Below are positions 1-64,000 of a stretch of DNA of 64,000 bases, one piece after another (positions within the stretch are counted from its first letter, which is position 1; the number at the start of each line of letters is the position of its first letter). Under the pieces are notes generated by a model that had not been told where the DNA came from, did no database searches, and worked only from the letters and a program-made list of their open reading frames with translations. The stretch is taken from NCBI GenBank assembly GCA_047605685.1, contig JASGFF010000001.1, forward strand, positions 26,940 to 90,939, written 5' to 3'. A program made the translations under genes and the position numbers. Source of the stretch: Microbacteriaceae bacterium. GTDB lineage: Bacteria; Actinomycetota; Actinomycetes; Actinomycetales; Microbacteriaceae.

Positions 1-526
1 CGGACACCTCGAGACCGGCGACGCGCGCCCGGGAGACCAGGGTGCGCAGGTGCCGGGGCGATGTGCGGCCGGCGAGGCTGTGACCGGTCAGGTGCAGAGC
101 GGCGGCGCCGCCGAGGAGCGCGTCGGTGACGGCATCCGGGTCGAGGTCGGCGTTCGCGCCCCGTTCGGTGAGCATCGAGCGCTGCTCGCCGTCGACGATG
201 ACGACGATCGTGCCGGTCGGCAGGGTCGGATGCGCGGCGAGGTGCGCCCGCACACCGTAGCGGGCCAGCAGCGCGCCGTGACGGGGGATGTCCTCGGCGC
301 CGACGACACCGACGAAGTCGACGGACGCCCCCGCCGCGCCCAGCCAGGCGGCGGTGTTCGCCGCCGAGCCGCCGGGCAGGAAGCGGATCGTCGACACGGT
401 GTCGGTGTCGGGTCGGATGGGGGCCGCCGGCACGACCACGACGTCGTCGATGACGTCGCCGAACACGACGAGGCGCGGCTCCGAGGCCGCAGCGGTGCCC
501 TCGGGCGTCCCGCCGGATTCGGGCAT
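1..526 (-). CDS. PfkB-family carbohydrate kinase, pseudouridine-kinase-like (partial; C-terminus lies beyond the window edge)
   Basis: Not in the ORF track because it runs off the edge. My translation from the ATG (complement of 524-526) reads MPESGGTPEGTAAASEPRLVVFGDVIDDVVVVP..IRFLPGGSAANTAAWLG.. and shows the PfkB N-terminal GG/AN motif. It lies directly downstream of psuG. Confidence 0.7.
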   Translation of the reverse strand, partial: MPESGGTPEGTAAASEPRLVVFGDVIDDVVVVPAAPIRPDTDTVSTIRFLPGGSAANTAAWLGAAGASVDFVGVVGAEDIPRHGALLARYGVRAHLAAHPTLPTGTIVVIVDGEQRSMLTERGANADLDPDAVTDALLGGAAALHLTGHSLAGRTSPRHLRTLVSRARVAGLEVS

Positions 527-557
527 CCCGCCCGCTTCAGGCATCCCGCCCGCTCCA
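522..557. repeat. 18-bp tandem duplication (2 copies, 17/18 identical) spanning the psuG stop and the kinase start
   Basis: ggcatcccgcccgcttca / ggcatcccgcccgctcca read directly. Copy 1 carries the kinase ATG and the psuG stop; copy 2 encodes the psuG C-terminus. Confidence 0.8.
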
Positions 558-1466
558 GGCGACGGCGATGCGACCGGCGAGCGCGACGTTGTTGCGGGCG
601 AGGGCGAGGTTGACCTCGAGGCTGCGGCCGCCGGAGAGCTCGACGATCTTCAGCAGCAGGAACGGGGTGACGGCCTTGCCGGTGACACCGGCCTGCTCGG
701 CGAGCGCGAACGCCTCCGCGAGCACCCGGTCGTGCTCCTGCCGGTCCCAGGCCTGCTCGGCGGGCACCGGGTTGGCCACGAGGATGCCCTGGCCGTGGCC
801 GAGCTCGTCCTGCGCGCGCATGATCGCGGCGATCTCCTCGGGCGTCTCGACTGCCCAGTCCAGGGCGAGACCGCTCTCGCGCAGCCAGAAGCTCGGGAAG
901 TCGCGGGTGCCGAAGCCGATCACCGGCACGCTGAGGGTCTCCAGCCGCTCCAGCGTCGCGGCGATGTCGAGCACACTCTTGACCCCCGCGCTCACGACGG
1001 TGATCGGCGTGAGCGCGAGGGTGGCCAGGTCGGCGGACTCGTCGAACGTCGCCGCGCTGCCGGGGGCGCCGGCGGCGCCGCGGTGCACACCGCCGAGGCC
1101 ACCGGTGGCGAACACCCGGATGCCGGCAAGCGCGGCCAGGTGGGATGTCGCCGCGACGGTGGTGGCCGCGCTGCCGCCCGCGGCCGCGATGATCGGCAGG
1201 TCGCGCACGCTCGCCTTCGCGAGCTCCTCCTCGGAGATGCGGCGCACGCCCTCGGCGTCGAGGCCGATGCGCGGCACGCCGTCGAGCACCGCGATCGTCG
1301 CCGGGGTCACGCCCTGCTCGCGCAGGATCCCCTCGAACTCGAGCGCAGCCTCCCGGTTGCGCGGCCGGGGCAGGCCGTGCGAGATGATCGTGGACTCGAG
1401 GGCGACGACCGGGCGGCCGTCCGCGAGCGCGGCGGCGACCTCGTCGGAGAGCTGGAATGCGGGCAT
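537..1466 (-). CDS. psuG: pseudouridine-5'-phosphate glycosidase
   Basis: ORF 537..1511. Family-typical sequence MPAFQLSDEV..ALESTIISHGLP..GGLGGVHRG. Start moved to the internal ATG at 1466, where the conserved N-terminus begins. Confidence 0.9.
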   Translation of the reverse strand: MPAFQLSDEVAAALADGRPVVALESTIISHGLPRPRNREAALEFEGILREQGVTPATIAVLDGVPRIGLDAEGVRRISEEELAKASVRDLPIIAAAGGSAATTVAATSHLAALAGIRVFATGGLGGVHRGAAGAPGSAATFDESADLATLALTPITVVSAGVKSVLDIAATLERLETLSVPVIGFGTRDFPSFWLRESGLALDWAVETPEEIAAIMRAQDELGHGQGILVANPVPAEQAWDRQEHDRVLAEAFALAEQAGVTGKAVTPFLLLKIVELSGGRSLEVNLALARNNVALAGRIAVAWSGRDA

Positions 1467-1559
1467 CCGCTCAAGGCTAGTGTCACGCGCGGCTCGGCGC
1501 GGCCGGGGCATCCCCGCGGGCGCTCGAGGAACGCGGGGCCGAGGAGCCGCCCTCCCCGG

Positions 1560-2750
1560 TCACAGCGGTGATGCGACGGCTGCCGGATCACCGATCCGGC
1601 GACGCTGCCGGCCGAAGGAGCGCGCGTCCCCGACCGCGATCACGCCGACGATCACCCCGTCGGCCGCGACCGCCGCGCAACCGGACGGCGCCTCGGCCGT
1701 CCAGGTCTCCGGCGCCTCCAGCGAACCGCCGGCGACCGGGACCAGCGTGCCCCCGAGCACATCCCCGGCCAGCTGGACCCGAACGCCGAGATGGTCCGAC
1801 CACACATAGGGCGGCGGTTCCGGGGCCGCGCCCGCCTCGCCGAGGAGCGTCATCGCGAGCCGCTGCGCCCGCAGGCTCGCCTGATCCCAGTGGCCGCCGT
1901 GCTGCTCCTCGCCCCAGCGCGCGCAGTCACCGACCGCGAACACCCCCGGCACGTCCGTCCGGCCGACGGTGTCGCAGGCGATGCGCCCGTCGGAGCGCAG
2001 CCGGACGCCGCCGCCGCGCAACCAGCCCGTCCGCGGCCGGCCGCCGAGGGCGAGCAGTACCCCGTCGGCGGTCACCGGGCCGGTGCCCGTCTCGACGACC
2101 AGTCCGGCGTGCTCCCGGCGCAGACCGTGCGCCCTCCCCCGGTGGAGCCGGATGCCGCGATCCTCGTGGCGTGCCGCGGCGGCGCCCGCGACCCGATCCG
2201 GGAGCACCCCCGCCAGCGGCGCCGGACCGGAGTGGACGAGCGTCGTCCCGACCCCGGCCGCCGCCGCGGCGCCGGCGGCCTCGACCCCCACGAAGCCCCC
2301 GCCGAGCACCGCGAGCCGCCCCCCGCCGCCGATCGCCGCCCGCAGCCGGTCGGCATCGGCGAGGTCCCGCAGCGCGTGCACGTCCTCGTCGTCGGCGCAC
2401 TCCAGCGCCCAGTCCGGCACGACCGCGGCGGCGCCGGTGGCGAGCACCACCGCCTCGGCCTCGCGCGCGCGGCCGTCGACGCACTCGACCCGCCGCCGGG
2501 CGACGTCGAGCGCGGTGACCGCGGTGCCGAGCAGCAGCTCGACATCCGGCAGCGGCTCGTAGCCGATCTCCTCGAGGGAGAGCGCGCCGAGGAGGTAGCC
2601 CTTCGACAGCGCCGGCCGGTCGTACGGCGGATTCGTCTCCGCCTCGAGGACGGTCACCCGGCCCCGGTAACCGGACCGGCGCAGCGTCGCGGCGAGGGTG
2701 TGCCCGGCCAGCCCGCCGCCGACGACGAGGATCGACGCCGGGACGCTCAC
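1560..2750 (-). CDS. FAD/NAD(P)-dependent ferredoxin reductase (glutathione-reductase-type, Rieske-oxygenase electron transfer component)
   Basis: C-terminal 396 codons of ORF 1560..3161. ILVVGGGLAGH dinucleotide fold, second LAVLGGGFVGVE fold, VFAVGDCA motif. GTG start at 2750 overlaps the upstream stop (GTGA). Confidence 0.85.
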   Translation of the reverse strand: MSVPASILVVGGGLAGHTLAATLRRSGYRGRVTVLEAETNPPYDRPALSKGYLLGALSLEEIGYEPLPDVELLLGTAVTALDVARRRVECVDGRAREAEAVVLATGAAAVVPDWALECADDEDVHALRDLADADRLRAAIGGGGRLAVLGGGFVGVEAAGAAAAAGVGTTLVHSGPAPLAGVLPDRVAGAAAARHEDRGIRLHRGRAHGLRREHAGLVVETGTGPVTADGVLLALGGRPRTGWLRGGGVRLRSDGRIACDTVGRTDVPGVFAVGDCARWGEEQHGGHWDQASLRAQRLAMTLLGEAGAAPEPPPYVWSDHLGVRVQLAGDVLGGTLVPVAGGSLEAPETWTAEAPSGCAAVAADGVIVGVIAVGDARSFGRQRRRIGDPAAVASPL

Positions 2751-3088
2751 TCGGCCGCCCGGAGCGCCACGACGTGCACCTCGCCGTCGACGATGCGGGT
2801 GGGGAACACCCGCACCGGCTGCACCGCCGGCGGGTTCGAGGGCGCCCCCGTCCGCAGGTCGAACAGCGAGGCGTGGATCGGGCACTCGACGGCGCACAGC
2901 TCCGGCTCGAGGAAGCCCTCGGAGAGCCAGGCGCGCTGGTGCGAGCAGCGATCCTCGATCGCGAAGTACTCGTCGCCGACCCGGAACACCGCCACCCTGC
3001 CCACATCGGCGAGCTTGACGACGACCGAGGTGTCGTCGTCGAGCTCGCCCGCAGCACAGGCCCGCACCAGGTTCGGACCCACGCTCAC
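2747..3088 (-). CDS. Rieske [2Fe-2S] ferredoxin
   Basis: C-terminal 113 codons of ORF 2747..3613. CSHQ..CPIH Rieske ligand pattern. GTG start overlaps the oxygenase stop. Confidence 0.8.
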   Translation of the reverse strand: MSVGPNLVRACAAGELDDDTSVVVKLADVGRVAVFRVGDEYFAIEDRCSHQRAWLSEGFLEPELCAVECPIHASLFDLRTGAPSNPPAVQPVRVFPTRIVDGEVHVVALRAAE

Positions 3089-4251
3089 ATCCCCATCGAC
3101 TGCCGATACCACGCGTGGTAGTAGTCGCCGATGATCTCCTTCTCGCCCGGGACCAGCGCACCGCCCTGGCGGTACGCCCGCGAGCCCATGTTCGGCTGGC
3201 ACCACTCCGAGGCCTGGAAGTCCTGCAGGTTCACCCGGTGGAACAGGCCCACGGTGTCGCTGCAGTCGAAGTCCGGGCTCGCCGCCGCCTCCGGGTCGAA
3301 GAGCCACTCGCAGACGACCCTCGTCTCGTCCACCGACACCGGGATGAAGCGGTGCATGATGACGTGGTCCGGCAGCAGGGAGAGGAACGCGTTCGGCCGC
3401 AGCACCATCCCGAAGTATCGCCGCTCCTCCTCGCCGGTGATGCCGGGAAGCGTCGGCAGCGTCGCGGTCCCGCTCAGCGAGAACGCCTCCTTCGCCATCG
3501 CGAAGGGGTAGCCGTCCCGGTTGTAGCCCTCGTGCGAGAGCAGCTGCTCGAAGTCCACGAAGCTCGGGATCTGCTCGACGAGCTCCGGGTGGATGCTCTC
3601 GCAGTGGTAGCACTCCTGGAAGTTCTCCTGGATGATCTTCCAGTTCGCCCCGACCGTGTACTCCCGCCGGTCCCCGACGGCGAGGTCGGCGATGCGATAC
3701 CGGTCGAGACGGTCCACCCTGCCGCCGAGCCGGAACTCCAGCTGCGGGGCGAGGTGCTCCTCGAGCGGGCCGGCGTCCCCGGAGACGTTCACCCAGATCA
3801 TCCCCTGCCAGGTGTCGAGCCGCACCGGCACCAGGCCGTAGAAGTCACGGTCCAGGTCGCCGGCGAGCTCCTCCCAGTTCGGGGCGACGATGAGGCTGCC
3901 GTCGAGGCGGTAGGCCCAGGCGTGGTACGGGCAGCGGATCGCGTTGCCGACGTTCGCCCGGTCGCTGTGACAGAGGACGGCGCCGCGGTGGCGGCACACG
4001 TTCAGGAAGGCGTGCAGCTCGCCGCCGCGGTCCCGCACCACGATCACGTTCTCCCGGCCGACATCCACCCTCAGGACATCGCCGCGGGCGGGCAGGTCGG
4101 CGGTGCGCCCGACGAAGAACCACTGGTTCTCGAAGATCGCCTCCATCTCCCTGGTGAGGACTGCCGGGTCCGTGTAGCACTCCCCCGGCAGGGTGGGTGC
4201 GAGTCGACCGGCGATGCGCGGTGCCGTCGCCGGCCCGTTGAGGTTGGTCAT
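3085..4251 (-). CDS. Rieske non-heme iron oxygenase, alpha subunit (glycine-betaine/quaternary-amine monooxygenase-like)
   Basis: ORF 388 aa. CRHRG..CPYHAW Rieske motif and a catalytic-domain ENFQECYHC..H segment. Sits next to a betaine-type ABC importer. Confidence 0.85.
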   Translation of the reverse strand: MTNLNGPATAPRIAGRLAPTLPGECYTDPAVLTREMEAIFENQWFFVGRTADLPARGDVLRVDVGRENVIVVRDRGGELHAFLNVCRHRGAVLCHSDRANVGNAIRCPYHAWAYRLDGSLIVAPNWEELAGDLDRDFYGLVPVRLDTWQGMIWVNVSGDAGPLEEHLAPQLEFRLGGRVDRLDRYRIADLAVGDRREYTVGANWKIIQENFQECYHCESIHPELVEQIPSFVDFEQLLSHEGYNRDGYPFAMAKEAFSLSGTATLPTLPGITGEEERRYFGMVLRPNAFLSLLPDHVIMHRFIPVSVDETRVVCEWLFDPEAAASPDFDCSDTVGLFHRVNLQDFQASEWCQPNMGSRAYRQGGALVPGEKEIIGDYYHAWYRQSMGM

Positions 4252-4333
4252 GATGTCTCCTGAATCTCTGGATGCTGCGTCTGGGGATACCGCTTCGGCG
4301 GATGCGCGCCGGGCCGCTCGCGCGGAGCCGGCA

Positions 4334-5284
4334 TCAGTCGAGGAACCCCTGGTCGGTGAGCCAGTCCGTGGCGACGTCGGCGGGGTCCTCGCCCTCCACG
4401 TCGACGAGCTCGTTCAGCCCCTGCAGCGTCTCGTCGTCGAGCAGAGCGGCCACCGGGTCGAGCAGGGTGGCGATCTGGTCGGAGTACTCGCTGGTCGTGC
4501 TGACGGCGGGGTTGTACGGCGGGAAGAAGCCGAGGTCGTCCGTGAGCACCGTGATGTTGAGCGCGTCGATCGCCCCGTACAGCACCGAGTAGACGTCGCC
4601 GGCGAAGCAGTCGCCGGTGCCCGCGTACGCCGCGTAGAGGAACCCGCCCTCGACGCTCGTGACGCCGCTGTCCGGGATGTCCAGACCGTAGGCCTCGGTG
4701 AGGCCCACGTAGCCGTCGTCACGGCTGATGAACTCCGAGTCCCCGCAGAACGTGGCCAGCGAGGGGTCGGAGGCGAGCAGCGTCGCGAGGTCCGAGATGC
4801 TCTCCAGGCCGTACTCCTCGGCGTCGGAAGTGAGCACGGCGATGCCGTAGGTGCTGTTCGCCGGCGCCATCGAGGTCCAGGTGATCCCGTTGCCCGCATC
4901 GGCCTCGGCGACGGCGTCAAAGAGCTCGTCCGGGTCGCTGATCGACTCGGTCTCGCCCAGGTAATCGACCCAGGCGGTGCCGGTGTACTCCCAGTAGAGG
5001 TCGATGTCCCCGTCCTCGAGCGCCGAGCGGACGGTCGCGGAGCCGGACAGGCCGGTCTGGTCGGTGACATCCGCGCCGGCGTTCCCGAGGACGGCGATGG
5101 CGATCTGGCCCAGGATCAGGCTCTCGGAGTAGTCCTTCGACCCGACCGTGAGGCTCACCCCCTCCAGGCTGGAGTCGGTGCTGCTGGTGTCGGAGGTCTC
5201 GGATCCGGAGGTGCAGGCCGTGGAAGCCCCCGCGATGGCGACAGCGATCGCTGCGGCAGCGGTTCTGATGAGTACGCGATGCAT
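4334..5284 (-). CDS. glycine betaine/osmoprotectant ABC transporter substrate-binding lipoprotein (OpuC/ProX-like)
   Basis: ORF 316 aa. Signal peptide with a lipobox-like AGASTAC. Conserved DLYWEYTGTAW and FFPPYNPA segments typical of the family. Confidence 0.85.
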   Translation of the reverse strand: MHRVLIRTAAAAIAVAIAGASTACTSGSETSDTSSTDSSLEGVSLTVGSKDYSESLILGQIAIAVLGNAGADVTDQTGLSGSATVRSALEDGDIDLYWEYTGTAWVDYLGETESISDPDELFDAVAEADAGNGITWTSMAPANSTYGIAVLTSDAEEYGLESISDLATLLASDPSLATFCGDSEFISRDDGYVGLTEAYGLDIPDSGVTSVEGGFLYAAYAGTGDCFAGDVYSVLYGAIDALNITVLTDDLGFFPPYNPAVSTTSEYSDQIATLLDPVAALLDDETLQGLNELVDVEGEDPADVATDWLTDQGFLD

Positions 5285-5289
5285 GGCGG

Positions 5290-6156
5290 TTACCTTTCGG
5301 TGCGTCGGAGTGATTCAGGGCGTCGGGGTGATTCGGTGCGTCGGGGTGATTCGGTGCGTCGGGGTGATCGGTGCGGTCGGGTCGGGGGGCGACGGCGAGG
5401 CAGCGCGACGAGCGCGCACAGCCAGTCGAAGAGGAAGGCGAGGACGCACACGAGCACGCAGCCGGTGACCGTGATGCTGGCCCGCTGGAGCTTGAGGCCG
5501 GTGATGATGAGCTCGCCCAGGCCGCCGGCGCCGATCAGCGAGGCGACGGTGGCGCCGCTGATCACGAACAGGCCGGTCGTCCTCACCCCGGCCCAGACCA
5601 TCGGCATCGCCAGCGGCAGCTCCACGCGCAGCAGCACCTGGACCGGTCGCATGCCGACGGCGCGCGCCGACTCGACCACGAGCGGATCCACGCCCGTGAG
5701 GCCGACGACGGTGTTCATCAGCAGCGGCAGCAGCGCGGAGACCACGATCGCGACCACGGCCGTCCGGAAGCCGAGGCCGAGCGTGAGGGCCAGCAGCGCG
5801 ATCACGCCGGCGGCCGGCAGCGCCTGCCCGATGTTGCACACCGCGAGCACGAGAGGGGACAGCGGACGGGTGAACGGGCGGGTGAGCAGGATGCCGAGCA
5901 CGATCGCCACGGCGCAGACCACGACGAGCGGCACGAGCGAGAGCACCAGGTGCTCGACGACCATCCGCCCCAGCTCCGCCGGGGCCAGCTCGCGCTCCTC
6001 GATCGAGTCCTTCTCGAGGGCCCCGAGAACGACGAGCAGCACGACGACCGCGACCGCGAGCACGAGCGGCACCACGGTGAGCCGCAGCGCCGTCGCGGAC
6101 GGACGACGCCGCGCCCCCCTCCGCGGCACCGCGCCCCGGGCCGTGACCGCCGTCAT
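5290..6156 (-). CDS. osmoprotectant ABC transporter permease
   Basis: C-terminal 288 codons of ORF 5290..6936, from MTAVTARG.. Multiple TM helices. ATGA overlap with the ATPase stop. The long upstream extension of the ORF is Arg/Gly-rich junk. Confidence 0.85.
   Translation of the reverse strand: MTAVTARGAVPRRGARRRPSATALRLTVVPLVLAVAVVVLLVVLGALEKDSIEERELAPAELGRMVVEHLVLSLVPLVVVCAVAIVLGILLTRPFTRPLSPLVLAVCNIGQALPAAGVIALLALTLGLGFRTAVVAIVVSALLPLLMNTVVGLTGVDPLVVESARAVGMRPVQVLLRVELPLAMPMVWAGVRTTGLFVISGATVASLIGAGGLGELIITGLKLQRASITVTGCVLVCVLAFLFDWLCALVALPRRRPPTRPHRSPRRTESPRRTESPRRPESLRRTER
5297..5387. repeat. 18-bp tandem repeat, about 4.5 copies (unit tcggtgcgtcggggtgat)
   Basis: Read directly. In frame with the permease 3' end, encoding reiterated PRRTES-like hexapeptides just before the stop and just upstream of the SBP start. 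Confidence 0.85.
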
Positions 6157-7193
6157 ACCGCGACCGCCGTGTCCCCGGCCGACCGCTGCGAGCCGGCCGA
6201 CCGCTGCGAGCCGACGGCCAGGTGCGAGCCGATCACCGCGATGTCGACCCAGCCGACCGCCGTGCCGGCGTCGTCGACGACGGCCAGCCCCGGCTCGGCG
6301 GAGACGAGAAGCCGGTCGAGCGCCTCGTAGAGCGTCGCCCGCTCCGACACCGCCGACCCGCCGCGCGCGACGACCGGGACGGGGCCGAGCCCGACCTCCG
6401 AGAGCCGCACCGTGCGCAGCAGGGTGACGCCGGGTGCCTCGCCGAAGAACTCGGCGACCGTCTCGCTCGCCGGGGCCCGGAGCAGCTCGGCCGGGCTCGC
6501 GAACTGCTCGATCCGGCATCCGGGCCCGAGCACCGCGATCCGGTCTGCCATCCTGAGCGCCTCGACCGGATCGTGCGTGACGAGCAGCACCGTCTTGCCC
6601 AGCGCCTGCTGCAGCTGCCGGAACTCCTCCTGCAGCCGGGCGCGGACGACCGGATCGGTGGCACCGAACGGCTCGTCCATGAGCATCACCCCGGGGTCGG
6701 CGGCGAGCGCCCTGGCCACCCCCACCCGCTGCTGCTGCCCGCCGGAGAGCTCCGCCGGGTAGCGGTCGGCGTACTGTCCGGCCTCCAGGCCGACCAGGTG
6801 CAGCATCTCCTCGACCCGTGCCGCGATCCGTGCCGCCGGCCACCGCAGCAGCTTCGGCACCATGGCGACGTTCTGCCGCACCGTCATGTGGGGGAAGAGC
6901 CCGGAGTGCTGGATGACATAGCCGATGCCCCGGCACAGCTCGTGTCGGCGCAGCGTCGCGACGTCGTGCCCGCCGACGAGCACCCGGCCCGCGGTCGGGT
7001 CGATCAGCCGGTTCACCATCTTCATCGTCGTCGTCTTGCCGCAGCCGCTCGCGCCGAGGAAGACGACGAGCTCACCGGCATCGACCGTCATGGTGAACCC
7101 GTCGACCGCGGCGACCTCCTGCCCGCGGTACCGCTTGACGACCCGCTCGAACTCGATGGCGACGCCCGCCCCCGTTCCCGCTTCACCCGGCAT
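6153..7193 (-). CDS. osmoprotectant ABC transporter ATP-binding protein with C-terminal CBS-like region
   Basis: Walker A GASGCGKTT, signature LSGGQQQRV, Walker B LMDEPF. Contains an 18-bp x2 in-frame repeat (GSQRSA x2) at 6177-6212. Confidence 0.9.
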   Translation of the reverse strand: MPGEAGTGAGVAIEFERVVKRYRGQEVAAVDGFTMTVDAGELVVFLGASGCGKTTTMKMVNRLIDPTAGRVLVGGHDVATLRRHELCRGIGYVIQHSGLFPHMTVRQNVAMVPKLLRWPAARIAARVEEMLHLVGLEAGQYADRYPAELSGGQQQRVGVARALAADPGVMLMDEPFGATDPVVRARLQEEFRQLQQALGKTVLLVTHDPVEALRMADRIAVLGPGCRIEQFASPAELLRAPASETVAEFFGEAPGVTLLRTVRLSEVGLGPVPVVARGGSAVSERATLYEALDRLLVSAEPGLAVVDDAGTAVGWVDIAVIGSHLAVGSQRSAGSQRSAGDTAVAV

Positions 7194-7839
7194 TGGCCCT
7201 CAGTCCCTTCGAGACGGTCGCGCGACGCAGCAGCACGAAGCCCGCGTCGAGGATCAGGGCGACGACGGCGATGAGCAGCGTCGCGGCGAGGGCGTCGTTC
7301 AGCGCGTTCACCGAGCCGATCCGGGTGAGCCCGTCGAAGATCCGGCTGCCGAGCCCCGGCCCGTTCACGAACGCGGCGAGCGCCGCGATGCCGACGCTCA
7401 GTTGCACCGCGACCCGGATGCCGGCGAGGATCATCGGCCAGGCGATCGGCAGCTCGATCCGGCGGAGCACGTCGAGGCGGCTCATCCCCATCGCCGCCGC
7501 GGCGTCGCGCTGAGCCTCGGGCACCTCGCGGAGCCCGACGATCGTGTTGCGCAGCACCGGGACGCCGCTGTAGCAGGCCAGCGCGGCGACCGAGGGCGCC
7601 CAGCCGAGCCCGAGCACCGGCATCAGCAGCCCGATGATCGCCAGGGACGGGATCGTGAAGATCACGGAGCCCAGCACCATCGCGATCCCGCCGGCGGTGT
7701 CCGAACGGGCGACCAGCACCCCGACGACGAACGCGATCAGCGCCCCGATGCCCACCCCGGCGAGCACGAGCAGCACATGACCGAGTGTCTCCTCGGCCAG
7801 ATCGTCCGCCCGCGACGCCAGATATGCCCAGAACCCCAT
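7183..7839 (-). CDS. osmoprotectant ABC transporter permease
   Basis: ORF 218 aa, polytopic, BPD-type permease segment. Overlaps the ATPase start. Confidence 0.85.
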   Translation of the reverse strand: MGFWAYLASRADDLAEETLGHVLLVLAGVGIGALIAFVVGVLVARSDTAGGIAMVLGSVIFTIPSLAIIGLLMPVLGLGWAPSVAALACYSGVPVLRNTIVGLREVPEAQRDAAAAMGMSRLDVLRRIELPIAWPMILAGIRVAVQLSVGIAALAAFVNGPGLGSRIFDGLTRIGSVNALNDALAATLLIAVVALILDAGFVLLRRATVSKGLRANAG

Positions 7840-7864
7840 GGTCGTCCCCGTCCGCGCCGTGCGA

Positions 7865-9085
7865 TCAGGCCTGCTGGGCGGCGCGGTCGCGCAGGTAGTC
7901 CTCCGCGTACTCGTACATGGTCCGCGGCCGGTAGCCCGGGTCGGCGATCTGCGGCCGGCGCATGCTGAACGGCTCGATCGGATGCACCGTCCCGCCGTCC
8001 ACGGCGAGGTCGGCCATCACCGAGCCCATCAGGCTGGCGAACTTGCCGGCGTGCCCGGCCCCGACGAACACGGAGATCCGGTCGATGCCCGGCAGCGTGT
8101 CGATGACGAAGTCGCGGTCCGGCGGCAGGTCGTAGATGCACGGCTTGGTGTACAGCTCGGGACCGAGCGCCCCGGGCAGGTAGCGCCCCATGAACGCCTC
8201 CAGCTCGTCGCGCAGCCCGGCGTCGGGCCGGAACGTCCGGGTCGCCTGGGTGACCTCGAGGTTCGTCACGTCGCGGCCGGCCTTGGTGGCGACCTCGCCG
8301 TACACCGGGAAGCCGTAGTACGTCGCGGCGGCGGAGTGGTAGATCCACACCGGGAACCGCTCGGGCGCGTACTCGGCGAGGTTCGGCGTGCGCCAGTAGG
8401 TGACCTGCTCGTGGGTCAGGCGCAACGGCAGCCGCACACCGAGCGGGTCGACGAGGTCGTTCGTCCAGGAGGCGACGCAGATGCTCACCTGCCCGGCGGT
8501 GAACACCCCCGCGCTCGTGACCACCTCGACCCCGGTGTCGGAGGGGTGCAGCGCCTCGACCCGGCACTCCTCCAGGAACTCCACGCCGCCCTTGCGGGCG
8601 AGCGTCGTGTGGACGGCGTGCGCCTTCGCGATGTCCAGGATCCCGGACTCGGCCTGGTAGATGGCCCGGGCGTCGTCGCCGACGTGCCACTGCGGGTAGC
8701 GGGCGCGCAGCTCATCCGCCTCCAGCACGTCGAAGGGGATGCCGGCCGTGCCGAGCGCGTCGGAGTAGACGAGCACCATGAAGTCCGCGGCCTCGCCGTC
8801 GGCGACGCTCAGACCGCCGGTGGTGGTGATGAGCGGCACGCCGCTCTCCGCCTCGACGTGCCGCCAGGCGGCGTAGGAGGCGCCGGTGAGCCGCGTGTAG
8901 GCGGTGGAGTGGTAGACGTGCCGGATGATCCTGGAGTGGTCCTGGCTCGCCCCGCGATCGTGCCCGAGCCGGTGCTGCTCGAGCACGAGCACCCTGCCGC
9001 TCGTGCGCCGACTCAGCCAGTAGGCGGTGGCGGTGCCGATGGCGCCGGCGCCGATCACGATGTGGTCGTAGTGTCCGATGGCCAT
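7865..9085 (-). CDS. monomeric sarcosine oxidase / N-methyl-L-amino-acid oxidase family flavoprotein
   Basis: ORF 7865..9160. YDHIVIGAGAIGTATAYWL FAD fold and an AGHAGKF segment. Start moved to the ATG at 9085 (MAIGHYDH). Confidence 0.85.
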   Translation of the reverse strand: MAIGHYDHIVIGAGAIGTATAYWLSRRTSGRVLVLEQHRLGHDRGASQDHSRIIRHVYHSTAYTRLTGASYAAWRHVEAESGVPLITTTGGLSVADGEAADFMVLVYSDALGTAGIPFDVLEADELRARYPQWHVGDDARAIYQAESGILDIAKAHAVHTTLARKGGVEFLEECRVEALHPSDTGVEVVTSAGVFTAGQVSICVASWTNDLVDPLGVRLPLRLTHEQVTYWRTPNLAEYAPERFPVWIYHSAAATYYGFPVYGEVATKAGRDVTNLEVTQATRTFRPDAGLRDELEAFMGRYLPGALGPELYTKPCIYDLPPDRDFVIDTLPGIDRISVFVGAGHAGKFASLMGSVMADLAVDGGTVHPIEPFSMRRPQIADPGYRPRTMYEYAEDYLRDRAAQQA

Positions 9086-9179
9086 CTGGGCTCCACACTC
9101 CGTTTCGGACTGTCGCGGTTCGTTGTCGACGAGGCTAGGGAGGCCCGCGGCGGCATCCATCCGTCACGGTGTCGCAATG

Positions 9180-9207
9180 CCCGCCGGTTTTCCTCGACGC
9201 CGGCGGG
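9180..9207 (-). terminator. 8-bp GC stem hairpin immediately after the PucR stop
   Basis: cccgccgg..(12 nt)..ccggcggg. No U-tract. Confidence 0.35.
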
Positions 9208-10401
9208 TCAGCCCAGCGGCCCGTGCAGGCGGTCGAGCTTGACGAGCACGTGCAGCAGCAGGCGGTCCTCGCCCCGGTCGAGCGAGCAGCCAGTCATCGA
9301 CTCGATCTGCGACAGCCGGTAGTACAGCGTGCTGCGGTGGATGCCGAGCGACGAGGCCGTCGCGATCTTGTCCCCGGCGAGGTCGAGCAGGCACTCCAGG
9401 GTCGGCAGCAGCTTCCGGCCCGCCGGAGCCCTCACCAGCTCCATCGCGCCCTCGGGGAGCATCGGCGTCTCGATGGCGTCCCGGGGCAGCTGCGCCAGCA
9501 GCCGGTAGGCGCCGAGCCGGGGCCAGTGCATCGGCGGGGGGTCCCGGAAGCGACCCGCGCCGCCCGCCCGCCGCGAGACCGCGAGGGCGAGATCGGCCTG
9601 CCGGCCGCTCACCCATGCCGAGGCGAGCCCCTCGACGAGCCCGCCGGTGCCGACCCGGCAGATCACCTCGTCGGCACTCTGCCGGACGACGGCGGCCTGG
9701 AGCTCCCGTCCGAGCTCCGCGACCGTGTCCTCGGAGAGCAGCCCGTCGACGAGGAGCACGATCGCGCGCGACGCCCGGACGCTCACCAGCCAGGTGCCGA
9801 GCGTCCGGCGGCGCAGCGTCCGGATCAGGATCGGGGCGAAATCGGCCTCGCCGCCGTCGGTGCGCAGCACGATCGCCGCCGCCGTCGCGTCGACGGCGAC
9901 GAAGCCGTAGTCGACGAGCTCGACGCTGGCCCGCTCCCGTTCCTCCGGGTCGTCGCCGAGCAGCAGATCGAGCAGCCGGACCGAGAACGAGGTGTCCCGG
10001 GAGGCGAGCGTGAGCCGCTGGTGGAGCAGTCGGGCGATCTCCGCCGCCGTGTCGACGGCGTCGTCCACCTGTGCCGGGGTGAGGCTGTGCGCGCCGTCGA
10101 TGATCCACATGAACCCCACGAGCATGTCCCGACAGCGCAGCGGCACGCAGAGACGACTGACCAGGGTCAGCGCCGGGTCCGGCTCCGTCCACACCGGCCC
10201 GGTCAGCTGCCGGAGCCGTTCGAAGTCGTACGCGTCGGCCTTCGTCCTGCGGTGCAGCAGCGACCACATGCGCGGAGCGTCCGCCTCGCCGAAGTCCTCG
10301 CCGACCGCGACGAGCGCGAGGGTCTCGTCGTCGATGGCCACCGCCCGCCGCAATCGCACGCTCAGCGAGTCGACGAGCTCCTGCAGGCGGTCGACGACCA
10401 T
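9208..10401 (-). CDS. PucR/CdaR-family transcriptional regulator
   Basis: C-terminal 397 codons of ORF 9208..10791. C-terminal HTH ..SSLGIHRSTLYYRLSQIE.. typical of PucR_C. Confidence 0.8.
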   Translation of the reverse strand: MVVDRLQELVDSLSVRLRRAVAIDDETLALVAVGEDFGEADAPRMWSLLHRRTKADAYDFERLRQLTGPVWTEPDPALTLVSRLCVPLRCRDMLVGFMWIIDGAHSLTPAQVDDAVDTAAEIARLLHQRLTLASRDTSFSVRLLDLLLGDDPEERERASVELVDYGFVAVDATAAAIVLRTDGGEADFAPILIRTLRRRTLGTWLVSVRASRAIVLLVDGLLSEDTVAELGRELQAAVVRQSADEVICRVGTGGLVEGLASAWVSGRQADLALAVSRRAGGAGRFRDPPPMHWPRLGAYRLLAQLPRDAIETPMLPEGAMELVRAPAGRKLLPTLECLLDLAGDKIATASSLGIHRSTLYYRLSQIESMTGCSLDRGEDRLLLHVLVKLDRLHGPLG

Positions 10402-10606
10402 CGCGGAACGACTCCCGGGGTTGGCGCGGACAGGGCACGGGCGGGACACGGGCGGGGCAGGGCGATTATCACGCCGCCGCGTTTCGCAGAGGTTGCGGGC
10501 GCCGCGGTGCCGCCTATGACCTCGCTGATGATCCCGCTGTCGCCTCCCGCGGCGGGCAATTGCGACACCGTGCCGGACGCACACCGCTCGCCGGCGGCGG
10601 AACACT

Positions 10607-11875
10607 GTGCGCATGACGACCGTGCCCGAGCACCCGTATCTCGCCGACACCTTCGCCCGGCTGCTCGCGGCGCCGACGCGGTTCATGGCCCCGCCGGAGT
10701 GGTCGGAGCCGGGAAGCAGACGGGTGGACTTCTCCGCGATGTCCTTCGAGAGCCGCGCGGTGCACCTCGGGCACCATCCCGAGCAGCACAACGGCTCGGT
10801 GACGCTGCCCGTCTACCTGACGACGAGCTTCGAGCAGGTCGCCGAGCGCTCCTGGGACTACTCCCGCATCGCGAACCCGAGCCGTGCCGCACTGGAGGAA
10901 TGCCTCGCCGGCCTCGATCACGGCAGCTGTGCGACGGCGACGGCGTCCGGCATGGCGGCGACCACCGCGGCGGTGCTGACAGCCTGCCGCCCGGGTGACA
11001 CCGTCGTGCTCGGCGAGCGGACCTACGGCGGGGTGTGGGAGCTGTTCTCCGGGCTGCTCAGTGGCTGGGGGATCGAGACGGAGGTCATCGACCTGAGCGA
11101 TCCGGGTGCGCTGGAGGCGGGGTTCCCGGCCGGCACCAGGCTCGTCTGGGCCGAGACCCCGGCGAACCCCGACCTGCGCCTGGTCGACATCGCGGCCACC
11201 GCCGACGTGGCGCACCGCCACGGGGCGCTGCTCGGGGTCGACAGCACCATCGGCTCGCCCTACCTGCAGACCCCGCTCGACCTCGGCGCCGACATCGTCG
11301 TGCACTCGACGACGAAGTACCTGGCCGGCCACTCCGACGTCACCGGCGGCGTCGTGGTCACGAACGACGCGGAGCTGGACTTCGGCATCCGGCACACGGT
11401 CTCGGTCACCGGATCCTCGGCCTCGCCGATGGACAGCTGGCTGACCTTCCGCGGGGTCAAGACCCTCCCGGCCCGGATGGAGCGGATCTGCGCCTCCGCG
11501 CAGCGCATCGCCGAGGCGCTCGCCGAGGACCGGCGGGTGAGCGCCGTGCACTACCCCGGCGTCGCCACCGGAGCCCAGGCCGAGCTCGCCGCCCGCCAGA
11601 TGCACGGCGGCTACGGCGGGGTGCTCGCCATCGAGGTGCCGGGCGGCGGCGAGGCGGCACGGCGGGTCCTCGCGAACGTGCGGCTGTTCACCTCGGCCGT
11701 CTCGATGGGGGGCGTCGAGTCGCTCATCCAGCAGCCGGCGACGATGACCCACGTGAACACGAAGGGGACCGCGATCGAGATCCCCGAGGGGATGCTCCGC
11801 CTGTCCATCGGCCTCGAGGACCCGGCCGAGCTGCTCGCCGACCTGGGCCGGGCGATCGACGCCGCCGGCTCCTGA
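10607..11875 (+). CDS. Cys/Met-metabolism PLP-dependent enzyme (cystathionine gamma-synthase/lyase family)
   Basis: ORF 422 aa. STTKYLAGHSD with the PLP lysine. The true start may be the internal ATG at 10739 (MSFESRAVHLG). Confidence 0.85.
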   Translation: MRMTTVPEHPYLADTFARLLAAPTRFMAPPEWSEPGSRRVDFSAMSFESRAVHLGHHPEQHNGSVTLPVYLTTSFEQVAERSWDYSRIANPSRAALEECLAGLDHGSCATATASGMAATTAAVLTACRPGDTVVLGERTYGGVWELFSGLLSGWGIETEVIDLSDPGALEAGFPAGTRLVWAETPANPDLRLVDIAATADVAHRHGALLGVDSTIGSPYLQTPLDLGADIVVHSTTKYLAGHSDVTGGVVVTNDAELDFGIRHTVSVTGSSASPMDSWLTFRGVKTLPARMERICASAQRIAEALAEDRRVSAVHYPGVATGAQAELAARQMHGGYGGVLAIEVPGGGEAARRVLANVRLFTSAVSMGGVESLIQQPATMTHVNTKGTAIEIPEGMLRLSIGLEDPAELLADLGRAIDAAGS

Positions 11876-11913
11876 GCCGGCGGCGGGCCGGCGCGGCGAC
11901 CGCCCGACGCCGC

Positions 11914-13404
11914 TCACCGACGGGCGATCACGCGCTCTCCGTCGAGCGCCGCGGGATCGAGCACGCCCTCGCGCACCACGGAACGGCCGGCGACGAGCAG
12001 GTGCCGTACCCCGACGCTCGGGGCCGTGCTGAGCGTCGAGCCGCGCGGCCCGAACGCCGGGTCGAGCACGACCAGGTCGGCGTCCGCGCCCGCCCGCAGT
12101 CGGCCACGCCGCTCGAGCTCGGGGGCGACCTCGGCGAGGATCGAGGCCGGCAGCAGGCTCGCCTTGCGGAAGAACTCGACCGGCCCCGGGCCGGCCGGGC
12201 CGGTGAGCAGGCGCCACGCCCGCGCGTAGCACCCGCTCGAGCGCGGGTGCGCGCTCAGCCCCGGGGGCAACGGCCAGAGCTCGTCGGCGACCGGCAGACC
12301 GTCCGGTGGCTCGAACGGCATCGCGTCGCTGGCCAGGGCGACCTCGGGTGCGGCGAGGAGATCGTGCAGCACGGCCGCCTCCTCGGGGATCGACTCGTCG
12401 AGGAACGCGACGGTGCACAGCCGCGACGGGTCCGCGGAGCGCAACCGGGCGAGTTCGGCGGCATCGGCGACCGGCTCGGCGCTGCCGAGCAGCGTGATCC
12501 GCTGCGGAGCCAGTCCCTGGCGGTGCAGGGCGGCCGGGTCGAGGAAGGCGGCGCCGATCTGCGTGCAGCCGAAGCCGAAGGGGTACGCCTCGGTGCTGAT
12601 CCGCGCGCCGTCGGCGACCGCTCGACGCACCCGGGCGAGCACCGTCATGCCGTGGCGGTGGCTTGTGCTGTTCAGGTGGCACAGGTGGATGTGCGCCCCG
12701 GTGCCGAGTGCCGCCTCGACGAGCTCCTCGACCGCGTCGAGGAGGGTGGGCGGATGGTGCGGCTGCATCGACCGGGCGTGCACGAACAGCGGCACCCGCT
12801 GCTCGGCGGCCAGCGCCGCCACCGCGATCACCTCGTCGGTGCCGACCGCGGGCGCATAACCCAGGAGCATCCCGATGCCGAGGCCGCCCGCTCGCAGGTC
12901 CGCGCGCAGCAGCTCCACGATCCGGGCGATCTCGCCCGCGGTGGCGGGCCGCTGCCACCGCGGGCCGCGCTGTGCGGAGGAGAACATCTCCAGCGCGGTC
13001 GCGGCGCCCTCGGGATGCGCGGCGTCGCGCAGCGGCGCACCGTCGAGCACGTGCATCCGGGCCGCCACCCAGGAGCTGGAGAAGCCGAAGCGGATCGGCC
13101 GTCCGCGTGCCGCGTGACGCTCCCCGACGTCTGCGCTCGGCAGGGCGCCTTCTTCGAGCTCGAGCGCGCAGGTCACCCCGTCCAGCGCCTGCAGGCGCAG
13201 GCCGGCGAGCGACTGCGCGTGCGAGTGCAGGTCGATGAGGCCGGGCCCGACGACGCAGCCGCGCACGTCGATGCGCTCGGCCGCGGCCGGGATCGCACCG
13301 CCGATCGCGACGATGCGCCCGTCGTCGACGAGGACGTCGGTCTCGACGTCCAGGCCGGTCTCCGGATCGATCACCCGGCCGCCCAGCAGCGCGACGGCGG
13401 CCAT
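11914..13404 (-). CDS. N-acyl-D-amino-acid deacylase (D-aminoacylase) family amidohydrolase
   Basis: ORF 11914..13509 trimmed to the ATG at 13404. GPGLIDLHSHA metal-binding motif and family-typical length. ATGA overlap with the upstream gene. Confidence 0.85.
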   Translation of the reverse strand: MAAVALLGGRVIDPETGLDVETDVLVDDGRIVAIGGAIPAAAERIDVRGCVVGPGLIDLHSHAQSLAGLRLQALDGVTCALELEEGALPSADVGERHAARGRPIRFGFSSSWVAARMHVLDGAPLRDAAHPEGAATALEMFSSAQRGPRWQRPATAGEIARIVELLRADLRAGGLGIGMLLGYAPAVGTDEVIAVAALAAEQRVPLFVHARSMQPHHPPTLLDAVEELVEAALGTGAHIHLCHLNSTSHRHGMTVLARVRRAVADGARISTEAYPFGFGCTQIGAAFLDPAALHRQGLAPQRITLLGSAEPVADAAELARLRSADPSRLCTVAFLDESIPEEAAVLHDLLAAPEVALASDAMPFEPPDGLPVADELWPLPPGLSAHPRSSGCYARAWRLLTGPAGPGPVEFFRKASLLPASILAEVAPELERRGRLRAGADADLVVLDPAFGPRGSTLSTAPSVGVRHLLVAGRSVVREGVLDPAALDGERVIARR

Positions 13405-14639
13405 CAGAAATAGGTGCGCACGGCGTCGACGACACGGTAGTCGTCCGAGACCACCGGGATGAGCCGCCACCGGTCGAAGGCGGTGCACGGGTGCGAGACG
13501 CCGAAGCACAGCAGATCACCCACGGCGAGGTCGCTGTCCGCGGGGACATCGAGGTAGGCGTGCTGGTCGTTCAGGCCGCGCACGACGCCCCCGGCGGCAC
13601 GGATGCTGCCGCGCCGGCGCACCCCGAGCAGCGTCGGCAGGCCGCTGTCGTAGGGTGCGTCGCGGCGCCCGAAGCCCACGATGGCGAGGGTCGGCTCCGG
13701 CCGGGACAGCACGCGCGCCCACAGCTCGAGCGCCGGCAGCAGCGCAGGCCGTCCGGCGCGGCCGTCGAGCGGAGTGCTGCGGGCGTACAGCCCGTGGTCG
13801 TGGGCGAGGTAGCAGCCGCTGCGCAGCAGCACGCGCACCCCCGCGTGACCGGCGAACCGGGCGGCGACCAGGTGGAAGTGGCTGCTGCCGCCGAAGGAGG
13901 CGATGGCCGGCCCGCGCGCGATGAGCGACTCGGCGAGCATCGTCTCGAGCACCGTGGCAGCGACATCCAGGTACTCGGCGATGCGCTCCCGCTGCTCGGC
14001 CAGCTCGGCGCCGGGCATGACGCCCTCAAAGCCCTCGACGCCGGCGAGCCGGAGGCCCGGCGTCGCGGCGACCCGGCGGGCGATCCGCAGCGCGTCCTCG
14101 GCGCTGCGGGTGCCCGCCCTGCCGCCCGGGTAGCCCAGCTCGACGAGAATGCCCAGGCGCCGCCCCGATCCCGCGAACGCCTCGCCAAGCAGCTCGAGAC
14201 CGGCCGCCGAGTCGACGAGCGCGTAGGCCTCGACGCCGTCGTCGACCGCGCGGCGCAGCCAGCGCGCGTCGTGGGCGTCGCCCACCTCGTTGGCGAGCAC
14301 GATCCGCGTGGCGCCGTGCCGGATGAACAGGCGCGCCTGCGATACGGTCGCCACGGTGACCGCCCACGCGCCCGCGGCGCGCTGCCGCGCCCACAGCTGC
14401 GGGCTCATGTGGGTCTTGCCGTGTGGCGCGAGGTCGACGCCGGTGCGCCGGCAGTAGTCGGCCATCGTGGCGAGGTTGTGCTCGACGGCGGAGTCGCGCA
14501 GCACGAGCAGCGGCATGGAGAAGTCGCCGTCGAGCGCGCGCCAGCCCTGGCCGCCCACGGTGCCCACCGTCACGCCGGCGACGGCCGGGAAACCCTTGTC
14601 GCCCTCGTCGACGGGCTCGTTCAGCACGATTGCAGGCAT
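13404..14639 (-). CDS. DSD1-type PLP enzyme (alanine-racemase-N fold; D-serine dehydratase / D-threonine aldolase-like amino acid deaminase)
   Basis: ORF 411 aa. ..APHGKTHMSP.. PLP-lysine region and a C-terminal DQHAYL..CFGVSHPCTAFD segment. Confidence 0.8.
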   Translation of the reverse strand: MPAIVLNEPVDEGDKGFPAVAGVTVGTVGGQGWRALDGDFSMPLLVLRDSAVEHNLATMADYCRRTGVDLAPHGKTHMSPQLWARQRAAGAWAVTVATVSQARLFIRHGATRIVLANEVGDAHDARWLRRAVDDGVEAYALVDSAAGLELLGEAFAGSGRRLGILVELGYPGGRAGTRSAEDALRIARRVAATPGLRLAGVEGFEGVMPGAELAEQRERIAEYLDVAATVLETMLAESLIARGPAIASFGGSSHFHLVAARFAGHAGVRVLLRSGCYLAHDHGLYARSTPLDGRAGRPALLPALELWARVLSRPEPTLAIVGFGRRDAPYDSGLPTLLGVRRRGSIRAAGGVVRGLNDQHAYLDVPADSDLAVGDLLCFGVSHPCTAFDRWRLIPVVSDDYRVVDAVRTYF

Positions 14640-14886
14640 GGCCGCACTCCCTGGATGTTGACGTCGGCATCTGAGCGTGGGCGGATTCGTGGCGCGCGAC
14701 GACCCCGCTCGACCCCGGCCAGGTTACGAGCGCCGAGGGCCGCGCGGGCTGGTCCGATCCGACGACGATCGTGACCGGGCTTCGTGCGCTCGGACGAACC
14801 CGCGACGGCGCGAAGCCCCGCAGACTGGCTTGACAGGCGTCGGCCGCCAGCAACCGCCCTCGCCCTCAACCGCCCGAGGAGCAGTC

Positions 14887-15732
14887 ATGCGCGTCTACAT
14901 CTCCATCGACATGGAAGGCGTCGCCGGCGTCGCGACGCTCGATCAGGTGGGTCGGGGCGGTCACGGCTATCCGCGGGCGCAGGAGCTGATGACGGCCGAG
15001 GCGAACGCGGCGATCGCCGGGGCCTTCGACGGCGGCGCAGACTCGGTCGTCGTCAACGACAGCCACGGCACGATGGACAACCTCATCCACGAGCAGCTCG
15101 ACCCGCGCGCCCGGCTGGTGTTCGGCTCGCCGAAGGCCGAGTGCATGGCCGAGGGACTCTCCGCCGACATGGATGCGGCGCTGTTCATCGGCTACCACGC
15201 GCCGGCCGGTGTGCGCGGGGTGCTCGCGCACACGTTCTCGGCCCACTTCACCGAGGTCCGCATCAACGGCGAGCGGGCGTCGGAGACGAGCGTCAACGCG
15301 CTGCTCGCGGCCGCGCACGGCGTGCCGGTGGCGATGGTCAGCGGCGACGACGTCATCTGCGGCATCGCCGCCGAGCTGCTCGAGGACGTGGTCACCGTGC
15401 CGGTGAAGGTCGCGCACGGCTGGTCGGCGGCCGACTCGCTGCCGCCGGGCGCCGCCCGCGAGGCCATCGCCGCCGGCGCCCGGGAGGCGGTGCGGCGCGC
15501 CGCCGGACTGCGAGCGCTGCACCTGCCGACGGCGCTCGAGATCGAGATCGACATGCCCAACCAGATCGCCGCCGAGCTCGCCGCGATGATGCCGGGTGTC
15601 ACGCGACGCGACGACAGGACCGTCGTCGCCGCGGTGGCCGATCCCGCGACCGCGATCGGGGTCATCACGGTCGGCTACGAGCTCGCCAACGCCTCGCTGC
15701 AGAAGCTCGCCGTGCTCCTGAACCGCCGCTGA
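14887..15732 (+). CDS. dppA: D-aminopeptidase DppA (peptidase M55)
   Basis: In-frame ATG within ORF 14677..15732. MRVYISIDMEGVAGV..VVNDSHG.. is a hallmark N-terminus. GGAG RBS upstream. Confidence 0.9.
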   Translation: MRVYISIDMEGVAGVATLDQVGRGGHGYPRAQELMTAEANAAIAGAFDGGADSVVVNDSHGTMDNLIHEQLDPRARLVFGSPKAECMAEGLSADMDAALFIGYHAPAGVRGVLAHTFSAHFTEVRINGERASETSVNALLAAAHGVPVAMVSGDDVICGIAAELLEDVVTVPVKVAHGWSAADSLPPGAAREAIAAGAREAVRRAAGLRALHLPTALEIEIDMPNQIAAELAAMMPGVTRRDDRTVVAAVADPATAIGVITVGYELANASLQKLAVLLNRR

Positions 15733-15901
15733 CCGGCGGCGGCGATCGGTGCGGCGCACAGTGCGGACGCGCAGACCTTGGCCGATCACACCAACACCGG
15801 CCGGCGGCAGCCCCGTTGACTGACCAGGGTCGGGCCACACCGGACCCGGCCTGTTCCGCCCGTCCCCAGCACCGCCACACCCACGAGTGAGGACCCCCAC
15901 T

Positions 15902-17434
15902 ATGCATCGCACCAGGATCGCCGCGGCCGCCGCGGCGCTCGGCATGGTCGTCGCGGTCGTCTCCGGCTGCGCCGGCACGACCTCGAGCGACACCGCCACG
16001 GCCCGCACCACCCTCGTCGTCGCGCGAGCCGCCGACGTCACCACCCTGAACGCCGACTCCGTCTCGAGCAGCCAGGAGGGCTGGGAGACGCTCGAGCTCA
16101 TCGCCGACCCGCTGTTCACCATCGACGCCGACGGCACGATCGAGCCCCGGGTCGCCGAGTCGTACAGCTTCGACACGACGAACACCGTGCTCACGATCAC
16201 GCTGCGCAGCGACGCGGTGTTCTCCAACGGCGACCCCGTGACGAGCGCAGACGTGGCCTTTACGATCGAGAACGCGCAGAAGGGCGAGCTGCAGGGCGCG
16301 CTCTACGCCGACATCCAGGCGATCACGACCCCGGACGACCAGACGGTCGTCATCCAGTACTCGGAGGCATCGTCGGCCGCCGTGACCAACCTGGCCAGTT
16401 ACGCGGTGTCGATCATCCCGGCCGACTTCGCCGGCGAGGACGAGGACGCCTTCTGGCAGGACCCGATCACCGTCGGCGCCTGGACGATCGCAAGCTGGGA
16501 CCAGGGCAGCCAGCTCACCCTCGAGCGCAACGACTCCTACTACGGCACCAAGCCCACGCTGCAGGAGATCCAGTTCACCACGGTGCCCGACGAGAACACC
16601 CGGCTGCTGCAACTGCAGAACGGCACCGTCGACCTCGCCGACGGCATCACCTCCGCCTCGGTGGACCAGATCGCCTCGGATGGCTCGCTGCAGACCGTCG
16701 AGCTGCCCGCAGCGCAGGACATCTTCTTCACGGTGAACACGACATCCGGTCCGATGTCCGACGAGCACGCCCGCCGCGCCGTCTCGCTGGCCATCGACCG
16801 CTCGAGCATCGTCGCGGGCGCCCTCGGCGGGCACGGCAGCGTCGGCGGATCGTTCGTGGTATCGACGGCCGTCGGCGGCTACTCCCCCGAGTTCGGCTCC
16901 GAGTACGACGCCGACGAGGCGAGCGCCGAGCTCGCCGAGAGCGCCTACCCGGACGGCTTCGACCTCGACCTGATGTACAGCAGCTCCATCTCGGGAGCGG
17001 ATGCCGCGATGCAGATCGTCCAGCAAGACCTCGCCGCGGTCGGCATCACCGCGACGCTGTCGGCACTCGACGACGACGCGATCTCCGCGAAGATGGACTC
17101 CGGTGACTGGGACACCTACCTGGCGAACATCATCGCGGACACCGATGCCGGCGCCGTGCTGCAGTACTACAGCGCGACGAACGGGTTCTACTGCGGCGAC
17201 ACCTCGATGATCGCCACGGTCGAGGGCTATTACGAGCAGGCGAACGCCGACTTCGACGGCCAGGATGCCCGCAATGCGATCTTCGCCCAGGCGCTGGAGG
17301 CCATCGCGGACAGCGCCGTGCAGATCGCCCTGTACGACACGGTGCGCATCTGGGGTGCCTCGGCCGAGGTGCAGGATCTGACCGCGCTGAACACCACCGG
17401 CGCGATCGACTTCTCCACGGTCACGATCGACTGA
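15902..17434 (+). CDS. peptide/nickel ABC transporter substrate-binding lipoprotein (family 5)
   Basis: ORF 15887..17434. Lipoprotein signal ..VVAVVSGC. The ATG at 15902 is preferred over the upstream GTG. Confidence 0.9.
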   Translation: MHRTRIAAAAAALGMVVAVVSGCAGTTSSDTATARTTLVVARAADVTTLNADSVSSSQEGWETLELIADPLFTIDADGTIEPRVAESYSFDTTNTVLTITLRSDAVFSNGDPVTSADVAFTIENAQKGELQGALYADIQAITTPDDQTVVIQYSEASSAAVTNLASYAVSIIPADFAGEDEDAFWQDPITVGAWTIASWDQGSQLTLERNDSYYGTKPTLQEIQFTTVPDENTRLLQLQNGTVDLADGITSASVDQIASDGSLQTVELPAAQDIFFTVNTTSGPMSDEHARRAVSLAIDRSSIVAGALGGHGSVGGSFVVSTAVGGYSPEFGSEYDADEASAELAESAYPDGFDLDLMYSSSISGADAAMQIVQQDLAAVGITATLSALDDDAISAKMDSGDWDTYLANIIADTDAGAVLQYYSATNGFYCGDTSMIATVEGYYEQANADFDGQDARNAIFAQALEAIADSAVQIALYDTVRIWGASAEVQDLTALNTTGAIDFSTVTID

Positions 17435-17445
17435 ACGCACGGCAC

Positions 17446-17472
17446 GGGGCGGGCGGATGATCCGCCCGCCCC
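17446..17472 (+). other. intercistronic GC hairpin (12-bp arms ggggcgggcgga / tccgcccgcccc)
   Basis: Perfect inverted repeat 12 nt after the SBP stop and 35 nt before the permease start. Confidence 0.6.
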
Positions 17473-17506
17473 GACGACCACCACATCCGCAATCGAGGGG
17501 AATCGC

Positions 17507-18448
17507 ATGGCACGGCTGCGCTACGTCGCACGACGCATGCTGTTCGCGGCGGTCACCCTGGTGGGTCTGAGCATCCTGCTGTTCCTCGTCCTGCAGCTGA
17601 TGCCTGGCAGCGTCGCCCGGTCGATGCTCGGGATCACCGCGACCCCGGCACAGATCGCGGCCGTCGACGCCCGGTACGGCTTCGACCAGCCCATTCCGGT
17701 GCAGTACCTGCGCTGGGCCGGCAATCTGCTGCACGGCGACCTCGGCCAGTCGCTGGTCTACCAGAAGCCGGTGCTCAGCGTCATCGCGGCCGCACTGCCG
17801 GTCACTCTCGAGCTGGCGGTCTACACTGTGCTGCTCAGCGCCGTCGTCACCGTGGCCCTGGCGAGCCTCGCGGCGCTGCGGCGCGACGGGGCGATCGACC
17901 ACCTGGTGCGGGCGATCCCGCTGCTCGGGATCGGGATGCCGTCGTTCTGGGTGGGCGCGATGATGCTTTACCTGTTCGCTGTGGTGCTGCGGCTGTTCCC
18001 GATCGGCGGCTACCAGGCCAACCCGGTCGGCGTGCTGCGCTCACTGTTCCTGCCGGCGCTCACACTCACCGTCGCCGTCACCGCGATCCTGGTTCGCAGC
18101 CTGCGGCTGGCGATCATCGAGGTGCTCGACTCCGACTACGTGCTGCGCGCCCGGGCCGGCGGCGTGCGCGGGCATCGCCTGCTGCTCGGACACGTGCTGC
18201 CGGCCGCCGCCATCCCGACCCTCACGGTGCTCGGCCTGGTGTTCGGCACGCTGCTGGGCGGCACGCTCGTGGTCGAGCAGGTGTTCGCGCTGCCGGGGAT
18301 CGGCAGCCTCATGGTGACCGCCTTCAACCACCACGATGTCTTCCTGGTGATGGGGATCGCGATGATCACCGCGGCGCTCGTGCTCGCCGTGAACGTCGTG
18401 ATCGACCTGCTCTACTCGCTCCTGGACCCGAGGGTGGTGCTGCGATGA
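17507..18448 (+). CDS. peptide ABC transporter permease (DppB/OppB-like)
   Basis: ORF 313 aa, polytopic, family-typical N-terminus MARLRYVARRMLFAAVTL. Confidence 0.9.
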   Translation: MARLRYVARRMLFAAVTLVGLSILLFLVLQLMPGSVARSMLGITATPAQIAAVDARYGFDQPIPVQYLRWAGNLLHGDLGQSLVYQKPVLSVIAAALPVTLELAVYTVLLSAVVTVALASLAALRRDGAIDHLVRAIPLLGIGMPSFWVGAMMLYLFAVVLRLFPIGGYQANPVGVLRSLFLPALTLTVAVTAILVRSLRLAIIEVLDSDYVLRARAGGVRGHRLLLGHVLPAAAIPTLTVLGLVFGTLLGGTLVVEQVFALPGIGSLMVTAFNHHDVFLVMGIAMITAALVLAVNVVIDLLYSLLDPRVVLR

Positions 18449-19269
18449 CCCGCCCCCGTATGCCCCGTATGCGCCGCGGCACTGGATTAGCCGTCGGCCT
18501 CGTCATCGTCGCCGTCTTCCTCGTCGCAGCCGGCGCCGCACCGCTGCTGGCGCCGAGCGACCCGCTCGCCCAGGACATCCCGAACGCGCTGCAGCCGCCC
18601 GGCGCCGCGCACTGGCTGGGCACGGACGACCTGGGCCGCGACGTGCTGAGCCGGCTGCTGTACGGGGCCCGGCTCGACCTGCTCATCGGCTTGGGCGCCG
18701 CCGCTGCGGCGCTTCTCGTCGGCGGCGCGATCGGGCTGCTCTCCGGCTCCCTGCGCGGCCCCGCCGACGTGGCACTGACCCGGGTGATGGACGTGTTCCA
18801 GGTGACCCCCGGCATCGTGCTCGTGGTGATGCTGCTCGTGGTGCTCGGCTCCTCGACGGGCGGCATGATCCTCGCGCTGCTCGCGGCGTCCTGGGTGGCG
18901 TACGCGCGGCTCGTGCGCGCCGGAGCGCTGCGCGAGAGCCAGCGGGACTACGTGCTCGCGGCGCGGCTCGCCGGCCTCGGGCATGCGCGGATCCTCATCC
19001 GGCACGTGCTCCCCAACGTCTGGCTGCAGGCCGTCGTGTACGCCACGAGCGACGCGGTGCTCGCGATCGGCACGGTGGCCTCGCTCGGCTACCTGGGCAT
19101 CGGCATCGCCGCGCCGACGCCGGAGTGGGGTGCCATGATCGCCGCCGGCCAGCCCTACCTGCAGCGAGCCCCGTGGCTGGTGCTCGTCCCCGGGCTGACG
19201 CTGACGCTGCTCGGCCTCGGTCTCGCGCTCGTCTCCGACGGGATCACCGCACGAAGGAGCCGCGCATGA
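18445..19269 (+). CDS. peptide ABC transporter permease (DppC/OppC-like)
   Basis: ORF 274 aa. HWLGTDDLGRDVLSRLLYG motif. ATGA overlaps on both sides. Confidence 0.9.
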   Translation: MTRPRMPRMRRGTGLAVGLVIVAVFLVAAGAAPLLAPSDPLAQDIPNALQPPGAAHWLGTDDLGRDVLSRLLYGARLDLLIGLGAAAAALLVGGAIGLLSGSLRGPADVALTRVMDVFQVTPGIVLVVMLLVVLGSSTGGMILALLAASWVAYARLVRAGALRESQRDYVLAARLAGLGHARILIRHVLPNVWLQAVVYATSDAVLAIGTVASLGYLGIGIAAPTPEWGAMIAAGQPYLQRAPWLVLVPGLTLTLLGLGLALVSDGITARRSRA

Positions 19270-20342
19270 CGTCCCTGCTCGAGGTCGAGGACCTCACGGT
19301 CACCGTGCACACGGACGCCGGCGACATCGTCGCGGTGGAACGGGCATCTCTCTCGCTGCTCGGCGGCGAGCGCGTCGGGATCGTGGGCGAGTCCGGCTCC
19401 GGCAAGAGCATGGTGCTGCGGGCGCTCCTCGGACTGCTGCCGCCGCACGCCGAGATGACCGGGAGCATCCGCTGGCAGGGTGAGGAGCTCGTCGGCTCGC
19501 CGCCGGGGCGGCTCGCCGCGCTGCGCGGCCAGCACATCGGCTTCATCCCCCAGGACCCGATGACCGCGCTCAACCCGGTGCGGCGGATCGGCGCACAGCT
19601 CGCCGAGGGGCCCCGCATCCACCGGCGGATGAGCCGGCACGCCGCCGGCGCGCTCGTGCCGGAACTGCTCGAGCAGGTGGGCCTGCCGGATGTGGACCGC
19701 ATCGCCCGCAGCTACCCCCACCAGCTCTCCGGCGGACAGCGCCAGCGGGTGCTCACCGCGATGGCGCTCTCCGGTGATCCGGCGCTGCTGCTGTGCGACG
19801 AACCCACCACGGCGCTCGACGTCACCGTGCAGGCGCAGGTGCTCGACCTCATCCGCAGCCGGGCGGATGCCGCCCAGACCGCGGTGGCGTTCGTCAGCCA
19901 CGACCTCGCCGTGGTCTCGCAGCTGTGCAGCGCCGTCTACGTGATGTACGCCGGCCAGGTGGTGGAGCGCGGCCCGCTCGCCGCGGTCTTCGACGATCCC
20001 CGGCACGCCTACACGGCGGCACTGCTGGCGGCGCTCCCCACCGCGGGGTCGAAGCGCGCCCGACTCGCCTCGATCCCGGGCGAGCTGCCGGACCGGGTGC
20101 ACCGGCCGGAGGGCTGCCGCATCCACCGGCGCTGCACGGTGGCCGGCGAGACCTGCCCCGACGAGCCGTACCGGCTCCGGGCCGTGGCGGGTGACCGGCT
20201 GGCCGACCGGCCGCCCGCCCGCATCGGCACCGTGCCGGAGCGGGGCAGCTCCTGCTACTACGACCGCGGGCTGCCGGTCGCCCCGGTCTCGGACCGCCCG
20301 GCCGTCAGCAGCCCCACCGTCAGCGGCGGAGCGGGCCGATGA
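19266..20342 (+). CDS. peptide ABC transporter ATP-binding protein (DppD/OppD-like)
   Basis: In-frame ATG inside ORF 19125..20342. Walker A GESGSGKS, LSGGQRQRV, and the C-terminal oligopeptide-transporter Cys-containing extension. Confidence 0.9.
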   Translation: MTSLLEVEDLTVTVHTDAGDIVAVERASLSLLGGERVGIVGESGSGKSMVLRALLGLLPPHAEMTGSIRWQGEELVGSPPGRLAALRGQHIGFIPQDPMTALNPVRRIGAQLAEGPRIHRRMSRHAAGALVPELLEQVGLPDVDRIARSYPHQLSGGQRQRVLTAMALSGDPALLLCDEPTTALDVTVQAQVLDLIRSRADAAQTAVAFVSHDLAVVSQLCSAVYVMYAGQVVERGPLAAVFDDPRHAYTAALLAALPTAGSKRARLASIPGELPDRVHRPEGCRIHRRCTVAGETCPDEPYRLRAVAGDRLADRPPARIGTVPERGSSCYYDRGLPVAPVSDRPAVSSPTVSGGAGR

Positions 20343-21118
20343 GCACGCTGCTGGAGGTACGGGATGTCACGGTGCGCTTCCACCGCGGCCGCACGCGGGT
20401 GACCGCCGTCGACGCCGTCGACCTCGAGCTGCGACGGGGCGAGATCCTCGGCCTCGTCGGCGAGTCCGGCTGCGGCAAGTCCACGCTCGCACGGGCCATC
20501 GCGGGGGCGCAGCCGGTCGATGCCGGCACGATCCGACTGGACGGCGAGCCGCTCGGCGGCCGTCGCAGCCCCCGACAGCGCCGCGCGGTGCAGATGGTGT
20601 TCCAGGATCCGTACGCGGCGCTGAACCCGGCGCTGCGGATCGGCCCGATGCTCGTGGAACTGCTCCGCGTGCACCGGCTCGCACCGCGCGGTCGGGAGCA
20701 GCACCGCGCCGCCGAGCTGCTCGCCGCCGTCGGCATCGGGCCGGCGTACCTCACCGCCTGGCCGCACTCCCTCTCGGGCGGACAACGGCAGCGGATCAAC
20801 ATCGCCCGCGCCCTCGCCCTCGAACCGGAGCTGCTCATCGCCGACGAGGCGGTCTCCGCCCTGGACGCCTCCGTGCAGGCCAGCGTGGTGAACCTGCTGC
20901 TGGAGCTGCGCGAGCGACTGGGGCTGAGCATCCTGTTCATCAGTCACAACCTCGCCGTGGTGCGGCAGATCGCGGACCGCATCGCGGTGATGCACGCCGG
21001 ACGCATCGTCGAGACCGGTGAGGCCGACCTCGTGTTCGCCGAGCCCGGGCACGCATACACCCGTGAGCTGCTCGCCGCGATTCCGCGGCTGCGCACCGAT
21101 CGAGAGGAGCACCGATGA
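20339..21118 (+). CDS. peptide ABC transporter ATP-binding protein (DppF/OppF-like)
   Basis: ORF 259 aa. GESGCGKST, LSGGQRQRI, ADEAVSALD. Confidence 0.9.
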   Translation: MSTLLEVRDVTVRFHRGRTRVTAVDAVDLELRRGEILGLVGESGCGKSTLARAIAGAQPVDAGTIRLDGEPLGGRRSPRQRRAVQMVFQDPYAALNPALRIGPMLVELLRVHRLAPRGREQHRAAELLAAVGIGPAYLTAWPHSLSGGQRQRINIARALALEPELLIADEAVSALDASVQASVVNLLLELRERLGLSILFISHNLAVVRQIADRIAVMHAGRIVETGEADLVFAEPGHAYTRELLAAIPRLRTDREEHR

Positions 21119-22458
21119 CCGAGGAGGAGCTGCAGACGCTGCTCGACGAGGCGGCCGCCCGGCACGGCGTTCCGGGCGCCGCCCTGGGCCTCATGGACCC
21201 GGCCGGCGTCCGGGCCGTGGTGACCGGCATCACGAACGCCCGCACCGGGGCGCCGGTGTTGCGCTCGACGATGTTCCAGATCGGCTCCATCTCGAAGGTG
21301 TGGACCGCCACGCTGGCGATGCAGCTCGTCGACGAGGGGCGGCTCGACCTGGACACCCCGGTGCGTCGCTGGCTGCCCGAGCTCGGCGACAGCCACGCCG
21401 GCGCCGCCACGATGCGGATGCTGCTGGAGCACACCAGCGGGCTCGAGTGCGATCTGTTCATGGACACCGGGCGCGGCGACGACGCGCTCGAGCGCTGGGT
21501 CGCCCGGATGGTCGACGAGCCGGCGCTGCATCCGCTCGGCGAGACCTGGACGTACTGCAACACCGGCTTCATGCTCGCCGGCCGGGTGATCGAGGTGATC
21601 GAGGGCGCCGACTGGGACACCGTGCTGCGCCGCCGGCTCATCGAACCCCTGGCGCTGCCCGCGACCGCGACCCTGCCGGAGCACGTGCTGCTGCACTCCG
21701 CGGCGCTCGGGCATGTGCACGAGCCCGGCGCCGCGTTCCGGGCCGCCGACGACTGGTTCTTCCCCCGCTGCGTCGGCCCGGCCGGGTCGATCGTGGCCCG
21801 GATCGACGACCTGCTCGCCTTCACCCGGATGCACCTGGCCGACGGCGTCGCGGAGGACGGCACCCGCGTGCTCAGCCGGGCGGGCGCGCAGCTCATGCGC
21901 GAGCAGGGGGTTGCGCTGCCGGCGCTGCTCTCCCCCGGGGTGCGGGGCTGGGGGCTGGGCTGGGGGCTGTGGCGCTACGGCGACGTCCCGGTGGTCGCCC
22001 ACACCGGCGGCACGATCGGCCAGTACGCCTTCCTGGACGCCTTCCCCGAGCGGGGCGCGGCCCTCGCGCTGCTCACCAACGGGGGCGACGCCGACGCGCT
22101 GGCCGCCGAGCTGCGCCGCACCATCCTGCCCGAGTGGCTCGGCGTCACCCCGCCGCCGCCGCTCGAGCCCATCGACGCCCCGCTCGGCGAGGTGCCCGTC
22201 GGCCGCTACCGGCGGTACGGGTCGAGCGTCGAGCTGCGCCGCGGCGACTCCGGCTACGAGCTGGTGCTCGTCTCCGGGCCGCTCGACACCGGTGCCGGCG
22301 AACAGGTGCAGGCGCTGCCGCTGCGCGCAGCCGAGTCGGGCTTCGTCGCCCTCGCCGAGGGCGGCCGGCATTCGGTGCCGGTGCGCGCCCTGACGCTGAG
22401 CGATGGACGGCGCGCGGTGACAGCGGGGACGCGCCTGTACGTCGAGGAGCGGGCGTGA
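21115..22458 (+). CDS. penicillin-recognising serine peptidase (beta-lactamase fold; R61 DD-peptidase / D-aminopeptidase-like)
   Basis: ORF 447 aa. SISK (SxxK), YCN (YxN) and HTG motifs in the canonical order. Confidence 0.8.
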   Translation: MTEEELQTLLDEAAARHGVPGAALGLMDPAGVRAVVTGITNARTGAPVLRSTMFQIGSISKVWTATLAMQLVDEGRLDLDTPVRRWLPELGDSHAGAATMRMLLEHTSGLECDLFMDTGRGDDALERWVARMVDEPALHPLGETWTYCNTGFMLAGRVIEVIEGADWDTVLRRRLIEPLALPATATLPEHVLLHSAALGHVHEPGAAFRAADDWFFPRCVGPAGSIVARIDDLLAFTRMHLADGVAEDGTRVLSRAGAQLMREQGVALPALLSPGVRGWGLGWGLWRYGDVPVVAHTGGTIGQYAFLDAFPERGAALALLTNGGDADALAAELRRTILPEWLGVTPPPPLEPIDAPLGEVPVGRYRRYGSSVELRRGDSGYELVLVSGPLDTGAGEQVQALPLRAAESGFVALAEGGRHSVPVRALTLSDGRRAVTAGTRLYVEERA

Positions 22459-23585
22459 GCGGGACGGGGCCGGTCGCCGGCATGCTCGACGACCTCGGCG
22501 CCCTCGTGTGCGCCGAGTCGCCCACGGCGGAGCCCGCTGCGGTGAACGTCGCGGCGGAGGTGCTCGCCGGGATCGGCGAGCGACTGCTGTCGCTGCCGGC
22601 CGAGCGCGTCGTGCTGGAGGGACGGGTGCACCTGCGCTGGCGGCTCGGTGAGGGCGCCCGGCGCGTCCTGATGCTCGGCCACGTCGACACCGTCTGGCCG
22701 GTGGGCACGCTCGAGCGGATCCCCTGGCGGGTGGACTCCGGCCGCGCGAGGGGGCCGGGCTGCTTCGACATGAAGGCGGGTCTCGTGCAGGCGCTGCACG
22801 CGGTCGCCTCGCTGCCCGACCCGGACGGCGTCACCGTGCTCGTCACCGGCGACGAGGAGCTCGGCGCACCGACGTCCCGCGAGCTGATCCGCGCCGAGGC
22901 GGGCCGGCACCGGGACACGCTCGTGTTCGAGCCGAGCGCGGACGGCGGCGCGTTCAAGGTCGCCCGGAGCGGCGTGTCGCTGTACGAGCTGATCGTGCAC
23001 GGACGGGCGGCGCACGCCGGCCTCGAACCCGCCGCGGGCGTCAACGCCGCCGTCGGCGTCGCCGAGCTGGTGCTCGCGCTCGAGCGCATCGGCGCGGGCG
23101 AGGCGGACGCGACCGTCACGCCGACGCTGATGTCCGCCGGCACCAGTGCGAACACCGTGCCGGCGCAGGCGCGGCTGAGCGTCGACGTGCGCGCCGGTAC
23201 CGTCGCCGACCAGCAGCGGCTGGATGCGGTCATCCGACGGCTCGCGCCGACGAACCCGGCGATGCGGGTGGAGGTGCTCGACGGCGTCCGGATCCCGCCG
23301 CTCGAGGAGGCCTCCTGCGCCGAGCTGGTCGCGATCGCGCAGCGCGAGGCCTCGGTCCTGGGCATCGAGCGCCCCGGCGCGACGCGCGTCGGCGGCGGCT
23401 CCGATGGGAACACCGCGGCGTCCGCGGGATCGCGGGTGCTCGACGGTCTCGGCGCCGTCGGCGGGGGGGCGCACGCGCCGGAGGAGCACGTGCTGGTCGC
23501 GACGATGCCCGAGCGGACGCTGCTGGCCGCGGCGGTGCTGGCCCGACTGCTGGAACAGGCACCGCTGCCGGAGCGGGACCGATGA
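22455..23585 (+). CDS. M20-family metallopeptidase (carboxypeptidase G2 / N-acyl-L-amino-acid hydrolase-like)
   Basis: Last 376 codons of ORF 21018..23585, from a GTG overlapping the upstream stop. GHVDTV, GCFDMK and TGDEELG metal and catalytic motifs. Confidence 0.85.
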   Translation: MSGTGPVAGMLDDLGALVCAESPTAEPAAVNVAAEVLAGIGERLLSLPAERVVLEGRVHLRWRLGEGARRVLMLGHVDTVWPVGTLERIPWRVDSGRARGPGCFDMKAGLVQALHAVASLPDPDGVTVLVTGDEELGAPTSRELIRAEAGRHRDTLVFEPSADGGAFKVARSGVSLYELIVHGRAAHAGLEPAAGVNAAVGVAELVLALERIGAGEADATVTPTLMSAGTSANTVPAQARLSVDVRAGTVADQQRLDAVIRRLAPTNPAMRVEVLDGVRIPPLEEASCAELVAIAQREASVLGIERPGATRVGGGSDGNTAASAGSRVLDGLGAVGGGAHAPEEHVLVATMPERTLLAAAVLARLLEQAPLPERDR

Positions 23586-24412
23586 GCGCGGCATGGCGCA
23601 GCGCCGAGCGCGCCGCGGACGCGGCCCACGTGACCGTGCGGATGCTGCGCGACGTGGACGAGCTGCTGGCTGCCGAGCGTGTGCAGCAGCAGATCTGGCG
23701 GGTGCCCTCGGACCGGGCGCTGCCGGTGACGGCCTCGGTGATGCGGGCGCTGCAGCACTCGGGCAACTACTGCGCCGGGGTCTGGGACGCCGACGCCGAG
23801 GAGCTGATCGGGGTGGCGATCGGCTTCTTCGGTGCGCCCGGCTACGCGGCGCTGCACTCGCACGTCGCCGGTGTGCTCCCCGCGCGGGTGCACGCCGGCG
23901 CCGGCCGGGCGCTCAAGCTGCACGAGCGCGCCTGGGCGCTGGAGCGCGGAATCACCCAGATGACCTGGACCTATGACCCGCTCATCGGGCGCAACGCCTG
24001 GTTCAACCTCGGCAAGCTGGGTGCCGTGGCGGAGGACTACCTGGTTGACTTCTACGGTCCGATGGCGGATGAGGTCAACCTCGGCGACACCACCGATCGC
24101 CTGCTGGTGCGCTGGCGGCTCGACGACGAGGCCACCGAGTCGCTCGCGGCCGGAGGGCCGGTGCGGCTGCCCGCGGAGCCGGAGGGCATCCTGCTCGCCG
24201 AGGCGGCCGGCCGGCCGCAGCCGCAGCCGCCCGACCCGTGGGCGCGCACGCTCGGGGTCGCCGTTCCCGACTCCCCCGAGCTGCGAGACCTCGGCCTTAC
24301 CCGTCTCTGGCGCGAGGCGGTGCGGGCGGCGCTCGCCCCGCGGCTCGGGCACGGATGGCACATCGCCGGCTTCCGCCGCGGCACCGGCTATGTGATCAGC
24401 ACGGACCGATGA
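23582..24412 (+). CDS. GNAT-fold acyltransferase-like protein
   Basis: ORF 276 aa. The VLPARVHAGAGRALKL segment resembles GNAT motif A (R/Q-x-x-G-x-G/A). ATGA overlap with the M20 gene. Confidence 0.6.
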   Translation: MSAAWRSAERAADAAHVTVRMLRDVDELLAAERVQQQIWRVPSDRALPVTASVMRALQHSGNYCAGVWDADAEELIGVAIGFFGAPGYAALHSHVAGVLPARVHAGAGRALKLHERAWALERGITQMTWTYDPLIGRNAWFNLGKLGAVAEDYLVDFYGPMADEVNLGDTTDRLLVRWRLDDEATESLAAGGPVRLPAEPEGILLAEAAGRPQPQPPDPWARTLGVAVPDSPELRDLGLTRLWREAVRAALAPRLGHGWHIAGFRRGTGYVISTDR

Positions 24413-24429
24413 TCAGGACAGGAGCACCG

Positions 24430-25536
24430 ATGAGGATCGACGCCTTTGAGCTGCGCAGCCTGCGCATGCCGCTGAAAGCCCCGTTCACGACATCGTTCGG
24501 CACCCAGACCGAGCGCGAGATCGTGCTGGTGCGGGCGCTGGGGCCGGACGCCGAGGGCTGGGGGGAGTGCGTCACCATGGCCGCGCCGCTCTACTCGGCC
24601 GAGTACACGACCGGCGCCCGGGAGGTGATGCTCCGCTGGCTCGCCCCCGCGCTGCTGGAGGCTCCCGCTCTGACGGCGGCGATCGTCGGCGAGCTCCTCG
24701 CGCCGATCGTGGGCCACCGGATGGCCAAGGCGGCGCTGGAGATGGCGGTGCTCGACGCCGAGCTGCGCGCCGCGGGCCGCTCCTTCGCGAGCGCGATCGG
24801 CGCGACCGCGGCGGCCGTGCCCTCGGGGGTGTCGGTGGGCATCCAGCCCTCGATCGAGGAGCTGCTCCGGGTGGTCGGGGGCTTCATCGACGAGGGCTAT
24901 GTGCGCATCAAGATCAAGATCAAACCGGGCTGGGATGTCGAGCCCGTGCGCGCGATCCGCTCGGCGTTCGGCGACGAGCTGCCGCTGCAGGTCGACGCCA
25001 ACTCCGCCTACACGCTCGCCCAGGCGGCGGTGCTGCGCCAGCTCGACGACTTCGGCCTGCTGCTGATCGAGCAGCCGCTGTACGAGGACGACCTGCGCCT
25101 GCACGCGACGCTCGCCGGCATGCTGCGCACGCCGGTGTGCCTGGACGAGTCGATCGTCTCGGCGCGTGCCGCCGCCGACGCGATCGCGCTCGGGGCGGCA
25201 TCCGTGATCAACGTCAAGCCCGGTCGGGTCGGCGGCTATCTGGAGGCGGTGCGCATCCACGATCTGGCCCGCGCGAACGGTGTGGCGGTGTGGTGCGGCG
25301 GCATGCTCGAGACCGGGGTGGGGCGCGCCGCGAACGCGGCGCTCGCCGCGCTGCCCGGCTTCACACTGCCCGGCGACATCTCCGCATCGGACCGGTTCTA
25401 CGAGGAGGACCTCACCGAGCCGATCCTGCTCGAGGACGGCCGCATCCGGGTGCCGGATGGTGCCGGCTTCGGGCGTACACCCATCCCGGAGATCCTCGCG
25501 CGGTATACCGTCGACACCGTGACGGTCCGCCGCTGA
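24430..25536 (+). CDS. enolase-superfamily o-succinylbenzoate synthase / N-succinylamino-acid racemase (MenC/NSAR family)
   Basis: In-frame ATG (RBS aggacaggag) within ORF 24238..25536. KIKIKPG (KxK), DANSAY, IEQP, LDES and NVKPGRVGG motifs. An alternative ATG at 24409 overlaps the upstream stop. Confidence 0.85.
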   Translation: MRIDAFELRSLRMPLKAPFTTSFGTQTEREIVLVRALGPDAEGWGECVTMAAPLYSAEYTTGAREVMLRWLAPALLEAPALTAAIVGELLAPIVGHRMAKAALEMAVLDAELRAAGRSFASAIGATAAAVPSGVSVGIQPSIEELLRVVGGFIDEGYVRIKIKIKPGWDVEPVRAIRSAFGDELPLQVDANSAYTLAQAAVLRQLDDFGLLLIEQPLYEDDLRLHATLAGMLRTPVCLDESIVSARAAADAIALGAASVINVKPGRVGGYLEAVRIHDLARANGVAVWCGGMLETGVGRAANAALAALPGFTLPGDISASDRFYEEDLTEPILLEDGRIRVPDGAGFGRTPIPEILARYTVDTVTVRR

Positions 25537-25617
25537 GCATCGCCGCCGAGCCCGGATTCCGGCGAGAGCCCGCGCCCCGGCGAGAGCCGTATCCCGGCGA
25601 GAGTCAGAGAGGTTCGC

Positions 25618-27222
25618 ATGGCCGAGTCGCACCCCCGCTCCACCCTGGGACGGCTGCTGGACGATCTCGGCCTGACCCTGGTGGATGTCGCGCTGGGGCG
25701 CGTCGATCCGAGCCGTGAGGTCTCCGCCGTCGTCATCCACGACCCGCTCGACCCGCCGCTGTGGCGACCGGGCGACCTGGCTCTCGGCGTGGGGCTCGGC
25801 GCCGCCGACGAGATCGCGGAGGTGGTCCGCGATCTCGACGCGATCGGCGGCGTGGCGGTGGTGCTGCGCTCGCCGGTGCCGGTCGACGCGCAGCTGCGCC
25901 GCGCGGTCGAGGAGAGCGGCGTGGTGCTCCTGGAGCTGACGCACGGCGCGAGCTGGTCGCAGGCGGCCAGCATGCTCACCGCCTCGCTCGGACTGGCCGA
26001 CACCCAGCTGGCCGCGGCGATCGAGAGCGACGACCGCGGCGACCTGTTCGCCCTCGCCAACGCCGTCGCCGACCTGCTGCACGCCCCCGTCACCGTCGAG
26101 GACCTGAACTCGCAGGTCCTGGCCTTCTCCGCCGACCAGGGCGAGGCGGATGACTACCGCAAGAACGCCGTGCTCGGGCGTCGTGTTCCGGATGACATCA
26201 CCGACGCGCTGAGGTCCACCGGCCTGTTCAACCGGATCTATGCCGCCCACGGCGCCGTGCTGTTCTCCCCCGCGGACAGCGGCATGGACCCGGCGCTGCT
26301 GCCGCGGGCTGTCATCGCGATCCGCGCCGGCGACGAGGTGCTCGGCACCATCTGGGCGGTGCTCCGCGACGGGGAGCTGACCGCCGAGCGTGCCGCAGCC
26401 CTTGAGGAGGCCACGCGTCCCGCCGCGATGCAGTTGCTGCGTGCCCGGATGTCGGCGCGCGGGCAGGACCGGGCGCGCACCGTGCTGGTGAACACGCTCA
26501 TCCAGGGCGGTGCTGCCGCCCGGGATGCGGCATCCCGCACCGGACGGTTCACCGGGCGCTCCTGCGTGCTCGCCGTCGGCCCGGTTCTCTCGAACGATGC
26601 GGTGCACTCGGCCTCGGAGCTGCAGCGGCTGGCGAGCTCGTTCACCCTGCACATGGCGACGATGCATCCCCAGGCCGTCGCCGCGACGATCGGCGCGACC
26701 GTCTACGGGGTGATCCCGGTCGGGCGCTCCGACCGCACTGCCGTCATCGACTCGGCCGACGAGTTCGTGCGCCGGGTGAGCCGGCGCACGCCCGTGGTCG
26801 TGGGCATCGGCGCCGCCGTCGAGGACCCCACGGCGCTGGCCACCTCCCGCGAGGACGCGGACCGCGCGCTGCGGGTGCTGCGCAGCGGCGCCCCGCGGCC
26901 GGGCGTTGCCCATATCGACGACGTGCAGGTGCAGTGGCTGCTGCTGCAGTTGGGCGACCTCATCGCGGCGGAGCGACGCGACGTGACCGGGCCGATCGCC
27001 CGCTTGCTCGCCTACGACGCGGGTGCCGGCGGTGAGCTGCTGGCGACGCTTCGAGCCTGGCTGGACGCGTTCGGCGACGTTGCGACCGCCAGTCAGCGTC
27101 TCTTCGTGCACGCGAACACACTGCGCTACCGGCTGCGCCGCATCGCGGAGATCGCGGAGGTCGACCTCGATGATCCCGAGGTCCGTTTCGGGATGATGCT
27201 GCAGCTGCGCGTCTTCGGCTGA
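25618..27222 (+). CDS. PucR/CdaR-family transcriptional regulator
   Basis: ORF 534 aa. C-terminal ..LFVHANTLRYRLRRIAEI.. HTH. Confidence 0.85.
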   Translation: MAESHPRSTLGRLLDDLGLTLVDVALGRVDPSREVSAVVIHDPLDPPLWRPGDLALGVGLGAADEIAEVVRDLDAIGGVAVVLRSPVPVDAQLRRAVEESGVVLLELTHGASWSQAASMLTASLGLADTQLAAAIESDDRGDLFALANAVADLLHAPVTVEDLNSQVLAFSADQGEADDYRKNAVLGRRVPDDITDALRSTGLFNRIYAAHGAVLFSPADSGMDPALLPRAVIAIRAGDEVLGTIWAVLRDGELTAERAAALEEATRPAAMQLLRARMSARGQDRARTVLVNTLIQGGAAARDAASRTGRFTGRSCVLAVGPVLSNDAVHSASELQRLASSFTLHMATMHPQAVAATIGATVYGVIPVGRSDRTAVIDSADEFVRRVSRRTPVVVGIGAAVEDPTALATSREDADRALRVLRSGAPRPGVAHIDDVQVQWLLLQLGDLIAAERRDVTGPIARLLAYDAGAGGELLATLRAWLDAFGDVATASQRLFVHANTLRYRLRRIAEIAEVDLDDPEVRFGMMLQLRVFG

Positions 27223-27609
27223 CTGGCGTCTCACTGTGCCGTGGCCGGAGCCTCGATCCGTCGAGAGGCCGGGTTCTGGGTGCGTGTGAGGACATGGAAA
27301 TGCCCCTCTGAGCGGCAGGAAATGAGGACTTGCTAAGGGCGAGACCGGTTCCCGAAAGGGCGCCGTCCGGATCGTCGGCGACGTGCTCGCGACCCTGTGC
27401 CGCATCGGCACGAGCGACGCAGTGCAGCCGCTACCGCGGGCCGACTCCGCGTTCTACGGTCACGTCACCATCGGCGCCGCGATCAGGGCCGTCGCGGACG
27501 TGTCGGTAACTGTCCGGATGATCCCCAACGTCCCCGCCGCAATCGCGGCGATCCCTGAGAGCGGATGGGCGATGATCGAGCAGCCGAACGCGATCCGTGA
27601 GGAGATCAC

Positions 27610-27723
27610 CGAGACGATGCCGCTCTCGGAACACGACCGCCAGACCCGTCGCTCCGAGGTCTCGGAGCCGACATCGGCGAGTTCGTCCGCGATCAACCGA
27701 TGCCCGAACGTCGGCACCTCCGG
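27610..27723 (-). pseudogene. possible IS3-family transposase (OrfB N-terminal HTH region) remnant
   Basis: About 38 codons, PEVPTFGHRLIADELADVGSETSERRVWRSCSESGIVS, resemble the FGYRLLADE..R.AWRIC...G.WS region of actinobacterial IS3 transposases. Similarity stops abruptly on both sides. Confidence 0.3.
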
Positions 27724-27769
27724 ATACGTGTCGACGGATGGACACGGCAGACCGTTGTCAAGAAATGCG

Positions 27770-29245
27770 TCAGGAAACGCGTGTGCTGATCGCGGCGGTG
27801 TTCACCGTGAAGGCGCCGTCCTGCGCGAACAGGCCGATCCGTCCGTCGAGGCGGTCGTAGAGCCGCGTGCTGAGCGCGACACCGCCGTCGATGACGGCGA
27901 CGCACACATCCGCGTCCAGGTGGATCTCCAGGCGGTGGCGACCCGGCTGCAGCCTCACCGGCCGCTCGAGCTCCACCGAGTGGGGCACGTCGCCCAGGAT
28001 CTGCCATTGCTCGCTCCCGGTGCGCCCTCGGGGCCAGCGGTCTATGACCATTCGATCGCGCGCTGGTTCGAGCCGCAACGCGTAGGTGCTCTCTCCATCG
28101 GCCGAGCTGCGCAGCAGCACACCGCACGAACGGGTGTCGGCCGCGATGTCGATCTCGATCGCGATGACCGCCTGGCTCGGCAGGTCGGGGCCGAGCCAGG
28201 CGGCGTAGCGGTCCTCGGCACCCGATCCGGGCTTCTCGTCGGCTCCGTCGACCGGGTCGAACGCGTCCGTGATGTCGATGCGGTCTCCGTGCGCCGCCTT
28301 GATCGATTCGGGCAGGTCGAAGCGCAACGTGCCGTCGGGTCGCTGGTGGGCCTGCAGGGTCGCCATCGTGCCCGCCCACTGCCAGGCCCCGTCGTCGCGC
28401 TGGTCCTGCTTCGACGCGATCCATCCGACGAAGTAGCGGTCTTCGCCGAGCGCGACAGTCTTCGCCGCGTAGAACGCGCGGCCATCAACCGTGTCGTCCT
28501 CGGGCGCGAGCCACGGGCCGTCCACCGAGCGAGACATGCGGTATCTCGTGCAGAAAGAGTCGGAGAACTCCGAGTACACGAGGTACCACCAGTCGCCCCA
28601 GCGGAACACGTCGGGGCACTCCTGAGTGATGAAGCGGCGGGGATCCCAGATCGGCTCCGCATCGCGCCACGAGATCAAATCGTCCGACTCCAGCCGTGCC
28701 ACGATTCCCGAGCGGCGGTACGGCGCGTCCAGTCGACGTGTCGCGAGGAGCATCTGCCAGGGGGCGCCGGGGGACGGACGGAACACAAACGGATCGCGCC
28801 AGTCCTCGGGCGCGTACCCAGGAAGCGCTGCCAGATCCCATTCCGGATGTTTCACCCAGCTCGTGAGATCGCCCGCCGAGGTGGCGTGGCAGACCACCTG
28901 GGCATCGGGTGAATCGGGTTCCGGGCTCGTGCCGATGCGCGGATTGTGACCCGTGTAGAAGAGATGCGGCACCCCGTCGTCGACGACGACGCTGCCGGTG
29001 TAGCAGTCGAAATCGCTCGCGGTCGGGCCCCCGGAGGGAAGGACGACGCCACGGTCGTGGAAATCGACGAAGTCCGTGGTCGTGACCGCGGCCCACGGCA
29101 TCCCGGTCGGGCGCTCCTTCGGCGCGAGATCGGGTCGCTCGTCGAGCAGGTAGAACAGCCACGCCGTGCCATCGGAGGCGAACGGGATCACATCGCCGAC
29201 GAAACCGTTCGCGGGACGGAAGTGCGTGCTGGCGGGATTCGACAT
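27770..29245 (-). CDS. GH32 glycoside hydrolase (beta-fructosidase family), no signal peptide
   Basis: ORF 27770..29251. WRDPFVF (RDP) and ECPDVF (EC) motifs plus a C-terminal beta-sandwich. ATG at 29245 preferred. The N-terminal nucleophile motif is atypical (NGFVGDVIPF). Confidence 0.85.
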   Translation of the reverse strand: MSNPASTHFRPANGFVGDVIPFASDGTAWLFYLLDERPDLAPKERPTGMPWAAVTTTDFVDFHDRGVVLPSGGPTASDFDCYTGSVVVDDGVPHLFYTGHNPRIGTSPEPDSPDAQVVCHATSAGDLTSWVKHPEWDLAALPGYAPEDWRDPFVFRPSPGAPWQMLLATRRLDAPYRRSGIVARLESDDLISWRDAEPIWDPRRFITQECPDVFRWGDWWYLVYSEFSDSFCTRYRMSRSVDGPWLAPEDDTVDGRAFYAAKTVALGEDRYFVGWIASKQDQRDDGAWQWAGTMATLQAHQRPDGTLRFDLPESIKAAHGDRIDITDAFDPVDGADEKPGSGAEDRYAAWLGPDLPSQAVIAIEIDIAADTRSCGVLLRSSADGESTYALRLEPARDRMVIDRWPRGRTGSEQWQILGDVPHSVELERPVRLQPGRHRLEIHLDADVCVAVIDGGVALSTRLYDRLDGRIGLFAQDGAFTVNTAAISTRVS

Positions 29246-29247
29246 CG

Positions 29248-30288
29248 TCAACTCTCACGCGGTGGGGCGGCCAGCGACCTACGGGCGACGTAGGCGCAGG
29301 GAAGGAGGTGCTCGCCGTTCTCGGCGTCGTCGGTCAGCAGCAGTGCGCCCGCTTCGAAGCCCATCCGCTGGTGGGGGAGGGCGATCGTGGTGAGCGGCGG
29401 ATGCATCTGGTCGGCGAGATCGGGCTGGTCGTCGAATCCGACGATGCTGACATCATCGGGGCACTGCAGGCCGAGGGCTTGTGCGGCCATGAGCGCACCG
29501 CACGCCATGCGGTCGTTGCCGCAGATGATCGCGGTGGGCGCGTCCTCGGTGAGGGCAGCCATCGCGAGGTCGTATCCCGACCCGACCTGGAACGTGCCGT
29601 ACTCGCGTCGAACGGATGACGGGTCCACCCCCGCAGCGAGCGCGGCCTGATCGAGACCGCGTTCGCGCTGCTGGCACGCGTAGTCGTCTTTGGGGCCCCC
29701 GAGGAACACGACGCGCGAGTGCCCGGCGGCGAAGACCGCCGCCGCCGCCGATTCCCCACCCTGGAACTCGTCTGCGAGCACGACGATCGCGTCCGCGCGA
29801 TCGGGCGGGAAGCAGTTCACGAACACGGTGCGCACGTCGGGCGTGCCTTCGATGGGGTGCACCGTCTCGGGGCCGGGCGCCGCGTAGATGAGTCCCGCCA
29901 CGCCCTGCTGCACGAGGCTCTTGACGGCTGCCTCGCCGTTGTCGGTGGTCTCGGCGGTCTCGACGACGAAGCACACGTATCCGGCTTGCTGCAGCGCCTG
30001 CTGCACACCGAGCACGATCTGACCTGCGTAGGGCTGCGAGACGATACGGTCGGCGATGACCCCCACGGTGTACGACCGGTTGGACCGAAGTGATTGCGCC
30101 GCGCGGTTCGGGGTGAAGCGCAGATCCTTCGCGGCCTGCAGAATGCGTGCGCGGGTCTCCTCGGCGACGGAGACGTCGCGGCGATCGTTGAGCACGAACG
30201 ACACCGTGGGTTGCGACACCCCGGCGCGCCGCGCTACATCCTTCATCGTGACTCGGCGCGGTTGCTCCTCTGGCACGCGGTTCGCCAT
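29248..30288 (-). CDS. LacI-family transcriptional regulator (fructan/sucrose locus)
   Basis: ORF 29248..30339. HTH VTMKDVARRAGVSQPTVSFVLN. Start at the ATG at 30288 or 30246. Confidence 0.9.
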   Translation of the reverse strand: MANRVPEEQPRRVTMKDVARRAGVSQPTVSFVLNDRRDVSVAEETRARILQAAKDLRFTPNRAAQSLRSNRSYTVGVIADRIVSQPYAGQIVLGVQQALQQAGYVCFVVETAETTDNGEAAVKSLVQQGVAGLIYAAPGPETVHPIEGTPDVRTVFVNCFPPDRADAIVVLADEFQGGESAAAAVFAAGHSRVVFLGGPKDDYACQQRERGLDQAALAAGVDPSSVRREYGTFQVGSGYDLAMAALTEDAPTAIICGNDRMACGALMAAQALGLQCPDDVSIVGFDDQPDLADQMHPPLTTIALPHQRMGFEAGALLLTDDAENGEHLLPCAYVARRSLAAPPRES

Positions 30289-30320
30289 CGTCTCTCCGTT
30301 CGTCGCTCGCAACATGCTAG

Positions 30321-30340
30321 TGCCAATACGTATTGCCAAC
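30321..30340. promoter_or_regulatory. LacI-type operator O1 (core caatacgtattg, perfect 12-bp palindrome at 30324-30335)
   Basis: AT-rich palindrome with a central CG, in the divergent lacI/ABC intergenic region. Confidence 0.65.
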
Positions 30341-30367
30341 TTCGCACCGAGCCTGTAGGCTCGCGTC

Positions 30368-30384
30368 GCAAATACGTATTGGCC
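30368..30384. promoter_or_regulatory. LacI-type operator O2 (gcaaatacgtattggcc)
   Basis: Second copy of the aatacgtatt core, 45 bp from O1 and about 45 bp upstream of the SBP start. Confidence 0.6.
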
Positions 30385-30425
30385 CCGCTGTGGCGGAGTC
30401 GATGATCGCTCAGAGAGGAGCGACG

Positions 30426-31820
30426 ATGAGTAATGGACTGAGTGCTCCCATCAGCCGCCGGACGCTGTTCCAATGGGGAGGTGCCGGGCTCGCGTTGGCC
30501 GGCATCGGAACTCTCGCTGCCTGCTCCACGAGCGGCGGGTCGTCGTCCGGCACGATCAAGATGCTGTACTTCGGCGAGCAGAGCGCCGCGACCACACTCC
30601 AGAAGGCCATCCAGCCCGCGATCACGAAGCTCGACAAAAGCGCCACCCTCGAGGTCACCGCCATCAACGGCACCGACTGGAACGACTTCCTCTCGAAGGT
30701 GCTGACGCAGATCGCCGCCGGAGACGCACCGGACATCGTGAGCGTCGCGACCGAGGGACAGCAGCTGCTGGCCTCGAAGAGCCTGCTCACCCCTCTCGAT
30801 GACCTCGTCACCGCCAATCTCTCCGACCTGCACACCTACTTCACCGGCGTGCATCCGGCGCTCGTCGAGTCCACCATGTACGACGGCCACCTCTACACCC
30901 TCCCCGACAGCTTCAATGCGGGCAGCATGTTCTACTCCGCCGACCTGTTCGAGAAGGCCGGTCTCTCCCAGCCGGCGCAGGGGTGGACCCTCGATGACTT
31001 CGACGCTTCGGCGCGAAGCATCGCGAAGCTGGGCGGCAACTCCTACGGCTTCGACTGGGTCGTGCGCCTCTGGGGCAGCTGGACCTCGTTCCTCTACGCG
31101 AACGACGGCAACCTGCTCGAGGAGGGCAAGTACTCCGGCGGCGACTGGCTGTGGAAGAGCACGGCCTTCTCCGACAACGCCTACGGGGTGAGCGGGCGTA
31201 AGGGCGGCTGGAAGTGGGGCGACCCGACGGCAAACTCCGACGCCGCGATCGAGGCGCTCGAATACGTGATCGACCTGCAGAAATCCGGGGTGTCGCCGTC
31301 GCCGGATGTGGGCGGCGGCTCGACGCTGCAGGGCCTGTTCGCCTCCGGCCGCATCGGCATGACCATCGGCGGCGGCTTCTGGGCGGGCGGCCTGCACAAC
31401 GCGGGCATGGAGGACGGAAGCTTCGACGTGCAGTACTTCCCCACCTGGAAGAGCAACAAGTCACTGTTCGGCGCCGGCGGGTACGGCATCTTCGACTCGT
31501 CGCAGAAGAAGGACCTCGCCTTCGAGGTCATCAAGCTCATGGTGCAGCCGGAGAGCTTCGACGAGCTCTGGCCGGGCAATGTCACGACCCCGGGACAGAA
31601 GTCGCTGATGACCGCCGAGCGCTACGCCGACACCGGGCCGAAGAACTGGTCGGTCTTCTACGACCAGCTCGAGAACTCGGTACCGATCTCGGCTCCGCCG
31701 TACTACAACGCTCTCGCGACCGCGCTCAACCAGCGCACGACGGAGGCCATCTCATCCGGCAACGCCAAGAAGGCGCTGGACGGTCTGCAGAGCGACATCG
31801 AGACGGCCGCAGCGTCGTGA
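30426..31820 (+). CDS. sugar ABC transporter substrate-binding lipoprotein (Tat-type signal)
   Basis: In-frame ATG with RBS gagaggag inside ORF 30333..31820. ISRRTLFQWGGAGLALAGIGTLAACS signal/lipobox. Confidence 0.9.
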   Translation: MSNGLSAPISRRTLFQWGGAGLALAGIGTLAACSTSGGSSSGTIKMLYFGEQSAATTLQKAIQPAITKLDKSATLEVTAINGTDWNDFLSKVLTQIAAGDAPDIVSVATEGQQLLASKSLLTPLDDLVTANLSDLHTYFTGVHPALVESTMYDGHLYTLPDSFNAGSMFYSADLFEKAGLSQPAQGWTLDDFDASARSIAKLGGNSYGFDWVVRLWGSWTSFLYANDGNLLEEGKYSGGDWLWKSTAFSDNAYGVSGRKGGWKWGDPTANSDAAIEALEYVIDLQKSGVSPSPDVGGGSTLQGLFASGRIGMTIGGGFWAGGLHNAGMEDGSFDVQYFPTWKSNKSLFGAGGYGIFDSSQKKDLAFEVIKLMVQPESFDELWPGNVTTPGQKSLMTAERYADTGPKNWSVFYDQLENSVPISAPPYYNALATALNQRTTEAISSGNAKKALDGLQSDIETAAAS

Positions 31821-32761
31821 CCTCCGAAGCACTCACCGTCCGCCGGCGCGAGACGGAGGCCTCGCACCGGCCGGGCGCGCGCCGTACGAGGCGCCGCGAG
31901 AGGTCGTTCGGCTACGCGATGATCGTGCCGGCCGTGATCCTGGTCGCGGTCTTCACGCTCGGCCCGATCCTCGCCTCGCTCGGACTCTCCTTTACCTCGT
32001 GGGACGTGTTCACCGCCCCGAAGTGGGTCGGTCTCGACAACTACGTCGAGCTATTCACGAACGGTCCCGTCATGGCGTCGTTCGGGGTCACGATCGTGCT
32101 CGCGGTGGCGATCGTCATCCTGCAGATCTCGCTCGGGATGCTACTGGCGGTGCTGGCGAATGCCCGCAGGCGGAACGCGACCCGCGTCTTCTTCCGCACG
32201 TCGTTCTACCTGCCGCTGCTCGCATCCACCGCCGCGGTGTCGATCTTCATGGGGTACATCTTCGACGCCAAGTTCGGGCTCGTGAACTACTACCTCAGCG
32301 CCATCGGGCTGCCGGAGATCCCGTGGCTGACGGATCCGTTCTGGGCCAAGGTCACCATCGTCCTCATCGTCGTGTGGCAGCAGGTCGGGTTCACTTTCGT
32401 GCTCTTCGTCGCCGCGCTCATGTCGGTGCCGACCGACGTGCAGGAGGCGGCGGTGATCGACGGGGCCGGTCCGTGGCGGATGCTCTTGCGCGTCAAGATC
32501 CCGCTGATCAGCCCGACCATCCTCTTCGCGACGGTGATCGCGATGATCAACGCGATGCAGCTGTTCGACCAGCCCTTCATCATGACGAAGGGCGGTCCGG
32601 GCACGGCCACGACCACCGCGACGATCTCCCTCTATCAGGCCGGATTCCAGAACCTGCAGTTCGGGTTCGCCTCGGCTATCGCGATCCTTCTGCTGGTCAT
32701 CATCGGCGCGATCACCGCAGTCCAGTTCATCGCCTCACGAAAGCTGGTGTTCTACCAATGA
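31817..32761 (+). CDS. carbohydrate ABC transporter permease (MalF-like)
   Basis: GTG overlapping the SBP stop, in frame with ORF 31214..32761. Polytopic. The true start could be the downstream Met (MIVPAV). Confidence 0.85.
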   Translation: MTSEALTVRRRETEASHRPGARRTRRRERSFGYAMIVPAVILVAVFTLGPILASLGLSFTSWDVFTAPKWVGLDNYVELFTNGPVMASFGVTIVLAVAIVILQISLGMLLAVLANARRRNATRVFFRTSFYLPLLASTAAVSIFMGYIFDAKFGLVNYYLSAIGLPEIPWLTDPFWAKVTIVLIVVWQQVGFTFVLFVAALMSVPTDVQEAAVIDGAGPWRMLLRVKIPLISPTILFATVIAMINAMQLFDQPFIMTKGGPGTATTTATISLYQAGFQNLQFGFASAIAILLLVIIGAITAVQFIASRKLVFYQ

Positions 32762-33672
32762 CGACCGCACCCGTCCTCGAGCCGATGCGCGGCGCGGTGC
32801 CTCCGCCCGCCGACGAGGCGCGTGCCGCCCGGGTCGCGCGTCGGCGACGACTCGCAGCGTCCGTGGGGCGCATCGTCGGCCTGATCATCCTGATCATCGC
32901 CGCCGTGTTCGCCCTCGGGCCGCTGCTGTGGACGCTGACGACATCGCTGCGCACCCCAGCCGAGTCGTTCAGCAACCCGCCGCAGTGGATCCCACTGTCA
33001 TGGGACTTCAGCAACTACGCGGCCGTCTTCGACCAGATCCCGATCGGCCAGTTCTTCTTCAACAGCGTGATCGTCACCCTGCTGATCGTCGTGGGCCAGA
33101 CCATCACCTGCACGCTGTCGGGCTATGCGTTCGCCATGGTCAGCTTTCCCGGCAAGAACATCATCTTCGGCATCTTCCTCGCCACGATGATGGTGCCGAT
33201 CCAGACGATCATCATCCCGGTCTTCGTGATCCTCAAGACGGTCGGGCTGACCGGATCGATCGCGTCGCTCATCGTTCCGGCGCTGGGCAGCGCGTTCGGC
33301 ACCTTCCTCATGCGGCAGTACTTCATGCAGATGCCGAGGGAGCTGGGCGAGGCGGCCCGTATCGACGGCGCGAGCCATTTCGGTGTCTTCCGTCACGTGT
33401 ACGCGCGGATGGCGAGCCCGGCGATCGCGACGCTCGCGATCCTGAACTTCTCCGGCTTCTGGGCCGAGTACTACCGGCCGCTGATCTTCCTCAGCCAGCA
33501 GGACACCTTCACCCTGCCGCTCGGGCTCGTGGGGTTGCAGGGCAACCTGGGCACCGGGTCGATCTCGGTCGTGCTCGCGGGAGTCGTGCTCACGATGATC
33601 CCGAGCGTCCTGCTGTTCATTTTCGCCCAGCGCTACTTCATCGAAGGCGTCACGGCGGGATCGTCGCGATGA
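32758..33672 (+). CDS. carbohydrate ABC transporter permease (MalG-like)
   Basis: ATGA overlap, in frame with ORF 31999..33672. EAARIDGASHFGVFRHV EAA loop. Confidence 0.9.
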   Translation: MTTAPVLEPMRGAVPPPADEARAARVARRRRLAASVGRIVGLIILIIAAVFALGPLLWTLTTSLRTPAESFSNPPQWIPLSWDFSNYAAVFDQIPIGQFFFNSVIVTLLIVVGQTITCTLSGYAFAMVSFPGKNIIFGIFLATMMVPIQTIIIPVFVILKTVGLTGSIASLIVPALGSAFGTFLMRQYFMQMPRELGEAARIDGASHFGVFRHVYARMASPAIATLAILNFSGFWAEYYRPLIFLSQQDTFTLPLGLVGLQGNLGTGSISVVLAGVVLTMIPSVLLFIFAQRYFIEGVTAGSSR

Positions 33673-35033
33673 GCCGCGCAGACCACCACAGCCCGCAGTT
33701 CCACCTGCGCCTGCCGCGCGGATACGTCAACGATCCGAACGGCCCCATCGACATCGACGGACGGGCGCACCTGTACTTCCAGTCCCGCCCACGGGTGGAT
33801 CTCGACATCCCCGTCGAATGGGGTCACGCGTCCAGCGACGACCTCGTGCGCTGGACGCTGCACCGGCCGGCGATCGTCCCCGTTCCCGGCGGAGCGGACT
33901 CCGGCGGCGTGTGGTCGGGCAACACCGTGATGCACGAGGGGACGGTGCGCGCGTACTACTCGGGCAAGGTCGATCACAGCCCGTACCAGTCGGTGCTGCT
34001 CGCGGAGTCCTTCGACGGCGGAGCGACGTTCGGGCCGCCCCGGCAGGTCGTGGACGACCCGGCACCGGACGAGGGCGTGACGATGTTCCGCGACCCCTTC
34101 GTCTGGAGGGACGGCGACACCTGGGCGATGGGGGTCGGCGCGGCGGGGGCCGACGAGATGGCCTCGATCCGCCTGTACCGCTCCGACGACGGGGTGACGT
34201 GGGAGCGCGCCGCCGATCTGGCCGCGCTGCGCCGGTCCACGATCGACGGGGTCGACACCGGCGAAGGGTGGGAGTGTCCACAGGTGCTGCACGCGGACGG
34301 CACGGAGATCGCGCTCGTCGCGGCGTGGTCGCACGCGGGCGGACCCGGTCGGGTGCTCGCCTTCGCTCTGGGCGAGGAGCCGCATCCCCGTCCCGTCGAC
34401 GACGGGCAGAACTTCTACGCGGCGGCCGTCATGCGTGACGGCTCGTGGGGCCCGGTCGTCTTCGGTTGGATCACCGAGGGGCGCAGCGACGACTGGTCCG
34501 CGCAGGCGGGATGGTCGGGGGCGATCACGCTGCCCCGGCACATGCGGCTGCGTTCGGGGCTGCCCGCGTCCGAGCCCCATCCGGTCGTCGATTCGCTCCG
34601 GATCGGTGCGCCCCGGCCCGCGCACGGCGCAACCGTCGGGGCGCAGACCGAGATCGTGCTTCCGACGGCGATCACGGGTCGCATCCGGCTGCGGTACTCG
34701 GCCGCGGAGCACCTCGACGTCGTCGTGGATGCGGAGGCCGGCACGGTCGCCGTCGATCGGTCACGATCCAGCGCCGACGAGCGCGCAGACGGCGGCGTGG
34801 CCGTTGCGCGGATGGCCTTCGACGATTCGTCCGGTCGTCCCGCGGTGCGCGTGTTCGTCGACGGTTCGGTCATCGAGGTGTTCACGAGCGCCGGACGCGT
34901 GATCACGACCCGCGCCTACCCGACGCAACCGCCGCCGTGGACCATCGAAGCGCCCGAGCACGCGCTGGCCTGGGAGCTGGAATGCGCGCTGGGATCGGAG
35001 ACGCCCGCCCGCGCATCCGCCGTGGCGCTGTGA
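33669..35033 (+). CDS. GH32 beta-fructofuranosidase / sucrose-6-phosphate-hydrolase-like
   Basis: In frame with ORF 32928..35033. Canonical YVNDPNG, FRDPFV and WECPQV motifs. Confidence 0.9.
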   Translation: MSRADHHSPQFHLRLPRGYVNDPNGPIDIDGRAHLYFQSRPRVDLDIPVEWGHASSDDLVRWTLHRPAIVPVPGGADSGGVWSGNTVMHEGTVRAYYSGKVDHSPYQSVLLAESFDGGATFGPPRQVVDDPAPDEGVTMFRDPFVWRDGDTWAMGVGAAGADEMASIRLYRSDDGVTWERAADLAALRRSTIDGVDTGEGWECPQVLHADGTEIALVAAWSHAGGPGRVLAFALGEEPHPRPVDDGQNFYAAAVMRDGSWGPVVFGWITEGRSDDWSAQAGWSGAITLPRHMRLRSGLPASEPHPVVDSLRIGAPRPAHGATVGAQTEIVLPTAITGRIRLRYSAAEHLDVVVDAEAGTVAVDRSRSSADERADGGVAVARMAFDDSSGRPAVRVFVDGSVIEVFTSAGRVITTRAYPTQPPPWTIEAPEHALAWELECALGSETPARASAVAL

Positions 35034-35995
35034 CGGTGGACCGCGAATCGGACGGGGGATCCGGGCCGTCCATCGTCGTGGTGGGCGAGGCTCTGATCGA
35101 CATCGTCGACGATGGATCCCCGCGGGAGATCCCCGGGGGCAGCCCCGCGAACGTCGCACTGGGGCTCGGCCGACTCGGTGCGCCCGTCGAGTTCGTGACG
35201 TGGCTCGGAGACGACGATCGTGGTCATCGGATCGCGGCGCACCTCGAGGCCTCAGGAGTGCGACTGGCGGCAGGTGGGACCGGCGCGGCTCACACATCGA
35301 CGGCGACGGTGCGGCTCGCCTCCGACGGGCAACCGCGGTACGAGTTCGACGTGCAGTGGGACCCGCCGCGCGTGGCGGAGACCCCCGGATGGCTGCACGT
35401 CGGATCCATCGGCGCCTTCCTTCAGCCGGGCGCATCGACGGTGCGCGATCTCGTAACGCGCACGGCGTCGGCCGGGGGTGTCGTGTCGTTCGACCCGAAC
35501 ATCCGCCCCGCGCTCCTGCCGGCCCCGGCGCAGGCGCGGGAGGACTTCGAGCGGCTCGCCGCGCAGACGAACGTGCTCAAGCTCTCTGACGAAGACGCCG
35601 CGTGGCTCTATCCCGCTTGCGATACCGACGAGGTCGTCGATCGTGTGCTGCAGCTCGGCGTCGAGCTCGTGGTCGTGACCTCGGGCCCACGGGGATCGGT
35701 GCTCGCGACGCGCGCCGAGCGAGTCCTCGTGCCCGGAGTGAGCGTGGTCGTGGCAGACACCGTGGGCGCCGGTGACACGTACATGGCAGCCCTGATCTGG
35801 CAACTCGCCCGCAAGTCGACGTCCCGGATATCCGCACTCGATGCGCGCGACCTGGCGAGCATCGGGGCGACGAGCACGCTGGCCGCCGCGATCACGGTCT
35901 CACGACGCGGGGCCGATCTGCCGTCGGACGTCGACCTGGCGGGCGTACTGCCCGTCAAGACATGGCCCGTCAAGACATGGCCCGTCGAGACATGA
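35030..35995 (+). CDS. PfkB-family fructokinase
   Basis: GTGA overlap, in frame with ORF 34445..35995. GGSPANVALGLGRLG and DTVGAGDTY signatures. Confidence 0.85.
   Translation: MTVDRESDGGSGPSIVVVGEALIDIVDDGSPREIPGGSPANVALGLGRLGAPVEFVTWLGDDDRGHRIAAHLEASGVRLAAGGTGAAHTSTATVRLASDGQPRYEFDVQWDPPRVAETPGWLHVGSIGAFLQPGASTVRDLVTRTASAGGVVSFDPNIRPALLPAPAQAREDFERLAAQTNVLKLSDEDAAWLYPACDTDEVVDRVLQLGVELVVVTSGPRGSVLATRAERVLVPGVSVVVADTVGAGDTYMAALIWQLARKSTSRISALDARDLASIGATSTLAAAITVSRRGADLPSDVDLAGVLPVKTWPVKTWPVET
35951..35995. repeat. 15-bp tandem repeat x3 (cccgtcaagacatgg) forming the fructokinase C-terminus PVKTW-PVKTW-PVET
   Basis: Read directly. The last copy carries the stop codon. Confidence 0.85.
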
Positions 35996-36152
35996 CGCAC
36001 CGAGAATGAGACGGCTGCGCATCGTGGTTGTGCACCAGCCCTGGCATCCGCCCCGGCTGCCAGGGGGTGCGAATTGCAGGCAGATTGCACGCCCCACCGA
36101 GTGAGAGTCAGACCGTCCGAGGAATCTGCGTTCTGACCGACGCTTCCTTCGG

Positions 36153-36225
36153 TGCGCCCGGAGGGACTCGAACCCCCAACCTTCTGATCCGTAGTCAGAT
36201 GCTCTATCCATTGAGCTACGGGCGC
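36153..36225 (-). tRNA. tRNA-Arg (anticodon ACG)
   Basis: The reverse complement GCGCCCGTAGCTCAATGGATAGAGCATCTGACTACGGATCAGAAGGTTGGGGGTTCGAGTCCCTCCGGGCGCA folds as a cloverleaf with anticodon loop CUACGGA. CCA is not fully encoded. Confidence 0.9.
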
Positions 36226-36304
36226 AGGTGCCGATCGGCAACCCGACGACTATACCAGCGTCACACGGCCTGGCGGACCGGGCCGCCCGGCCGTGACGAC
36301 GCCA

Positions 36305-36454
36305 CTACACGTTGCGCCGGATGAAGCCGATGAGGGCGGTGATGGCGAACAGCACGAGGCCGACGATGGCGAGCCAGAGCAGGCCCTTGACCACGAAGCC
36401 GAGGATCGCGAGGACGGCCCAGAGCACGAGCAGGAAGATGACGAGTCCCAACAT
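36305..36454 (-). CDS. small hydrophobic membrane protein (49 aa, two predicted TM helices)
   Basis: Last 49 codons of ORF 36305..37243: MLGLVIFLLVLWAVLAILGFVVKGLLWLAIVGLVLFAITALIGFIRRNV. The rest of that ORF is antisense to cofD. Confidence 0.55.
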   Translation of the reverse strand: MLGLVIFLLVLWAVLAILGFVVKGLLWLAIVGLVLFAITALIGFIRRNV

Positions 36455-36478
36455 GTGGCCAACGCTACGCTGACCGGC

Positions 36479-37429
36479 GTGCGGATCACAGTGCTGGCCG
36501 GGGGTGTCGGAGGTTCCCGGTTCCTTGTCGGGGTGCGCGCGATGGAGCCGGCGCCGGAGATCACCGCGATCGTGAACACCGGCGACGACGCCTGGGTCGC
36601 CGGGCTGCGCATCGCCCCCGATCTGGACACGATCATGTACCGGCTCGCCGGGGTGAACGACGAGGAGCGCGGCTGGGGCCGGGCCGGCGAGAGCGAGCGC
36701 GTGAGCGCCGAGCTGAGCGCCTGGGGGGTCGGCTGGCCGTGGTTCACGCTCGGCGACCTCGACCTCGGCGCCCACATCGCGCGCACCGCCTGGCTGCGCG
36801 AGGGTGCGAGCCTGAGCGAGGCGACCCGCCGGTTGGCATCCCGCTGGGACCTCGGCGTCGCGCTGCTGCCGGCGACCGACGACGAGCAGCAGACCTGGGT
36901 GCGGCTCGCCGACGGCGAGTCGATGCACTTCCAGGAGTGGTGGGTGCGGCTGCGCGCCGGCCGGCCCGCCATCGGCTTCGAGGCGCGCGGTGAGGCCCGG
37001 CCGGCACCCGGCGTGCTCGAGGCGATCGCGGATGCCGACGCCGTGCTGCTCGCCCCGAGCAACCCCGTCGTCTCGATCGGGGCGATCCTGCGGGTGCCGG
37101 GCATCGCCGAGGCGCTGCGCGACACCGCGGCGCCGGTCGTCGGCGTCTCCCCGATCATCGGCGGCGCGGTCGTGCGCGGCATGGCCGACGCCTGCCTCGC
37201 CGCGATCGGCGTCGAGACGGATGCCGCGGCCGTGGCGCTGCACTACGGCGCGCGCACCCGCGGCGGCGTCCTCGACGGCTGGCTCGTGGGCGAGGAGGAC
37301 GCGGCATCCGTGCCCGCGATCGAGGCCGCGGGCATCCGGGCGCGCGCGGTGCCGCTGTGGATGCGCGACGTCGAGCGCTCGCGCGCGCTCGCCGCCGCAG
37401 CCCTTGCCCTCGCCGGCGTGGCGCGCTGA
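36479..37429 (+). CDS. cofD: 2-phospho-L-lactate transferase (CofD) family protein
   Basis: GTG in frame with ORF 36293..37429. ITVLAGGVGGSRFL..IVNTGDD..DLDTIMYRLAG is typical of CofD. Confidence 0.75.
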   Translation: MRITVLAGGVGGSRFLVGVRAMEPAPEITAIVNTGDDAWVAGLRIAPDLDTIMYRLAGVNDEERGWGRAGESERVSAELSAWGVGWPWFTLGDLDLGAHIARTAWLREGASLSEATRRLASRWDLGVALLPATDDEQQTWVRLADGESMHFQEWWVRLRAGRPAIGFEARGEARPAPGVLEAIADADAVLLAPSNPVVSIGAILRVPGIAEALRDTAAPVVGVSPIIGGAVVRGMADACLAAIGVETDAAAVALHYGARTRGGVLDGWLVGEEDAASVPAIEAAGIRARAVPLWMRDVERSRALAAAALALAGVAR

Positions 37430-37465
37430 CCGCGCGGGGAGCGCAGAGTCCAGCGCCCGCGCAGC

Positions 37466-38628
<1,163 letters not shown>

Positions 38629-38632
<4 letters not shown>

Positions 38633-39306
38633 GCCGGGCTGCCCTGCCCGATGCGCAGCCCGGTGAGCCGCTCCACCTCGACGCGGGTCACCGAGCCGAA
38701 CAGCTCGCGCGCGGCGAAGCCCTCGGGGGTGACGTCGAAGACGCCGACATCCGTGTACACCCGGGTGACGCAGCGCACGCCGGTGAGCGGGTAGCTGCAC
38801 GCGGCGACGAGCTTCGGGGCGCCGTCGCGGGTGAGCAGGTCAGTCATCACGTACACGCTCTTGGCGCCGATGGCGAGGTCCATGGCGCCGCCGACGGCCG
38901 GGATCGCGCCGGGTGCGCCCGTCGACCAGTTGGCGAGGTCGCCGTGCTCGGAGACCTGGAAGGCGCCGAGCACGCAGACGTCGATGTGGCCGCCGCGCAT
39001 CATCGCGAAGGAGTCGGCGTGGTGGAAGTAGCTCGCGCCGGGCAGCTCGGTGACCGGCTCCTTGCCGGCGTTGATGAGGTCGGGGTCGATGCGCCCGGGC
39101 TCGGGGGCGCCGCCCATGCCGAGCATGCCGTTCTCGGTGTGCAGCACGATCTCGACGCCCGCGGGCAGGTGCGAGCTGACGAGCGTCGGGGCGCCGATGC
39201 CGAGGTTGACGTAGGAGCCCTCGGGGATGTCGGCGGCGATGCGCGCCGCGAGCTCGGCACGGCTGATGCCGGCGGGCCGGGGCGGCGCCGCGGTGGATGC
39301 GGACAT
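38629..39306 (-). CDS. pcaJ: 3-oxoacid CoA-transferase subunit B
   Basis: ORF 225 aa. ..LHTENGMLGMG.. with the catalytic Glu region. ATGA overlap with the thiolase. Confidence 0.8.
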
Positions 39307-39365
39307 GGGCGACCTCCTCGCTGCTTGCCCCCGAGAATAGACCCGATTACGCTATCCGTACAGTC

Positions 39366-39380
39366 GTGCGCAATGCGAAC
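39366..39380. promoter_or_regulatory. 15-bp imperfect palindrome gtgcgcaatgcgaac (candidate IclR/PcaR operator)
   Basis: 12 of 14 symmetric positions match. Located in the 139-bp divergent pcaJ/pcaI intergenic region. Confidence 0.35.
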
Positions 39381-39445
39381 ACATCGCGCGGGGCGAGCGC
39401 GGCGGCCGCCGCGCGGGCGGACCCTATCAAAGCAGGAGCGTGCCG

Positions 39446-40156
39446 ATGATCTCGAAGATCAGCCCCAGCCTCGAGGCGGCGGTCGCGGACATCCCCGACG
39501 GCGCCACCGTGATGATCGGCGGCTTCGGCCGCGCCGGCCAGCCCGTCGAGCTCATCGACGCGCTCATCGAGCAGGGCGCCACCGGGCTGACGATCGTCAA
39601 CAACAACGCCGGCAACGGCGAGGTCGGCCTCGCCCGGCTCATCGGGCTCGGCCGAGTGCGCCGGATGGTCTGCTCCTTTCCCCGGCAGGTCGACTCGCAG
39701 ATCTTCGACGCGAGGTATCGCGCCGGCGAGATCGAGCTCGAGCTCGTGCCGCAGGGCAATCTCGCCGAGCGCATCCGGGCCGCGGGGGCGGGAATCGGCG
39801 GCTTCTACACCCCGACCGGCTACGGCACCGAGCTCGCCGAGGGCAAGGAGGTGCGTGAGATCGAGGGCCGGCACTACGTGCTCGAATACCCGATCCGGGC
39901 GGACGTCGCGCTCATCCGCGCCCTCGCCGGCGATCGTTTCGGCAACCTCGTCTACCGCAAGACCAGCCGCAACTTCGGGCCGATCATGGCGGCCGCCGCC
40001 CGCACCACGATCGCCCAGGTCGACCGGGTCGTCGAGCTCGGCGAGCTCGACCCGGAGGCCGTGGTGACGCCCGGCATCTACGTGCAGCGCGTGGTGCAGG
40101 TCGCCGAGCGGCCCTGGCTGCGCGACGGCGAGTTCGTCGGCGCCGAAAGCGCCTGA
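39446..40156 (+). CDS. pcaI: 3-oxoacid CoA-transferase subunit A
   Basis: ORF 39440..40156. The ATG at 39446 follows RBS aggag. ..TVMIGGFG..G.P..LI.. and RKTSRNFGP family motifs. Confidence 0.8.
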   Translation: MISKISPSLEAAVADIPDGATVMIGGFGRAGQPVELIDALIEQGATGLTIVNNNAGNGEVGLARLIGLGRVRRMVCSFPRQVDSQIFDARYRAGEIELELVPQGNLAERIRAAGAGIGGFYTPTGYGTELAEGKEVREIEGRHYVLEYPIRADVALIRALAGDRFGNLVYRKTSRNFGPIMAAAARTTIAQVDRVVELGELDPEAVVTPGIYVQRVVQVAERPWLRDGEFVGAESA

Positions 40157-40896
40157 TGTCCGAGCACGTGCAGTCCCTCGAGCGGGGGCTGGCCGTCATC
40201 CGCTCCTTCCACGCGGAGGCGCCCAGCCGGACCCTCAGCGAGGTGGCCCGGGCCACGGGCCTCAACCGAGCGACGGCGCGACGCTTCCTGCTCACCCTCG
40301 CCGGGCTCGGCTACGTGCGCTCGGACGGGCGCGACTTCGCGCTCACGCCCCGAGTGCTCGAGCTCGGCTACGCCTACCTCTCCGGCCTCGGCCTGCCCGA
40401 GATCGCGCAACCGCACCTCGAGGCGCTCTCGCACGAGGTGGGCGAGTCGGCGTCGGCATCCGTGCTCGACGGGGCCGACATCGTCTACGTCGCGCGCGTG
40501 CCGGTGCGCCGCATCATGAGCGTGCGCCTCACCGTCGGCACCCGGCTGCCGGCCGCGGCCACCTCGATGGGGCGCGTGCTGCTCGCGGCGCTGCCGGACG
40601 CCGAGCGGGATGCCGTGATCGCGCGGCTTCCCGAGACGCCCGCCGCCGCCCGCCGCCTCGTCGCGGCCGTGCGCGAGGCCCGCGAGCAGGGCTGGGCGCT
40701 CGTCGACCAGGAGCTCGAGCCCGGGCTGTGCTCCATCGCGGTCCCGCTGCACGCCGAGGGCCGGGTGGTCGCGGCCATCAACGTCGCGGTCGCCGCCAGC
40801 TCCGACGCCGCCGAGCGGCTGCGCTCCGTCGTGCTGCCCGCGCTGCGCACCGCCGCGGCCCGCATCGAGGACGACATCGCGCACGTCGGCGGCTGA
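40156..40896 (+). CDS. pcaR: IclR-family transcriptional regulator (PcaR-like)
   Basis: ORF 246 aa. HVQSLERGLAVIRSF..LSEVARATGLNRATARRFL HTH plus an IclR effector domain. The start overlaps the pcaI stop. Confidence 0.8.
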   Translation: MSEHVQSLERGLAVIRSFHAEAPSRTLSEVARATGLNRATARRFLLTLAGLGYVRSDGRDFALTPRVLELGYAYLSGLGLPEIAQPHLEALSHEVGESASASVLDGADIVYVARVPVRRIMSVRLTVGTRLPAAATSMGRVLLAALPDAERDAVIARLPETPAAARRLVAAVREAREQGWALVDQELEPGLCSIAVPLHAEGRVVAAINVAVAASSDAAERLRSVVLPALRTAAARIEDDIAHVGG

Positions 40897-40909
40897 GCCG
40901 GGCTGGACG

Positions 40910-40947
40910 CCCGTCGGGGAGGCCGCCATGGCAGCCTCCCCGACGGG
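40910..40947. terminator. bidirectional GC hairpin between convergent genes (14-bp arms cccgtcggggaggc / gcctccccgacggg)
   Basis: Perfect 14-bp inverted repeat with a 10-nt, partly self-pairing loop. Confidence 0.6.
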
Positions 40948-40956
40948 TGCGCGGGG

Positions 40957-42264
40957 TCAGCCCGCGGCGTCGATCTCGCCTTGGAGCTCGCTGATGAACG
41001 CGTCCGCCGCGTCCAATGGCTCGCTCTGGCCGGCGAAGACCTCCTGTGTGTACCGCTCGAGGATGTCCTCGATGGTGGAGGCGCCGTTGGGGGTCGGCGC
41101 CGGGGTGTCACCCGGGGTGATGCTGTCCAGGTAGGCGATCGCGGCCTGGTCCGTCTCGGTCAGGCTCGAGGTGATCGCCTCACGGATCTCGTTGTTGGCG
41201 GGCACGCCGCGCTCGGTCCCGAGGATCGCACCGGCCTCGTCGCTGTTGAGCATGAAGTCCACGAACGCGGCGGCCTCGGCCGGGTGCTCGCTCTGGGACG
41301 AGATGGACCAGTACATCGACGGCTTGTAGAAGTAGGGGTTGACGTCGTCCGGCTCCGGCAGCTTCAGCAGCACGAAGTCGTCGCCGCTCGCGGCCTGGAT
41401 CGCCGTGATCTGCGTGTTCCACAGGGTGCCCATCGCCACGGCGTTGGTCGCCAGCGCTCCGGCGCCGATACCCGCGTTCTGGCTCTCGGTGATCTCCGCC
41501 GCCGACTGCATGCCGCCCGAGGACTGCAGGTCGAGCTCGAACTGCCACATGTCGGCCAGCGCCTGCGGGTCCAGCGCCACCGATCCGTCGTCATCGAACA
41601 GCTCGCCGCCCTCCGAGCGCGCCCAGTACTTGACGCTCCCGGTCTCGAAGCCGCCGATCTGCGCCGATCCGGTGATCGCGCCGTCGCTGGCCTCGGTCAG
41701 CTCGTCGGCGAGCGCCGCGTAGTCGTCCCAGCTCCAGGTGTCGTCGTCCGGCAGATCGACGCCGTACTGGTCGAACAACGTCTTGTTCGCGATGATCGCG
41801 TACACGGTCACGCCGATCGGGATCGCGTACTGGGTGTCGTCGACCTTGCCGAGGTCGACCGTCGACTCGTCGAAGTTGGAGGTGTCGATGCTGAGGTCGC
41901 TGAGGTCGTACAGGGATCCGCGGCTGGCGTAGGAGGAGAGATAGGTCTCGTCCATCTGGACGACGTCAGGCATGTCGCCGGCGGCGGTCTCGGTGGCCAG
42001 CTGGTCCCAGTAACCGGTCCAGTCGGTGTACTGCGGCTCGACGGTGATGTTCGGGTACTCCTTCTCGAACGCGTCGATCGCCTCCTGGGTCAGCTGCACG
42101 CGCGTGTCGCCGCCCCAGAACGTGGCGGTGATGGTGACCGGGTCGGTGCTCAGCGCGGTCACCGACGAGCTGCTCGAGCCGGAGCAGCCCGCCAGCACGG
42201 CGGCCCCGCCCAGCGCCATGGCGACGGCCGCTACCGCGCGCCGCTGGTTCTTGCCTGTGATCAT
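40957..42264 (-). CDS. carbohydrate ABC transporter substrate-binding lipoprotein
   Basis: C-terminal 435 codons of ORF 40957..43098. Signal/lipobox ..GGAAVLAGCSG. Acidic SBP family 1 features. Confidence 0.85.
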   Translation of the reverse strand: MITGKNQRRAVAAVAMALGGAAVLAGCSGSSSSSVTALSTDPVTITATFWGGDTRVQLTQEAIDAFEKEYPNITVEPQYTDWTGYWDQLATETAAGDMPDVVQMDETYLSSYASRGSLYDLSDLSIDTSNFDESTVDLGKVDDTQYAIPIGVTVYAIIANKTLFDQYGVDLPDDDTWSWDDYAALADELTEASDGAITGSAQIGGFETGSVKYWARSEGGELFDDDGSVALDPQALADMWQFELDLQSSGGMQSAAEITESQNAGIGAGALATNAVAMGTLWNTQITAIQAASGDDFVLLKLPEPDDVNPYFYKPSMYWSISSQSEHPAEAAAFVDFMLNSDEAGAILGTERGVPANNEIREAITSSLTETDQAAIAYLDSITPGDTPAPTPNGASTIEDILERYTQEVFAGQSEPLDAADAFISELQGEIDAAG

Positions 42265-42344
42265 GTGTGTCTCTCCTATGAGATCAGCGATGTGATTGAT
42301 GCGGATACGGGGCAGAGGCCCCGGGGTCCGGCGACGACGCCGGC

Positions 42345-43247
42345 TTACTTTCCTCCCGTGGTGGCGATTCCCTTGACGAGGAACCGCTGGCCGAAGAGGA
42401 AGATCAGGAAGACCGGGATCAACGAGACGACGCTCATGGCGAACACCGCGCCCCAGTTGGTGACGCCCTGCGAGTCGACGAACGCGCGGAGCGCGAGCGG
42501 AGTGGTGTACATCTCGGGCTTGGTCAGGTAGATCAGCTGCGAGAAGAAGTCGTTCCACGTCCAGATGAAGGTGAAGATCACCGTCGTGCCGAGCGCGGGG
42601 ACCATCAGCGGCAGCATGATCTGCGTGAAGATCCGCAGATGGCCGGCCCCGTCGATCCGTGCCGCCTCGTCGAGCTCGCGCGGGATGCCGCGGATGAACT
42701 GCACCATCAGGAAGACGAAGAACGCGTCGGTCGCGAACAGCTTGGGCAGGATCAGCGGCCAGAACGTGTTCACCAGGTTCACCTGCGAGAACATGATGTA
42801 CTGCGGGACGATGATCACGTGGATGGGGACCATGATCGTGACCAGCATGATCGCGAACCACCACCGCTTGCCTCGGAAGTCGAGCCGGGCGAAGGCGTAG
42901 GCCGCGAGCGAGCAGGCCACGAGGTTGCCCGTGATCGCCCCGACCACCACGATCATCGAGTTGATCAGGTAGTGGCCGAAGGGCTGGGTCAGAGCCGACC
43001 AGCCGTCGATGTAGTTCGAGATCTCGAAGTTCTTCAGCAGCAGGCTCGGGTTCCCGAAGATCCCGTCGTTGGGTCGCAGCGAGCTGACCACCATCCACAG
43101 GACGGGGTAGAGCATCAGCAGCGCGCCCAGGATGAGCACGACGTGCTTGACCAAGGCGCGCGCCGACTGCAGCACCTGCCGACGCCGGGCCGGGGTGCGG
43201 GTCACGGCCTGCTTCGGGACGGACAGGATGGTGGATGTCTTAGTCAT
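42345..43247 (-). CDS. carbohydrate ABC transporter permease (MalG-like)
   Basis: ORF 300 aa. EAARIDGAGHLRIF EAA loop. Confidence 0.9.
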   Translation of the reverse strand: MTKTSTILSVPKQAVTRTPARRRQVLQSARALVKHVVLILGALLMLYPVLWMVVSSLRPNDGIFGNPSLLLKNFEISNYIDGWSALTQPFGHYLINSMIVVVGAITGNLVACSLAAYAFARLDFRGKRWWFAIMLVTIMVPIHVIIVPQYIMFSQVNLVNTFWPLILPKLFATDAFFVFLMVQFIRGIPRELDEAARIDGAGHLRIFTQIMLPLMVPALGTTVIFTFIWTWNDFFSQLIYLTKPEMYTTPLALRAFVDSQGVTNWGAVFAMSVVSLIPVFLIFLFGQRFLVKGIATTGGK

Positions 43248-44169
43248 CGTAGAAAACCCAGTACTTCGAGAGCCAGAAATTGAGAGCGGTGAACGCGCCG
43301 ATGACCAGCACCAACAGCCATGCCAACGCCGACGCGTACCCCATGTCGAATGAGCCGAACGCTCGTTGATACAGGTAGAGCGAGAACACCAGCGTCGAGT
43401 CCGCCGGCCCGCCCGTCCCGCCCGAGACCACGAACGCCTGCGTGAACGACTGGAACGCGTGGATGATCTGCAGCACCAGGTTGAAGAAGATGATCGGGCT
43501 CAAAAGCGGCATCGTGATGCTCCGGAACTGCCGCCACCGACTCGCCCCATCTACCTGCGCGGCCTCGTAATACGACGTCGGGATCTGCCGCAGACCGGCC
43601 AGGAAGATCACCATCGGTGAGCCGAACGTCCACACGTTCAGCAGGATCAGGGTTGCCAACGCGGTATCAGGACTGGAGATCCAGCCCTGCCCCTGGATCC
43701 CGAAGAACGCGAGAGCATCGTTGACCAGGCCGCCCGTGCCGAACACCGTGCGCCACAGCACCGCGATCGCGACCGAGCCGCCGAGCAGCGACGGCAGATA
43801 GAACACCGACCGGTAGAACGACAGTCCGCGCACTCCCCGGTCCAGGAACACCGCGAGCGCGAGTGCGAGCGCCAGTTGGAGCGGGACCGAGATGATCACG
43901 TAGAGGAACGTGTTGATCAACGATCGCAGCAGACGCTCATCGCCGAACATCCGCACGATGTTGTCCAGTCCGTTGAACACCGGCGCCTGCAACAGGTTGT
44001 ACTTCGTGAAGGCCAGCACCAACGACGCCAGCATCGGCCCGGCCGTGATCAGCACCAGGCCGATGAACCAAGGGGTCAGGAACCAGGCCGCGGCGCGGTT
44101 ATCCCGCTTGCTGCCTTTGCCGCCCTTCTCGAGCTTTCGAAGCTCTGCAAGCGCGCTCATACGGTGCAC
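43240..44169 (-). CDS. carbohydrate ABC transporter permease (MalF-like)
   Basis: ORF 309 aa, polytopic, EAAQVDGASRWRQF. Confidence 0.9.
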   Translation of the reverse strand: MHRMSALAELRKLEKGGKGSKRDNRAAAWFLTPWFIGLVLITAGPMLASLVLAFTKYNLLQAPVFNGLDNIVRMFGDERLLRSLINTFLYVIISVPLQLALALALAVFLDRGVRGLSFYRSVFYLPSLLGGSVAIAVLWRTVFGTGGLVNDALAFFGIQGQGWISSPDTALATLILLNVWTFGSPMVIFLAGLRQIPTSYYEAAQVDGASRWRQFRSITMPLLSPIIFFNLVLQIIHAFQSFTQAFVVSGGTGGPADSTLVFSLYLYQRAFGSFDMGYASALAWLLVLVIGAFTALNFWLSKYWVFYDD

Positions 44170-44249
44170 CGGCTCCGGCTCACGACTGGCGACGACTTAC
44201 GCGCACAGTTCCCTGTTCCCGCGACCACGATGCTCCTTCGAATCAAAAA

Positions 44250-44261
44250 GTGTTCGTTCAC
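44250..44261. promoter_or_regulatory. weak copy of the GTGAWCGWTCAC operator (gtgttcgttcac)
   Basis: Right half-site perfect, left half has 2 mismatches. 81 nt upstream of the ABC operon start. Confidence 0.4.
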
Positions 44262-44282
44262 TATTTGGCTTTCCTCAAGATA

Positions 44283-44294
44283 GTGAACGATCAC
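44283..44294. promoter_or_regulatory. operator copy gtgaacgatcac
   Basis: Near-palindrome with a central CG and AT-rich flanks. 114 nt upstream of the ABC permease start at 44169. Confidence 0.6.
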
Positions 44295-44774
44295 GAATCA
44301 TGTCAAGATCGACCTGCGGGCGACCTGCGGCATCCGCGGGCCGGGCGAATCACGTCGGCGCGACGAGGTGCCGGAACCATCCCGACGACGATCGCCCGAG
44401 CTCCGCGGCGGCGCATCGCGCGCAGACCGTCCTGCGCGCTCATCGGCTCCGCCTGGAGGTCGGATCGTTCGCCGTCATCGATTGCCCTTCGCCGTCGGAG
44501 TGCGCCCCGCGACGCGTCCGAAAGTCCGCCGCAGAGCCGATCGAATCGCCACTCTACGACACTCCGGCCGAAAAGTGTAAGCGCTTTCCCAAATTTGTCG
44601 GCGCTTTCATTTCCTAGGCGCGCGCGGACCGCCGCGCGGGCCGCCCCAGGCGTCGCGGGACCCGCCGACGCGGGCACGGCACACGCCCTTCCCCACACGG
44701 ACGCCGTCGGCTGCGCCCCCTCGGCACGGTGACGGCGCCCGCCTCCGGAGTCGATCCGATCGCGACCGGCGTCG

Positions 44775-46190
44775 CTATGCGCTGCGGGGCGCGGGCCGCT
44801 CGCACCGGCCGACCAGGGATCTCACCCGGGCGCTGAAACCGGCGTCATCCGCGAGCCGGGAGTCGATCGTGCGCAGCATCGCCGCGACCGGGTCCCTCTC
44901 CGCCAGCGCCCCCGCGATCTCCGTGCCGCGGCTGTCCTCGCCCGCCACCCCGCGGCGCACCGCCGCGATCCAGGCGGCGATCACGAGGGCCGCGCCCTCG
45001 GCGGCACGGCCCGCACGACGCTCCGCCCGTGCGACCGGACCGATGCGCAGCGACAGCTTCGTCAGCGCGTCCGAGGCGATCTGCTCCAGCCGGTGCTCGA
45101 TGCGCGGGTTCGCGAACCGTTCCCGAAGGGCGGCGCGATACGCATCGACCCCCAGGCCGTCGGGCAGCTGCCGCTCCGCCTCGTCCCACCAGCGCTCGAC
45201 GGCTCGAGCGCATTCGGGGTCGGCCATCGCGTACGCCACCGTGTCGTGCCCACGGAGGCGGCCGAGCGCGGCGAGCAGCGTGTGGGCGCCGTTGAGCAGC
45301 CAGAGCTTGCGGGCCTCGTACGGCTCGATCTCGTCGACGAAGCGCGCTCCGGCCGATTCCCAGTCGGGACGCCCGGCCGGGAAGGCGCCCGAGAGCGTCC
45401 AGTCAGCGAACGGCTCCGCCGCCACCGGCACGGCATCCCGCCAGCCGGTGGCGGCGGCCACCTCCGCGGCGAGCTCGGCGTCGACGCGCGGCGTGATGCG
45501 GTCCACCGACGTCGAGACGAAGGACGCCGACGAGGTGATCCAGTCGACCAGGCCAGGCTCGACCTCGGCGGCCAGACGGGCGAGCGCCCGCCGCAGCGCG
45601 CCGCCGTTGTCCGGGAAGTTGTCGCAGGGCACGATCGCGAGCGGCCCCGCCCCGAGCCTGCGCCGCTCACGCAGTGCGGCGACGAGCCGCCCCGGCGTCG
45701 TCTCGCAGTGTCCGGCGGCGGCACCGCGCAGGCGCGCCAGGTCGGCGGCGATGCCCGGATGGGCCAGGTCGAGGGCGCCGCTCGGATCGAGGCAGTACCC
45801 CGCCTCGGTGACCGTCAGCGTCACGACGGCCGTGCGCGCGGCGGCGATGCCGGCGACGAGCGCCTCGACCTCGGTGCCGGCGTGGGCCGCGACGACGCTG
45901 TCGACGATCTCGAACCGGTCCCCGGCGAGCCCGCGCTCCACGAGCGTGAACAGTCCGTCCTGGGCGGCCAGGCGATGCGCCAGCTCCGCGCCGCGCCCGG
46001 CGAACGCGGCGATGCCCCACTCCCGGGCGTCGGCGGCGCGCGCCGTGTACCAGGCCTGGTGCGCGCGGTGGAAGGCGCCGAGCCCGATGTGCACGATCCG
46101 TGCCGGCGGCCGCCCGTCGGCGACTCCCCGGGATCGCGCGAGGGCCTGGCGCGACAGCTGCCGCGCGGTCACGGCCTGAACGCCCGACAC
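44775..46190 (-). CDS. mannitol dehydrogenase family oxidoreductase (mannitol 2-dehydrogenase / D-mannonate (fructuronate) / tagaturonate reductase family)
   Basis: ORF 471 aa. IVHIGLGAFHRAHQAWY N-terminal motif and a VDRITP segment. Confidence 0.85.
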   Translation of the reverse strand: MSGVQAVTARQLSRQALARSRGVADGRPPARIVHIGLGAFHRAHQAWYTARAADAREWGIAAFAGRGAELAHRLAAQDGLFTLVERGLAGDRFEIVDSVVAAHAGTEVEALVAGIAAARTAVVTLTVTEAGYCLDPSGALDLAHPGIAADLARLRGAAAGHCETTPGRLVAALRERRRLGAGPLAIVPCDNFPDNGGALRRALARLAAEVEPGLVDWITSSASFVSTSVDRITPRVDAELAAEVAAATGWRDAVPVAAEPFADWTLSGAFPAGRPDWESAGARFVDEIEPYEARKLWLLNGAHTLLAALGRLRGHDTVAYAMADPECARAVERWWDEAERQLPDGLGVDAYRAALRERFANPRIEHRLEQIASDALTKLSLRIGPVARAERRAGRAAEGAALVIAAWIAAVRRGVAGEDSRGTEIAGALAERDPVAAMLRTIDSRLADDAGFSARVRSLVGRCERPAPRSA

Positions 46191-46336
46191 GCGATGGCGT
46201 CCACCAGGCGGGAGCCGGGCTCGAGGCCGAACCGTTCCGACAGCGGGATGTCGCAGCCGGTGTCCGGGCCGTTCGGGAGGCGGCAGAACAGCGCTCTCGC
46301 GTCACTCGCGTCGTGTGCCGCCATGGTCCCTTGCAT
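46169..46336 (-). CDS. candidate small ORF (51-55 aa) preceding and overlapping the dehydrogenase gene
   Basis: Below the ORF-track length cut-off. My translation is (MQGT)MAAHDASDARALFCRLPNGPDTGCDIPLSERFGLEPGSRLVDAIACRAFRP. Third-position G+C is about 90% versus about 59% at second positions. The operator lies 18 nt upstream. No recognisable family. Confidence 0.3.
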   Translation of the reverse strand: MQGTMAAHDASDARALFCRLPNGPDTGCDIPLSERFGLEPGSRLVDAIACRAFRP

Positions 46337-46353
46337 CGGATGGGCAAATAGTA

Positions 46354-46365
46354 GTGATCGTTCAC
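46354..46365. promoter_or_regulatory. operator copy gtgatcgttcac in the divergent dehydrogenase/LacI promoter region
   Basis: Same 12-mer as at 54777, with AT-rich flanks. Confidence 0.65.
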
Positions 46366-46393
46366 GATAACTACTGCCCGGCTACAGTAATCA

Positions 46394-47458
46394 ATGATCA
46401 CGACCGCGTCAATCGACCGTCCGGGGGAGGGGATCGTGGCCCAGCACACAGTGGCCCAGCACACAGGGACGGCTCGGCGTCCGACCATCCTCGAGGTGGC
46501 CCGGCTGGCCGGCGTCTCGCACCAGACCGTCTCCCGGTTCCTCAGGTTCAACGGCGACGGGCTCAAGCCCGCGACGCGTGAGCGTGTCACCGCCGCGATC
46601 GAGGAGCTGAACTACCGCCCGAACCTCCTCGCCCGCTCCATGCGCACCCGCGTGACCGGCCGGGTGGCCGTGCTCATGCCGGCGCTCGCCTACAACCCGG
46701 CCCGCATGCTCGCCGGCGCGACGCGGACGGCGCACGACGCCGGCTACACCGTGGAGGTCATCAGCCCGGAGGGCGGCGCCGCCTCCCGCGCCGAGCGCAT
46801 CCTGGAACTGTCCGACACGCGACAGGTCGACGGGATCCTGTCGCTGGCGGCCGCCGACCTCGCCGACGGCGACCTGCCGACCGACACGGTCGTCGTCATC
46901 TCCTCGAGCCTCGACGACGAGATGCGCAGCACCGGGGAGCTGACCGACGCGACGCCGATCGTGAGGTTCGTCGAGCGCCTCGCCGAACTCGGACACCGGC
47001 GTTTCTACCACGTGGCCGGCGAGGCCGACTTCCCGTCTGCGCGGACTCGGGCGGCCGCGTTCACCGAGACCGTGGAGCGCCTGGGCCTGGAGTCGACGGG
47101 GATCTACGCGGGCGACTGGAGCGGGGAGTCGGGCGTCGCGGCGGTGCGGGCGATCCGCGCCGGCCACGAGCCCACCGCCATCATCGCGGCCAACGACGTC
47201 ACGGCCGCCGGCGTGATGCGCGGCGCCGTCGCCCGCGGCTGGAGCATTCCCGGCGACATCAGCGTGACCGGCTGGGACAACAACCCGATGGGACCGTTCC
47301 TGAGCCCGTCGCTGACCACCGTGGAGGTGAACCACGAACGGGTCGGCAGCAACGGGATGGCGCGGCTGATCGCCCTGCTGCGCGACGAGGAGCCCCAGAT
47401 CACGGATGTCCCGGTGAACCAGATCATCTGGCGGGAGTCGACCGGCCCCGCCGCCTGA
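46394..47458 (+). CDS. LacI-family transcriptional regulator (probable cognate of the GTGAWCGWTCAC sites)
   Basis: ORF 354 aa. HTH PTILEVARLAGVSHQTVSRFL. The start is uncertain (ATG 46394, or GTG 46436/46451 inside a 15-bp x2 duplication). Confidence 0.85.
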   Translation: MITTASIDRPGEGIVAQHTVAQHTGTARRPTILEVARLAGVSHQTVSRFLRFNGDGLKPATRERVTAAIEELNYRPNLLARSMRTRVTGRVAVLMPALAYNPARMLAGATRTAHDAGYTVEVISPEGGAASRAERILELSDTRQVDGILSLAAADLADGDLPTDTVVVISSSLDDEMRSTGELTDATPIVRFVERLAELGHRRFYHVAGEADFPSARTRAAAFTETVERLGLESTGIYAGDWSGESGVAAVRAIRAGHEPTAIIAANDVTAAGVMRGAVARGWSIPGDISVTGWDNNPMGPFLSPSLTTVEVNHERVGSNGMARLIALLRDEEPQITDVPVNQIIWRESTGPAA

Positions 47459-47558
47459 CGAACCGGGACCCCGGCGGCTCGGCGCCGGTCCACGGGCGTG
47501 CGTCCATCCACAGTCGACACCGGCCGATGGACGCCAGCACCGGCCGATTGACGCCAGA

Positions 47559-47570
47559 GTGATCGTTCAT
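47559..47570. promoter_or_regulatory. operator copy gtgatcgttcat
   Basis: One mismatch to the consensus. 159 nt upstream of the giant ORF. Confidence 0.5.
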
Positions 47571-47589
47571 TATAGTCAGCCGGCAGAGG

Positions 47590-47601
47590 GTGAACGTTCA
47601 C
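47590..47601. promoter_or_regulatory. operator copy gtgaacgttcac (perfect palindrome)
   Basis: 128 nt upstream of the ATG at 47729. Confidence 0.65.
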
Positions 47602-47728
47602 GTTTATGGCGTGGGCGTTGTACAACGACGTCCCCTCCATGACGCGTGCAAGGTCGCACCGCGCCCAGGCTCGTGGACTCACGCACGGAGCACCCCTCGG
47701 GACGTCCCGAAGGAAAGGATGACAGCCC

Positions 47729-50700
47729 ATGAGACGACCGCGTCTATGGATGCCCGCTCTCGCCGCTCTCACGATCGCCACCCTCGGCGCCGGCACGATA
47801 CTCGCCAACGCGACCACGGCCTCCGCCGCGACGACCGTGACGACCGTGACGACGAGCGCCGACACGACGTTCGCCGGCTACACCGACAAGGACGACCTCG
47901 GCACCACCGGACGCGAGATCGTCACGGACGGCGAGCTCCCGGTGACGGACGGCTCGGCGCCCACGGGAACGGGCACCACCTACTACGTCGACTCCGTCGA
48001 CGGCGACGACAGCGCCGACGGCACCTCGACCGACACGGCCTGGCAGTCGTTCGACAACGTGAACGACACCGTGTTCGAGGCGGGCGACCGCATCCTGCTG
48101 AAGGCCGGCAGCGTCTGGGAGGCTGACGGCGACACGGTCGCGACCGAGGCCTACGACTACACGACCTGGAGCGACGGCGTCGGCACCGACGTCGAGGGCG
48201 GCGACCCCACCGCGCTGCTGGCGCCGCAGGGCTCGGGAACCGAGGACGACCCGATCGTGCTCTCCAGCTACGGCGACGGCGCGGCCCCGGAGCTGGACGG
48301 CCGCGGCACCGTCAACGACGTGCTGCAGCTGACGAACCAGGAGCACTGGGACATCTCCAACATCGAGATCACCAACGTGACCGACGGCTTCGACGCCACG
48401 ACGAACGACGCCACAGGCCTCGCGCCGGGCGAGGAGGACCCCGACCAGGGAGACCTGCGCGGCATCCACATCCAGGGCGAGAGCGCGGGGGTTCTCAGCG
48501 GCTTCGACATCCACGACGTCTTCATCCACGACGTCAGCGGCGTGACCTGGTCGGTCACCAATGCCGGCGTCGACCGCTCGAAGCGGACCGGCGGCATCGT
48601 CTTCGAGGGGCTCAAGGGCGACGGCGTCACCGCCAGCCAGCTCGAGGACATCGTGATCAGCGACAGCGTGATCGCGAACACCTCCTTCGCGAACATCGCC
48701 TTCCGCCAGTTCTCCGGAATGGGCACCTGGCGGTATCACGACGTCGACCCGGGATGGGGCGACCGCGCCGCGGCCTCGGCGACCACGACGGGTGTGATCA
48801 CCGAGGACCCCGACTGGACCCCGTTCACCGACGTCGAGATCTCGGGGAACTACCTGACCAACAGCGGCACCGCCTACGGCTGGGACGCCATGTACCTGAC
48901 GAGCGTGCAGGACGCGACGGTCGAGGACAACCTCATCGACGGCGCCGGCGTCACGGGCATCGAGATGTACTGGGACGACAACATCGTGGTCCAGAACAAC
49001 GAGGTCGCGGACATCGAGGAGCGCACGGACGCGGCGGACAAGAACGGCATCGACATGGACCGTGGGACCTCGAACATCCTGGTCCAGGGCAACTACGTCC
49101 ACGACAGCGGCGAGGGCATCCTGCTCTGCGGGTTCTCGTTCAGCACGGCGGTCGTGCGGTACAACATCATCGCCGACATCGATCGCAACTACATCAACCC
49201 GCACGGCGACAGCGGCGTCAACGTCATCTACAACAACCTGATGTACAACGCCCAGGAGGGCGAGAGCGACGAGATCGGCTTCTTCCGCTCCTCGGGGACG
49301 GAGTCGACCTACCTGACGTCGAGCAATCTGCACTACGTGCTGAACAACGTGTTCATCAACACGCAGTCCGACGGGGTGACCGGCTCCGACTTCGAGACCG
49401 ACTATCCCGGCGTGACCTTCAGCAACAACTCCTACTCCGGGGTGGAGATCAGCGCCCCATCGGCCGACGCGAACGCCATCACGGCCGACCCGCAGCTGAT
49501 CGGGGACCCGCTGGACGACATCACCAACGCGGAGATCGGCTCGGTCTCCTCGCCGCTGATCGCGGCCGGCACCACCGTCGACCTGGCCACGATCGCGCCC
49601 GGCTTCGACGCCAGCGGGGAGTCGGACGACAGCCAGCTCACGGCCAGCACCGACTTCTTCGGCGAGAGCCTCTCGACGCCGCCCACGGTCGGCCCCACCT
49701 CGTACACGCCCGCCGACGGCGACGGCGTGATCGCGGGTGAGGTGCTGGACGAATCGGGTGAGCCCGTGCCCGACGCGACCGTCAGCTACGACTCGGAGTC
49801 GGTCACCGCCGACGACGACGGTCATTATGCGATCGAGGTCGAGGCCGGCACGTACACCCTGACGCCGAGCGCCACGGACTACGAGTCGGGCGACGGCGTC
49901 GAGGTGACGGTCGCCGACGGGGAGACGCTGGGGACGGACCTGACCCTGGGCGAGACGACCACCACCCTCGGCACGGTGACCGGCACGGTCACCGCCGCCG
50001 GATCCGTCGTCGCGGACGCGACCGTCGTGCTGTCGGAGGGCGAGGAGACCGTGGCGACGACCACGACCGACGACACTGGCGTCTACGCTTTCTCCGACGT
50101 GCCGGCGGCGAGCGACTACACGGTCGACGTGACCAAGGACGGCTACCTGGAGAGCTCCACGTCCGATGTGACCGTCGCGGCCGCGCGCACGACGACGGTC
50201 GACGTCACGCTCTCCCGCGATCCGGGCGAGACCGACTACGCGATCAACGAGACCTTCGACGACGAGACCACCGGCACCTTCACCGGCACCGCTGACGGCG
50301 TCTTCGCCGTGACCTCCTCGTCCTCGTCGGCGGCCACGCTCAGCATCGTGGAGGACGCCGACCAGTCGGGCAACAAGTACCTGGACATCGACAAGACCGC
50401 CAGCGGCAACATCGCGGTGTACACGCCCGAGGCGCAGGGCCTCACCGGCACGGTCACGATCGAGGCGAGGGTCAAACGCACCTCGACGACCTCCTACCCC
50501 AACCAGGTGGGCTTGTACTCCTACGCCGCGTCGGGCTGGGATGCCACCTCGCCGTGGTCCTCGTCCGACCCAGCGGCGACGTTCGCCTTCTCGAACGGGA
50601 ACATCATCACGCACAACGTGACCGGGTCGAGCACGACCGTGGCCGCCGAGGCCTACACGGTCGACCAGTGGTACACGATCCGCAACGTCGTCGACCTCGA

Positions 50701-52321
50701 CACCGGGACGTTCGACTTCTATGTGGACGACATGACCACGCCGGTCCTGTCCGACCAGCCGTTGCGCAGCCAGGTGGACGAGCTCGACTACTTCTCGTTC
50801 CTGTCCACCTCGTCGAACATCGGCGACATGCTCGTCGACTACTTCCGGGTGAACACCGGCGAGCCGTACGACTACGACGACTCCGTCCTCGGCAGCGTCG
50901 ACGTGGAGACCGACGACGGCCAGGTGACACTGGACACGTCGGACGACGGGCTGACCTACTCCGGCACCGTCGACCAGTTCACCGACGAGGTCACGGTCGC
51001 CGCGACCGCGGACAGCCCGTTCGCGAGCGTCTCCGTCGACGGGACCACGGTCGCCGACGGTGAGACGGTGACCGTGCCACTGGACGAGGGAGACGACCAG
51101 GAGGCGACGATCACGACCGACATCCCCGTCGTGGTCACCGCCGAGGACGACAGCACGACCTCCTACACGATCGCCATATCGCGGACCAATCCAAGCCAGT
51201 CGACACAGTTGCGCGACCTCTCGGTCGTCGGCTACGAGCTGAGCCCGACGTTCGAGCCGGACCTGCAGGGAACCGACGAGCCGTACACGCTGACCGAGAC
51301 CCTGGACAGCTCGGTGACCTCGGCGGAGATCGAGTGGGTGGTCGGCTGGGACGACCAGAGCGTGCAGGTCGACGGTAAGGACATCGCATCCGGCACGACC
51401 GAGACCACGGTCGATCTGGAGGCCGGCGAGAACACGATCGAGGTCGTGGCGAGCTCGTACGCGGGCGAGACGGGCACCTACGTGATCACGATCGACGTGG
51501 CCGAAGAGCCCACCTCCGTCACCGTGACCGGCACGTCCAGCGTTGTGGTCGGCGAGACGACCACGCTGACGGCGACGGTCGCGCCCGACGACGCGGATCA
51601 GAGCGTCACCTGGTCGTCGTCGGACACCGCGGTCGCCACCGTCTCCTCCGCGGGAGTCGTCACCGGCGTGGCGGAGGGGACGGCGGTGATCACGGCCACC
51701 TCCGATGCCGACGACGACATCTCCGGCTCGCTCTCGGTCACCGTGTCGCCCGCGGCTTCGGTCGCCACGGCTTCCACGGCGGCGGCGATATCGGCCGGCA
51801 CCGTGACGGTGTCGGGTACGGCGAGGGTCGGTTCGACGCTGCGAGCGCACACGGGGAGCTGGTCCCCCACGGGCGTGACGTTCACGTATCAATGGCTGCG
51901 CAATGGCGTCGCGATCAGCGGGGCCACGGGCTCGTCGCACAAGCTCGTGGCGAAGGACGCCCACACCCGGCTGAGCGTGCAGGTGACGGCCTCGGCCACC
52001 GGCTACACGAGCACCACGGCCGTGTCCGCCGCGACCACGAAGGTGAAGCTCGGCAAGCTGACGACGAAGAAGCCCACGATCGCGGGGACCGCTAAGGTCG
52101 GCAAGAGGCTGAAGGCCAAGTCGGGCACCTGGAGCCCGTCGGGCGTGAAGCTGCACTACCGGTGGTACCGCAACGGCAAGGTCATCAAGGGCGCCACCGC
52201 GTCGACCTACCGGCTCAAGAAGGCCGACAAGGGCGCCAAGATCACCGTGAAGGTCACCGGCAAGAAGTCCGGCTACGCGACGGCCGCCAAGAAGTCGAAG
52301 GCGACCGCGAAGGTCCGCTGA
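47729..52321 (+). CDS. secreted 1530-aa multidomain protein with a right-handed parallel beta-helix catalytic-type region (putative polysaccharide lyase/glycanase of unknown specificity)
   Basis: Signal peptide residues 1-33 (..ATTASA). Beta-helix-like repeats about residues 80-600 (47966-49528). Two CarboxypepD_reg-like domains (49724-49948, 49970-50215). LamG/ConA-like domain (50231-50854). Two cadherin-like beta-sandwiches (50882-51184, 51200-51496). Big_2 domain (51512-51745). Two paralogous C-terminal repeats (51791-52036, 52058-52318). Domain names are from pattern recognition only. Confidence 0.85.
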   Translation: MRRPRLWMPALAALTIATLGAGTILANATTASAATTVTTVTTSADTTFAGYTDKDDLGTTGREIVTDGELPVTDGSAPTGTGTTYYVDSVDGDDSADGTSTDTAWQSFDNVNDTVFEAGDRILLKAGSVWEADGDTVATEAYDYTTWSDGVGTDVEGGDPTALLAPQGSGTEDDPIVLSSYGDGAAPELDGRGTVNDVLQLTNQEHWDISNIEITNVTDGFDATTNDATGLAPGEEDPDQGDLRGIHIQGESAGVLSGFDIHDVFIHDVSGVTWSVTNAGVDRSKRTGGIVFEGLKGDGVTASQLEDIVISDSVIANTSFANIAFRQFSGMGTWRYHDVDPGWGDRAAASATTTGVITEDPDWTPFTDVEISGNYLTNSGTAYGWDAMYLTSVQDATVEDNLIDGAGVTGIEMYWDDNIVVQNNEVADIEERTDAADKNGIDMDRGTSNILVQGNYVHDSGEGILLCGFSFSTAVVRYNIIADIDRNYINPHGDSGVNVIYNNLMYNAQEGESDEIGFFRSSGTESTYLTSSNLHYVLNNVFINTQSDGVTGSDFETDYPGVTFSNNSYSGVEISAPSADANAITADPQLIGDPLDDITNAEIGSVSSPLIAAGTTVDLATIAPGFDASGESDDSQLTASTDFFGESLSTPPTVGPTSYTPADGDGVIAGEVLDESGEPVPDATVSYDSESVTADDDGHYAIEVEAGTYTLTPSATDYESGDGVEVTVADGETLGTDLTLGETTTTLGTVTGTVTAAGSVVADATVVLSEGEETVATTTTDDTGVYAFSDVPAASDYTVDVTKDGYLESSTSDVTVAAARTTTVDVTLSRDPGETDYAINETFDDETTGTFTGTADGVFAVTSSSSSAATLSIVEDADQSGNKYLDIDKTASGNIAVYTPEAQGLTGTVTIEARVKRTSTTSYPNQVGLYSYAASGWDATSPWSSSDPAATFAFSNGNIITHNVTGSSTTVAAEAYTVDQWYTIRNVVDLDTGTFDFYVDDMTTPVLSDQPLRSQVDELDYFSFLSTSSNIGDMLVDYFRVNTGEPYDYDDSVLGSVDVETDDGQVTLDTSDDGLTYSGTVDQFTDEVTVAATADSPFASVSVDGTTVADGETVTVPLDEGDDQEATITTDIPVVVTAEDDSTTSYTIAISRTNPSQSTQLRDLSVVGYELSPTFEPDLQGTDEPYTLTETLDSSVTSAEIEWVVGWDDQSVQVDGKDIASGTTETTVDLEAGENTIEVVASSYAGETGTYVITIDVAEEPTSVTVTGTSSVVVGETTTLTATVAPDDADQSVTWSSSDTAVATVSSAGVVTGVAEGTAVITATSDADDDISGSLSVTVSPAASVATASTAAAISAGTVTVSGTARVGSTLRAHTGSWSPTGVTFTYQWLRNGVAISGATGSSHKLVAKDAHTRLSVQVTASATGYTSTTAVSAATTKVKLGKLTTKKPTIAGTAKVGKRLKAKSGTWSPSGVKLHYRWYRNGKVIKGATASTYRLKKADKGAKITVKVTGKKSGYATAAKKSKATAKVR

Positions 52322-52354
52322 CCTGACGGCGGATCCCGACGGCGGATCCCGAAT

Positions 52355-52391
52355 AGAGGCCCGGCTCCCGTCCCACGGGGGCCGGGCCTCT
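52355..52391. terminator. strong GC hairpin (11-bp arms agaggcccggc / gccgggcctct) between convergent genes
   Basis: Perfect inverted repeat 34 nt after the giant ORF stop, followed by cgtgtt. Preceded by a 13-bp x2 direct repeat (52325-52350). Confidence 0.65.
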
Positions 52392-52481
52392 CGTGTTCGC
52401 GCCGGAGCGCCGGCACCCGGCCGGACTCCACGTGGTCGACGCGAGGCAACGGACTCGGCCCCCGCCGGGTCGGCAGACCGG

Positions 52482-53555
52482 TTACGGCGCGAGAACGCGC
52501 GCCTGAGCCTGCGCGCGGACGCTGAGCTCGGCCGCCTTGAAGGCGTGCGCCTGCGTCATCGCGTTCTCGGTGCGGTTCAGGCAATCCAGTATGAGCTCGC
52601 CGAAGAAGGGGTAGCCGACGGTGCCCGCGGCGTCGATGCGCCGCTCGCCGTCGCCGTTGACCAGGAACAGCTGGCCGGGGCCGTGGCCCGTGGCCACATC
52701 CACGTACTTGCGCAGCTCGATGTACCCCTCGGTGCCGAGGATGAAGGTGCGGCCGTCGCCCCAGGTCCTCAGCCCGTCGGGGGTGAACCAGTCGACGCGC
52801 ACGTATCCGGTGGTGCCGTTGTCCAGGACCAGGTGGGCGTCGCCGAAGTCGTCCAGCCCCGGCGTCTCGGGGTGCGCGTGGTTCGCGATCGTCGCACTGC
52901 TGATCTCGGCGTCCTGCGCGCCGGTGAAGTGCAGCAGCTGCTCGAAGTTGTGGCTGCCGATGTCGCACAGGATGCCGCCGTACCGCTCGCGCTCGAAGAA
53001 CCAGTCGGGCCTGCCGGTGCCGAGCCGGTGCGGCCCGAAGCCGGCGACGTGCAGCACCCGGCCGATCGCGCCCTCCTCGATGAGCCGGCCGGCCAGGACG
53101 GCCGCCTCGACGTGGATGCGCTCCGCGTAGTAGACCGCGTATTTGCGCCCGGTGCGCTCGGTGGCGGCGCGGGCGGCGGCCAGCTGGTCAAGGGTGGTCA
53201 GCGGCGCCTTGTCGGTGAAGTAGTCCTTGCCCGCTGCCATCACCCGCAGTCCCAGCTCGCAGCGCTCCGAGGCGATCGCGGCGCCGGCGACCAGGCGCAC
53301 CTGCGGATCGTCGAGCACCTCGGCCTCGCTGCGGGCGATGCGCGCCTGCGGGAAGGTCTCGCGGAATCTCTCGGCCCGCCCGGGCACCGGGTCGTAGACC
53401 CACTTCAGTGTGGCGCCGGCGTCGACGAGCGCGCCGGTCATGCCGCGGATGTGCCCGTGGTCGAGGTGGGTCGCGGCGATGACGAACTCGCCGGGTGCGA
53501 CCACGGGCCGGGGCACGGATGCGGGCGCGTAGTTGGCGCCGTCGGAACTGGGCAT
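52482..53555 (-). CDS. Gfo/Idh/MocA-family oxidoreductase
   Basis: C-terminal 357 codons of ORF 52482..54767, from MPSSDGANYAP. Rossmann N-domain plus a GFO_IDH_MocA C-domain pattern. Confidence 0.8.
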   Translation of the reverse strand: MPSSDGANYAPASVPRPVVAPGEFVIAATHLDHGHIRGMTGALVDAGATLKWVYDPVPGRAERFRETFPQARIARSEAEVLDDPQVRLVAGAAIASERCELGLRVMAAGKDYFTDKAPLTTLDQLAAARAATERTGRKYAVYYAERIHVEAAVLAGRLIEEGAIGRVLHVAGFGPHRLGTGRPDWFFERERYGGILCDIGSHNFEQLLHFTGAQDAEISSATIANHAHPETPGLDDFGDAHLVLDNGTTGYVRVDWFTPDGLRTWGDGRTFILGTEGYIELRKYVDVATGHGPGQLFLVNGDGERRIDAAGTVGYPFFGELILDCLNRTENAMTQAHAFKAAELSVRAQAQARVLAP

Positions 53556-53581
53556 GGATTCCTCGCTGTCGCCGTCGCCGC

Positions 53582-54742
53582 TCAGCCGGCGTCCGACGAG
53601 GCGCCGACGATGATGGCGCCCTGCTCGCGCCGAGAGCCGGTCTTCTCGAAGAAGCGCGGGGCGCGCGACTCGAGCCCGCCGGAGCGGTAGTAGGGGCTGT
53701 CCGGCGGCAGCGGCAGGTCGATGGTGCGACGCTCGATCGCCGCCTGGTAGATCGCGGTGACCAGTTCGACGGCATTGCGCCCGTCGACGCCGGTGGCCTG
53801 CAGCGGCGCCTCGCCGCGGATCGCGGCGAGGACGTTGGCGATCTGCCCCGCGTGGCGCACGTGCTCCAGCGGCACGTGGCTCGCGGCGAGCGCGTCGAGT
53901 CGCGCCACGAGCTCTGCGTCGCCGCCCGGCGCGGGGAAGCCGTCCTCGCCGCCCCTCTCGGCGACGGCGCGCCACGGCTGGGAGACGCGCGCTCGCTCGC
54001 CCTGCACGACGATCGCCTGTTCCTCGCCGTGGTCGACGACGGAGCTCGTCAGCTCCGCGAGCGCCCGGTCGTACTGGAGCACGGCCACCGACAGGTCTTC
54101 GACCTCGGCGTTGTCGTGCTGTGCGTTGGTCATCATGGCGGCCACGGCGCGCGGGCGGCCCAGCAGCCACAGCAGCAGGTCGATGTGGTGGATCGCGTGG
54201 TTGAGCGTGCAGCCGCCGCCCTCCGAGGCCCAGGTGCCGCGCCACCACAGGTCGTAATAGGGCAGGCCGCGCCACCACGACGAGTCGACCCGCACATGGG
54301 AGATCGAGCCGATCAGACCGGTGCCGAGCACCTCCTTGAGCGTGGCGATGTCGTCGCGGTAGCGGTTCTGCGCGATCACGGACAGGATGCGTCCCGACTC
54401 CGCCGCCGCGGCGAGCATCGCGTCGCACTCCTCGAGCGAGGTGGCCATCGGCTTCTCGACGACGACGTTCACCCCGTGACGCAGGTACTGGATCGCCAGC
54501 GGCGCGTGCGCCGCCGGCGGGGTGACGATGCTGACGAGGTCGAGTCGCTCGGCCGCGAGCATCGAATCGGCGCTGTCGTAGGCCCGCACGTTCCGCAGGC
54601 CGTGCTCGTCGCGCTTGGCGGACGCCCGCTCGACGCCGAGATCGGAGATCGCCACGATCTCGACCTCCTCGGGGAACTGCAGGTACGCCTTGATGTGCGC
54701 GTTCGAGATCCCGCCGGCTCCGACGATTCCGACCTTGAGCAT
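53582..54742 (-). CDS. Gfo/Idh/MocA-family oxidoreductase
   Basis: ORF 386 aa. MLKVGIVGAGGISNAHI..VVVEKPMA motifs. Confidence 0.85.
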   Translation of the reverse strand: MLKVGIVGAGGISNAHIKAYLQFPEEVEIVAISDLGVERASAKRDEHGLRNVRAYDSADSMLAAERLDLVSIVTPPAAHAPLAIQYLRHGVNVVVEKPMATSLEECDAMLAAAAESGRILSVIAQNRYRDDIATLKEVLGTGLIGSISHVRVDSSWWRGLPYYDLWWRGTWASEGGGCTLNHAIHHIDLLLWLLGRPRAVAAMMTNAQHDNAEVEDLSVAVLQYDRALAELTSSVVDHGEEQAIVVQGERARVSQPWRAVAERGGEDGFPAPGGDAELVARLDALAASHVPLEHVRHAGQIANVLAAIRGEAPLQATGVDGRNAVELVTAIYQAAIERRTIDLPLPPDSPYYRSGGLESRAPRFFEKTGSRREQGAIIVGASSDAG

Positions 54743-54776
54743 CCGCGCTCGTCCCCTCTCCGGACACCGAACATTA

Positions 54777-54788
54777 GTGATCGTTCAC
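54777..54788. promoter_or_regulatory. operator copy gtgatcgttcac
   Basis: 35 nt upstream of the oxidoreductase start at 54742. Confidence 0.65.
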
Positions 54789-54859
54789 CAAATGCTACCG
54801 CGGCCCGCTCGCGTCGGCCAGGCCGCTGCCGCACCCCCACCCCGGGCCCCGTTAGGTAA

Positions 54860-54877
54860 TTAGTTACTTGTCACTAA
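54860..54877. promoter_or_regulatory. candidate TetR operator (ttagttac-tt-gtcactaa, 8-bp arms, 1 mismatch) in a strikingly AT-rich patch
   Basis: gttaggtaattagttacttgtcactaac ends one base before the TetR ATG. Confidence 0.5.
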
Positions 54878-54878
54878 C

Positions 54879-55460
54879 ATGGCGAGCATGGCGGAGCGGA
54901 TGCGGGGCGAGGACCGTCGAGCGCAGGTGCTGGGGATCGCCGCGAAGGAGTTCGCGGAACACGGCCTGCACGGGGCGTCGACGGAGACGATCGCGCGCGC
55001 GGCGGGGATCACCCAGGCGTACGTCTTCCGGATGTTCGGCACGAAGAAGGCGCTGTTCCTGGAGCTCGTGACGGGTGCGTTCGAGCGGGTCGGCGACGGC
55101 ATGCTCGCCGCCGGCGCGGGAGCGACCGGGACGGGGTGCCTGCAGCGGATGGGCGCGCAGTACTACGGGCTGCTGTCGGACCGGACCTCGCTGCTGCTCC
55201 AGCTGCAGGGCTTCGCCGCCTGCGGGGACGCCGAGGTGCAGCGGGTCGTGCGCGAGCGGTTCGCCCGCCTGTGGCAGGTCGTCGCCCAGGCGACCGGGCT
55301 GGATGCGGTGACCGTCAAGTCGTTCCTCGCCTTCGGGATGCTGCTGAACATCGGGGCCGCGATCGACGTCGACGCGATCGCCGAGCCGTGGGCCGAGGGC
55401 GTGCGCACCCGCATCCTGCCGGGCCTGTTCGAGCACATCACGGCGGAGACGAACCGGTGA
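54879..55460 (+). CDS. TetR/AcrR-family transcriptional regulator
   Basis: ORF 193 aa. N-terminal HTH ..FAEHGLHGASTETIARAAGITQAYVFRMF. Confidence 0.85.
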   Translation: MASMAERMRGEDRRAQVLGIAAKEFAEHGLHGASTETIARAAGITQAYVFRMFGTKKALFLELVTGAFERVGDGMLAAGAGATGTGCLQRMGAQYYGLLSDRTSLLLQLQGFAACGDAEVQRVVRERFARLWQVVAQATGLDAVTVKSFLAFGMLLNIGAAIDVDAIAEPWAEGVRTRILPGLFEHITAETNR

Positions 55461-55475
55461 GAGACGAACCGGTGA
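55446..55475. repeat. 15-bp tandem duplication (gagacgaaccggtga x2) at the tetR/MFS junction
   Basis: Copy 1 ends with the tetR stop. Copy 2 contains the GTG that can start the MFS gene. Confidence 0.85.
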
Positions 55476-56869
55476 GCGCGATGCCGGCGCACTCGCCGGC
55501 ACGCGGCCTCGGCCCGGCGATCGTGACCGTCGCGTTCCTCGGGGCGGTGATCGGCGGCGTCGGCGCCCCGCTCATCACCTCGGCCGCCCTCGCCCTCGAC
55601 GTGCCGCTGGACGCCGCCCAGTGGACGCTGACGGTCACGCTGTTCGCCGGGGCGATCTCCGCGCCCGTGCTCGGCAGGCTCGGCGCCGGCTGCCATCGTC
55701 GCGCCACGATCCTCGTCACCCTCGCCCTGGTCGCGCTCGGCGGACTGCTCACCGCGATCCCGCTGCCGTTCGGAGTGCTGCTGGTCGGCCGCGCCCTGCA
55801 GGGCCTCGGCCTCGGCGTCGTCGCGCTGCTGATGAGCGTGGCCCGCGAGCACCTGCCCGCCGGACGCGCGCAGTCCACGATCGCGACCGTCTCGGTCGCC
55901 TCCACCGTCGGCATCGGCGTCGCCTACCCGCTCCTGGGCCTCATCGACCAGCTCGCGGGCCTGCGCGTCGCCTACGGCGTCGGCTTCCTGCTCTCCGGCG
56001 CCGCCGTCCTGATCGCCTGGCGCACCATCCCGAAGGACGCCCCGCGCCCGGCCGTCCGCGTCGACGTGCCCGGCGCCGCGCTGCTCGGCCTCGGCACGCT
56101 CGGGGTGCTGCTGGTCGTCGCCCGGCCCTCGGTGTGGGACGCGCCCTGGGTCGGTTCCTCCATCCTCATCCTGGCCGTGATCGCGCTCGGCGCGTGGGTC
56201 GCGGTCGAACGGCGCAGCGCCGTTCCCCTGGTCGACCTCGGCCTGTTCATGACGGGCGGGGTGCTGCGTGCCAACATCGCGATGCTCGCCTCCGGTGTCG
56301 GGATGTACCTGCTGTTCTCGCTGCTCACCCGCTATGTGCAGACCCCGGTGGATGCCGGGTACGGCTTCGGGCTCTCCGGGGTGCTGGCCGGCGCCGCGCT
56401 CATCCCGTTCTCCGTGCTCGGCTTCGTCGCCGGCCGGCTCACCCCCTGGTTGACCGGCCGCGTGAGCGCGCGGTGGACCTTCGTGATCCACGCCGCCTGC
56501 GTCGTCCTCGCCGCGGTCCTGTTCGCGATCGTGCCGGGCTCGCTCATCGCAACCCTCGCGGCGATGGCCGTCCTCGGCTTCGGTGTCGGCGGCGTCTCCG
56601 CGATCATGCCCCGCCTCGTCCTCGACGGCGCGCCCCAGCGGGAGACCTCGAGCGTCCTGTCGATCAACCAGATCGTCCGCAGCGTCGGCTTCAGCGTCGG
56701 CAGCGCCCTCGCCGGCCTCCTGCTCGCCACCACCACCCCGAGCGACGCCCTGTTCCCCGACGAGCGCGGCTACACCATCGCCGCCGTGTGCGTGGTCCCG
56801 TCGCTCGTGCTCGCCGCCGTCGTCGTCCTGCTGCCGCATCGCGGGACAGCGGCGGGCCCGGACCGCTGA
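55472..56869 (+). CDS. MFS transporter (drug:H+ antiporter-like)
   Basis: In frame with ORF 55136..56869. About 12-14 TM segments. Start at GTG 55472 or ATG 55481. Confidence 0.85.
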   Translation: MSAMPAHSPARGLGPAIVTVAFLGAVIGGVGAPLITSAALALDVPLDAAQWTLTVTLFAGAISAPVLGRLGAGCHRRATILVTLALVALGGLLTAIPLPFGVLLVGRALQGLGLGVVALLMSVAREHLPAGRAQSTIATVSVASTVGIGVAYPLLGLIDQLAGLRVAYGVGFLLSGAAVLIAWRTIPKDAPRPAVRVDVPGAALLGLGTLGVLLVVARPSVWDAPWVGSSILILAVIALGAWVAVERRSAVPLVDLGLFMTGGVLRANIAMLASGVGMYLLFSLLTRYVQTPVDAGYGFGLSGVLAGAALIPFSVLGFVAGRLTPWLTGRVSARWTFVIHAACVVLAAVLFAIVPGSLIATLAAMAVLGFGVGGVSAIMPRLVLDGAPQRETSSVLSINQIVRSVGFSVGSALAGLLLATTTPSDALFPDERGYTIAAVCVVPSLVLAAVVVLLPHRGTAAGPDR

Positions 56870-57081
56870 GGCGCGCCTCGACAGCCCCGGCGGAGGCCCC
56901 ATCGGACGGACCGGTCGAGAATGCTCCCGATCGTGGAGTCGGCCGCGTCCATGAAGACCCGACCCCCACCAGGCGGACTCGTCGGGCCGGCTCGTCTCGT
57001 ATCCGCTTCGCAGCGGCCCGGTACTCGTGAGGGCTCAACCGTTCACGATGTCCCGAGACATCACAGTGTGGAGACGGAGGC

Positions 57082-57142
57082 GCGGAGACGGAGGGATTTG
57101 AACCCTCGGTCCCCGTGAGGGGACTCCACACTTAGCAGGGTG
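57082..57142 (-). repeat. copy of the 3' part of tRNA-Ser(GCU) (anticodon loop to 3' end), att-type direct repeat
   Basis: 61 nt that match 61665..61724 apart from a single 1-nt indel. Lacks the 5' half of the tRNA. Confidence 0.85.
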
Positions 57143-57180
57143 AGACCGTCGGCCAGCCAGTCACCTCATCCCCCGCCGCT

Positions 57181-57297
57181 TCATGCCTGAACTCGCGTGA
57201 GCCGCCGACAGTGACCGGCCTCTGCGGTCTCGTAGTAGCGGACGGCATCGAGGAACTCAGCCTCCGCCTCCAGGTGGACGTGCGGGCGGAGGGTCAC
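57181..57297 (-). pseudogene. truncated ParE/RelE-type toxin (first ~28 codons recognisable)
   Basis: My translation is VTLRPHVHLEAEAEFLDAVRYYETAEAGH.. then a premature stop. GTGA overlap with the upstream antitoxin gene. Ends about 40 nt from the att repeat. Confidence 0.5.
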
Positions 57298-57545
57298 TTA
57301 CGCGGGTCGTCCAGGAGCGCGCGGGCCTTGTCGTGGGTCTGCTCGAAGGCGCCCAACTCGACTCGGTCGTTCAAAATGTCATCGACACGAGACCCGATCT
57401 CGTCGCGCCAGGCATCGTCAGTCTCCGACTGCGACGCGTCATCCTCGGGGTGCAAGCTGGCGAGAAGGCGGTGCGCGAGCACGGTGCGCTCGTCCAGGTC
57501 GAGCGCTAGACCCGCCTGATACACCTCGTCGGCCTTGAGCGCCAT
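57294..57545 (-). CDS. addiction-module antitoxin-like protein (putative addiction module component family)
   Basis: ORF 57294..57614 trimmed to Met24: MALKADEVYQAGLALDLDERTVLAHRLLASL..DDAWRDEIGSRVDDI.. matches the family pattern. Confidence 0.6.
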   Translation of the reverse strand: MALKADEVYQAGLALDLDERTVLAHRLLASLHPEDDASQSETDDAWRDEIGSRVDDILNDRVELGAFEQTHDKARALLDDPRK

Positions 57546-57592
57546 GTGTCGAGCGTACGGCGGCGCACTGACATCAGCCGGGATCACGCGCT

Positions 57593-58717
57593 TCAAGGCG
57601 AAGGCGCGGGCCACCGCTGGATGCTCTGCGTCGCGCGTCCCATGAGTGCGGGTGGCGTCGCTCGCAGCAACGCATCGCGGATGCCGGCACCGATCGGATG
57701 GGATGCCTGCGCGACCTTCGCCATCTGGCGCGACCGCCGCCAGATCGCCCGAGTCCGCTTCCTCCGCAGCTCGTCGTACCGGGAGAGCGCCGTGTGCAGA
57801 TCGCCGTGTCGCAGCAGGAGCGTCAGTGTGGCGGCGTCCTCAATGGCCTGGCCCGCACCCTGTCCAAGATTCGGGGTCATGCCGTGGGCGGCGTCGCCGA
57901 GCAGCACCGTGCGGCCCTTGATGAACGTGGCCGGGAGGCGGGCGAGGTCGTAGATGTCGTGGTGGAGCACCGCGCCTGTAGGGGTCGCGTCGATGCAGTC
58001 CAGGATCGGCGGGTGCCAGTGGCCGAACCGCTCCCGCACCGCCTGGCGCTCGTCCTCCGCCCGCTGGCCCGCGGTCGTGGATTCGGTGGCGAACCAGTAG
58101 ACCCGATCATCCGGCAGCGGCACGATGCCGAAGATGCGCCCGCGTCCCCACGTCTCGCCGGCCTCGCCATGCACATCGACGCCGGCCGCGGTGACGCCGC
58201 GCCAGGCGGTGTACCCGGCGTAGCGCACGCCGCGATCCAGTCCCAGCCGGGCGCGGGCGTCGCTGCGCAGCCCGTCGGCGGCGATCACCAGATCGAACCG
58301 CTCGGCGGCTCCGGCGACGGTCACGACCGGCTCGCCGTCCTCCGCGACGACGGCGCCCTGCCCGAGCCGGAGGCTCCCGGCGGGCAGAGCATCGACGAGC
58401 GCGCGGTAGAGCTCGGCCCGGTGCAGACTGCGCAGGCTCGGCACCGCGCTGGGTGGCAGCGACATCAGCCGGTCGCCGGACGGCACGCGCTGGCCCGCCC
58501 GCAGCCGGGCGATCGCATCGCTGCTGACCCGACGCACCGTGTCGCCCCGGCCGATCGCGTCGAGCGCGCCGAAGGCGTTGCCGAACAGCGTCAGCCCGGC
58601 CCCGACCGCGCCGGGCTCGTCGCGGCGCTCGTAGACGACGACCTCGTGCCCGTCGGCGCTCAGACCCGCGCCCGCGGTCAGCCCGCCGATCCCCGCTCCG
58701 ATCACCGCGACACGCAT
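57593..58717 (-). CDS. FAD-dependent aromatic-ring monooxygenase family protein
   Basis: C-terminal 374 codons of ORF 57593..59236. MRVAVIGAGIGGL, DLVIAADGLRS and LLGDAAHGMTPNLGQGAGQAIED motifs. Confidence 0.85.
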   Translation of the reverse strand: MRVAVIGAGIGGLTAGAGLSADGHEVVVYERRDEPGAVGAGLTLFGNAFGALDAIGRGDTVRRVSSDAIARLRAGQRVPSGDRLMSLPPSAVPSLRSLHRAELYRALVDALPAGSLRLGQGAVVAEDGEPVVTVAGAAERFDLVIAADGLRSDARARLGLDRGVRYAGYTAWRGVTAAGVDVHGEAGETWGRGRIFGIVPLPDDRVYWFATESTTAGQRAEDERQAVRERFGHWHPPILDCIDATPTGAVLHHDIYDLARLPATFIKGRTVLLGDAAHGMTPNLGQGAGQAIEDAATLTLLLRHGDLHTALSRYDELRRKRTRAIWRRSRQMAKVAQASHPIGAGIRDALLRATPPALMGRATQSIQRWPAPSP

Positions 58718-58997
58718 CCAACAACCCTCGTGCTTCCTGTCCACCAAGCCTCCCAGACAACCCACGAGCACAGGGCGGACCAGCCCACCGGGCGCTGCGC
58801 GGGATCGACGGGGCGGCGGTCGACGGAGATGCGCCGCCGCAGGCTCACCCGCGCATCGACCAGTTCGATCCGCTCGGCCGGTCGGGTCCGCTCGCCCGTC
58901 CGACTCTTGCACCCCGTCGTTGGTGGCAGCGGTGATCGCGTCGCCGTCGCGCGCGTCGAGCCACGCACAGCCAAGGCGGACACGACAGCTGAGCAGT

Positions 58998-59201
58998 GTC
59001 GCCCTGCGCGTGGTGGGCTCGAACGAGATTCCCTCCCCACACCGAGTCGCTGGCGTGCTCGCCGCCTTGCGGCAGCGGCGCAGCGACATCGCGGACGTGT
59101 TCGAGTTCATGTCGCTGACCGGCGTGCGCTGGGGCGAGCTGCGCGCGATCCGCGTGAACTGGCTCTCCGAGGTGCCCCTCGCACAGCTCAACGTCGAGCG
59201 G
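58998..59201 (+). pseudogene. internal tyrosine-recombinase fragment (box I region, ..MSLTGVRWGEL..), duplicate of 60980..61183
   Basis: 204 bp with about 6 mismatches to the second copy. No N- or C-terminal continuation of the integrase. Confidence 0.8.
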
Positions 59202-59263
59202 CCTCGGCCTTCACGCACACCTCGCACTCGTCGCACTCAGGAATGGGGCGACAATCGCCATCC

Positions 59264-59300
59264 TCGGGACACTCGGGACACTTTCGGGACACTCGGGCGG
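59264..59300. repeat. four tandem copies of tcgggacac (last degenerate)
   Basis: Read directly, just right of the integrase-fragment breakpoint. Confidence 0.7.
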
Positions 59301-59361
59301 GTTCCTGAGAGCCGCGTTGAGTCCTTCGGAGACCGCTCGACGCGGCTGCCGATCCGCGGTA

Positions 59362-59384
59362 TTGTGTACGCAATGATTACACAA
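59362..59384. promoter_or_regulatory. inverted repeat ttgtgta-N9-tacacaa upstream of the antitoxin gene (candidate TA autoregulatory operator)
   Basis: AT-rich 7-bp arms, 16 nt before the RBS/ATG of the antitoxin. Confidence 0.45.
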
Positions 59385-59399
59385 CGGAAGGAGGCGGCG

Positions 59400-59684
59400 A
59401 TGGCTGTGACCGTGGGGGTGCGCGAGTTCCGTCAGGACCTCGCTGACTACATCGACGGCGACGAGCCGGTGACGGTGACGCGGCACGGGCGCCGGGTGGG
59501 CGTGTTCATCCCGACCCGCGGTGATCGTGCGGAGGCGATCGCAGCCTACAAGGCAGCGACGGACAAGCTTCACGCGCTGATGGCCGAGCATGGCATCGAT
59601 GAGGACGAGGTCGTGGCCGAGTTCGACGCGATGCGAAAGGCGCGCTGGAAGGCGCAGCGAGAAGCCACCACCTCCGCATCGTGA
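59400..59684 (+). CDS. type II antitoxin (Phd/YefM-like)
   Basis: In-frame ATG after RBS ggaaggagg within ORF 58920..59684. MAVTVGVREFRQDLADYIDGDEPVTVTRHGRRVGVFIP is typical of the family. GTGA overlap with the toxin. Confidence 0.8.
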   Translation: MAVTVGVREFRQDLADYIDGDEPVTVTRHGRRVGVFIPTRGDRAEAIAAYKAATDKLHALMAEHGIDEDEVVAEFDAMRKARWKAQREATTSAS

Positions 59685-60130
59685 CAACGAGGCGAATCGT
59701 TCTCGATGCCAACATCCTCATCCGAGCGGTGCTCGGTAAGAAGGTGGGCGGGTTGCTGACGGAGTACGCGGATTCCATCGACTTCTGCGCGCCGTCGATC
59801 GCGTTCAAAGACGCTGACGAGAACCTGCCCGGCATCATGGCCAAGCGCGGGATCAGCCCGGCGCAGCTCGCCCTGGGGCTGGACGCGGTTCGTCTGCTTG
59901 TCGAGGAGCTGCCCAGCGAGGTCACTGATCCAATGCGGACAAAGGCTTTGCAGCGCATCGGCCGCCGTGATCCCGACGACTGGCCCATCGCCGCTGCGGC
60001 ACTGATCCTCGACTGCCCGATCTGGACCGAGGACAAGGACTTCTTCGGCGCGGGCATCCCCACCTGGACCAGCGACCTCGTGGAGATTTACCTGCGCGAC
60101 AACGACGAGCCGGAACCCGTCACAGACTGA
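59681..60130 (+). CDS. PIN-domain toxin (VapC-like ribonuclease)
   Basis: ORF 149 aa. Acidic quartet candidates in VLDANILI, DPDDWPI and IWTEDKDF. Confidence 0.8.
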   Translation: MTTRRIVLDANILIRAVLGKKVGGLLTEYADSIDFCAPSIAFKDADENLPGIMAKRGISPAQLALGLDAVRLLVEELPSEVTDPMRTKALQRIGRRDPDDWPIAAAALILDCPIWTEDKDFFGAGIPTWTSDLVEIYLRDNDEPEPVTD

Positions 60131-61022
60131 GACCGAGGCCACCGCGCTCCGGGCCGGTGCGGCGGGTGGTGGTGGTCGAGGGGAAGTGGCCGAGCTTCGC
60201 GGCGCGCGCCTCGGCAGCGGCCTTCTCCCGTTCCGCGGCGAGTCTGGCGGCCTCGGCCTGTGCGGCACGTTCGTGGACGAGTTGCGCGGCTTCGCGCAGC
60301 GGCAGCGCCTCGATCTGGGCGAGGTCGCGGCGGTCCTGCTCAGCCTGCTTCCTGAGCGTGGCGGCGCGGGCGGCGATGCTGCTGGGCCTGGCGTCTCCGA
60401 TCGTGCGGCGGCGTAGCGCCGTCTCCTCGCGCAGTTGCCGGGCCGTGAGGCCCTGGCCCGCGCGTCGATCCCGCTCCGCGACCTGTCGCGCTTCGGCCAC
60501 GCGCGGGTCGGTGTCGGCCTGCTGGCCGGCTACGGCCTCGGCCCACTCAGGGATGCCCGTCGCGGTCTGCGGCAGTCGCCCCCAGCGGTCCCGTGTGATC
60601 GTCTCAGCCTCTCGGTGGACGGCGGTCGCCTCCGCGACAGTGCGGGCGGCTGAGCGTCGTCGGAGCCGCCCTGCGCTGGCCTGGACGCGGGTCGCTTCCT
60701 GCATCCGGTCGCGCGCGGCAAGGTAGGCGGTGCCATCTGCGACAGCCTGTTCGACCAAGGGGGCGGCGACCTTGGCGCGGACTTCGGCGGCGTGCTCGAT
60801 CCGTTCCGTGAACCGGGCGCGCTCGGTGTTCACTTCGCGCGCCGGCCCGTCCGCGACGATGCCCGCCACGGCGAATTGTGCCCGCTCGGTCGCCTCGGTC
60901 AGTCCGCGGTCGGCGCGGTCCCGCTCGAGTGCGGCCGTACCCGGTGCGGACGATGAAGAAGATTCCCGAGCTGGGCGCCGTCGCCCTGCGCGTGGTGGGC
61001 TCGAACGAGATTCCCTCCCCAC
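60120..61022 (-). CDS. Ala/Arg/Glu-rich coiled-coil hypothetical protein, probably a gene remnant (possible mobilisation-protein tail)
   Basis: ORF 300 aa. The 5' end runs into the antisense of the integrase repeat, so the true start is unclear. No recognisable catalytic motifs. Confidence 0.3.
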   Translation of the reverse strand: MGRESRSSPPRAGRRRPARESSSSSAPGTAALERDRADRGLTEATERAQFAVAGIVADGPAREVNTERARFTERIEHAAEVRAKVAAPLVEQAVADGTAYLAARDRMQEATRVQASAGRLRRRSAARTVAEATAVHREAETITRDRWGRLPQTATGIPEWAEAVAGQQADTDPRVAEARQVAERDRRAGQGLTARQLREETALRRRTIGDARPSSIAARAATLRKQAEQDRRDLAQIEALPLREAAQLVHERAAQAEAARLAAEREKAAAEARAAKLGHFPSTTTTRRTGPERGGLGLSL

Positions 61023-61612
61023 GCCGAGTCGCTGGCGTGCTCGCCGCCTTGCGGCAGCGGCGCAGCGACATCGCGGACGTGTTCGAGTTCATGTCGCTGA
61101 CCGGCGTGCGCTGGGGCGAGCTGCGCGCGATCCGCGTGAACTGGCTCTCCGAAGTCCCCCTCCCCCAACTCAACGTCGAGCGGTCACACTCCGATCGCTA
61201 CGAGGAGAGGGCACCGAAGTCCTGGCGCGGCACCCGCCCCGTCCCGCTCTCACCGCGAGCCCTGGCGATCTTCCGGCACTACGCGACAGGCAAGGCCGCC
61301 GCCGACTACCTGTTCACCAACCAGCAGGGCGGACAGCTCTCCGCCGGGGTCGTCCGCAAGTTCCCGCTCGGCTTCCGCCGCCACGCGCTCCGCCACCACA
61401 CCGCATCCACCTGGCTGCGGCTCGGCACGCCCCTCCACGAGGTCGCCGAGTACCTGGGCGACGAAGCGCGCACCGTGCTCGCGGTCTACGCGCACGTCCT
61501 CGGCGAAGGCCAGCGGCGCGACCACGTGCGGCGTCTCGCGGCCGCCGAAGAGTTCGACCGGAAGTCGGAACACTCACGGGACGCTCGGAGCGGCCCAAGC
61601 CTCGGACTCTGA
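60878..61612 (+). CDS. tyrosine recombinase/integrase, catalytic domain only (N-terminal core-binding domain missing)
   Basis: ORF 244 aa. R (GVRWGEL), HALRHH (HxxR) and VYAHV (catalytic Tyr). Recognisable homology begins at 60980. Ends 50 nt from the tRNA-Ser 3' end. Confidence 0.7.
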   Translation: MPARSPRSVRGRRGPARVRPYPVRTMKKIPELGAVALRVVGSNEIPSPRRVAGVLAALRQRRSDIADVFEFMSLTGVRWGELRAIRVNWLSEVPLPQLNVERSHSDRYEERAPKSWRGTRPVPLSPRALAIFRHYATGKAAADYLFTNQQGGQLSAGVVRKFPLGFRRHALRHHTASTWLRLGTPLHEVAEYLGDEARTVLAVYAHVLGEGQRRDHVRRLAAAEEFDRKSEHSRDARSGPSLGL

Positions 61613-61662
61613 TCGCCAACACCCGACAGTCGAGCCGTAGAAATGGCTCTTGACCTGGGAAG

Positions 61663-61754
61663 TGGCGGAGACGGAGGGATTTGAACCCTCGGTCCCCGTG
61701 AGGGGACTCCACCTTAGCAGGGTGGTGCACTCGACCGGACTATGCGACGTCTCC
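61663..61754 (-). tRNA. tRNA-Ser (anticodon GCU), CCA encoded
   Basis: The reverse complement GGAGACGTCGCATAGTCCGGTCGAGTGCACCACCCTGCTAAGGTGGAGTCCCCTCACGGGGACCGAGGGTTCAAATCCCTCCGTCTCCGCCA has 7-bp acceptor pairing, a long variable arm and a TTCAAAT T-loop. Confidence 0.9.
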
Positions 61755-61801
61755 CGAGATGGTGCTCGAGTCATCATAGCCGAGCCCGGAGGCGCGCCCG
61801 C

Positions 61802-63103
61802 TCAGTTCGGCACGACGCAGGTCTGCTGGTCGGCGGTCTGGCCGAGGCCGAGGCTCGAGGTGGCGGTCGAGGAGGACGTCGCGGTGCTCGTGGCGGATGC
61901 CGTGGACGACTTCGTGGACGACTTCGTGGAGGAGCCGGTCGCGCTCGCCGTCGCGGTGTCGGTCGCGGTCGCGGTGGCATCCGGGTCTTCGGTGACGGCG
62001 TTGCGGGTGCTGAACTCGCTCGGGCTGAACTGCTCGTCGTTCTCGATGTACTCCATCATCTGCGCGGCCTGCGCCGTCACCGGCGCGACCTTGCCCTCGT
62101 ACACCCCGCCGACGCCCGTCGTGCTCGGGTACTGCACGAGTGTGATGTCCGCGGCGGGGATGTCCTTGAGCGCGAGGGCGATCGAGACCAGCCGCGGCAC
62201 CGAGGCGAGCGACTCCGAGAGCTCCATGTTCTCCGTCGCCGCCTCCGCGAGCGCGTAGACCTCGGTCGCGTTGCTGAGGGTCGCCTCGGCCTGCAGGGTG
62301 CGCACCATGGAGGCGAGGTAGACCTGCTGCGCACCGATGCGGGAGAGGTCCGAGCCGTCGCCGAAGGAGTGCCGGGTGCGCAGGAAGGCGAGCGCCTGCT
62401 TGCCCTTGACGTAGGTCGTGCCGGCCTTGAGGTCGAGGCCGGTGTTGGCGTCGGTGACATCCGCGGTGACGCAGACCGGCACGCCGCCGATCGCGTCGGT
62501 CATGGCGATGACGCCCTGGAACGTGATCAGGCCGGCGAACTGGATGTCGAGGCCGGTGAGGTCGGAGATCGTGCTGGCCACGCAGGAGAGCCCACCATCG
62601 GAGAGCGCGACGTTGAGCGGCTGGGCGGACTGCGCCGGCGTGGTGCCGCTGCCGTCCTCCTTCTCGCAGGCGGGGATCGGCACCACCAGGTCGCGCGGGA
62701 AGCTCACCGCGACGGCCCAGGACTGGTCCTGGGCCACGTGCAGCAGGATGTTGACGTCGTTGAGCTTCGAGGAGCGCACGCCGTAGCCCGAGCAGTCCTC
62801 GGTGCACTGGTCGCTGCCGACGATGAGGATGTTGAAGCCGCCCTCGATCTTGCCGATCGCCGGGATCTCCTCGTCGTCCCCCGCGATGTGCACCGTGTCG
62901 ATCTGCTCGGCCAGCCGCCAGGTGACGAAGGCGCCGAGCGAGACCGTGCTCACGAGCGCGACGACGACGACCGCGGCGACGATGCCGATGACGCGGCGGG
63001 TGAGCGTGAGCTGGCGCAGGCGGCCGTGGCGCACCGGGCCCGGCCGCTCGGCATTGCCGGCCGCAGTGTTCCCCGCCTCGGACCCGGGCTCGCCGTCGGA
63101 CAT
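61802..63103 (-). CDS. LytR-CpsA-Psr (LCP) family cell-wall glycopolymer ligase
   Basis: ORF 61802..63412 trimmed to the ATG at 63103. N-terminal TM anchor, FNILIVGSD..SFPRDL..LAFLRTRH motifs, and a Ser/Thr-rich tail containing a 12-bp x2 repeat (61902-61925). Confidence 0.85.
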   Translation of the reverse strand: MSDGEPGSEAGNTAAGNAERPGPVRHGRLRQLTLTRRVIGIVAAVVVVALVSTVSLGAFVTWRLAEQIDTVHIAGDDEEIPAIGKIEGGFNILIVGSDQCTEDCSGYGVRSSKLNDVNILLHVAQDQSWAVAVSFPRDLVVPIPACEKEDGSGTTPAQSAQPLNVALSDGGLSCVASTISDLTGLDIQFAGLITFQGVIAMTDAIGGVPVCVTADVTDANTGLDLKAGTTYVKGKQALAFLRTRHSFGDGSDLSRIGAQQVYLASMVRTLQAEATLSNATEVYALAEAATENMELSESLASVPRLVSIALALKDIPAADITLVQYPSTTGVGGVYEGKVAPVTAQAAQMMEYIENDEQFSPSEFSTRNAVTEDPDATATATDTATASATGSSTKSSTKSSTASATSTATSSSTATSSLGLGQTADQQTCVVPN

Positions 63104-63227
63104 GTCGTTCCCTTCGACCGTTCCCGGTCGACCGGGACGCACTTCGCGCCATGCTACCCGGGCGACTGGGTGTCGCCGGTCAACGGCCGCGCGGCTCGCC
63201 CGGTGCACGCTGCTCGGTGCACGCCGT

Positions 63228-63572
63228 TCAGTGCGCGTGCGGCCCGGCGAGCTTGAAGCCGAGACGCCCGTGGGCGTAGGCGGCCCCCGCGCCGATCGCG
63301 GCGGCGACCCAGGCCGCCTCGGCGAGCTCGCCCTCGCTCGCACCGGCCGCCGCGGCGTTGCCGCCGTGGGCGTCGATGCAGTACACGCACTGCTTGGAGA
63401 GGCCGACCGCATAGGCGATCAGCTCGCGATACTTCAGCGGGATCTCGCGGCCCTCCGGGGCGAAGACCGCGGCGTCGAAGGCGGAGAAGGCCGCGAGCAC
63501 GTCCGGGGTGCTCTGCCGGTAGCCGCTCGTGTAGCGCTTGTCAGCGTCGCGGTCGTAATAGGCGTCGGTCAT
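63228..63572 (-). CDS. AhpD-like carboxymuconolactone decarboxylase family protein
   Basis: Last 114 codons of ORF 63228..63749. ..LSKQCVYCIDAH.. CxxC core motif. Confidence 0.8.
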   Translation of the reverse strand: MTDAYYDRDADKRYTSGYRQSTPDVLAAFSAFDAAVFAPEGREIPLKYRELIAYAVGLSKQCVYCIDAHGGNAAAAGASEGELAEAAWVAAAIGAGAAYAHGRLGFKLAGPHAH

Positions 63573-64000
63573 CGGTGCTCCCTCGTTGTCGTTGTCGGCG
63601 TCGGCCGGGACGGGTGCCGGCTCGCCGGACGGGCCAGGCCCAGATTCTCTCGCAGCGTCGCCCCCGCGTACTCGCGGCGGAACAGACCCCGGCGTTGCAG
63701 CTCGGGGACGACGAGCTCGGCGAACGCCACGAGCGTGCCGGGCTGCCACGGGAACGACACGGTGAAACCGTCCGCGGCGGCCGAGCTGAAACGCTCCTCG
63801 ATGTGATCGGCGACGTCCCGCGGCGAGCCGACCACGACACCGTCGCCGGCCGCGACGAGCGCCACCAGGTCGCGCACCGCCAGGCCGGATGCCGCGGCCT
63901 GTTCGTAGAGCTCCCGGCTGCGCCCGCGGCTGCGGCTCGTCGCGCCGCCGGCGTGCGGCGGCAACGGGGCGTCCGGCGGCAGCCCGGCGAGCTCGACACC
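63569..64000 (-). CDS. LLM-class flavin-dependent oxidoreductase (NtaA/SnaA/DszA-like), C-terminal part; N-terminus beyond the window
   Basis: ORF 63569..63964 and upstream open frame. ..ADGFTVSFPWQPGTLVAFAELVVPELQRRGLFRREYAGATLRENLGL.. is a family-typical C-terminus. Confidence 0.75.
   Translation of the reverse strand, partial: GVELAGLPPDAPLPPHAGGATSRSRGRSRELYEQAAASGLAVRDLVALVAAGDGVVVGSPRDVADHIEERFSSAAADGFTVSFPWQPGTLVAFAELVVPELQRRGLFRREYAGATLRENLGLARPASRHPSRPTPTTTTREHR

What the first reader, a model, noticed from the sequence alone, without database searches (positions are those of the whole stretch)
10607..27222. 17-kb block concentrating D-stereospecific enzyme families around a peptide importer
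Several contiguous genes belong to families whose characterised members act on D-configured amino acids or peptides.
- D-aminoacylase-type amidohydrolase (11914-13404)
- DSD1 / D-threonine-aldolase-type PLP enzyme (13404-14639)
- DppA D-aminopeptidase (14887-15732)
- R61-like SxxK/YxN/HTG serine peptidase (21115-22458)
- an M20-GNAT-NSAR triad (22455-25536)

These genes surround a five-gene Dpp/Opp-type importer (15902-21118) and a Cys/Met-family PLP enzyme. PucR-family regulators flank both ends (9208-10401 and 25618-27222). From dppA to the racemase gene, eight of the nine junctions are ATGA/GTGA overlaps, implying one long translationally coupled operon.

I infer a dedicated system for importing and fully mineralising D-amino-acid-containing peptides, such as peptidoglycan stem peptides or peptide-antibiotic debris. 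I do not recognise this combination as a described operon.
Basis: partly seen in the sequence, partly recalled or inferred. Interest (0 to 1): 0.65.

Follow-up and report, generated by a model that had tools for sequence, protein, structure and literature searches.

The report
D-amino-acid peptide import and salvage locus
This actinobacterial locus couples a small-peptide importer and D-type peptidases to the known three-enzyme route that turns D-amino acids into L-amino acids; the core is conserved in many actinomycetes, is untested by experiment, and extends a known pathway rather than being a new kind of system.

Summary
The genes are real and the family calls hold, with four corrections.
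- Only 7 of 9 junctions overlap, probably 6.
- The 'GNAT' is recognisable only by fold.
- The 'D-aminoacylase' is a remote relative with a changed metal ligand.
- The S12 hydrolase's closest solved relative is an esterase.

The core is S12 hydrolase, M20, GNAT, NSAR racemase and PucR. It has reciprocal-best-hit orthologues in the same order in dozens of actinomycete genera, usually behind an SBP5-type ABC importer and an S9 peptidase.

Here S9 is missing. The importer is a different paralogue, of the kind that travels with DppA (M55) D-aminopeptidase elsewhere. A separate MenC in the genome frees the racemase from menaquinone synthesis.

The amidohydrolase recurs next to the triad in other lineages. 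The DSD1-like gene, the Cys/Met PLP gene and the left PucR gene do not.

Best reading: import of small D-residue peptides or amino-acid conjugates, cytoplasmic cleavage, and stereoinversion to L-amino acids. This is salvage, not 'full mineralisation'.

The triad is published (Sakai 2006). I found no paper on the extended cluster. This scan already reported the same conserved cluster on other DNA (e1-2488351, e1-1480178, e1-4747251). No expression data could be obtained.

The parts
9208..10401 (-). PucR-family regulator (left). Membership in the system is doubtful.
   Evidence: HTH_30 at 67 bits and GGDEF_2. Only two short HTH-region matches (E~3e-4) and no orthologue in 80 related loci.
10607..11875 (+). 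Cys/Met-metabolism PLP enzyme (cystathionine gamma-synthase / gamma-lyase type). Probably a neighbour, not a part of the system.
   Evidence: PF01053 at 374 bits. Best PDB hit is cystathionine gamma-lyase/synthase 8SF4 at 349 bits. The genome holds several paralogues. It lies near the triad in only 2 of 80 loci, both Amycolatopsis. No riboswitch was found upstream.
11914..13404 (-). Amidohydrolase of the PRK09061 subfamily, related to N-acyl-D-amino-acid deacylases.
   Evidence: NF006560 at 480 bits, above its cut-off of 340. A profile search gives 3GIP N-acyl-D-Glu deacylase at E=1.5e-30 and 1M7J D-aminoacylase at 4e-28. H60, H62, H209, H243 and D360 are invariant, and Glu84 sits at the Cys-ligand position. 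Orthologues lie next to the triad in 8 loci and upstream of the importer in 3 loci of the 80. They lie within 5 kb of NSAR in 3 of 6 sampled genomes that have both.
13404..14639 (-). DSD1 / D-threonine-aldolase-type fold-type-III PLP enzyme, translationally coupled to the amidohydrolase (TGATG, 1-nt overlap).
   Evidence: D-ser_dehydrat and Ala_racemase_N domains. 3GWQ 'D-serine deaminase' at 292 bits and D-threonine aldolase 7DIB at 115 bits; the PHGKT and SHPC motifs are aligned. The overlap is shown. It was not linked to NSAR, M55 or the amidohydrolase in any of 300 sampled genomes.
14887..15732 (+). DppA, an M55 D-aminopeptidase, cytoplasmic.
   Evidence: PF04951 at 310 bits. B. subtilis DppA 1HI9 at 143 bits, with Zn ligands D8, E10, H60, H104 and E133 conserved. 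No signal peptide. It is the only M55 gene found among the family-level genomes searched, 0 of 9 in the class sample.
15902..17434 (+). Family-5 solute-binding lipoprotein of the importer.
   Evidence: SBP_bac_5 at 257 bits. Lipobox VSGC at residues 20-23. Nearest solved relatives are AgaA (agropinic acid, 147 bits), AapF, GsiB/YliB and NikA.
17445..17473 (+). 13-bp G+C hairpin between the SBP gene and the first permease gene. It has no U tract.
   Evidence: Folding gives -37 kcal/mol, z = -2.9. The arms were found as an inverted repeat.
17507..19269 (+). Two permease genes (17507-18448 and 18445-19269).
   Evidence: BPD_transp_1 with BPD_transp_1_N or OppC_N. ATGA overlap between them. They are (near-)reciprocal best hits with the DppA-linked importers of L107 and L121, not with the canonical cluster's importer.
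19266..21118 (+). Two ATPase genes (19266-20342 and 20339-21118).
   Evidence: ABC_tran and oligo_HPY. ATGA overlaps on both sides.
21115..22458 (+). Cytoplasmic S12 (beta-lactamase-fold) serine hydrolase, a candidate D-stereospecific peptidase or amidase.
   Evidence: PF00144 at 192 bits. S58xxK, Y147xN and H296TG motifs, and no signal peptide. PDB hits: IS11 199 bits, SurE 126, alkaline D-peptidase 94, R61 82, D-amino-acid amidase 76. Orthologous to the S12 gene of the conserved cluster by reciprocal best hit.
22455..23585 (+). M20 metallohydrolase (carboxypeptidase-G2-like), the predicted N-succinyl-L-amino-acid desuccinylase.
   Evidence: Peptidase_M20 and M20_dimer. CPG2 1CG2 at 125 bits. 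Adjacent to the GNAT gene in 66 of 80 loci. Reciprocal best hit.
23582..24412 (+). GNAT-fold acyltransferase with an extra C-terminal domain, the predicted D-amino-acid N-succinyltransferase.
   Evidence: No Pfam or NCBIfam hit. 594 homologues, many named GNAT by their sources. AF2 model with pLDDT 89. Top Foldseek matches are amino-acid N-acetyltransferases YncA and PA4866 (phosphinothricin-acetyltransferase type), with TM about 0.75 on the target.
24430..25536 (+). N-succinylamino-acid racemase (NSAR/OSBS subfamily). An alternative start lies at 24409.
   Evidence: 1SJA Amycolatopsis NAAAR at 511 bits. K168/K170, D196, E221, D246, K270 and R273 are present. A separate MenC lies at G000:C1:4345-5316, 470 bits against a cut-off of 288. 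AGGAG precedes the start at 24430.
25559..25603 (+). Three exact direct copies of CCGGCGAGAG upstream of pucR2. Possible operator, untested.
25618..27222 (+). PucR-family regulator (right), the conserved regulator of the cluster.
   Evidence: HTH_30 at 76 bits and GGDEF_2. It follows NSAR in 58 of 80 loci. Reciprocal best hit.

Best explanation
The locus is an uptake-and-salvage system for small compounds that carry D-amino acids, such as di- or tripeptides or amino-acid conjugates.

Proposed steps:
1. A lipoprotein SBP and a Dpp-type ABC importer bring the compound into the cell.
2. Cytoplasmic hydrolases free the amino acids. These are DppA (an M55 D-aminopeptidase) and an S12 serine hydrolase. 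The divergently transcribed D-aminoacylase-like amidohydrolase may contribute.
3. The GNAT N-acylates the free D-amino acids, probably with succinyl-CoA.
4. NSAR racemises the N-succinyl-D-amino acid.
5. The M20 hydrolase removes the succinyl group from the L-form only. The D-to-L conversion is therefore irreversible.
6. The right-hand PucR regulator controls the operon.

Shown here: gene families, catalytic residues, tight coupling from permease 1 to the racemase, orthology and conserved synteny of S12-M20-GNAT-NSAR-PucR, and a separate MenC.

Inferred: substrates, stereospecificities, the acyl donor and the regulation.

The DSD1-like enzyme (coupled to the amidohydrolase) may dispose of D-Ser or D-Thr-type residues, but its link is seen only in this genome. 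The Cys/Met PLP gene and the left PucR gene are probably neighbours only.

Evolutionarily, the locus looks like a fusion of two recurrent modules: (DppA + its importer) and (S12-M20-GNAT-NSAR-PucR). The usual importer and S9 peptidase of the second module have been replaced.
For: - Family and residue evidence.
- Coupling: seven 4-nt overlaps from perm1 to nsar, and no terminator-like site on the + strand between 14887 and 25536.
- Conserved set: anchored on the GNAT gene, 80 actinomycete loci show nsar in 76, m20 in 66, pucR in 58, S12 in 49 and ABC genes in 45-49. The commonest order is SBP-perm-perm-ATP-ATP-S9-S12-M20-GNAT-NSAR-PucR. The set stays together even when the order is shuffled, as in Amycolatopsis.
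- Orthology: reciprocal best hits for S12, M20, GNAT, NSAR and PucR2.
- M55 recurrence: M55 is embedded with an importer, NSAR and M20 in two further families, G235 and G295. From genome sizes I estimate about 0.1 such co-locations by chance.
- Amidohydrolase recurrence: within 5 kb of NSAR in 3 of 6 genomes with both, each from a different family, and in 11 of the 80 loci.
- DppA-linked importers similar to this one also carry an isoaspartyl peptidase and an LD-carboxypeptidase, which are abnormal-peptide salvage enzymes.
- The hydrolases lack signal peptides and the SBP has a lipobox.
- MenC lies elsewhere in the genome.
- The triad is the published D-to-L pathway (bioRxiv 10.1101/2022.03.03.481873; PMC12006748).
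Against:
- The importer is not orthologous to that of the conserved cluster.
- The SBP's nearest solved relatives bind agropinic acid, glutathione or nickel chelates rather than ordinary peptides.
- The closest solved relative of the S12 enzyme is a carboxylesterase (PMC9972953).
- The amidohydrolase lacks the Cys ligand of D-aminoacylases.
- dppA is separated from the SBP gene by 169 nt containing a TTGAC-like box, so it may be a separate transcript.
- DSD1, cgs and pucR1 show no conserved linkage.
- The same-genus genome and 24 family relatives lack the full cluster.
Confidence: 0.55

Rival explanations
1. The block is a mosaic of neighbouring but functionally independent units. These would be pucR1-cgs (sulfur amino acids), dsd1-amidohydrolase, a general DppA/Dpp peptide importer, and the D-to-L conversion operon. 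On this view the 'D-stereospecific' theme is partly a coincidence of annotation names.
For: - DSD1, cgs and pucR1 show no conserved linkage to the rest.
- The importer is a different paralogue from the one in the conserved cluster.
- A 169-nt gap follows dppA.
- There is no synteny in the same-genus genome.
- 15 of 20 sampled M55 genes have no adjacent importer or triad.
Against: - The second ATPase gene and the S12 gene overlap by ATGA, and all genes from perm1 to nsar are coupled.
- An SBP5-type importer accompanies the S12-M20-GNAT-NSAR set in about half of 80 loci, and does so even when the gene order differs.
- M55 and the amidohydrolase each recur beside NSAR in independent families.
Confidence: 0.2
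2. The system catabolises N-acylated amino acids or N-blocked peptides of either configuration, rather than D-residue peptides. NSAR and the two deacylases (M20 L-specific, amidohydrolase D-specific) would process imported N-acyl amino acids. The GNAT would only recapture stray D-amino acids.
For: - NSAR acts on N-acyl or N-succinyl amino acids (PDB names; PMC12006748).
- The amidohydrolase family is closest to N-acyl-D-amino-acid deacylases.
- The canonical cluster carries an S9 peptidase with a PD40 propeller, the family that includes acylaminoacyl peptidases.
- The SBP's relatives bind amino-acid conjugates.
Against: - The GNAT is the most constant partner of NSAR, present with it in 76 of 80 loci. 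That argues that free D-amino acids are the pathway's input.
- This genome has no S9 orthologue; the best hit is 29-30% identical and lies on another contig.
- DppA and S12 need free N-termini in their characterised relatives (established knowledge of B. subtilis DppA and O. anthropi DAP; not tested here).
Confidence: 0.12
3. The imported compound is not a peptide. It could be an opine-like or ester-containing amino-acid conjugate or a beta-lactam or depsipeptide fragment, and the S12 enzyme would act as an esterase.
For: - The best solved relative of the S12 enzyme is esterase IS11, at 199 bits (PMC9972953).
- The SBP is nearest to AgaA, the agropinic-acid binder, at 147 bits.
Against: - All other solved relatives of the S12 enzyme above 75 bits act on D-residue peptides or amides: SurE, alkaline D-peptidase, Streptomyces S12 peptidase, R61 and D-amino-acid amidase (PMC12903863).
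- M55, S9 and M20 are peptidase families.
- The downstream triad needs a free amino acid.
Confidence: 0.08
4. The enolase-superfamily gene is the o-succinylbenzoate synthase of menaquinone synthesis, and the cluster is unrelated to D-amino acids.
For: TIGR01928 (menC_lowGC_arch) scores 298 bits, above its cut-off. NSAR/OSBS enzymes are promiscuous (PMC12006748).
Against: - A dedicated actinobacterial MenC scores 470 bits elsewhere on the contig.
- No men genes lie in the cluster.
- The gene is about two-thirds identical to Amycolatopsis NSAR over the full length (511 bits) and keeps R266.
- GNAT and M20 partners are conserved.
Confidence: 0.01

Closest known systems
[quoted passage not shown] 2006, Biochemistry 45:4455, as summarised in bioRxiv 10.1101/2022.03.03.481873 and PMC12006748)
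   Same: The same three families are adjacent and coupled. NSAR has the full catalytic set plus R266. The gene lies outside any men operon and a separate MenC is present.
   Different: Here, and in many actinomycetes, the triad is fused to an ABC importer, one or more peptidases and a PucR regulator. Orthology of this GNAT and of the CPG2-like M20 to the Geobacillus enzymes was not tested.
Conserved actinomycete cluster SBP-perm-perm-ATP-ATP-S9-S12-M20-GNAT-NSAR-PucR
   Same: S12, M20, GNAT, NSAR and PucR are orthologous and in the same order and orientation, directly behind the second ATPase gene of an SBP5-type importer.
   Different: There is no S9 peptidase. The importer is a different paralogue. 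An M55 DppA gene lies upstream, and a divergent DSD1-amidohydrolase pair is present.
Bacillus subtilis dpp (dciA) operon: dppA D-aminopeptidase followed by dppBCDE (established knowledge; DppA structure 1HI9)
   Same: An M55 D-aminopeptidase gene leads a five-component dipeptide-type ABC importer on the same strand. The Zn ligands are conserved.
   Different: The gene order of the importer differs, with the SBP gene first. The operon continues into S12 and the D-to-L triad. The regulator is of the PucR type.
S12 D-stereospecific peptidases and amidases: O. anthropi D-aminopeptidase, B. cereus alkaline D-peptidase, Streptomyces R61 DD-peptidase, and SurE-type PBP cyclases
   Same: Beta-lactamase fold with SxxK, YxN and HTG motifs.
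   Different: The protein is cytoplasmic, with no signal peptide. It has a roughly 100-residue C-terminal extension. Its best solved match is the esterase IS11. Its stereospecificity is unknown.
N-acyl-D-amino-acid deacylases of the amidohydrolase superfamily (A. faecalis D-aminoacylase 1M7J; Bordetella Bb3285 N-acyl-D-Glu deacylase 3GIP)
   Same: These are the best solved relatives by profile search. HxH, two His and Asp are conserved.
   Different: Identity is only about 25%. The Cys metal ligand is replaced by an invariant Glu. The protein belongs to a separate NCBIfam subfamily (PRK09061) with no characterised member.

Membership tests
[quoted passage not shown] | An NSAR/OSBS-subfamily enolase enzyme with KxK, the Asp/Glu/Asp metal ligands, the second catalytic Lys and the second-shell Arg (AmyNSAR R266). 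| tested here: met
   K168/K170, D196, E221, D246, K270 and R273 are present. 511 bits to 1SJA.
[quoted passage not shown] | The racemase is not needed for menaquinone synthesis: it lies outside a men operon and a separate OSBS exists. | tested here: met
   NF002782 MenC at G000:C1:4345-5316 scores 470 bits against a cut-off of 288. No men genes lie in the cluster.
[quoted passage not shown] | An adjacent GNAT-superfamily acyltransferase. | tested here: met
   AF2 model with pLDDT 89. Foldseek probability is 1.0 to GNAT amino-acid N-acetyltransferases. The gene is adjacent to NSAR in 76 of 80 loci.
[quoted passage not shown] | The GNAT uses succinyl-CoA and is specific for D-amino acids; it is orthologous to the Geobacillus enzyme. 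| not testable with these tools
   This needs an enzyme assay.
[quoted passage not shown] | An adjacent M20 hydrolase acting as an L-specific desuccinylase. | tested here: inconclusive
   The M20 catalytic and dimerisation domains are present and the gene is adjacent. The protein is CPG2-like. Activity and stereospecificity are untested.
Conserved actinomycete importer-S9-S12-M20-GNAT-NSAR-PucR cluster | Orthologous S12, M20, GNAT, NSAR and PucR genes in this order. | tested here: met
   Reciprocal best hits with wide margins against five reference loci. The order is shown.
Conserved actinomycete importer-S9-S12-M20-GNAT-NSAR-PucR cluster | An S9 (PD40 propeller + prolyl-oligopeptidase) gene between the ATPase and S12 genes. 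| tested here: not met
   ATPase 2 overlaps S12 directly. The best S9-like hit in the genome is 29-30% identical and lies on contig C28.
Conserved actinomycete importer-S9-S12-M20-GNAT-NSAR-PucR cluster | An importer orthologous to the cluster's importer. | tested here: not met
   The cluster's SBP, permeases and ATPase 1 best-hit other transporters of this genome, on C11 and C45. The window's importer pairs instead with the DppA-linked importers L107 and L121.
M55 D-aminopeptidase DppA | Full-length M55 domain with the Zn ligands of B. subtilis DppA (D8, E10, H60, H104, E133). | tested here: met
   PF04951 at 310 bits over profile positions 1-262 of 264. All five ligands align. NF058634 scores 214 bits, below its equivalog cut-off of 430.
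S12 D-stereospecific peptidase (R61 / DAP / ADP type) | The SxxK, YxN and (H/K)(T/S)G motifs. | tested here: met
   S58ISK, Y147CN and H296TG.
S12 D-stereospecific peptidase (R61 / DAP / ADP type) | Preference for D-configured residues. | not testable with these tools
   The nearest solved relative is an esterase (IS11). The next ones are D-specific (PMC12903863).
R61-type DD-carboxypeptidase specifically | A secreted, extracytoplasmic enzyme acting on peptidoglycan stem peptides. | tested here: not met
   There is no signal peptide; the N-terminus reads MTEEELQTLLDEAAARHG. R61 scores only 82 bits.
N-acyl-D-amino-acid deacylase (D-aminoacylase) | Metal ligands HxH, Cys, His, His and the catalytic Asp. 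| tested here: not met
   H60, H62, H209, H243 and D360 are present and invariant, but the Cys position holds an invariant Glu84. I therefore describe the protein as D-aminoacylase-like, not as a member.
DSD1 / D-threonine aldolase fold-type-III PLP enzymes | An N-terminal alanine-racemase-like barrel with the PLP lysine (PHxKT), plus a C-terminal D-ser_dehydrat domain with the HxC metal site. | tested here: met
   PF01168 and PF14031. APHGKTH and SHPC align with 3GWQ. The roles of these motifs are taken from established knowledge of chicken and yeast DSD.

The most novel reading that the evidence does not exclude
The NSAR triad may be the terminal stage of a modular, widely distributed actinobacterial system for scavenging D-residue peptides or amino-acid conjugates, for example from peptidoglycan or non-ribosomal peptides. 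Its importer and peptidase front ends would be exchangeable.

This genome would then show a rare fusion:
- a DppA-linked importer replaces the usual importer and S9 module;
- a D-aminoacylase-like enzyme and a DSD1-type enzyme are recruited, giving a locus that can handle N-terminal, C-terminal and beta-hydroxy D-residues.
Probability: 0.4. Interest if true: 0.6.

Novelty: new variant of a known kind. Interest (0 to 1): 0.45.

Why it matters
N-succinylamino-acid racemases have been studied for decades as models of enzyme promiscuity and as industrial catalysts. Their natural role in actinomycetes is inferred only from a three-gene context.

A conserved link to an importer and to D-type peptidases suggests a concrete physiological source of D-amino acids, and it is directly testable.

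It would also add a route by which soil actinobacteria recycle D-amino acids from cell walls and peptide antibiotics, through stereoinversion rather than oxidation.

This window adds evidence that the front end is modular: the importer and peptidases have been swapped while the triad is kept.

Tried and rejected
- Amidohydrolase structure: the AF2 model built from a 9-sequence alignment was poor (pLDDT 52.5), so I ran no fold search. A profile search of PDB sequences was used instead.
- Promoter scan: no sigma-70-type hits, which is uninformative for a 73% G+C actinobacterium. Two terminator-like sites were found, both on the minus strand.
- Shared operator search: I looked for shared motifs among the six intergenic regions (plus the stretch after pucR2). 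Only low-complexity GC-rich 9-mers were shared. The CCGGCGAGAG triplet upstream of pucR2 is local and is not enriched elsewhere. Related loci show a different conserved stretch upstream of pucR, which I did not analyse further.
- Riboswitch search: Rfam at E<=1 over 9000-28000 found nothing relevant.
- Synteny with close relatives: the same-genus genome G001 and 24 family genomes have only a divergent GNAT-NSAR pair.
- DSD1 linkage: none was found.
- Literature: I found no paper describing the extended cluster. Odokonyero 2018 (PMC7187728), which analyses NSAR genome contexts, is not held, so prior description there cannot be excluded.

Full report
**Observation**

Pfam and NCBIfam confirm the families:
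- PucR regulators at both ends.
- A Cys/Met-metabolism PLP enzyme.
- An Amidohydro_3 protein of subfamily NF006560.
- A fold-type-III PLP enzyme with the D-ser_dehydrat domain.
- An M55 DppA.
- A five-gene SBP5-type ABC importer.
- A beta-lactamase-fold (S12) hydrolase.
- An M20 hydrolase.
- An NSAR/OSBS enolase.

Four details need correction.
1. Seven of the nine junctions from dppA to the racemase are 4-nt overlaps, not eight. dppA-sbp is a 169-nt gap and sbp-perm1 a 72-nt gap. The racemase probably starts at 24430, behind an AGGAG, where homology to Amycolatopsis NAAAR begins. That leaves six overlaps.
2. The 'GNAT' has no profile hit at all.
3. The 'D-aminoacylase' is remote.
4. R61 is not the closest relative of the S12 enzyme.

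**The individual proteins**

*Racemase.* It scores 511 bits against Amycolatopsis N-acylamino-acid racemase 1SJA. It keeps K168/K170, D196, E221, D246 and K270, plus R273. R273 is the equivalent of R266, the NSAR specificity determinant (PMC12006748). The genome has a separate actinobacterial MenC at C1:4345-5316, scoring 470 bits against a cut-off of 288. By the criterion used in the NSAR literature, the cluster gene's biological role should therefore be racemisation.

*GNAT.* It has 594 homologues at 40-50% identity, many named GNAT by their sources. A confident model (pLDDT 89) matches amino-acid N-acetyltransferases such as YncA, PA4866 (phosphinothricin-acetyltransferase type) and FeeM over its first ~180 residues. 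A further C-terminal domain follows.

*M20.* It is carboxypeptidase-G2-like.

*DppA.* It scores 143 bits against B. subtilis DppA, and all five zinc ligands are conserved.

*S12 enzyme.* It has SxxK, YxN and HTG motifs and no signal peptide. Its solved relatives, in order, are:
- carboxylesterase IS11, 199 bits;
- SurE, a cyclase that recognises C-terminal D-residues, 126 bits;
- alkaline D-peptidase, 94 bits;
- a Streptomyces S12 peptidase, 89.5 bits;
- R61, 82 bits;
- D-amino-acid amidase, 76 bits.
These come, with context from PMC12903863 and PMC9972953.

*Amidohydrolase.* As a profile it is closest to N-acyl-D-Glu deacylase 3GIP (E=1.5e-30) and D-aminoacylase 1M7J. It keeps HxH, two His and an Asp, but has an invariant Glu84 where those enzymes have the Cys ligand.

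*DSD1-like enzyme.* It scores 292 bits against 3GWQ and has the PHGKT and SHPC motifs. It overlaps the amidohydrolase start by one base, TGATG.

*SBP.* It has a lipobox. It is nearest to binders of agropinic acid, glutathione and nickel chelates, so its ligand may be an amino-acid conjugate rather than a plain peptide.

**Comparative genomics**

I anchored a genome-collection scan on the GNAT gene. In 80 actinomycete loci, NSAR is present in 76, M20 in 66, the PucR gene in 58, S12 in 49 and the ABC genes in 45-49.

After I added queries taken from relatives, the canonical order emerged: SBP-perm-perm-ATP-ATP-S9-S12-M20-GNAT-NSAR-PucR. It occurs in Prauserella, Actinophytocola, Kribbella, Lentzea, Nocardioides, Jiangella, Streptomyces, a Microbacterium and others. 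In Amycolatopsis the same set is present in a different order, with the PRK09061-type amidohydrolase directly upstream of M20.

Reciprocal best hits show that the window's S12, M20, GNAT, NSAR and PucR2 are orthologues of the cluster genes. The window's SBP, permeases and ATPase 1 are not. The cluster's importer genes best-hit other transporters of this genome, and no S9 orthologue exists here.

The window's importer is instead closest to importers that sit next to M55 DppA genes in two other families (L107 and L121). One of these also carries an isoaspartyl peptidase and an LD-carboxypeptidase.

**Linkage of the peripheral genes**

I sampled 300 genomes of the class.
- M55 occurs in 66 of 301 genomes and NSAR-like genes in 57 (both counts include G000). 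They are co-located in two genomes from two different families, in both cases embedded with an importer and M20 (L099 and L100). From genome sizes I estimate about 0.1 such co-locations by chance.
- The amidohydrolase occurs in 17 genomes. It lies within 5 kb of NSAR in 3 of the 6 that have both, each from a different family.
- The DSD1-like gene occurs in 70 genomes but is never within 50 kb of NSAR, M55 or the amidohydrolase.
- The Cys/Met PLP gene is near the triad in only two Amycolatopsis loci and has paralogues in this genome.
- PucR1 has no counterpart in the related loci.
- Within the organism's own family, 24 genomes show at most a divergent GNAT-NSAR pair. The same-genus genome has no synteny.

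**Interpretation**

The most economical reading is a salvage route:
1. Import a small compound that carries a D-residue.
2. Hydrolyse it in the cytoplasm with DppA and S12, and perhaps the D-aminoacylase-like enzyme for C-terminal or N-acyl D-residues.
3. Stereoinvert the released D-amino acids through the GNAT, NSAR and M20 steps of the pathway first shown in Geobacillus kaustophilus (Sakai 2006, as cited).

PucR2 is the conserved regulator. The locus looks like a fusion of two recurrent modules. That module exchange is itself evidence that an SBP5-type importer and D-type peptidases belong functionally with the triad.

None of the substrate or stereochemical claims is shown. The esterase-like affinity of S12, the opine- and glutathione-like affinity of the SBP, and the changed ligand of the amidohydrolase are real caveats. 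'Full mineralisation' is not what the chemistry suggests.

**Regulatory features**

No intrinsic terminator-like site lies on the plus strand between dppA and the racemase. A 13-bp G+C hairpin without a U tract follows the SBP gene. This is consistent with differential stability of the SBP segment. Three exact CCGGCGAGAG repeats fill the nsar-pucR2 spacer. No Rfam element is present.

**Novelty**

The triad is published, and its operon context in Amycolatopsis has been used to annotate NSAR (PMC12006748). I found no paper describing the importer-peptidase extension, but one key paper was not available.

This scan has already reported the same conserved cluster on other DNA, with follow-up (e1-2488351, e1-1480178, e1-4747251). 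My synteny analysis was done before I read those notes, and it agrees with them.

What is particular to this window:
- the replacement of the importer and the S9 gene by a DppA-linked importer;
- the divergent DSD1-amidohydrolase pair;
- the absence of the full cluster, in those searched, from the rest of the organism's family.

I rate it a new variant of a known kind, of moderate interest.

Noticed in passing
window 25559-25603: Three exact direct copies of CCGGCGAGAG, spaced 18 and 17 nt apart, fill the 81-nt spacer between the racemase stop and the pucR2 start. The motif is not enriched elsewhere in the window. It could be an operator or autoregulatory site.
   Followed up: partly
L003, L009, L044, L045, L050, L067 and others, nsar-pucR spacer: Many related loci share a conserved stretch upstream of pucR of the form GGACGAAC..TAGGCT..N..CTAG(N)TTCGG(G/A)AGGTGCT. 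It may be a promoter or operator plus RBS. The window's spacer lacks it except for the AGGTTCG just before the start codon.
   Followed up: no
L011 5479-8838: In Microbacterium sp. RD1 the S9 peptidase and the S12 hydrolase lie in one uninterrupted 1119-codon frame. They are either a fusion protein or two genes without an intervening stop in that frame.
   Followed up: no
L107 (G096:C4) 3584-14759: A DppA-linked importer is followed by an isoaspartyl peptidase (Asparaginase_2), DppA, short-chain dehydrogenases and an LD-carboxypeptidase (S66). This looks like a separate 'abnormal peptide' salvage cluster, and its importer is the closest relative of the window's importer.
   Followed up: partly
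L017, L033, L038 (Nocardioides) 1-7500: A variant cluster has a second S12 gene in front of the SBP gene, no S9 gene, and the PRK09061-type amidohydrolase divergent upstream. This layout is close to the window's divergent amidohydrolase arrangement.
   Followed up: partly
window 14826-14836 and 15812-15820: TTGACA and TTGACT boxes lie about 55 nt upstream of dppA and about 85 nt upstream of the SBP gene. They suggest separate promoters for dppA and for the importer operon.
   Followed up: no

Follow-up and report, generated by a model that had tools for sequence, protein, structure and literature searches.

A probable LacI regulon for glucuronate-bearing oligosaccharides, present in reduced form in a Microbacteriaceae bacterium

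Introduction

In the standard isomerase route, glucuronate is degraded by the products of uxaC, uxuB and uxuA together with a KDG kinase and a KDPG aldolase, and uxuA, encoding mannonate dehydratase, is a marker for the glucuronate as opposed to the galacturonate branch. Uronate-containing oligosaccharides are bound by the solute-binding proteins YesO, which we take to be part of a rhamnogalacturonan system, and TogB. The pairing of one operator in the promoter spacer with another downstream is the classic repressor layout. Gal-beta-1,3-GlcNAc is what the GH136 enzymes studied to date release (PMC7335108).

Here we describe a locus in a 64-kb stretch of DNA (the window) from a Microbacteriaceae bacterium of the genus Microbacterium. 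Comparison with related loci makes it likely, in our judgement, that the locus encodes a LacI regulon for the uptake and catabolism of glucuronate-bearing oligosaccharides and that this regulon is reduced in the window strain. The circuit would be a previously undescribed example of ordinary, textbook repressor control, in a strain with part of the pathway lost.

Results and discussion

The original prediction had reported six copies of a near-palindrome, all in intergenic or promoter DNA and in AT-rich patches, and had read them as LacI-type operators of a single regulon. All six copies are present, and their coordinates and the surrounding promoter layout (Table 1) bear out the intergenic placement. 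The 12-base palindrome is real: GTGAWCGWTCAC has four exact matches in the window, at 44283, 46354, 47590 and 54777, against 0.03 expected from shuffled sequence, and none of 100 shuffles reached four. Allowing up to one mismatch gives seven matches against 0.55 expected, adding 44250, 47559 and 37622, and at two mismatches the count (12 against 8.9 expected) is background. When the window was scored with a 20-bp weight matrix trained solely on 22 sites from loci L003-L009, whose regulators are 60-71% identical to the window LacI, the six sites reached 25.5-33.1 bits; the next match (11.8 bits) overlaps a real site, another at 11.2 bits is a decayed seventh operator, and all remaining positions score at most 7.8 bits. 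The site at 44250, originally called a weak copy, is in fact the best-scoring one, and its GTGTTCGTTCAC, together with A-rich and TAT flanks, recurs as a conserved variant at the equivalent position in orthologous loci. The match at 37622 was rejected as an operator, being a chance match of 4.5 bits inside a thiolase gene. GC content is 42-60% in 60-bp segments centred on the six sites, compared with a mean of 71%, which ranks these segments in the lowest 0.05-5.3% of the window, and every stretch below 50% GC in the 64 kb falls within the operator locus.

Table 1. Coordinates of genes, promoters and operators in the locus, in window positions
Feature	Position	Strand	Details
ABC solute-binding lipoprotein	40957..42264	-	Pfam SBP_bac_1, E 1e-33; last importer-operon gene
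ABC permease 2	42345..43247	-	Pfam BPD_transp_1, E 6.5e-19
ABC permease 1	43240..44169	-	Pfam BPD_transp_1; first importer-operon gene; alternative start ATG 44160
Short upstream reading frame	44157..44228	-	23 codons, GTG start; strong ribosome-binding site AAGGAGCATC
Operator O2, importer promoter	44250..44261		GTGTTCGTTCAC; 15 nt downstream of -10 box; 33.1 bits
Importer promoter	44277..44306	-	TTGACA, 18-nt spacer, TATCTT; 10/12 consensus in promoter scan
Operator O1, importer promoter	44283..44294		Exact match; in spacer, abuts -10 box; 28.0 bits
Mannitol-dehydrogenase-family gene (uxuB, most likely)	44775..46172	-	Pfam Mannitol_dh and Mannitol_dh_C; alternative in-frame GTG start upstream at 46190
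Glucuronate isomerase (uxaC) remnant	46169..46324	-	51 codons; found by tblastn; stop overlaps uxuB start as GTGA
Operator, divergent uxaC'-uxuB / lacI region	46354..46365		Exact match; 27.3 bits
Leftward uxaC'-uxuB promoter (inferred)	46384..46412	-	TTGACG, 17-nt spacer, TACTGT
Decayed operator	46390..46401		ATCAATGATCAC; 3 mismatches including central CG; 11.2 bits
LacI-family repressor gene	46436..47458	+	340 aa; Pfam LacI HTH, E 1.6e-17; Peripla_BP_3, E 1.5e-32
Giant-gene promoter	47548..47576	+	TTGACG, 17-nt spacer, TATAGT; 10/12 consensus in promoter scan
Operator O1, giant-gene promoter	47559..47570		GTGATCGTTCAT; in spacer, abuts -10 box; 27.5 bits
Operator O2, giant-gene promoter	47590..47601		Exact match, perfect palindrome; 13 nt downstream of -10 box; 25.6 bits
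Secreted protein	47729..52321	+	1530 aa; signal peptide; GH136-like beta-helix module at about residues 45-660; Pfam
GC-rich hairpin, likely bidirectional terminator	52356..52391		Between convergent giant gene and Gfo2
Gfo/Idh/MocA oxidoreductase 2 (Gfo2)	52482..53585	-	Pfam GFO_IDH_MocA_C3, E 2e-20
Gfo/Idh/MocA oxidoreductase 1 (Gfo1)	53582..54742	-	Pfam match
Operator, Gfo1-Gfo2 operon	54777..54788		Exact match; 25.5 bits

A consensus scan of the 11-kb region returned exactly two strong promoters, both of which hold an operator between their -35 and -10 boxes. Of the four promoters, three pair an operator that fills the -35/-10 spacer up to the -10 box with another 13-18 nt downstream of that box; at one of these three, uxaC'-uxuB, the spacer copy has decayed. 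The leftward uxaC'-uxuB promoter was missed by the scan because its -10 box matches only three of six positions, and the stretch is an inverted copy of the giant-gene promoter (72% over 46 nt). Relative to this promoter the 46354 operator occupies about +12 to +23, where it overlaps the candidate lacI -35 element, and the decayed operator lies in the spacer, its equivalent being intact in L002 (9955, GTGAACGATCAC) and one mismatch away in L001 (456). The 54777 operator abuts, on the coding strand, a TAATGT -10-like hexamer at 54771-54776; both the Gfo and the lacI promoter have weak -35 elements. The originally given distances of 81 and 114 nt from 44169 and of 35 nt from 54742 are correct.

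In an alignment of the ABC promoter from eight diverged loci, invariance is essentially confined to the two operators, the -35 box and the TA of the -10 box, with O1 (44283) unchanged throughout and O2 (44250) varying at a single position; six of these loci also keep the ribosome-binding site. The giant-gene promoter layout is kept in L001 and L002, with O2 identical in both (3011 and 13961), the 46354 operator is conserved in the same two loci (421 and 9920), and the 54777 operator in L001 (10025).

The regulator gene encodes a helix-turn-helix domain, whose sequence is conserved in orthologues sharing the operator, and a periplasmic-binding-protein-like sensor domain, and its product is homologous to the solved LacI, CcpA, PurR and RbsR structures. 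Its start was originally placed at ATG 46394, a codon that falls within the decayed operator and, in L002, belongs to no open frame; the gene probably begins instead at GTG 46436, which follows a GGAGG ribosome-binding site and is the conserved opening of the frame in relatives. Through LacI orthologues of 58-95% identity we fetched nine loci (L001-L009) from Microbacterium, Agromyces, Streptomyces and Saccharothrix, and all nine carry the motif in the lacI/ABC promoter, in two or three copies next to lacI. The motif is also present in the metagenomic loci L057, L103, L106 and L110; in L103 and L106, which are distant, it precedes the beta-helix gene, and in L057 this gene lies inside the operator-controlled ABC operon. 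By this co-occurrence of motif and regulator, the neighbouring LacI-type repressor very probably binds at the palindrome, and the assignment of the six sites and four transcription units to a single LacI regulon, as originally predicted, is supported.

Pfam bears out the gene identities first proposed, recognising two BPD_transp_1 permeases, an SBP_bac_1 protein, a Mannitol_dh enzyme, a LacI regulator, a 1530-aa beta-helix protein and two Gfo/Idh/MocA oxidoreductases. The binding protein, whose N-terminus MITGKNQRR...LAGC contains a lipobox, resembles both YesO (5z6b, E 8e-56) and TogB (2uvg, E 4e-27), its best solved relatives, and is 52-65% identical to the lacI-adjoining binding protein in Agromyces, Saccharothrix and Streptomyces. 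Permeases 1 and 2 are 79% and 77% identical to their Agromyces orthologues, and the pair is 67-69% identical (permease 2, 69%) to the permeases of a Kribbella cluster that encodes GH115 and a GH136-like protein.

The mannitol-dehydrogenase-family gene is most likely the fructuronate reductase gene uxuB, as it has a match (E 6e-74) to the NCBIfam subfamily of fructuronate reductases that falls below the curated cut-off, and its homologue lies directly downstream of uxaC in L002, L004 and L057, the GTG start overlapping the uxaC stop as GTGA in L002. In the window, a remnant of uxaC with its start codon retained sits between the operator and uxuB; it is a mosaic in which five patches, which take in both termini and the GPDTGxDI and ERFGLEPG motifs, match L002 UxaC at 71% identity. 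Behind the same operators, L002, L001 and L057 carry uxaC, uxuA, a PfkB kinase, KDPG aldolase and GH115, and in M. terrae three operator sites accompany a GH2-uxaC-uxuB operon. Neither uxuA nor the kinase, aldolase or GH115 gene was found in the locus or anywhere else in the 64-kb window, leaving uxuB as the only classical uronate gene. The original prediction was right that the regulon here lacks dehydratase, kinase and aldolase, but its view that substrate and pathway are foreign to known schemes is not supported, as relatives carry the isomerase route. These genes have been lost from the locus, with the uxaC remnant surviving, and with its pathway incomplete the regulon here may serve another substrate or be partly vestigial.

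The giant secreted protein, first proposed as a candidate depolymerase, can be described more closely. It has sequence matches in the PDB to GH136 lacto-N-biosidases, and its family profile matches 7v6m (E 1.8e-121) and LnbX (E 1.9e-107). In a Foldseek search with its AlphaFold2 model (pLDDT 86.7), the top six chains were all GH136 (best TM-score 0.73, E 5.5e-23). Of the catalytic Asp pair, D437 is invariant and D444 nearly invariant in the family. The catalytic module is accordingly a distant GH136-type, lacto-N-biosidase-like glycosidase; a generic depolymerase or lyase was set aside on these sequence, profile and structure matches. Two CarboxypepD_reg, two cadherin-like, Glucodextran_B and Big_2 domains follow the module, and no LPXTG motif was found in the 1530 residues. 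In L010 and L011 a homologue adjoins a GH115 gene in the same cluster.

The best solved relative of Gfo1, 3q2k (E 7e-39), is presumably WlbA, a UDP-GlcNAcA 3-dehydrogenase, followed by DgpA and the P2B11 glucuronide-3-dehydrogenase 8tdi (E 2e-23); the best solved relatives of Gfo1 are deposited only as 'oxidoreductase' or 'dehydrogenase'. Gfo2 is strongly related to the structural-genomics proteins of unknown function 2p2s (E 3e-109) and 3u3x, and in L069 and L090 an operator pair separates homologues of 38-44% identity from divergently oriented lacI relatives.

In the circuit that we propose, the six palindromes would be operators of the repressor encoded at 46436-47458. Without its inducer the repressor would bind the operator in the -35/-10 spacer, directly against the -10 box, and from there block RNA polymerase at four units: permease-permease-binding protein; the uxaC remnant with uxuB, divergent from lacI; the secreted GH136-like enzyme; and Gfo1-Gfo2. 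Relatives suggest glucuronate-bearing oligosaccharides as the substrate theme. The secreted enzyme might act as an exo-glycosidase, releasing a short acidic oligosaccharide from a glycan outside the cell, probably one from plants such as glucuronoxylan or glucuronate-capped (arabino)galactan, and the YesO/TogB-like importer would take it up. In relatives, cytoplasmic GH115 would then free glucuronate, which UxaC, UxuB, UxuA, KDG kinase and KDPG aldolase would convert to pyruvate and glyceraldehyde-3-phosphate; because uxaC (bar its remnant), uxuA, kinase, aldolase and GH115 have been lost from the locus, the copy here is a reduced version. The roles of both Gfo enzymes, like repressor binding, the inducer and the substrate, are ones that we infer.

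Several other explanations bear on this circuit. That the sites are chance matches or a small dispersed repeat without regulatory role has a negligible probability: the shortness of the motif is all that speaks for it, whereas the excess of exact copies, the placement of every copy in a promoter, the conservation of orthologous positions while flanks diverge, and flanks that are not repeated beyond about 17 nt together refute it, as do the matrix scores. It is also highly improbable that another factor, for example a global CcpA-like LacI paralogue, binds the sites in place of the adjacent LacI. The core AACGTT / ATCGTT with its central CG is generic for the LacI family, and a near-identical core, GGTGAACGTTCACC, precedes uxaC-uxaB-uxaA in two copies in metagenome loci, including many human-gut assemblies, beside a LacI that aligns with the window protein over the N-terminal ~135 residues only (32% identity), so the 12-mer alone does not identify the regulator. 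However, in all loci examined, from four genera, the motif accompanies the regulator orthologue and invariably lies in the promoter region of the regulator itself; the motif is absent from L010 and L011, which have homologous beta-helix, GH115 and ABC genes but an unrelated LacI (26-29% identity); and more distant regulators examined, at 44-50% identity, have a slightly shifted variant, GTGATCGATCAC, consistent with protein-site co-evolution.

Given an adjacent-LacI circuit, the substrate could differ, being a galactan or galacto-oligosaccharide or a pectic fragment (rhamnogalacturonan), with the uronate genes as lineage-specific add-ons. Genes linked to the orthologous regulator are heterogeneous, comprising the ABC importer, Gfo and DUF6807 (with or without cupin) rather than uronate genes in Agromyces, Streptomyces and Saccharothrix, and galactan-type GH35, GH42, GH53 or GH2 enzymes in several Microbacterium loci, so the ancestral effector need not be glucuronate-related; the known GH136 product (PMC7335108) and the presumed rhamnogalacturonan context of YesO point the same way. 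We nonetheless judge this unlikely in view of the uronate and GH115 genes that operators immediately precede in L002, L057, L001 and M. terrae, among them the glucuronate-branch marker uxuA, and of the likeness of the importer's permeases to those of the Kribbella cluster. Possible, if doubtful, is a decaying relic in which operators and repressor persist but growth on the original substrate is no longer supported in the strain. The truncation of uxaC, the missing genes, the decayed operator, and lineage-specific duplications and an unexplained 470-bp insert in the window's control regions would fit such decay. On the other hand, the frames of the importer, uxuB, lacI, the giant gene and both Gfo genes are intact and strongly GC-biased at third positions, six operators retain a perfect or near-perfect sequence, the remnant's retained start and its overlap with the uxuB start suggest continued selection on uxuB expression, and other parts of the genome may hold paralogues of the missing genes. 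A reduced but regulated glucuronate-oligosaccharide system remains our preferred reading.

Two smaller features accompany these units. The hairpin downstream of the giant gene has equivalents in L001 and L002 and went uncalled by the terminator scan because it lacks a T tract. Ahead of the importer, the TGA stop of the short upstream frame overlaps permease ATG 44160 as ATGA; its ribosome-binding site and GTG are conserved in six loci, and the frame varies from 17 to 34 codons in relatives with no conservation of the peptide sequence, a pattern that would fit a role in translational coupling.

A probable operator motif clustered in one locus

All six operator sites are present at the positions originally proposed for them, and the AT-rich setting claimed for them is equally clear, as the sites occupy the most AT-rich patches of the window and every 60-bp stretch below 50% GC in the 64 kb lies inside the operator locus. 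Where dinucleotide-preserving shuffles of the 64-kb window predict 0.03 exact copies of the consensus GTGAWCGWTCAC, four are observed; with one mismatch allowed, seven are observed and 0.55 predicted, and at two mismatches the count equals background. Five of the six sites were recovered independently as one 17-nt family by a repeat finder. A weight matrix was trained only on 22 distant sites, from loci whose regulators are 60-71% identical to that of the window. With it, the six window sites reach 25.5-33.1 bits and all remaining window hits 8 bits or less, bar one overlapping a real site and one decayed operator. A potential seventh site at 37622 was discarded because it lies within a thiolase gene and its matrix score (4.5 bits) is that of background. 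Full-text searches with the 12-mer and its 10-mer cores returned no relevant paper, and no description of this LacI orthologue group or its operator was found in the searchable literature. An Rfam scan of 40000-56000 at a permissive threshold yielded only three sub-threshold chance hits.

Because the window DNA is 71% GC, real genes were told from spurious frames by third-position GC bias. Pfam agrees with the gene identities first assigned to the importer genes, the mannitol-dehydrogenase-family gene, the LacI gene, the beta-helix protein and the two Gfo/Idh/MocA genes. Flanking genes for thiolase, CoA-transferase and IclR at one end, and for TetR, an MFS transporter and an FAD monooxygenase at the other, were rejected as regulon members since none has a site or a functional link; the unit therefore spans approximately 40957-54788.

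Features of the operator locus, in window coordinates
Feature	Coordinates	Strand	Details
Importer operon (permease 1, permease 2, binding protein)	40957-44169	-	start 44169 or 44160
Short frame ahead of first permease gene	44157-44228	-	strong ribosome-binding site AAGGAGCATC, GTG start
Operators, importer	44250, 44283		
Importer promoter			TTGACA-18-TATCTT; operator in spacer, abutting -10 box; second operator downstream
Segment between importer promoter and uxuB end	44315-44786		~470 bp
AT-rich patch	44553-44612		half-palindromes TGTAAGCGCTTTCC at 44576, TGTCGGCGCTTTCA at 44596
uxuB	44775-46172	-	
Operator, uxaC'-uxuB	46354		
Overlapping candidate -10 boxes	46383-46389	both	TACAGT and TACTGT, within near-palindrome TACAGTA
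uxaC'-uxuB promoter	46412-46384	leftward	TTGACG-17-TACTGT
lacI	46436-47458	+	
Tandem duplication at lacI start	46436-46465		exact, 15 bp; VAQHT-VAQHT
Tandem repeat	47519-47558		20 bp; CACCGGCCGATGGACGCCAG then CACCGGCCGATTGACGCCAG
Operators, giant gene	47559, 47590		
Giant-gene promoter			TTGACG-17-TATAGT; operator in spacer, abutting -10 box; second operator downstream
Giant-gene leader	47602-47728		~130 nt; possible 9-bp helix GACGUCCC...GGGACGUC
Giant gene (1530 aa)	47729-52321	+	
Gfo2	52482-53585	-	
Gfo1	53582-54742	-	
Operator, Gfo operon	54777		
Inverted repeat	54856-54878		TTAGTTAC-TT-GTCACTAA
TetR gene	54879-55460		

Regulator and promoter architecture

The window regulator joins a LacI helix-turn-helix (PF00356, E 1.6e-17, residues 31-77 of the long form or ~17-63 counted from GTG 46436) to a sensor domain (PF13377, E 1.5e-32; PF00532, E 5e-11), with full-length homology to the solved structures of LacI, CcpA, PurR and RbsR. 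In this combination of a LacI helix-turn-helix with a type-I periplasmic-binding-protein-like sensor it resembles E. coli LacI, GalR and PurR and Bacillus CcpA. The 340-aa window protein has no LacI-type C-terminal tetramerisation extension.

A consensus promoter scan of the 11-kb region found exactly two strong promoters, those of the giant gene and the importer, both with the second operator 13-15 nt downstream. A third promoter, reading leftward into the uxaC remnant and uxuB (uxaC'-uxuB), was inferred by eye, and its match to the giant-gene promoter in inverted orientation supports it; the operator in its spacer has decayed to ATCAATGATCAC, whereas the downstream one is intact. At the Gfo operon there is one operator only, placed directly against a TAATGT hexamer. 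As in LacI/GalR local sugar repressors, the operator is two-fold symmetric with a central CG and overlaps core promoter elements of the target genes, and the regulator lies beside its targets; in contrast to those repressors, most of the promoters here have two operators separated by 31-35 bp, with no sign of long-range looping. Judged from sequence, the promoter geometry and domain architecture are those of the standard LacI-type repressor arrangement, in which the adjacent LacI protein would bind the operators, repress the target units and be released by an inducer. The LacI protein probably also controls its own gene. These findings leave the understanding of LacI-type regulation unchanged and provide a clean, testable regulator-operator pair.

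The motif follows the regulator

The closest loci derive from two genome bins of Microbacterium, L001, with a regulator 94-95% identical to that of the window, and L002 (88%). Both carry the motif at equivalent and at further promoters, with 5 sites in L001 and 9 in L002. At 60-71% regulator identity, orthologues come from other Microbacterium species, Agromyces, Streptomyces and Saccharothrix, and every fetched locus of this group has 2-3 motif copies in the intergenic region adjoining lacI. The orthologue group is widespread in Actinomycetota. When the importer promoters of 8 diverged loci are aligned, the invariant blocks are essentially the -35 box, operator 1, the first -10 bases and operator 2, and the ribosome-binding site is conserved in six of them. 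Comparative genomics supports the operator and regulon interpretation well.

We considered whether the operator might instead travel with the GH136-like, GH115 and ABC genes. Kribbella and Myceligenerans clusters contain homologous beta-helix, GH115 and ABC genes, and the motif is absent from them, as their LacI is unrelated (26-29% identity); this explanation was therefore rejected, and the site follows the regulator, not the cargo genes. In metagenomes, a double-operator scan gave more than 120 loci. A large ~60%-GC subset, including many human-gut metagenomes, carries GGTGAACGTTCACC twice ahead of a uxaC homologue, as exemplified by L036, in which two copies 38 bp apart (6488-6537) precede uxaC-uxaB-uxaA and a LacI-family gene lies upstream. 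Approximately 45 metagenome loci resemble L036 (L015, L016, L020 and others), many from human gut, with the operon content read in L036 as the one such locus examined. For the LacI beside GGTGAACGTTCACC, the alignment to the window LacI is limited to ~135 N-terminal residues (32% identity), and these loci were therefore rejected as part of the same regulon. Because the GGTGAACGTTCACC pairs adjoin a distantly related LacI, the core 12-mer is not unique to one regulator lineage, and a distantly related LacI protein appears to use the same core motif on a hexuronate operon. A Pfam census of 59 operator-adjacent proteins from high-GC metagenome loci, which is supportive but noisy given a crude gene caller, counted LacI 11 times, permeases 9, binding proteins 4, PfkB 3, Gfo 3 and KDPG aldolase 2.

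A probable glucuronate regulon in reduced form

The original prediction took the missing uronate dehydratase, kinase and aldolase genes to indicate an unknown pathway, a view that is not supported, as relatives carry isomerase-pathway genes behind the operators. In L002, uxaC-uxuB forms an operator-controlled unit that diverges from lacI. Between lacI and the giant gene, uxuA, a PfkB kinase and a KDPG aldolase make up another unit, which has an operator of its own, and a GH115 alpha-glucuronidase gene with two operators comes after the giant gene. Three operator pairs in the metagenomic locus L057, whose regulator is 68% identical to that of the window, control GH115-uxuA, a uxaC-uxuB unit that diverges from lacI, and an importer operon with a GH136-like gene at its end. 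In M. terrae, three sites lie between GH2-uxaC-uxuB and a GH53 giant protein. All five isomerase-pathway genes (uxaC, uxuB, uxuA, kdgK and eda) are under the operator in L002, as are uxaC, uxuB and uxuA in L057 and uxuA in L001, and the window has uxuB and a remnant of uxaC only.

This remnant lies between uxuB and the operator at 46354, where 150 bp encode a 51-codon frame that aligns to L002 UxaC in five patches at 71% identity, covering the N-terminus, internal motifs and the C-terminus. The stop of the frame still overlaps the start of uxuB as GTGA, and together with the alignment this shows uxaC to have been eroded at its original site. Neither the uxuA-kinase-aldolase unit nor GH115 is present at the window locus, and tblastn searches of the 64 kb for UxaC, UxuA, kinase, aldolase, GH115 and GH42 recovered the uxaC remnant alone. 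The locus thereby offers an example of regulon erosion in which operators and repressor are kept and uxaC is down to a translationally coupled remnant.

The importer has the features of a CUT1-type oligosaccharide ABC system, with two BPD_transp_1 permeases and an SBP_bac_1 lipoprotein, and the locus contains no ATPase gene for it; CUT1-type importers of actinobacteria usually rely on a common ATPase such as MsiK. The best solved relatives of the binding protein are YesO and TogB, both of which bind uronate-containing oligosaccharides. In NCBIfam, neither the binding protein nor the regulator, uxuB or the Gfo proteins matched an equivalog at its cut-off. Considered together, the operator-linked genes of the relatives and the YesO/TogB-like binding protein argue that the theme of the regulon is uptake and isomerase-pathway catabolism of glucuronate-bearing oligosaccharides, of which this strain would carry a reduced version. 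The GH115 proteins match BtGH115A (3.9e-24) and xylan glucuronidases (5e-22 to 4e-19) in the PDB at levels that do not separate xylan from arabinogalactan types.

The same catabolic route is regulated in E. coli by ExuR and UxuR, which belong to the GntR family and control the hexuronate isomerase pathway; the window protein differs from them in having a LacI helix-turn-helix and periplasmic-binding-protein-like domain rather than a GntR/FCD architecture. LacI-family hexuronate regulators are listed in a 2014 compendium (PMC4052901), the entries retrieved comprising, for Bacillales, UxuR, KdgR and ExuR (the last listed for Clostridia and Lactobacillaceae as well) and, for Bacteroides, UxaR, UxuR and KdgR. 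None of these retrieved entries is actinobacterial, and Actinobacteria are said there to be under-represented. The regulon of the window's relatives resembles these by its target genes, a LacI-family repressor over uxaC, uxuB, uxuA, kdgK and eda-type genes plus uptake, whereas the window regulon adds a secreted GH136-like enzyme and a Gfo/Idh/MocA pair. Three poorly understood groups also gain regulon context from it: the YesO/TogB-like importer, the Gfo/Idh/MocA proteins (with DUF6807), and a GH136-like clade that does not belong to the gut lacto-N-biose setting.

Loci of other genera (L003, L005, L007, L008, L009, L073, L096 and L120) share, after the orthologous regulator and importer, a conserved trio of Gfo/Idh/MocA, DUF6807 (PF14100) and often a cupin. 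No function for DUF6807/PF14100 or for the Gfo-DUF6807-cupin trio was found in the literature searched.

A giant GH136-like protein

The giant protein has a signal peptide and no sortase motif, and NCBIfam gave zero hits. As a single sequence, its N-terminal 660 residues match GH136 lacto-N-biosidases weakly (E 1.5e-13); a 39-member family profile reaches E 1.8e-121 to 7v6m and 1.9e-107 to LnbX, within a GH136 range of 1.8e-121 to 1.1e-88. An AlphaFold2 model (pLDDT 86.7) has GH136 enzymes as all of its top six Foldseek hits, at TM-scores of 0.67-0.73. Among the 39 family members D437 is invariant and D444 nearly so, and by alignment this pair corresponds to the D...D of GDGQAWDAD in LnbX, with the same spacing as the acid/base D568 and nucleophile D575 of ErLnb136 (PMC7335108). 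The module therefore shares with the lacto-N-biosidases (Bifidobacterium longum LnbX; TnX, BsaX and ErLnb136) a right-handed beta-helix catalytic domain and an Asp pair 7 residues apart. It differs from them in being only ~20% identical to the solved enzymes, in residing in a soil-type actinobacterium and in its fusion to ~870 aa of Ig-like and cadherin-like domains. Gene calls and Pfam gave no adjacent candidate for an LnbY/GH136-I partner, and in the model a single helix (residues 55-67) precedes the beta-helix.

The giant protein has close homologues (60-66%) in Kribbella, Myceligenerans, Kineococcus and Streptomyces, and remoter ones in Bifidobacterium lemurum, B. saguinibicoloris and B. 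jacchi, three species associated with primates. In the metagenomic loci L103 and L106 the operator directly precedes the GH136-like gene. The repeated clustering with GH115 and glucuronate genes suggests that the giant protein acts on a glucuronate-decorated glycan. A specificity other than lacto-N-biosidase is likely, because the gene is co-regulated or clustered with glucuronate genes and GH115, not with lacto-N-biose genes. The repeated link of the GH136-like enzyme with GH115 and the glucuronate isomerase pathway is the most useful lead to emerge, pointing to a candidate new activity on glucuronate-decorated plant glycans.

Its leader is conserved in three Microbacterium loci (L001 3023-3151 and L002 13973-14101 besides the window), and the possible long-range helix within it ends just before the ribosome-binding site; these three close sequences gave no informative covariation, and there was no Rfam match. 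In L001, the conserved ATG of the giant gene at 3152 stands outside the long open frame, which begins at 3485 (region 3152-3485), and the 3' part of the gene (6927-7579) diverges from the window after 51501. Both anomalies could be frameshifts or assembly errors in the genome bin.

The Gfo/Idh/MocA pair

The role of the Gfo pair constitutes a second lead. Among solved structures Gfo1 is most similar to 3q2k and 3q2i, whose deposition names are no more specific than 'oxidoreductase' and 'dehydrogenase'; we take them to be WlbA, a UDP-GlcNAcA 3-dehydrogenase. A weaker and partial likeness, limited to residues 50-226, links Gfo1 to glycoside 3-dehydrogenases, including the P2B11 glucuronide-3-dehydrogenase (8tdi, E 2e-23) and DgpA (~1e-24). 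Gfo2 is close to structural-genomics proteins that have no assigned function, and relatives of Gfo2 are divergent from lacI relatives in the metagenomic loci L069 and L090. Paired Gfo/Idh/MocA oxidoreductases occur in clusters for non-hydrolytic 3-keto-glycoside cleavage, among them the P2B11 glucuronide cluster (bioRxiv 10.1101/2024.03.25.586180). The window operon is similar in having two Gfo/Idh/MocA genes in a glucuronide-related regulon, and it differs in that the sugar-phosphate-isomerase or lyase-type partners of P2B11-type clusters are missing. Because Pfam identified no isomerase- or lyase-type partner gene in the Gfo operon, the 3-keto cleavage route is only a lead.

A speculative scenario, which we consider unlikely, goes further. 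The GH136-like module would represent a new specificity within or beside GH136, exo-acting and freeing a glucuronate-containing di- or oligosaccharide from plant glucuronoxylan or gum-type arabinogalactan; after import, the co-regulated Gfo pair would break down the glucuronide along an NAD-dependent 3-keto (non-Koshland) route, not by hydrolysis; and LacI would sense the oligosaccharide or its product.

Additional features of the locus

The strong ribosome-binding site and GTG of the short frame ahead of the first permease gene are conserved at equivalent positions in L002, L008, L057, L106 and L110; the frame has 17-34 codons, and its peptide is not conserved. Its stop in the window overlaps the permease ATG as ATGA, and the frame may be a translational-coupling leader. 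The segment between the importer promoter and the uxuB end is absent from L002, in which promoter and gene end are ~20 bp apart; it has no coding bias, and blastn and tblastx matched it neither to a fetched locus nor to other parts of the window. The two half-palindromes in its AT-rich patch have a different LacI-type shape, and the segment may be the relic promoter of a deleted unit.

At the start of lacI, the tandem duplication is not found in L002. Candidate -10 boxes for lacI and for the divergent uxaC'-uxuB unit overlap each other, one on each strand. Upstream of the giant gene, the second copy of the tandem repeat supplies the -35 TTGACG of its promoter, and the repeat falls at the precise position that uxuA (in L002 together with the kinase and aldolase) has in relatives; it probably is a scar left by deletion or repair. 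Beyond the Gfo operon, the inverted repeat lies directly upstream of the divergent TetR gene, with the MFS transporter next, and is presumably a TetR operator unrelated to the LacI regulon.

Follow-up and report, generated by a model that had tools for sequence, protein, structure and literature searches.

A secreted actinobacterial protein with a GH136-like β-helix domain at a LacI-type repressor locus

The window analysed here, a 64,000-nt stretch of DNA, encodes a 1530-residue protein for which two questions arise: what the protein is, and what it would act on. The original prediction had read it as a secreted multidomain β-helix protein, perhaps a lyase or glycanase from a family not yet assigned. 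The secreted multidomain architecture is borne out and an enzyme is very probable; the β-helix domain resembles a family already described.

Gene and domain architecture

The gene and its product comprise the following features.

47729..52321, + strand: exoprotein coding sequence (1530 aa, stop codon included)
47729..47827, + strand: Sec-type signal peptide, aa 1-33, ending in ASA before A (read from sequence)
47954..49699, + strand: GH136-like right-handed β-helix catalytic domain, aa 76-657 (phmmer, family profile, AF2/Foldseek)
49037..49039, + strand: codon of D437, predicted general acid/base (alignment, invariance; codon checked)
49058..49060, + strand: codon of D444, predicted nucleophile (alignment, invariance; codon checked)
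49712..50218, + strand: two CarboxypepD_reg (transthyretin-like) β-sandwich domains, aa ~662-830 (Pfam PF13620, 3.5e-25, two stretches)
50234..50902, + strand: ConA-like/L-type-lectin-like jelly-roll, aa ~836-1058 (AF2 and Foldseek)
50912..51502, + strand: two cadherin-like β-sandwich domains, aa ~1062-1258 (Pfam PF12733, 1.7e-14, two stretches; AF2 pLDDT >90)
51512..51763, + strand: Big_2 domain and linker, aa 1262-1345 (Pfam PF02368 at 1262-1327, 1.1e-12)
51764..52318, + strand: two basic ~88-aa repeats, aa 1346-1530 (mutual alignment, composition)

The open reading frame is real; it opens with the first possible start codon and has a GC3 of 0.96 and an SD-like GGAAAGGA 9 nt upstream. The N-terminus, MRRPRLWMPALAALTIATLGAGTILANATTASA followed by A, resembles a Sec signal and is the sole strongly hydrophobic stretch of the protein; the NCBIfam scan gave no Tat match, and a sequence scan found neither an LPXTG-like sortase motif nor a transmembrane segment. 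The body (aa 34-1345) is acidic and Thr-rich, with a pI of 4.05, 17.7% D+E and 14% T, in contrast to the tail (aa 1346-1530; pI 11.3). The signal peptide, the missing LPXTG motif and the contrasting tail had all been read correctly from the sequence.

Pfam recovered the two CarboxypepD_reg, two cadherin-like and Big_2 domains of the original prediction. Most homologues, including ones as distant as ~35% identity, retain the CarboxypepD_reg domains, and the Big_2 domain also matches that of 7quz. Pfam gave no match for the proposed LamG/ConA-like module, but the AF2 model of aa 831-1260 (pLDDT >90) combined with Foldseek revealed an L-lectin/ConA jelly roll. Matches of this middle part include SraP (its L-lectin and cadherin modules), ERGIC-53, calreticulin and domain 4 of AbnA. 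Judged from the modelled fold, the jelly roll is a probable carbohydrate-binding module.

The two C-terminal repeats align with each other, are lysine- and arginine-rich, and have copies in other genes of the same genome; the Ig-like fold once assigned to them is doubtful, with Ig_2 at an E-value of 9e-4 (below threshold) and an AF2 pLDDT <50. In homologues, the same end bears other lineage-typical wall anchors (SLH, choline-binding, FIVAR, PxKF), and some homologues carry CBM_5_12 and CBM3, which are cellulose/chitin-type CBMs. We propose that the basic repeats may serve as a non-covalent cell-wall anchor, which would tether the very acidic enzyme to the anionic wall with no sortase, whereas the transthyretin-like, L-lectin-like, cadherin-like and Big_2 domains would supply a stalk and glycan-binding modules.

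The β-helix domain and its catalytic residues

A Pfam Beta_helix match at aa 370-503 (3e-8) and the AF2 model of aa 76-657 (pLDDT 93.7, pTM 0.94) agree with the β-helix originally read in the N-terminal region. A phmmer search of aa 76-657 against the PDB retrieved GH136 lacto-N-biosidase structures only (2.4e-14 to 1.8e-7), and a family profile likewise matched GH136 structures only, at 7.3e-23 to 2.5e-15 (7v6m, 7.3e-23; 6kqs, 5.5e-18; 7v6i, 1.2e-17; 5gqc, 2.5e-16). Structural similarity search of the model using Foldseek placed GH136 enzymes in all six top positions (TM <=0.73, best E 1.7e-22), with a TM of 0.66-0.73 and E-values of 1e-21 to 1e-22 for 7v6m, 5gqc and 7v6i; the next family, GH120, follows at an E-value of 1e-7 and a TM of ~0.4. 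The identity to characterised GH136 enzymes is 20-22% in the Foldseek alignments, and on the tree of N-terminal domains the protein branches deeply, away from the four characterised enzymes.

The GH136 catalytic motif D-x6-D aligns to D437 and D444 in both phmmer and profile alignments, and we take their LnbX counterparts to be D411 and D418, respectively. D437 corresponds to D568 of ErLnb136 and D444 to D575, which are the acid/base and the nucleophile of that enzyme (PMC7335108). Both residues are invariant across 48 homologues down to ~30% identity, and neither the pair nor its surrounding motifs vary among homologues of several phyla; the flanking motifs QxNE and QxNYxH are common to the protein and GH136. 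By homology, catalysis would proceed as a retaining double displacement on the β-helix face, in which D444 would be the nucleophile and D437 the general acid/base. The known GH136 enzymes require a helical partner (LnbY, or domain I) for activity, whereas no LnbY-type partner was seen for this protein; either its branch works without a partner or one escaped notice.

Because aa 76-657 match characterised GH136 enzymes and the catalytic Asp pair is invariant, the earlier view of an unassigned family lacking any CAZy catalytic signature has to be given up. By sequence and modelled fold, the protein is a distant relative of gut lacto-N-biosidases in a branch without characterised members, and it joins GH136 instead of founding a new enzyme family.

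Regulation, neighbouring genes and orthologous loci

The surrounding locus contains the following elements (operators are given without strand).

47548..47576, + strand: sigma-70-like promoter of the exoenzyme gene, TTGACG-17 nt-TATAGT (consensus scan)
47559..47570: operator O1 GTGATCGTTCAT, differing from GTGAWCGWTCAC at one position, overlapping the promoter spacer and -10 region
47590..47601: operator O2 GTGAACGTTCAC, perfect palindrome, just 3' of the -10
46354..46365: operator in the divergent UxuB-like/LacI promoter region (motif scan)
44250..44294: operator pair 5' of the ABC importer operon (motif scan)
54777..54788: operator 5' of the two Gfo/Idh/MocA genes (motif scan)
52350..52399, + strand: GC-rich terminator hairpin (RNA fold)
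46394..47458, + strand: LacI-family repressor gene, presumed regulator of the locus (Pfam LacI and Peripla_BP_3)
44775..46190, - strand: long-chain mannitol-dehydrogenase-family gene (Pfam)
40957..44169, - strand: sugar ABC importer (Pfam BPD_transp_1 and SBP_bac_1)
43240-44169 and 42345-43247, - strand: ABC permeases (BPD_transp_1)
40957 to about 42330, - strand: ABC solute-binding protein (SBP_bac_1)
52482..54742, - strand: pair of oxidoreductase genes of the Gfo/Idh/MocA family, 53582-54742 and 52482 to about 53600 (family matches)

The exoenzyme promoter has 10 of 12 consensus matches, compared to 0.1 expected in shuffles, and the two operators predicted before the gene lie within and just after it. 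The window contains seven matches to the operator motif, where 0.55 would be expected; exact copies number five in the 2.55-Mb genome, four of them at this locus (0.15 expected). Downstream, the fold of 52322-52400 reaches -51.4 kcal/mol (z = -4.83), in line with the strong terminator originally described, though its U tract is weak and a simple terminator scan therefore missed it. With its own promoter under two LacI-type operators and a hairpin at its end, the gene fits the monocistronic, regulated unit first suggested. The adjacent LacI-family repressor would bind the GTGAWCGWTCAC operators, two of which lie over the exoenzyme promoter and others 5' of the UxuB-like gene, the importer operon and the Gfo/Idh/MocA pair.

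The product of 44775..46190 matches the NCBIfam fructuronate reductase model at 5.7e-74, below the cut-off, and is 84% identical to the product of a gene adjoining UxaC, UxuA and Eda in orthologous locus L008; on this homology it is probably UxuB. No glycoside hydrolase gene was found within about 12 kb of the exoenzyme gene, the nearest being GH32 genes of a separate fructan locus, and neither GH115 nor UxuA was found in this genome. The original remark on missing neighbouring glycoside hydrolases thus holds at this locus but misleads, since at orthologous loci a GH115 gene shares this operator.

Comparison of 22 orthologous loci, with 109 neighbour proteins tallied, revealed a LacI gene adjoining the orthologue in 20 and the ABC trio (two permeases and a solute-binding protein) in about 15; Gfo/Idh/MocA is the commonest enzyme family (10/109). 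The same operator pair lies 5' of the orthologues in L008, L010, L013, L018 and L019. In L008, whose orthologue is 83% identical, operator copies stand 5' of the ABC genes, of LacI/UxaC and UxuA, of Gfo, and, in two copies each, of the enzyme and GH115; UxuB and a KDPG aldolase are also encoded there. Six of the 22 loci (Hungatella, B. indicum, a Microbacterium MAG, Myceligenerans, Kribbella and Demequina) have a GH115 gene no more than 10 kb from the orthologue, and GH115 likewise adjoins it in a second Demequina lignilytica assembly. These GH115 neighbours have no signal peptide, and therefore act on imported material. The locus studied here is a trimmed version without GH115, UxuA and Eda, in a small genome.

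Some loci point away from glucuronate: in B. saguinibicoloris an SGNH esterase fusion occurs together with PL11 rhamnogalacturonan lyases, and Humibacter has a GH106 rhamnosidase. Among 200 sampled genomes of the family, none held an orthologue and only three held any match (34-41% identity); soil and plant-surface actinobacteria carry the gene as a rare accessory.

Substrate and proposed pathway

At a probability of about 0.6, we favour a Sec-exported, surface-held retaining glycosidase of the GH136 branch that would depolymerise a glucuronate-decorated glycan. The substrate is probably an acidic plant-type glycan, by analogy, because the repressor-controlled sugar-uptake locus is tied to glucuronic-acid breakdown in relatives; the glucuronate link rests on these relatives, since this genome is without GH115 and UxuA. 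GH115 enzymes act on α-(Me)GlcA of xylan and arabinogalactan. A bifidobacterial type-II arabinogalactan cluster includes GH115 among its intracellular enzymes (PMC13712309).

A less likely alternative is that the same GH136-like surface glycosidase attacks a microbial polymer, such as a glucuronate/rhamnose-containing bacterial or fungal exopolysaccharide or wall polymer (teichuronic acid, gellan/sphingan-type, glucuronan). The rarity and habitat of the gene (3/200 family genomes with any match) and the rhamnose-active neighbours at some loci would suit it, and uronate catabolism would serve any glucuronate polymer; however, the xylan and arabinogalactan links of GH115, the CBM_5_12 and CBM3 modules of some homologues, and orthologues in bee-gut and gum-feeding-primate bifidobacteria and human-gut Hungatella argue for plant material. 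It is improbable that the enzyme is a genuine lacto-N-biosidase or galacto-N-biosidase releasing a hexosamine-containing disaccharide. Every characterised relative is either a lacto-N-biosidase or a Lewis a/b-releasing enzyme, and the catalytic pair and several nearby motifs are conserved, but the low identity, the separate deep branch and the soil actinobacterial hosts speak against this, as do the 22 loci, in which hexosamine genes are absent while GH115 and the Ashwell pathway recur. The GH112 phosphorylase was not found in this genome either, which is weak evidence as control genomes were silent too.

The polysaccharide lyase originally suggested for a uronate polymer is very unlikely: PL1, PL3, PL6 and PL9 share the β-helix fold, uronate catabolism genes lie nearby and Foldseek also returned PL9 and PL6 structures, but only at a TM of 0.2-0.43 and E-values of 1e-4 to 1e-7, against ~0.7 and 1e-22 for GH136. 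Neither sequence nor profile searches gave any PL, and the orthologue neighbours encode the saturated-glucuronate route (UxaC, UxuB, UxuA) and GH115, whereas KduI/KduD and GH88/GH105, needed for lyase products, are absent. We give equally little credence to a non-catalytic adhesin or lectin-type wall protein on a β-helix scaffold, since its many Ig-like and lectin-like modules and the staphylococcal adhesin SraP as closest structural counterpart of its middle part are outweighed by the invariant Asp pair and by the LacI-type control that the gene shares with catabolic enzymes and a sugar importer.

For the preferred surface glycosidase, the conserved context suggests a polymer bearing α-linked (methyl)glucuronic acid rather than milk or mucin lacto-N-biose, most likely a plant glycan, for example glucuronoxylan, a type-II arabinogalactan or a gum. 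Outside the cell, the enzyme would cleave this polymer into acidic oligosaccharides, which would enter via the ABC system; in relatives, a cytoplasmic GH115 would strip glucuronate from the imported oligosaccharides, and the freed glucuronate would feed the UxaC-UxuB-UxuA-Eda route.

Family assignment of the catalytic domain

The open reading frame at 47729-52321 (plus strand) runs for 1530 codons from its first possible start, with a GC3 of 0.96 and the codon-position G+C pattern of real genes in a window of 71% G+C, and a Shine-Dalgarno-like GGAAAGGA lies 9 nt upstream. A PDB sequence search (phmmer) with residues 1-690 of its product matched GH136 lacto-N-biosidases exclusively, in alignments spanning residue 76 to about residue 657: TnX (PDB 7v6m, E 2.4e-14), BsaX (7v6i, E 1e-11), LnbX (5gqc, E 2.8e-9) and ErLnb136 (6kqs, E 4.1e-9). 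A profile built from 18 orthologues improved the GH136 scores to 7.3e-23 - 2.5e-15 and retrieved no other enzyme family from the PDB. The AF2 model of residues 70-660, computed from a 48-sequence alignment, has a pLDDT of 93.7 and a pTM of 0.94; its six best Foldseek matches in the PDB are all GH136 (TM 0.51-0.73, E 1.7e-22 to 8.8e-15), and identity to the solved GH136 enzymes is 20-22%. The runner-up family is GH120, whose β-xylosidase XylC (3vst) is likewise a right-handed β-helix glycosidase and serves plant-glycan (xylan) metabolism; however, its match is far weaker (E 1e-7, TM ~0.4, RMSD 13 Å) with no counterpart at the sequence level, and the PL9 and PL6 lyases rank lower still.

LnbX of Bifidobacterium longum, BsaX and TnX share with the query an extracellular multidomain layout with an N-terminal right-handed β-helix catalytic domain, which is opened by the same cap, GTTYYV..GDD..GTS. 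They also have in common the D-x6-D pair, the flanking motifs QxNE and QxNYxH, and RYNI, at a Foldseek TM of 0.66-0.73. The catalytic pair of LnbX is D411 and D418. In ErLnb136, the acid/base D568 is followed seven residues later by the nucleophile D575 (PMC7335108). Sequence and profile alignments both place the GH136 pair on D437 and D444 of the query, inside ...TDAADKNGIDMDRG..., and these two residues are invariant among the 48 homologues, down to about 30% identity, as well as among the 18 orthologues. The aromatic residue Y414 occupies the position of a GH136 Trp.

The original prediction saw no recognisable CAZy signature and suggested an unassigned family. The GH136 match by sequence, profile and fold, together with the conserved Asp pair, overturns this reading, which had itself named as decisive against it any confident assignment to a characterised CAZy family in which the catalytic residues are conserved. 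We consider the protein to be a GH136-type glycosidase with a probability of about 0.85; this makes it no new family but a branch, so far uncharacterised, of a known one. Public homologues are named merely “carboxypeptidase regulatory-like domain-containing protein” and similar, a name that masks a likely glycosidase.

Phylogenetic position and domain architecture

The 247 collected proteins include nothing closely related to LnbX, TnX, BsaX or ErLnb136; the highest identity is 39-40% over the N-terminal 190 residues. The PDB enzymes were therefore included in a quick maximum-likelihood tree as partial segments only, taken from the phmmer alignments. The tree covers the N-terminal ~200 residues in 193 rows, with rows at least 60% identical to the query thinned to one in four. 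The four characterised GH136 enzymes form one clade (support 100) within a group of 23 rows, whereas the query orthologues form a clade of their own (support 99) within a separate group of 170 rows. The query thus sits on a separate deep branch outside the characterised group, and this branch is accordingly uncharacterised.

The superfamily is large: in a library of 1.84 billion proteins, the number of matching 50%-identity clusters is 4380 for a cut-off of E <= 1e-3, 1269 for E <= 1e-10 and 127 for E <= 1e-30. The orthologue group itself is rare and patchy. Only 3 of 200 sampled genomes of the organism's own taxonomic family match at E <= 1e-30, all with paralogue-type sequences of 34-41% identity. 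The closest relatives of the catalytic domain come from Microbacterium MAGs (94% and 83% identity). Orthologues at 55-94% identity are found here and there in Microbacterium, Humibacter, Rathayibacter, Arthrobacter and relatives, Demequina, Myceligenerans, Kineococcus, Kribbella, Streptomyces and bifidobacteria of bee gut and tamarins, and a further clade, about 40% identical, in Hungatella hathewayi. The branch therefore differs from LnbX, BsaX and TnX in its hosts, which are actinobacteria of soil and plants, bifidobacteria of bees and tamarins, and Hungatella.

Nearly everything in the anatomy first described from the sequence was borne out by Pfam, AF2, Foldseek, composition, and operator and promoter scans. 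A typical Sec signal, closing with ASA|A, forms the N-terminus and is the sole strongly hydrophobic stretch of the protein; neither a second hydrophobic segment nor an LPXTG-type motif is present. A Tat signal, considered for the RR at positions 2-3, was set aside because an R stands at +2, where a hydrophobic residue is expected, and TIGR01409 does not match. Pfam recovers the predicted Beta_helix (370-503), two CarboxypepD_reg, two Cadherin-like domains and one Big_2, and NCBIfam gives for the whole protein only a sub-threshold parallel-β-helix repeat. The LamG/ConA-like module, on which Pfam is silent when given this segment alone, is modelled confidently by AF2 (residues 831-1260, pLDDT above 90) and retrieves L-type-lectin and ConA-like jelly rolls in Foldseek. 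Together with the two CarboxypepD_reg domains, this L-lectin-like module follows the catalytic domain in the query, unlike in LnbX, BsaX and TnX. Residues ~836-1258 show the same order as the ligand-binding region of SraP (4m00), an L-lectin-like jelly roll and then cadherin-like modules, and the jelly roll also resembles L-type lectins such as ERGIC-53; however, TM over the whole segment is low (0.19-0.25), so the likeness is limited to the domain folds, and SraP is an adhesin that lacks a catalytic domain.

The tail is less clear. Its last 185 residues do contain two mutually aligning repeats, as predicted; however, the proposed Ig-like fold is only weakly suggested, by a sub-threshold Ig_2 match, the sole Pfam hit there. 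Big_2 and these repeats fall below pLDDT 50 in the second AF2 model, because the aligned homologues do not share the tail. The charge distribution is as claimed, with a pI of 11.3 for the last 185 residues and 4.05 for the remaining mature protein. The basic repeat of ~88 residues (G.W.P..V...Y.W.R.G..I.GAT; window 51764-52318) goes unrecognised by Pfam above threshold and recurs in at least five other places of the genome at 35-61% identity (contigs C24, C57, C29, C13 and C8); it looks like a surface-attachment module common to several proteins of the organism.

In the known GH136 enzymes, activity depends on a helical partner (LnbY or subunit I); that of ErLnb136 is wrapped around the β-helix and extends as far as the active site (PMC7335108). 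ErLnb136 of Eubacterium ramulus and RhLnb136 of Roseburia, the two-subunit enzymes of the family, share with the query the β-helix fold (TM ~0.5, E 4e-15) and an equal acid/base-nucleophile spacing. However, they are cytoplasmic and need an eight-helix domain I, fused or co-expressed, which supplies part of the active site, whereas the query is secreted, and DSSP of both its AF2 models shows essentially no helix and no helical domain. The recurrent neighbours in the 22 orthologous loci are LacI, ABC genes, Gfo/Idh/MocA, GH115, cupin and DUF6807; judged by the families of the neighbours, no LnbY-like partner gene adjoins the orthologue in any of these loci, a further difference from LnbX, BsaX and TnX. 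The branch may do without the usual partner of GH136.

A shared operator and a glucuronate-related neighborhood

The source genome (2.55 Mb in 119 contigs, 98% complete) places the enzyme gene between a LacI-family regulator and two oxidoreductase genes.

Features of the enzyme locus (gene-family annotation, except the enzyme, an ORF, and the promoter, from a consensus scan)
40957-44169, minus strand, sugar ABC importer
44775-46190, minus strand, long-chain mannitol-dehydrogenase-family gene
46394-47458, plus strand, LacI-family regulator
47548-47576, promoter TTGACG-17-TATAGT
47729-52321, plus strand, enzyme
52482-54742, minus strand, two Gfo/Idh/MocA oxidoreductases

When up to one mismatch is allowed, the 12-bp palindrome GTGAWCGWTCAC is matched seven times in the window, compared to 0.55 expected. 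Two sites precede the ABC operon, one lies in the gap between the dehydrogenase gene and LacI, two precede the enzyme and one the Gfo pair; the one-mismatch site at 37622, inside a thiolase gene, is probably due to chance. The two predicted operator copies upstream of the enzyme are indeed present: GTGATCGTTCAT at 47559 overlaps the promoter, and the perfect palindrome GTGAACGTTCAC at 47590 follows it. The strong terminator is found as well, as a long GC-rich hairpin 3' of the stop codon (z = -4.8). Genome-wide, five exact copies occur against 0.15 expected, four of them in the enzyme locus; the only one outside (GTGATCGATCAC) is at position 1451 of contig C35. In relatives' loci (L007, L008, L010, L013, L018, L019, L022 and L023), the operator stands in front of the orthologue and of ABC genes, UxuA, GH115 and Gfo. 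A palindrome repeated before the regulator's neighbors and conserved across orthologous loci points to a putative LacI-controlled regulon.

Positions 27770-35995 of the window hold an ordinary fructan/sucrose-type utilisation locus, and G+C over 30000-34000 falls to 0.62-0.68 compared to 0.71 in the window; 36293-40896 carries unrelated housekeeping and catabolic genes (a CofD-family protein, thiolase, two CoA-transferase subunits and an IclR regulator).

Features of the fructan/sucrose-type locus
27770-29251, minus strand, GH32
29248-30339, LacI regulator
30333-31820, SBP of the ABC importer
up to about 33670, two permeases of the ABC importer
about 33700-35033, plus strand, GH32
about 35070-35995, PfkB sugar kinase

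A related-locus search based on the 18 closest sequences was used to compare the neighborhoods, and 22 orthologous loci, the window included, were examined. LacI adjoins the orthologue in 20 of these and an ABC trio in about 15. Six loci (Hungatella, B. indicum, a Microbacterium MAG, Myceligenerans, Kribbella and Demequina) have a GH115 gene no more than 10 kb away, and a second assembly of Demequina lignilytica also has one next to the orthologue. None of these GH115 proteins has a signal peptide, so they must act on imported oligosaccharides. The most telling locus is L008, from a Microbacterium MAG with an enzyme of 83% identity to the query. Here the operator precedes the ABC genes, the divergent LacI/UxaC region, UxuA, the enzyme (twice), the GH115 α-glucuronidase (twice) and the Gfo pair, and a UxuB-type dehydrogenase, 84% identical to that of the window, and a KDPG aldolase are also encoded. 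By gene family and operator position, this set would place most of the glucuronate (Ashwell) pathway and an α-glucuronidase under the enzyme's own operator.

Gene order in the window and two related loci
L008 (Microbacterium MAG): UxuB-UxaC-LacI-UxuA-x-Eda-enzyme-GH115-Gfo-Gfo
L007 (relative): LacI-UxuA-x-enzyme-Gfo-Gfo
Window: UxuB-LacI-enzyme-Gfo-Gfo

From these gene orders, the window locus appears to be a reduced version of that of its close Microbacterium relatives. UxuA and Eda are missing from the trimmed locus, and neither GH115 nor UxuA was found in the 2.55-Mb genome. UxaC is encoded on contig C10 (42355-43761), adjoined by an Eda-like fragment. The cytoplasmic enzymes of the window regulon are the Gfo/Idh/MocA pair and the UxuB-like gene only.

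Gfo/Idh/MocA proteins are the commonest other neighbors (10 of 109 proteins from 16 loci), and this, with their place in the window regulon, is a hint that the sugar, once imported, undergoes an oxidative (3-keto or NAD-dependent) step. They often stand two or three in a row, sometimes alongside DUF6807, a cupin and a xylose-isomerase-like TIM barrel, and besides the window were noted in loci L012-L014, L019, L022, L023 and L003. Some loci point to other sugars: in B. saguinibicoloris (L024), two PL11 rhamnogalacturonan lyases flank an enzyme that is fused to an SGNH esterase, and the Humibacter locus contains a GH106 rhamnosidase. SGNH/GDSL esterase fusions of GH136-like enzymes also occur in B. 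avesanii (L026) and in the homologues P0074, P0076, P0078 and P0079. The fusions and the PL11 neighbors suggest an acetylated, rhamnose-containing glycan as the target of at least some members.

Our literature search returned no report that ties a GH136-type enzyme to glucuronate-containing glycans, and none joined GH136, GH115 and glucuronic acid. A match for GH136 and gum arabic concerned milk-oligosaccharide GH136 only, with gum arabic as a separate growth substrate, and one for GH136, xylan and GH115 merely listed the families. GH115 is listed with the enzymes acting inside the cell in a type-II arabinogalactan gene cluster of a bifidobacterium from gum-feeding primates (2026; PMC13712309); the protein family of the present enzyme is unmentioned there.

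Proposed function and alternatives

What the analysis shows directly is the β-helix fold and its kinship with GH136, the conserved pair of Asp residues, a signal for export, a charge dipole between body and tail, the way operators and promoter are arranged, and a conserved gene neighborhood. On this basis we propose a surface GH136-like glycosidase that feeds a glucuronate route, a model that we hold, as a whole, to be somewhat better than even. After Sec export, the basic repeats would retain the acidic enzyme on the anionic wall. At the corresponding end, homologues have SLH, choline-binding, FIVAR or PxKF modules, in keeping with an anchor that is specific to each lineage. Lectin-like and Ig-like modules may serve as spacers or bind the polymer, which the β-helix would cleave as a retaining hydrolase, with D444 as the nucleophile and D437 as the acid/base. 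The co-regulated ABC importer would take up the acidic oligosaccharides, a sugar derived from which may relieve LacI repression. In the relatives, cytoplasmic GH115 would then strip α-(Me)GlcA for degradation through UxaC, UxuB, UxuA and Eda.

Gram-positive aldouronate systems combine an extracellular xylanase, an ABC importer, a cytoplasmic α-glucuronidase and UxaC/UxuB/UxuA. The query's relatives follow the same logic, with a surface depolymerase, ABC importer, cytoplasmic GH115, Ashwell pathway and single repressor. However, the depolymerase is GH136-like here instead of GH10, GH11 or GH30, and the present genome, unlike those systems, has lost GH115, UxuA and, apart from the Eda-like fragment on C10, Eda.

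As candidate substrates, we rank glucuronate-decorated plant glycans (glucuronoxylan, type-II arabinogalactan, gums) first, RG-I-like gums second and microbial polymers third; a microbial instead of a plant substrate is possible, though less likely. To our knowledge, GH136 is known solely from gut bacteria that cleave lacto-N-biose units off human milk oligosaccharides and mucin. That the query, too, is a true lacto-N-biosidase would agree with its PDB matches; yet it is unlikely, as genomic context, tree position and hosts all speak against it. The lacto-N-biosidase or Lewis a/b-releasing activity of GH136 usually goes together with the LNB phosphorylase GH112. LnbX-type enzymes occur with LNB transport and GH112, in contrast to the glucuronate catabolism, GH115 and Gfo/Idh/MocA found around the query branch. 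No GH112 is present in the 22 orthologous loci, and the genome, at 98% completeness, gave no match to PF09508, a weak negative since control genomes were equally silent. The lectin-like middle might suggest a non-catalytic adhesin; however, invariant catalytic residues and a catabolic regulon are hard to square with such a role. The polysaccharide lyase initially suggested finds no PL match by sequence or profile, none to PL1, PL3, PL6 or PL9 by sequence or close structure, and only poor structural support (PL9 and PL6 structures at TM 0.2-0.43), and the neighbors form a saturated-uronate route.

Returning to the GH136-type glycosidase, we suggest more tentatively, at somewhat less than even odds, that the orthologue group founds a new specificity in the GH136 clan: a partner-independent, wall-anchored depolymerase of an α-glucuronate-decorated plant glycan (glucuronoxylan, type-II arabinogalactan or tree gum), feeding an ABC importer, cytoplasmic GH115 and the Ashwell pathway. 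Within this proposal, the two Gfo/Idh/MocA proteins might contribute to cleaving the sugar after import, by an oxidative, NAD-dependent reaction.

Compared to known GH136, what is new is a different, fairly well-defined physiological setting and the apparent absence of the usual partner. The query belongs to a very large uncharacterised hinterland of the GH136 fold, for which it gives an uncommonly clear clue to function: across three phyla, the gene is accompanied by a sugar ABC importer and a cytoplasmic GH115, and in a close Microbacterium relative one operator appears common to the gene and the whole glucuronate pathway. Characterisation would show whether GH136-type enzymes work without an LnbY-type partner, and would probably give GH136 a new substrate specificity, possibly a new route into glucuronate-decorated plant glycans.
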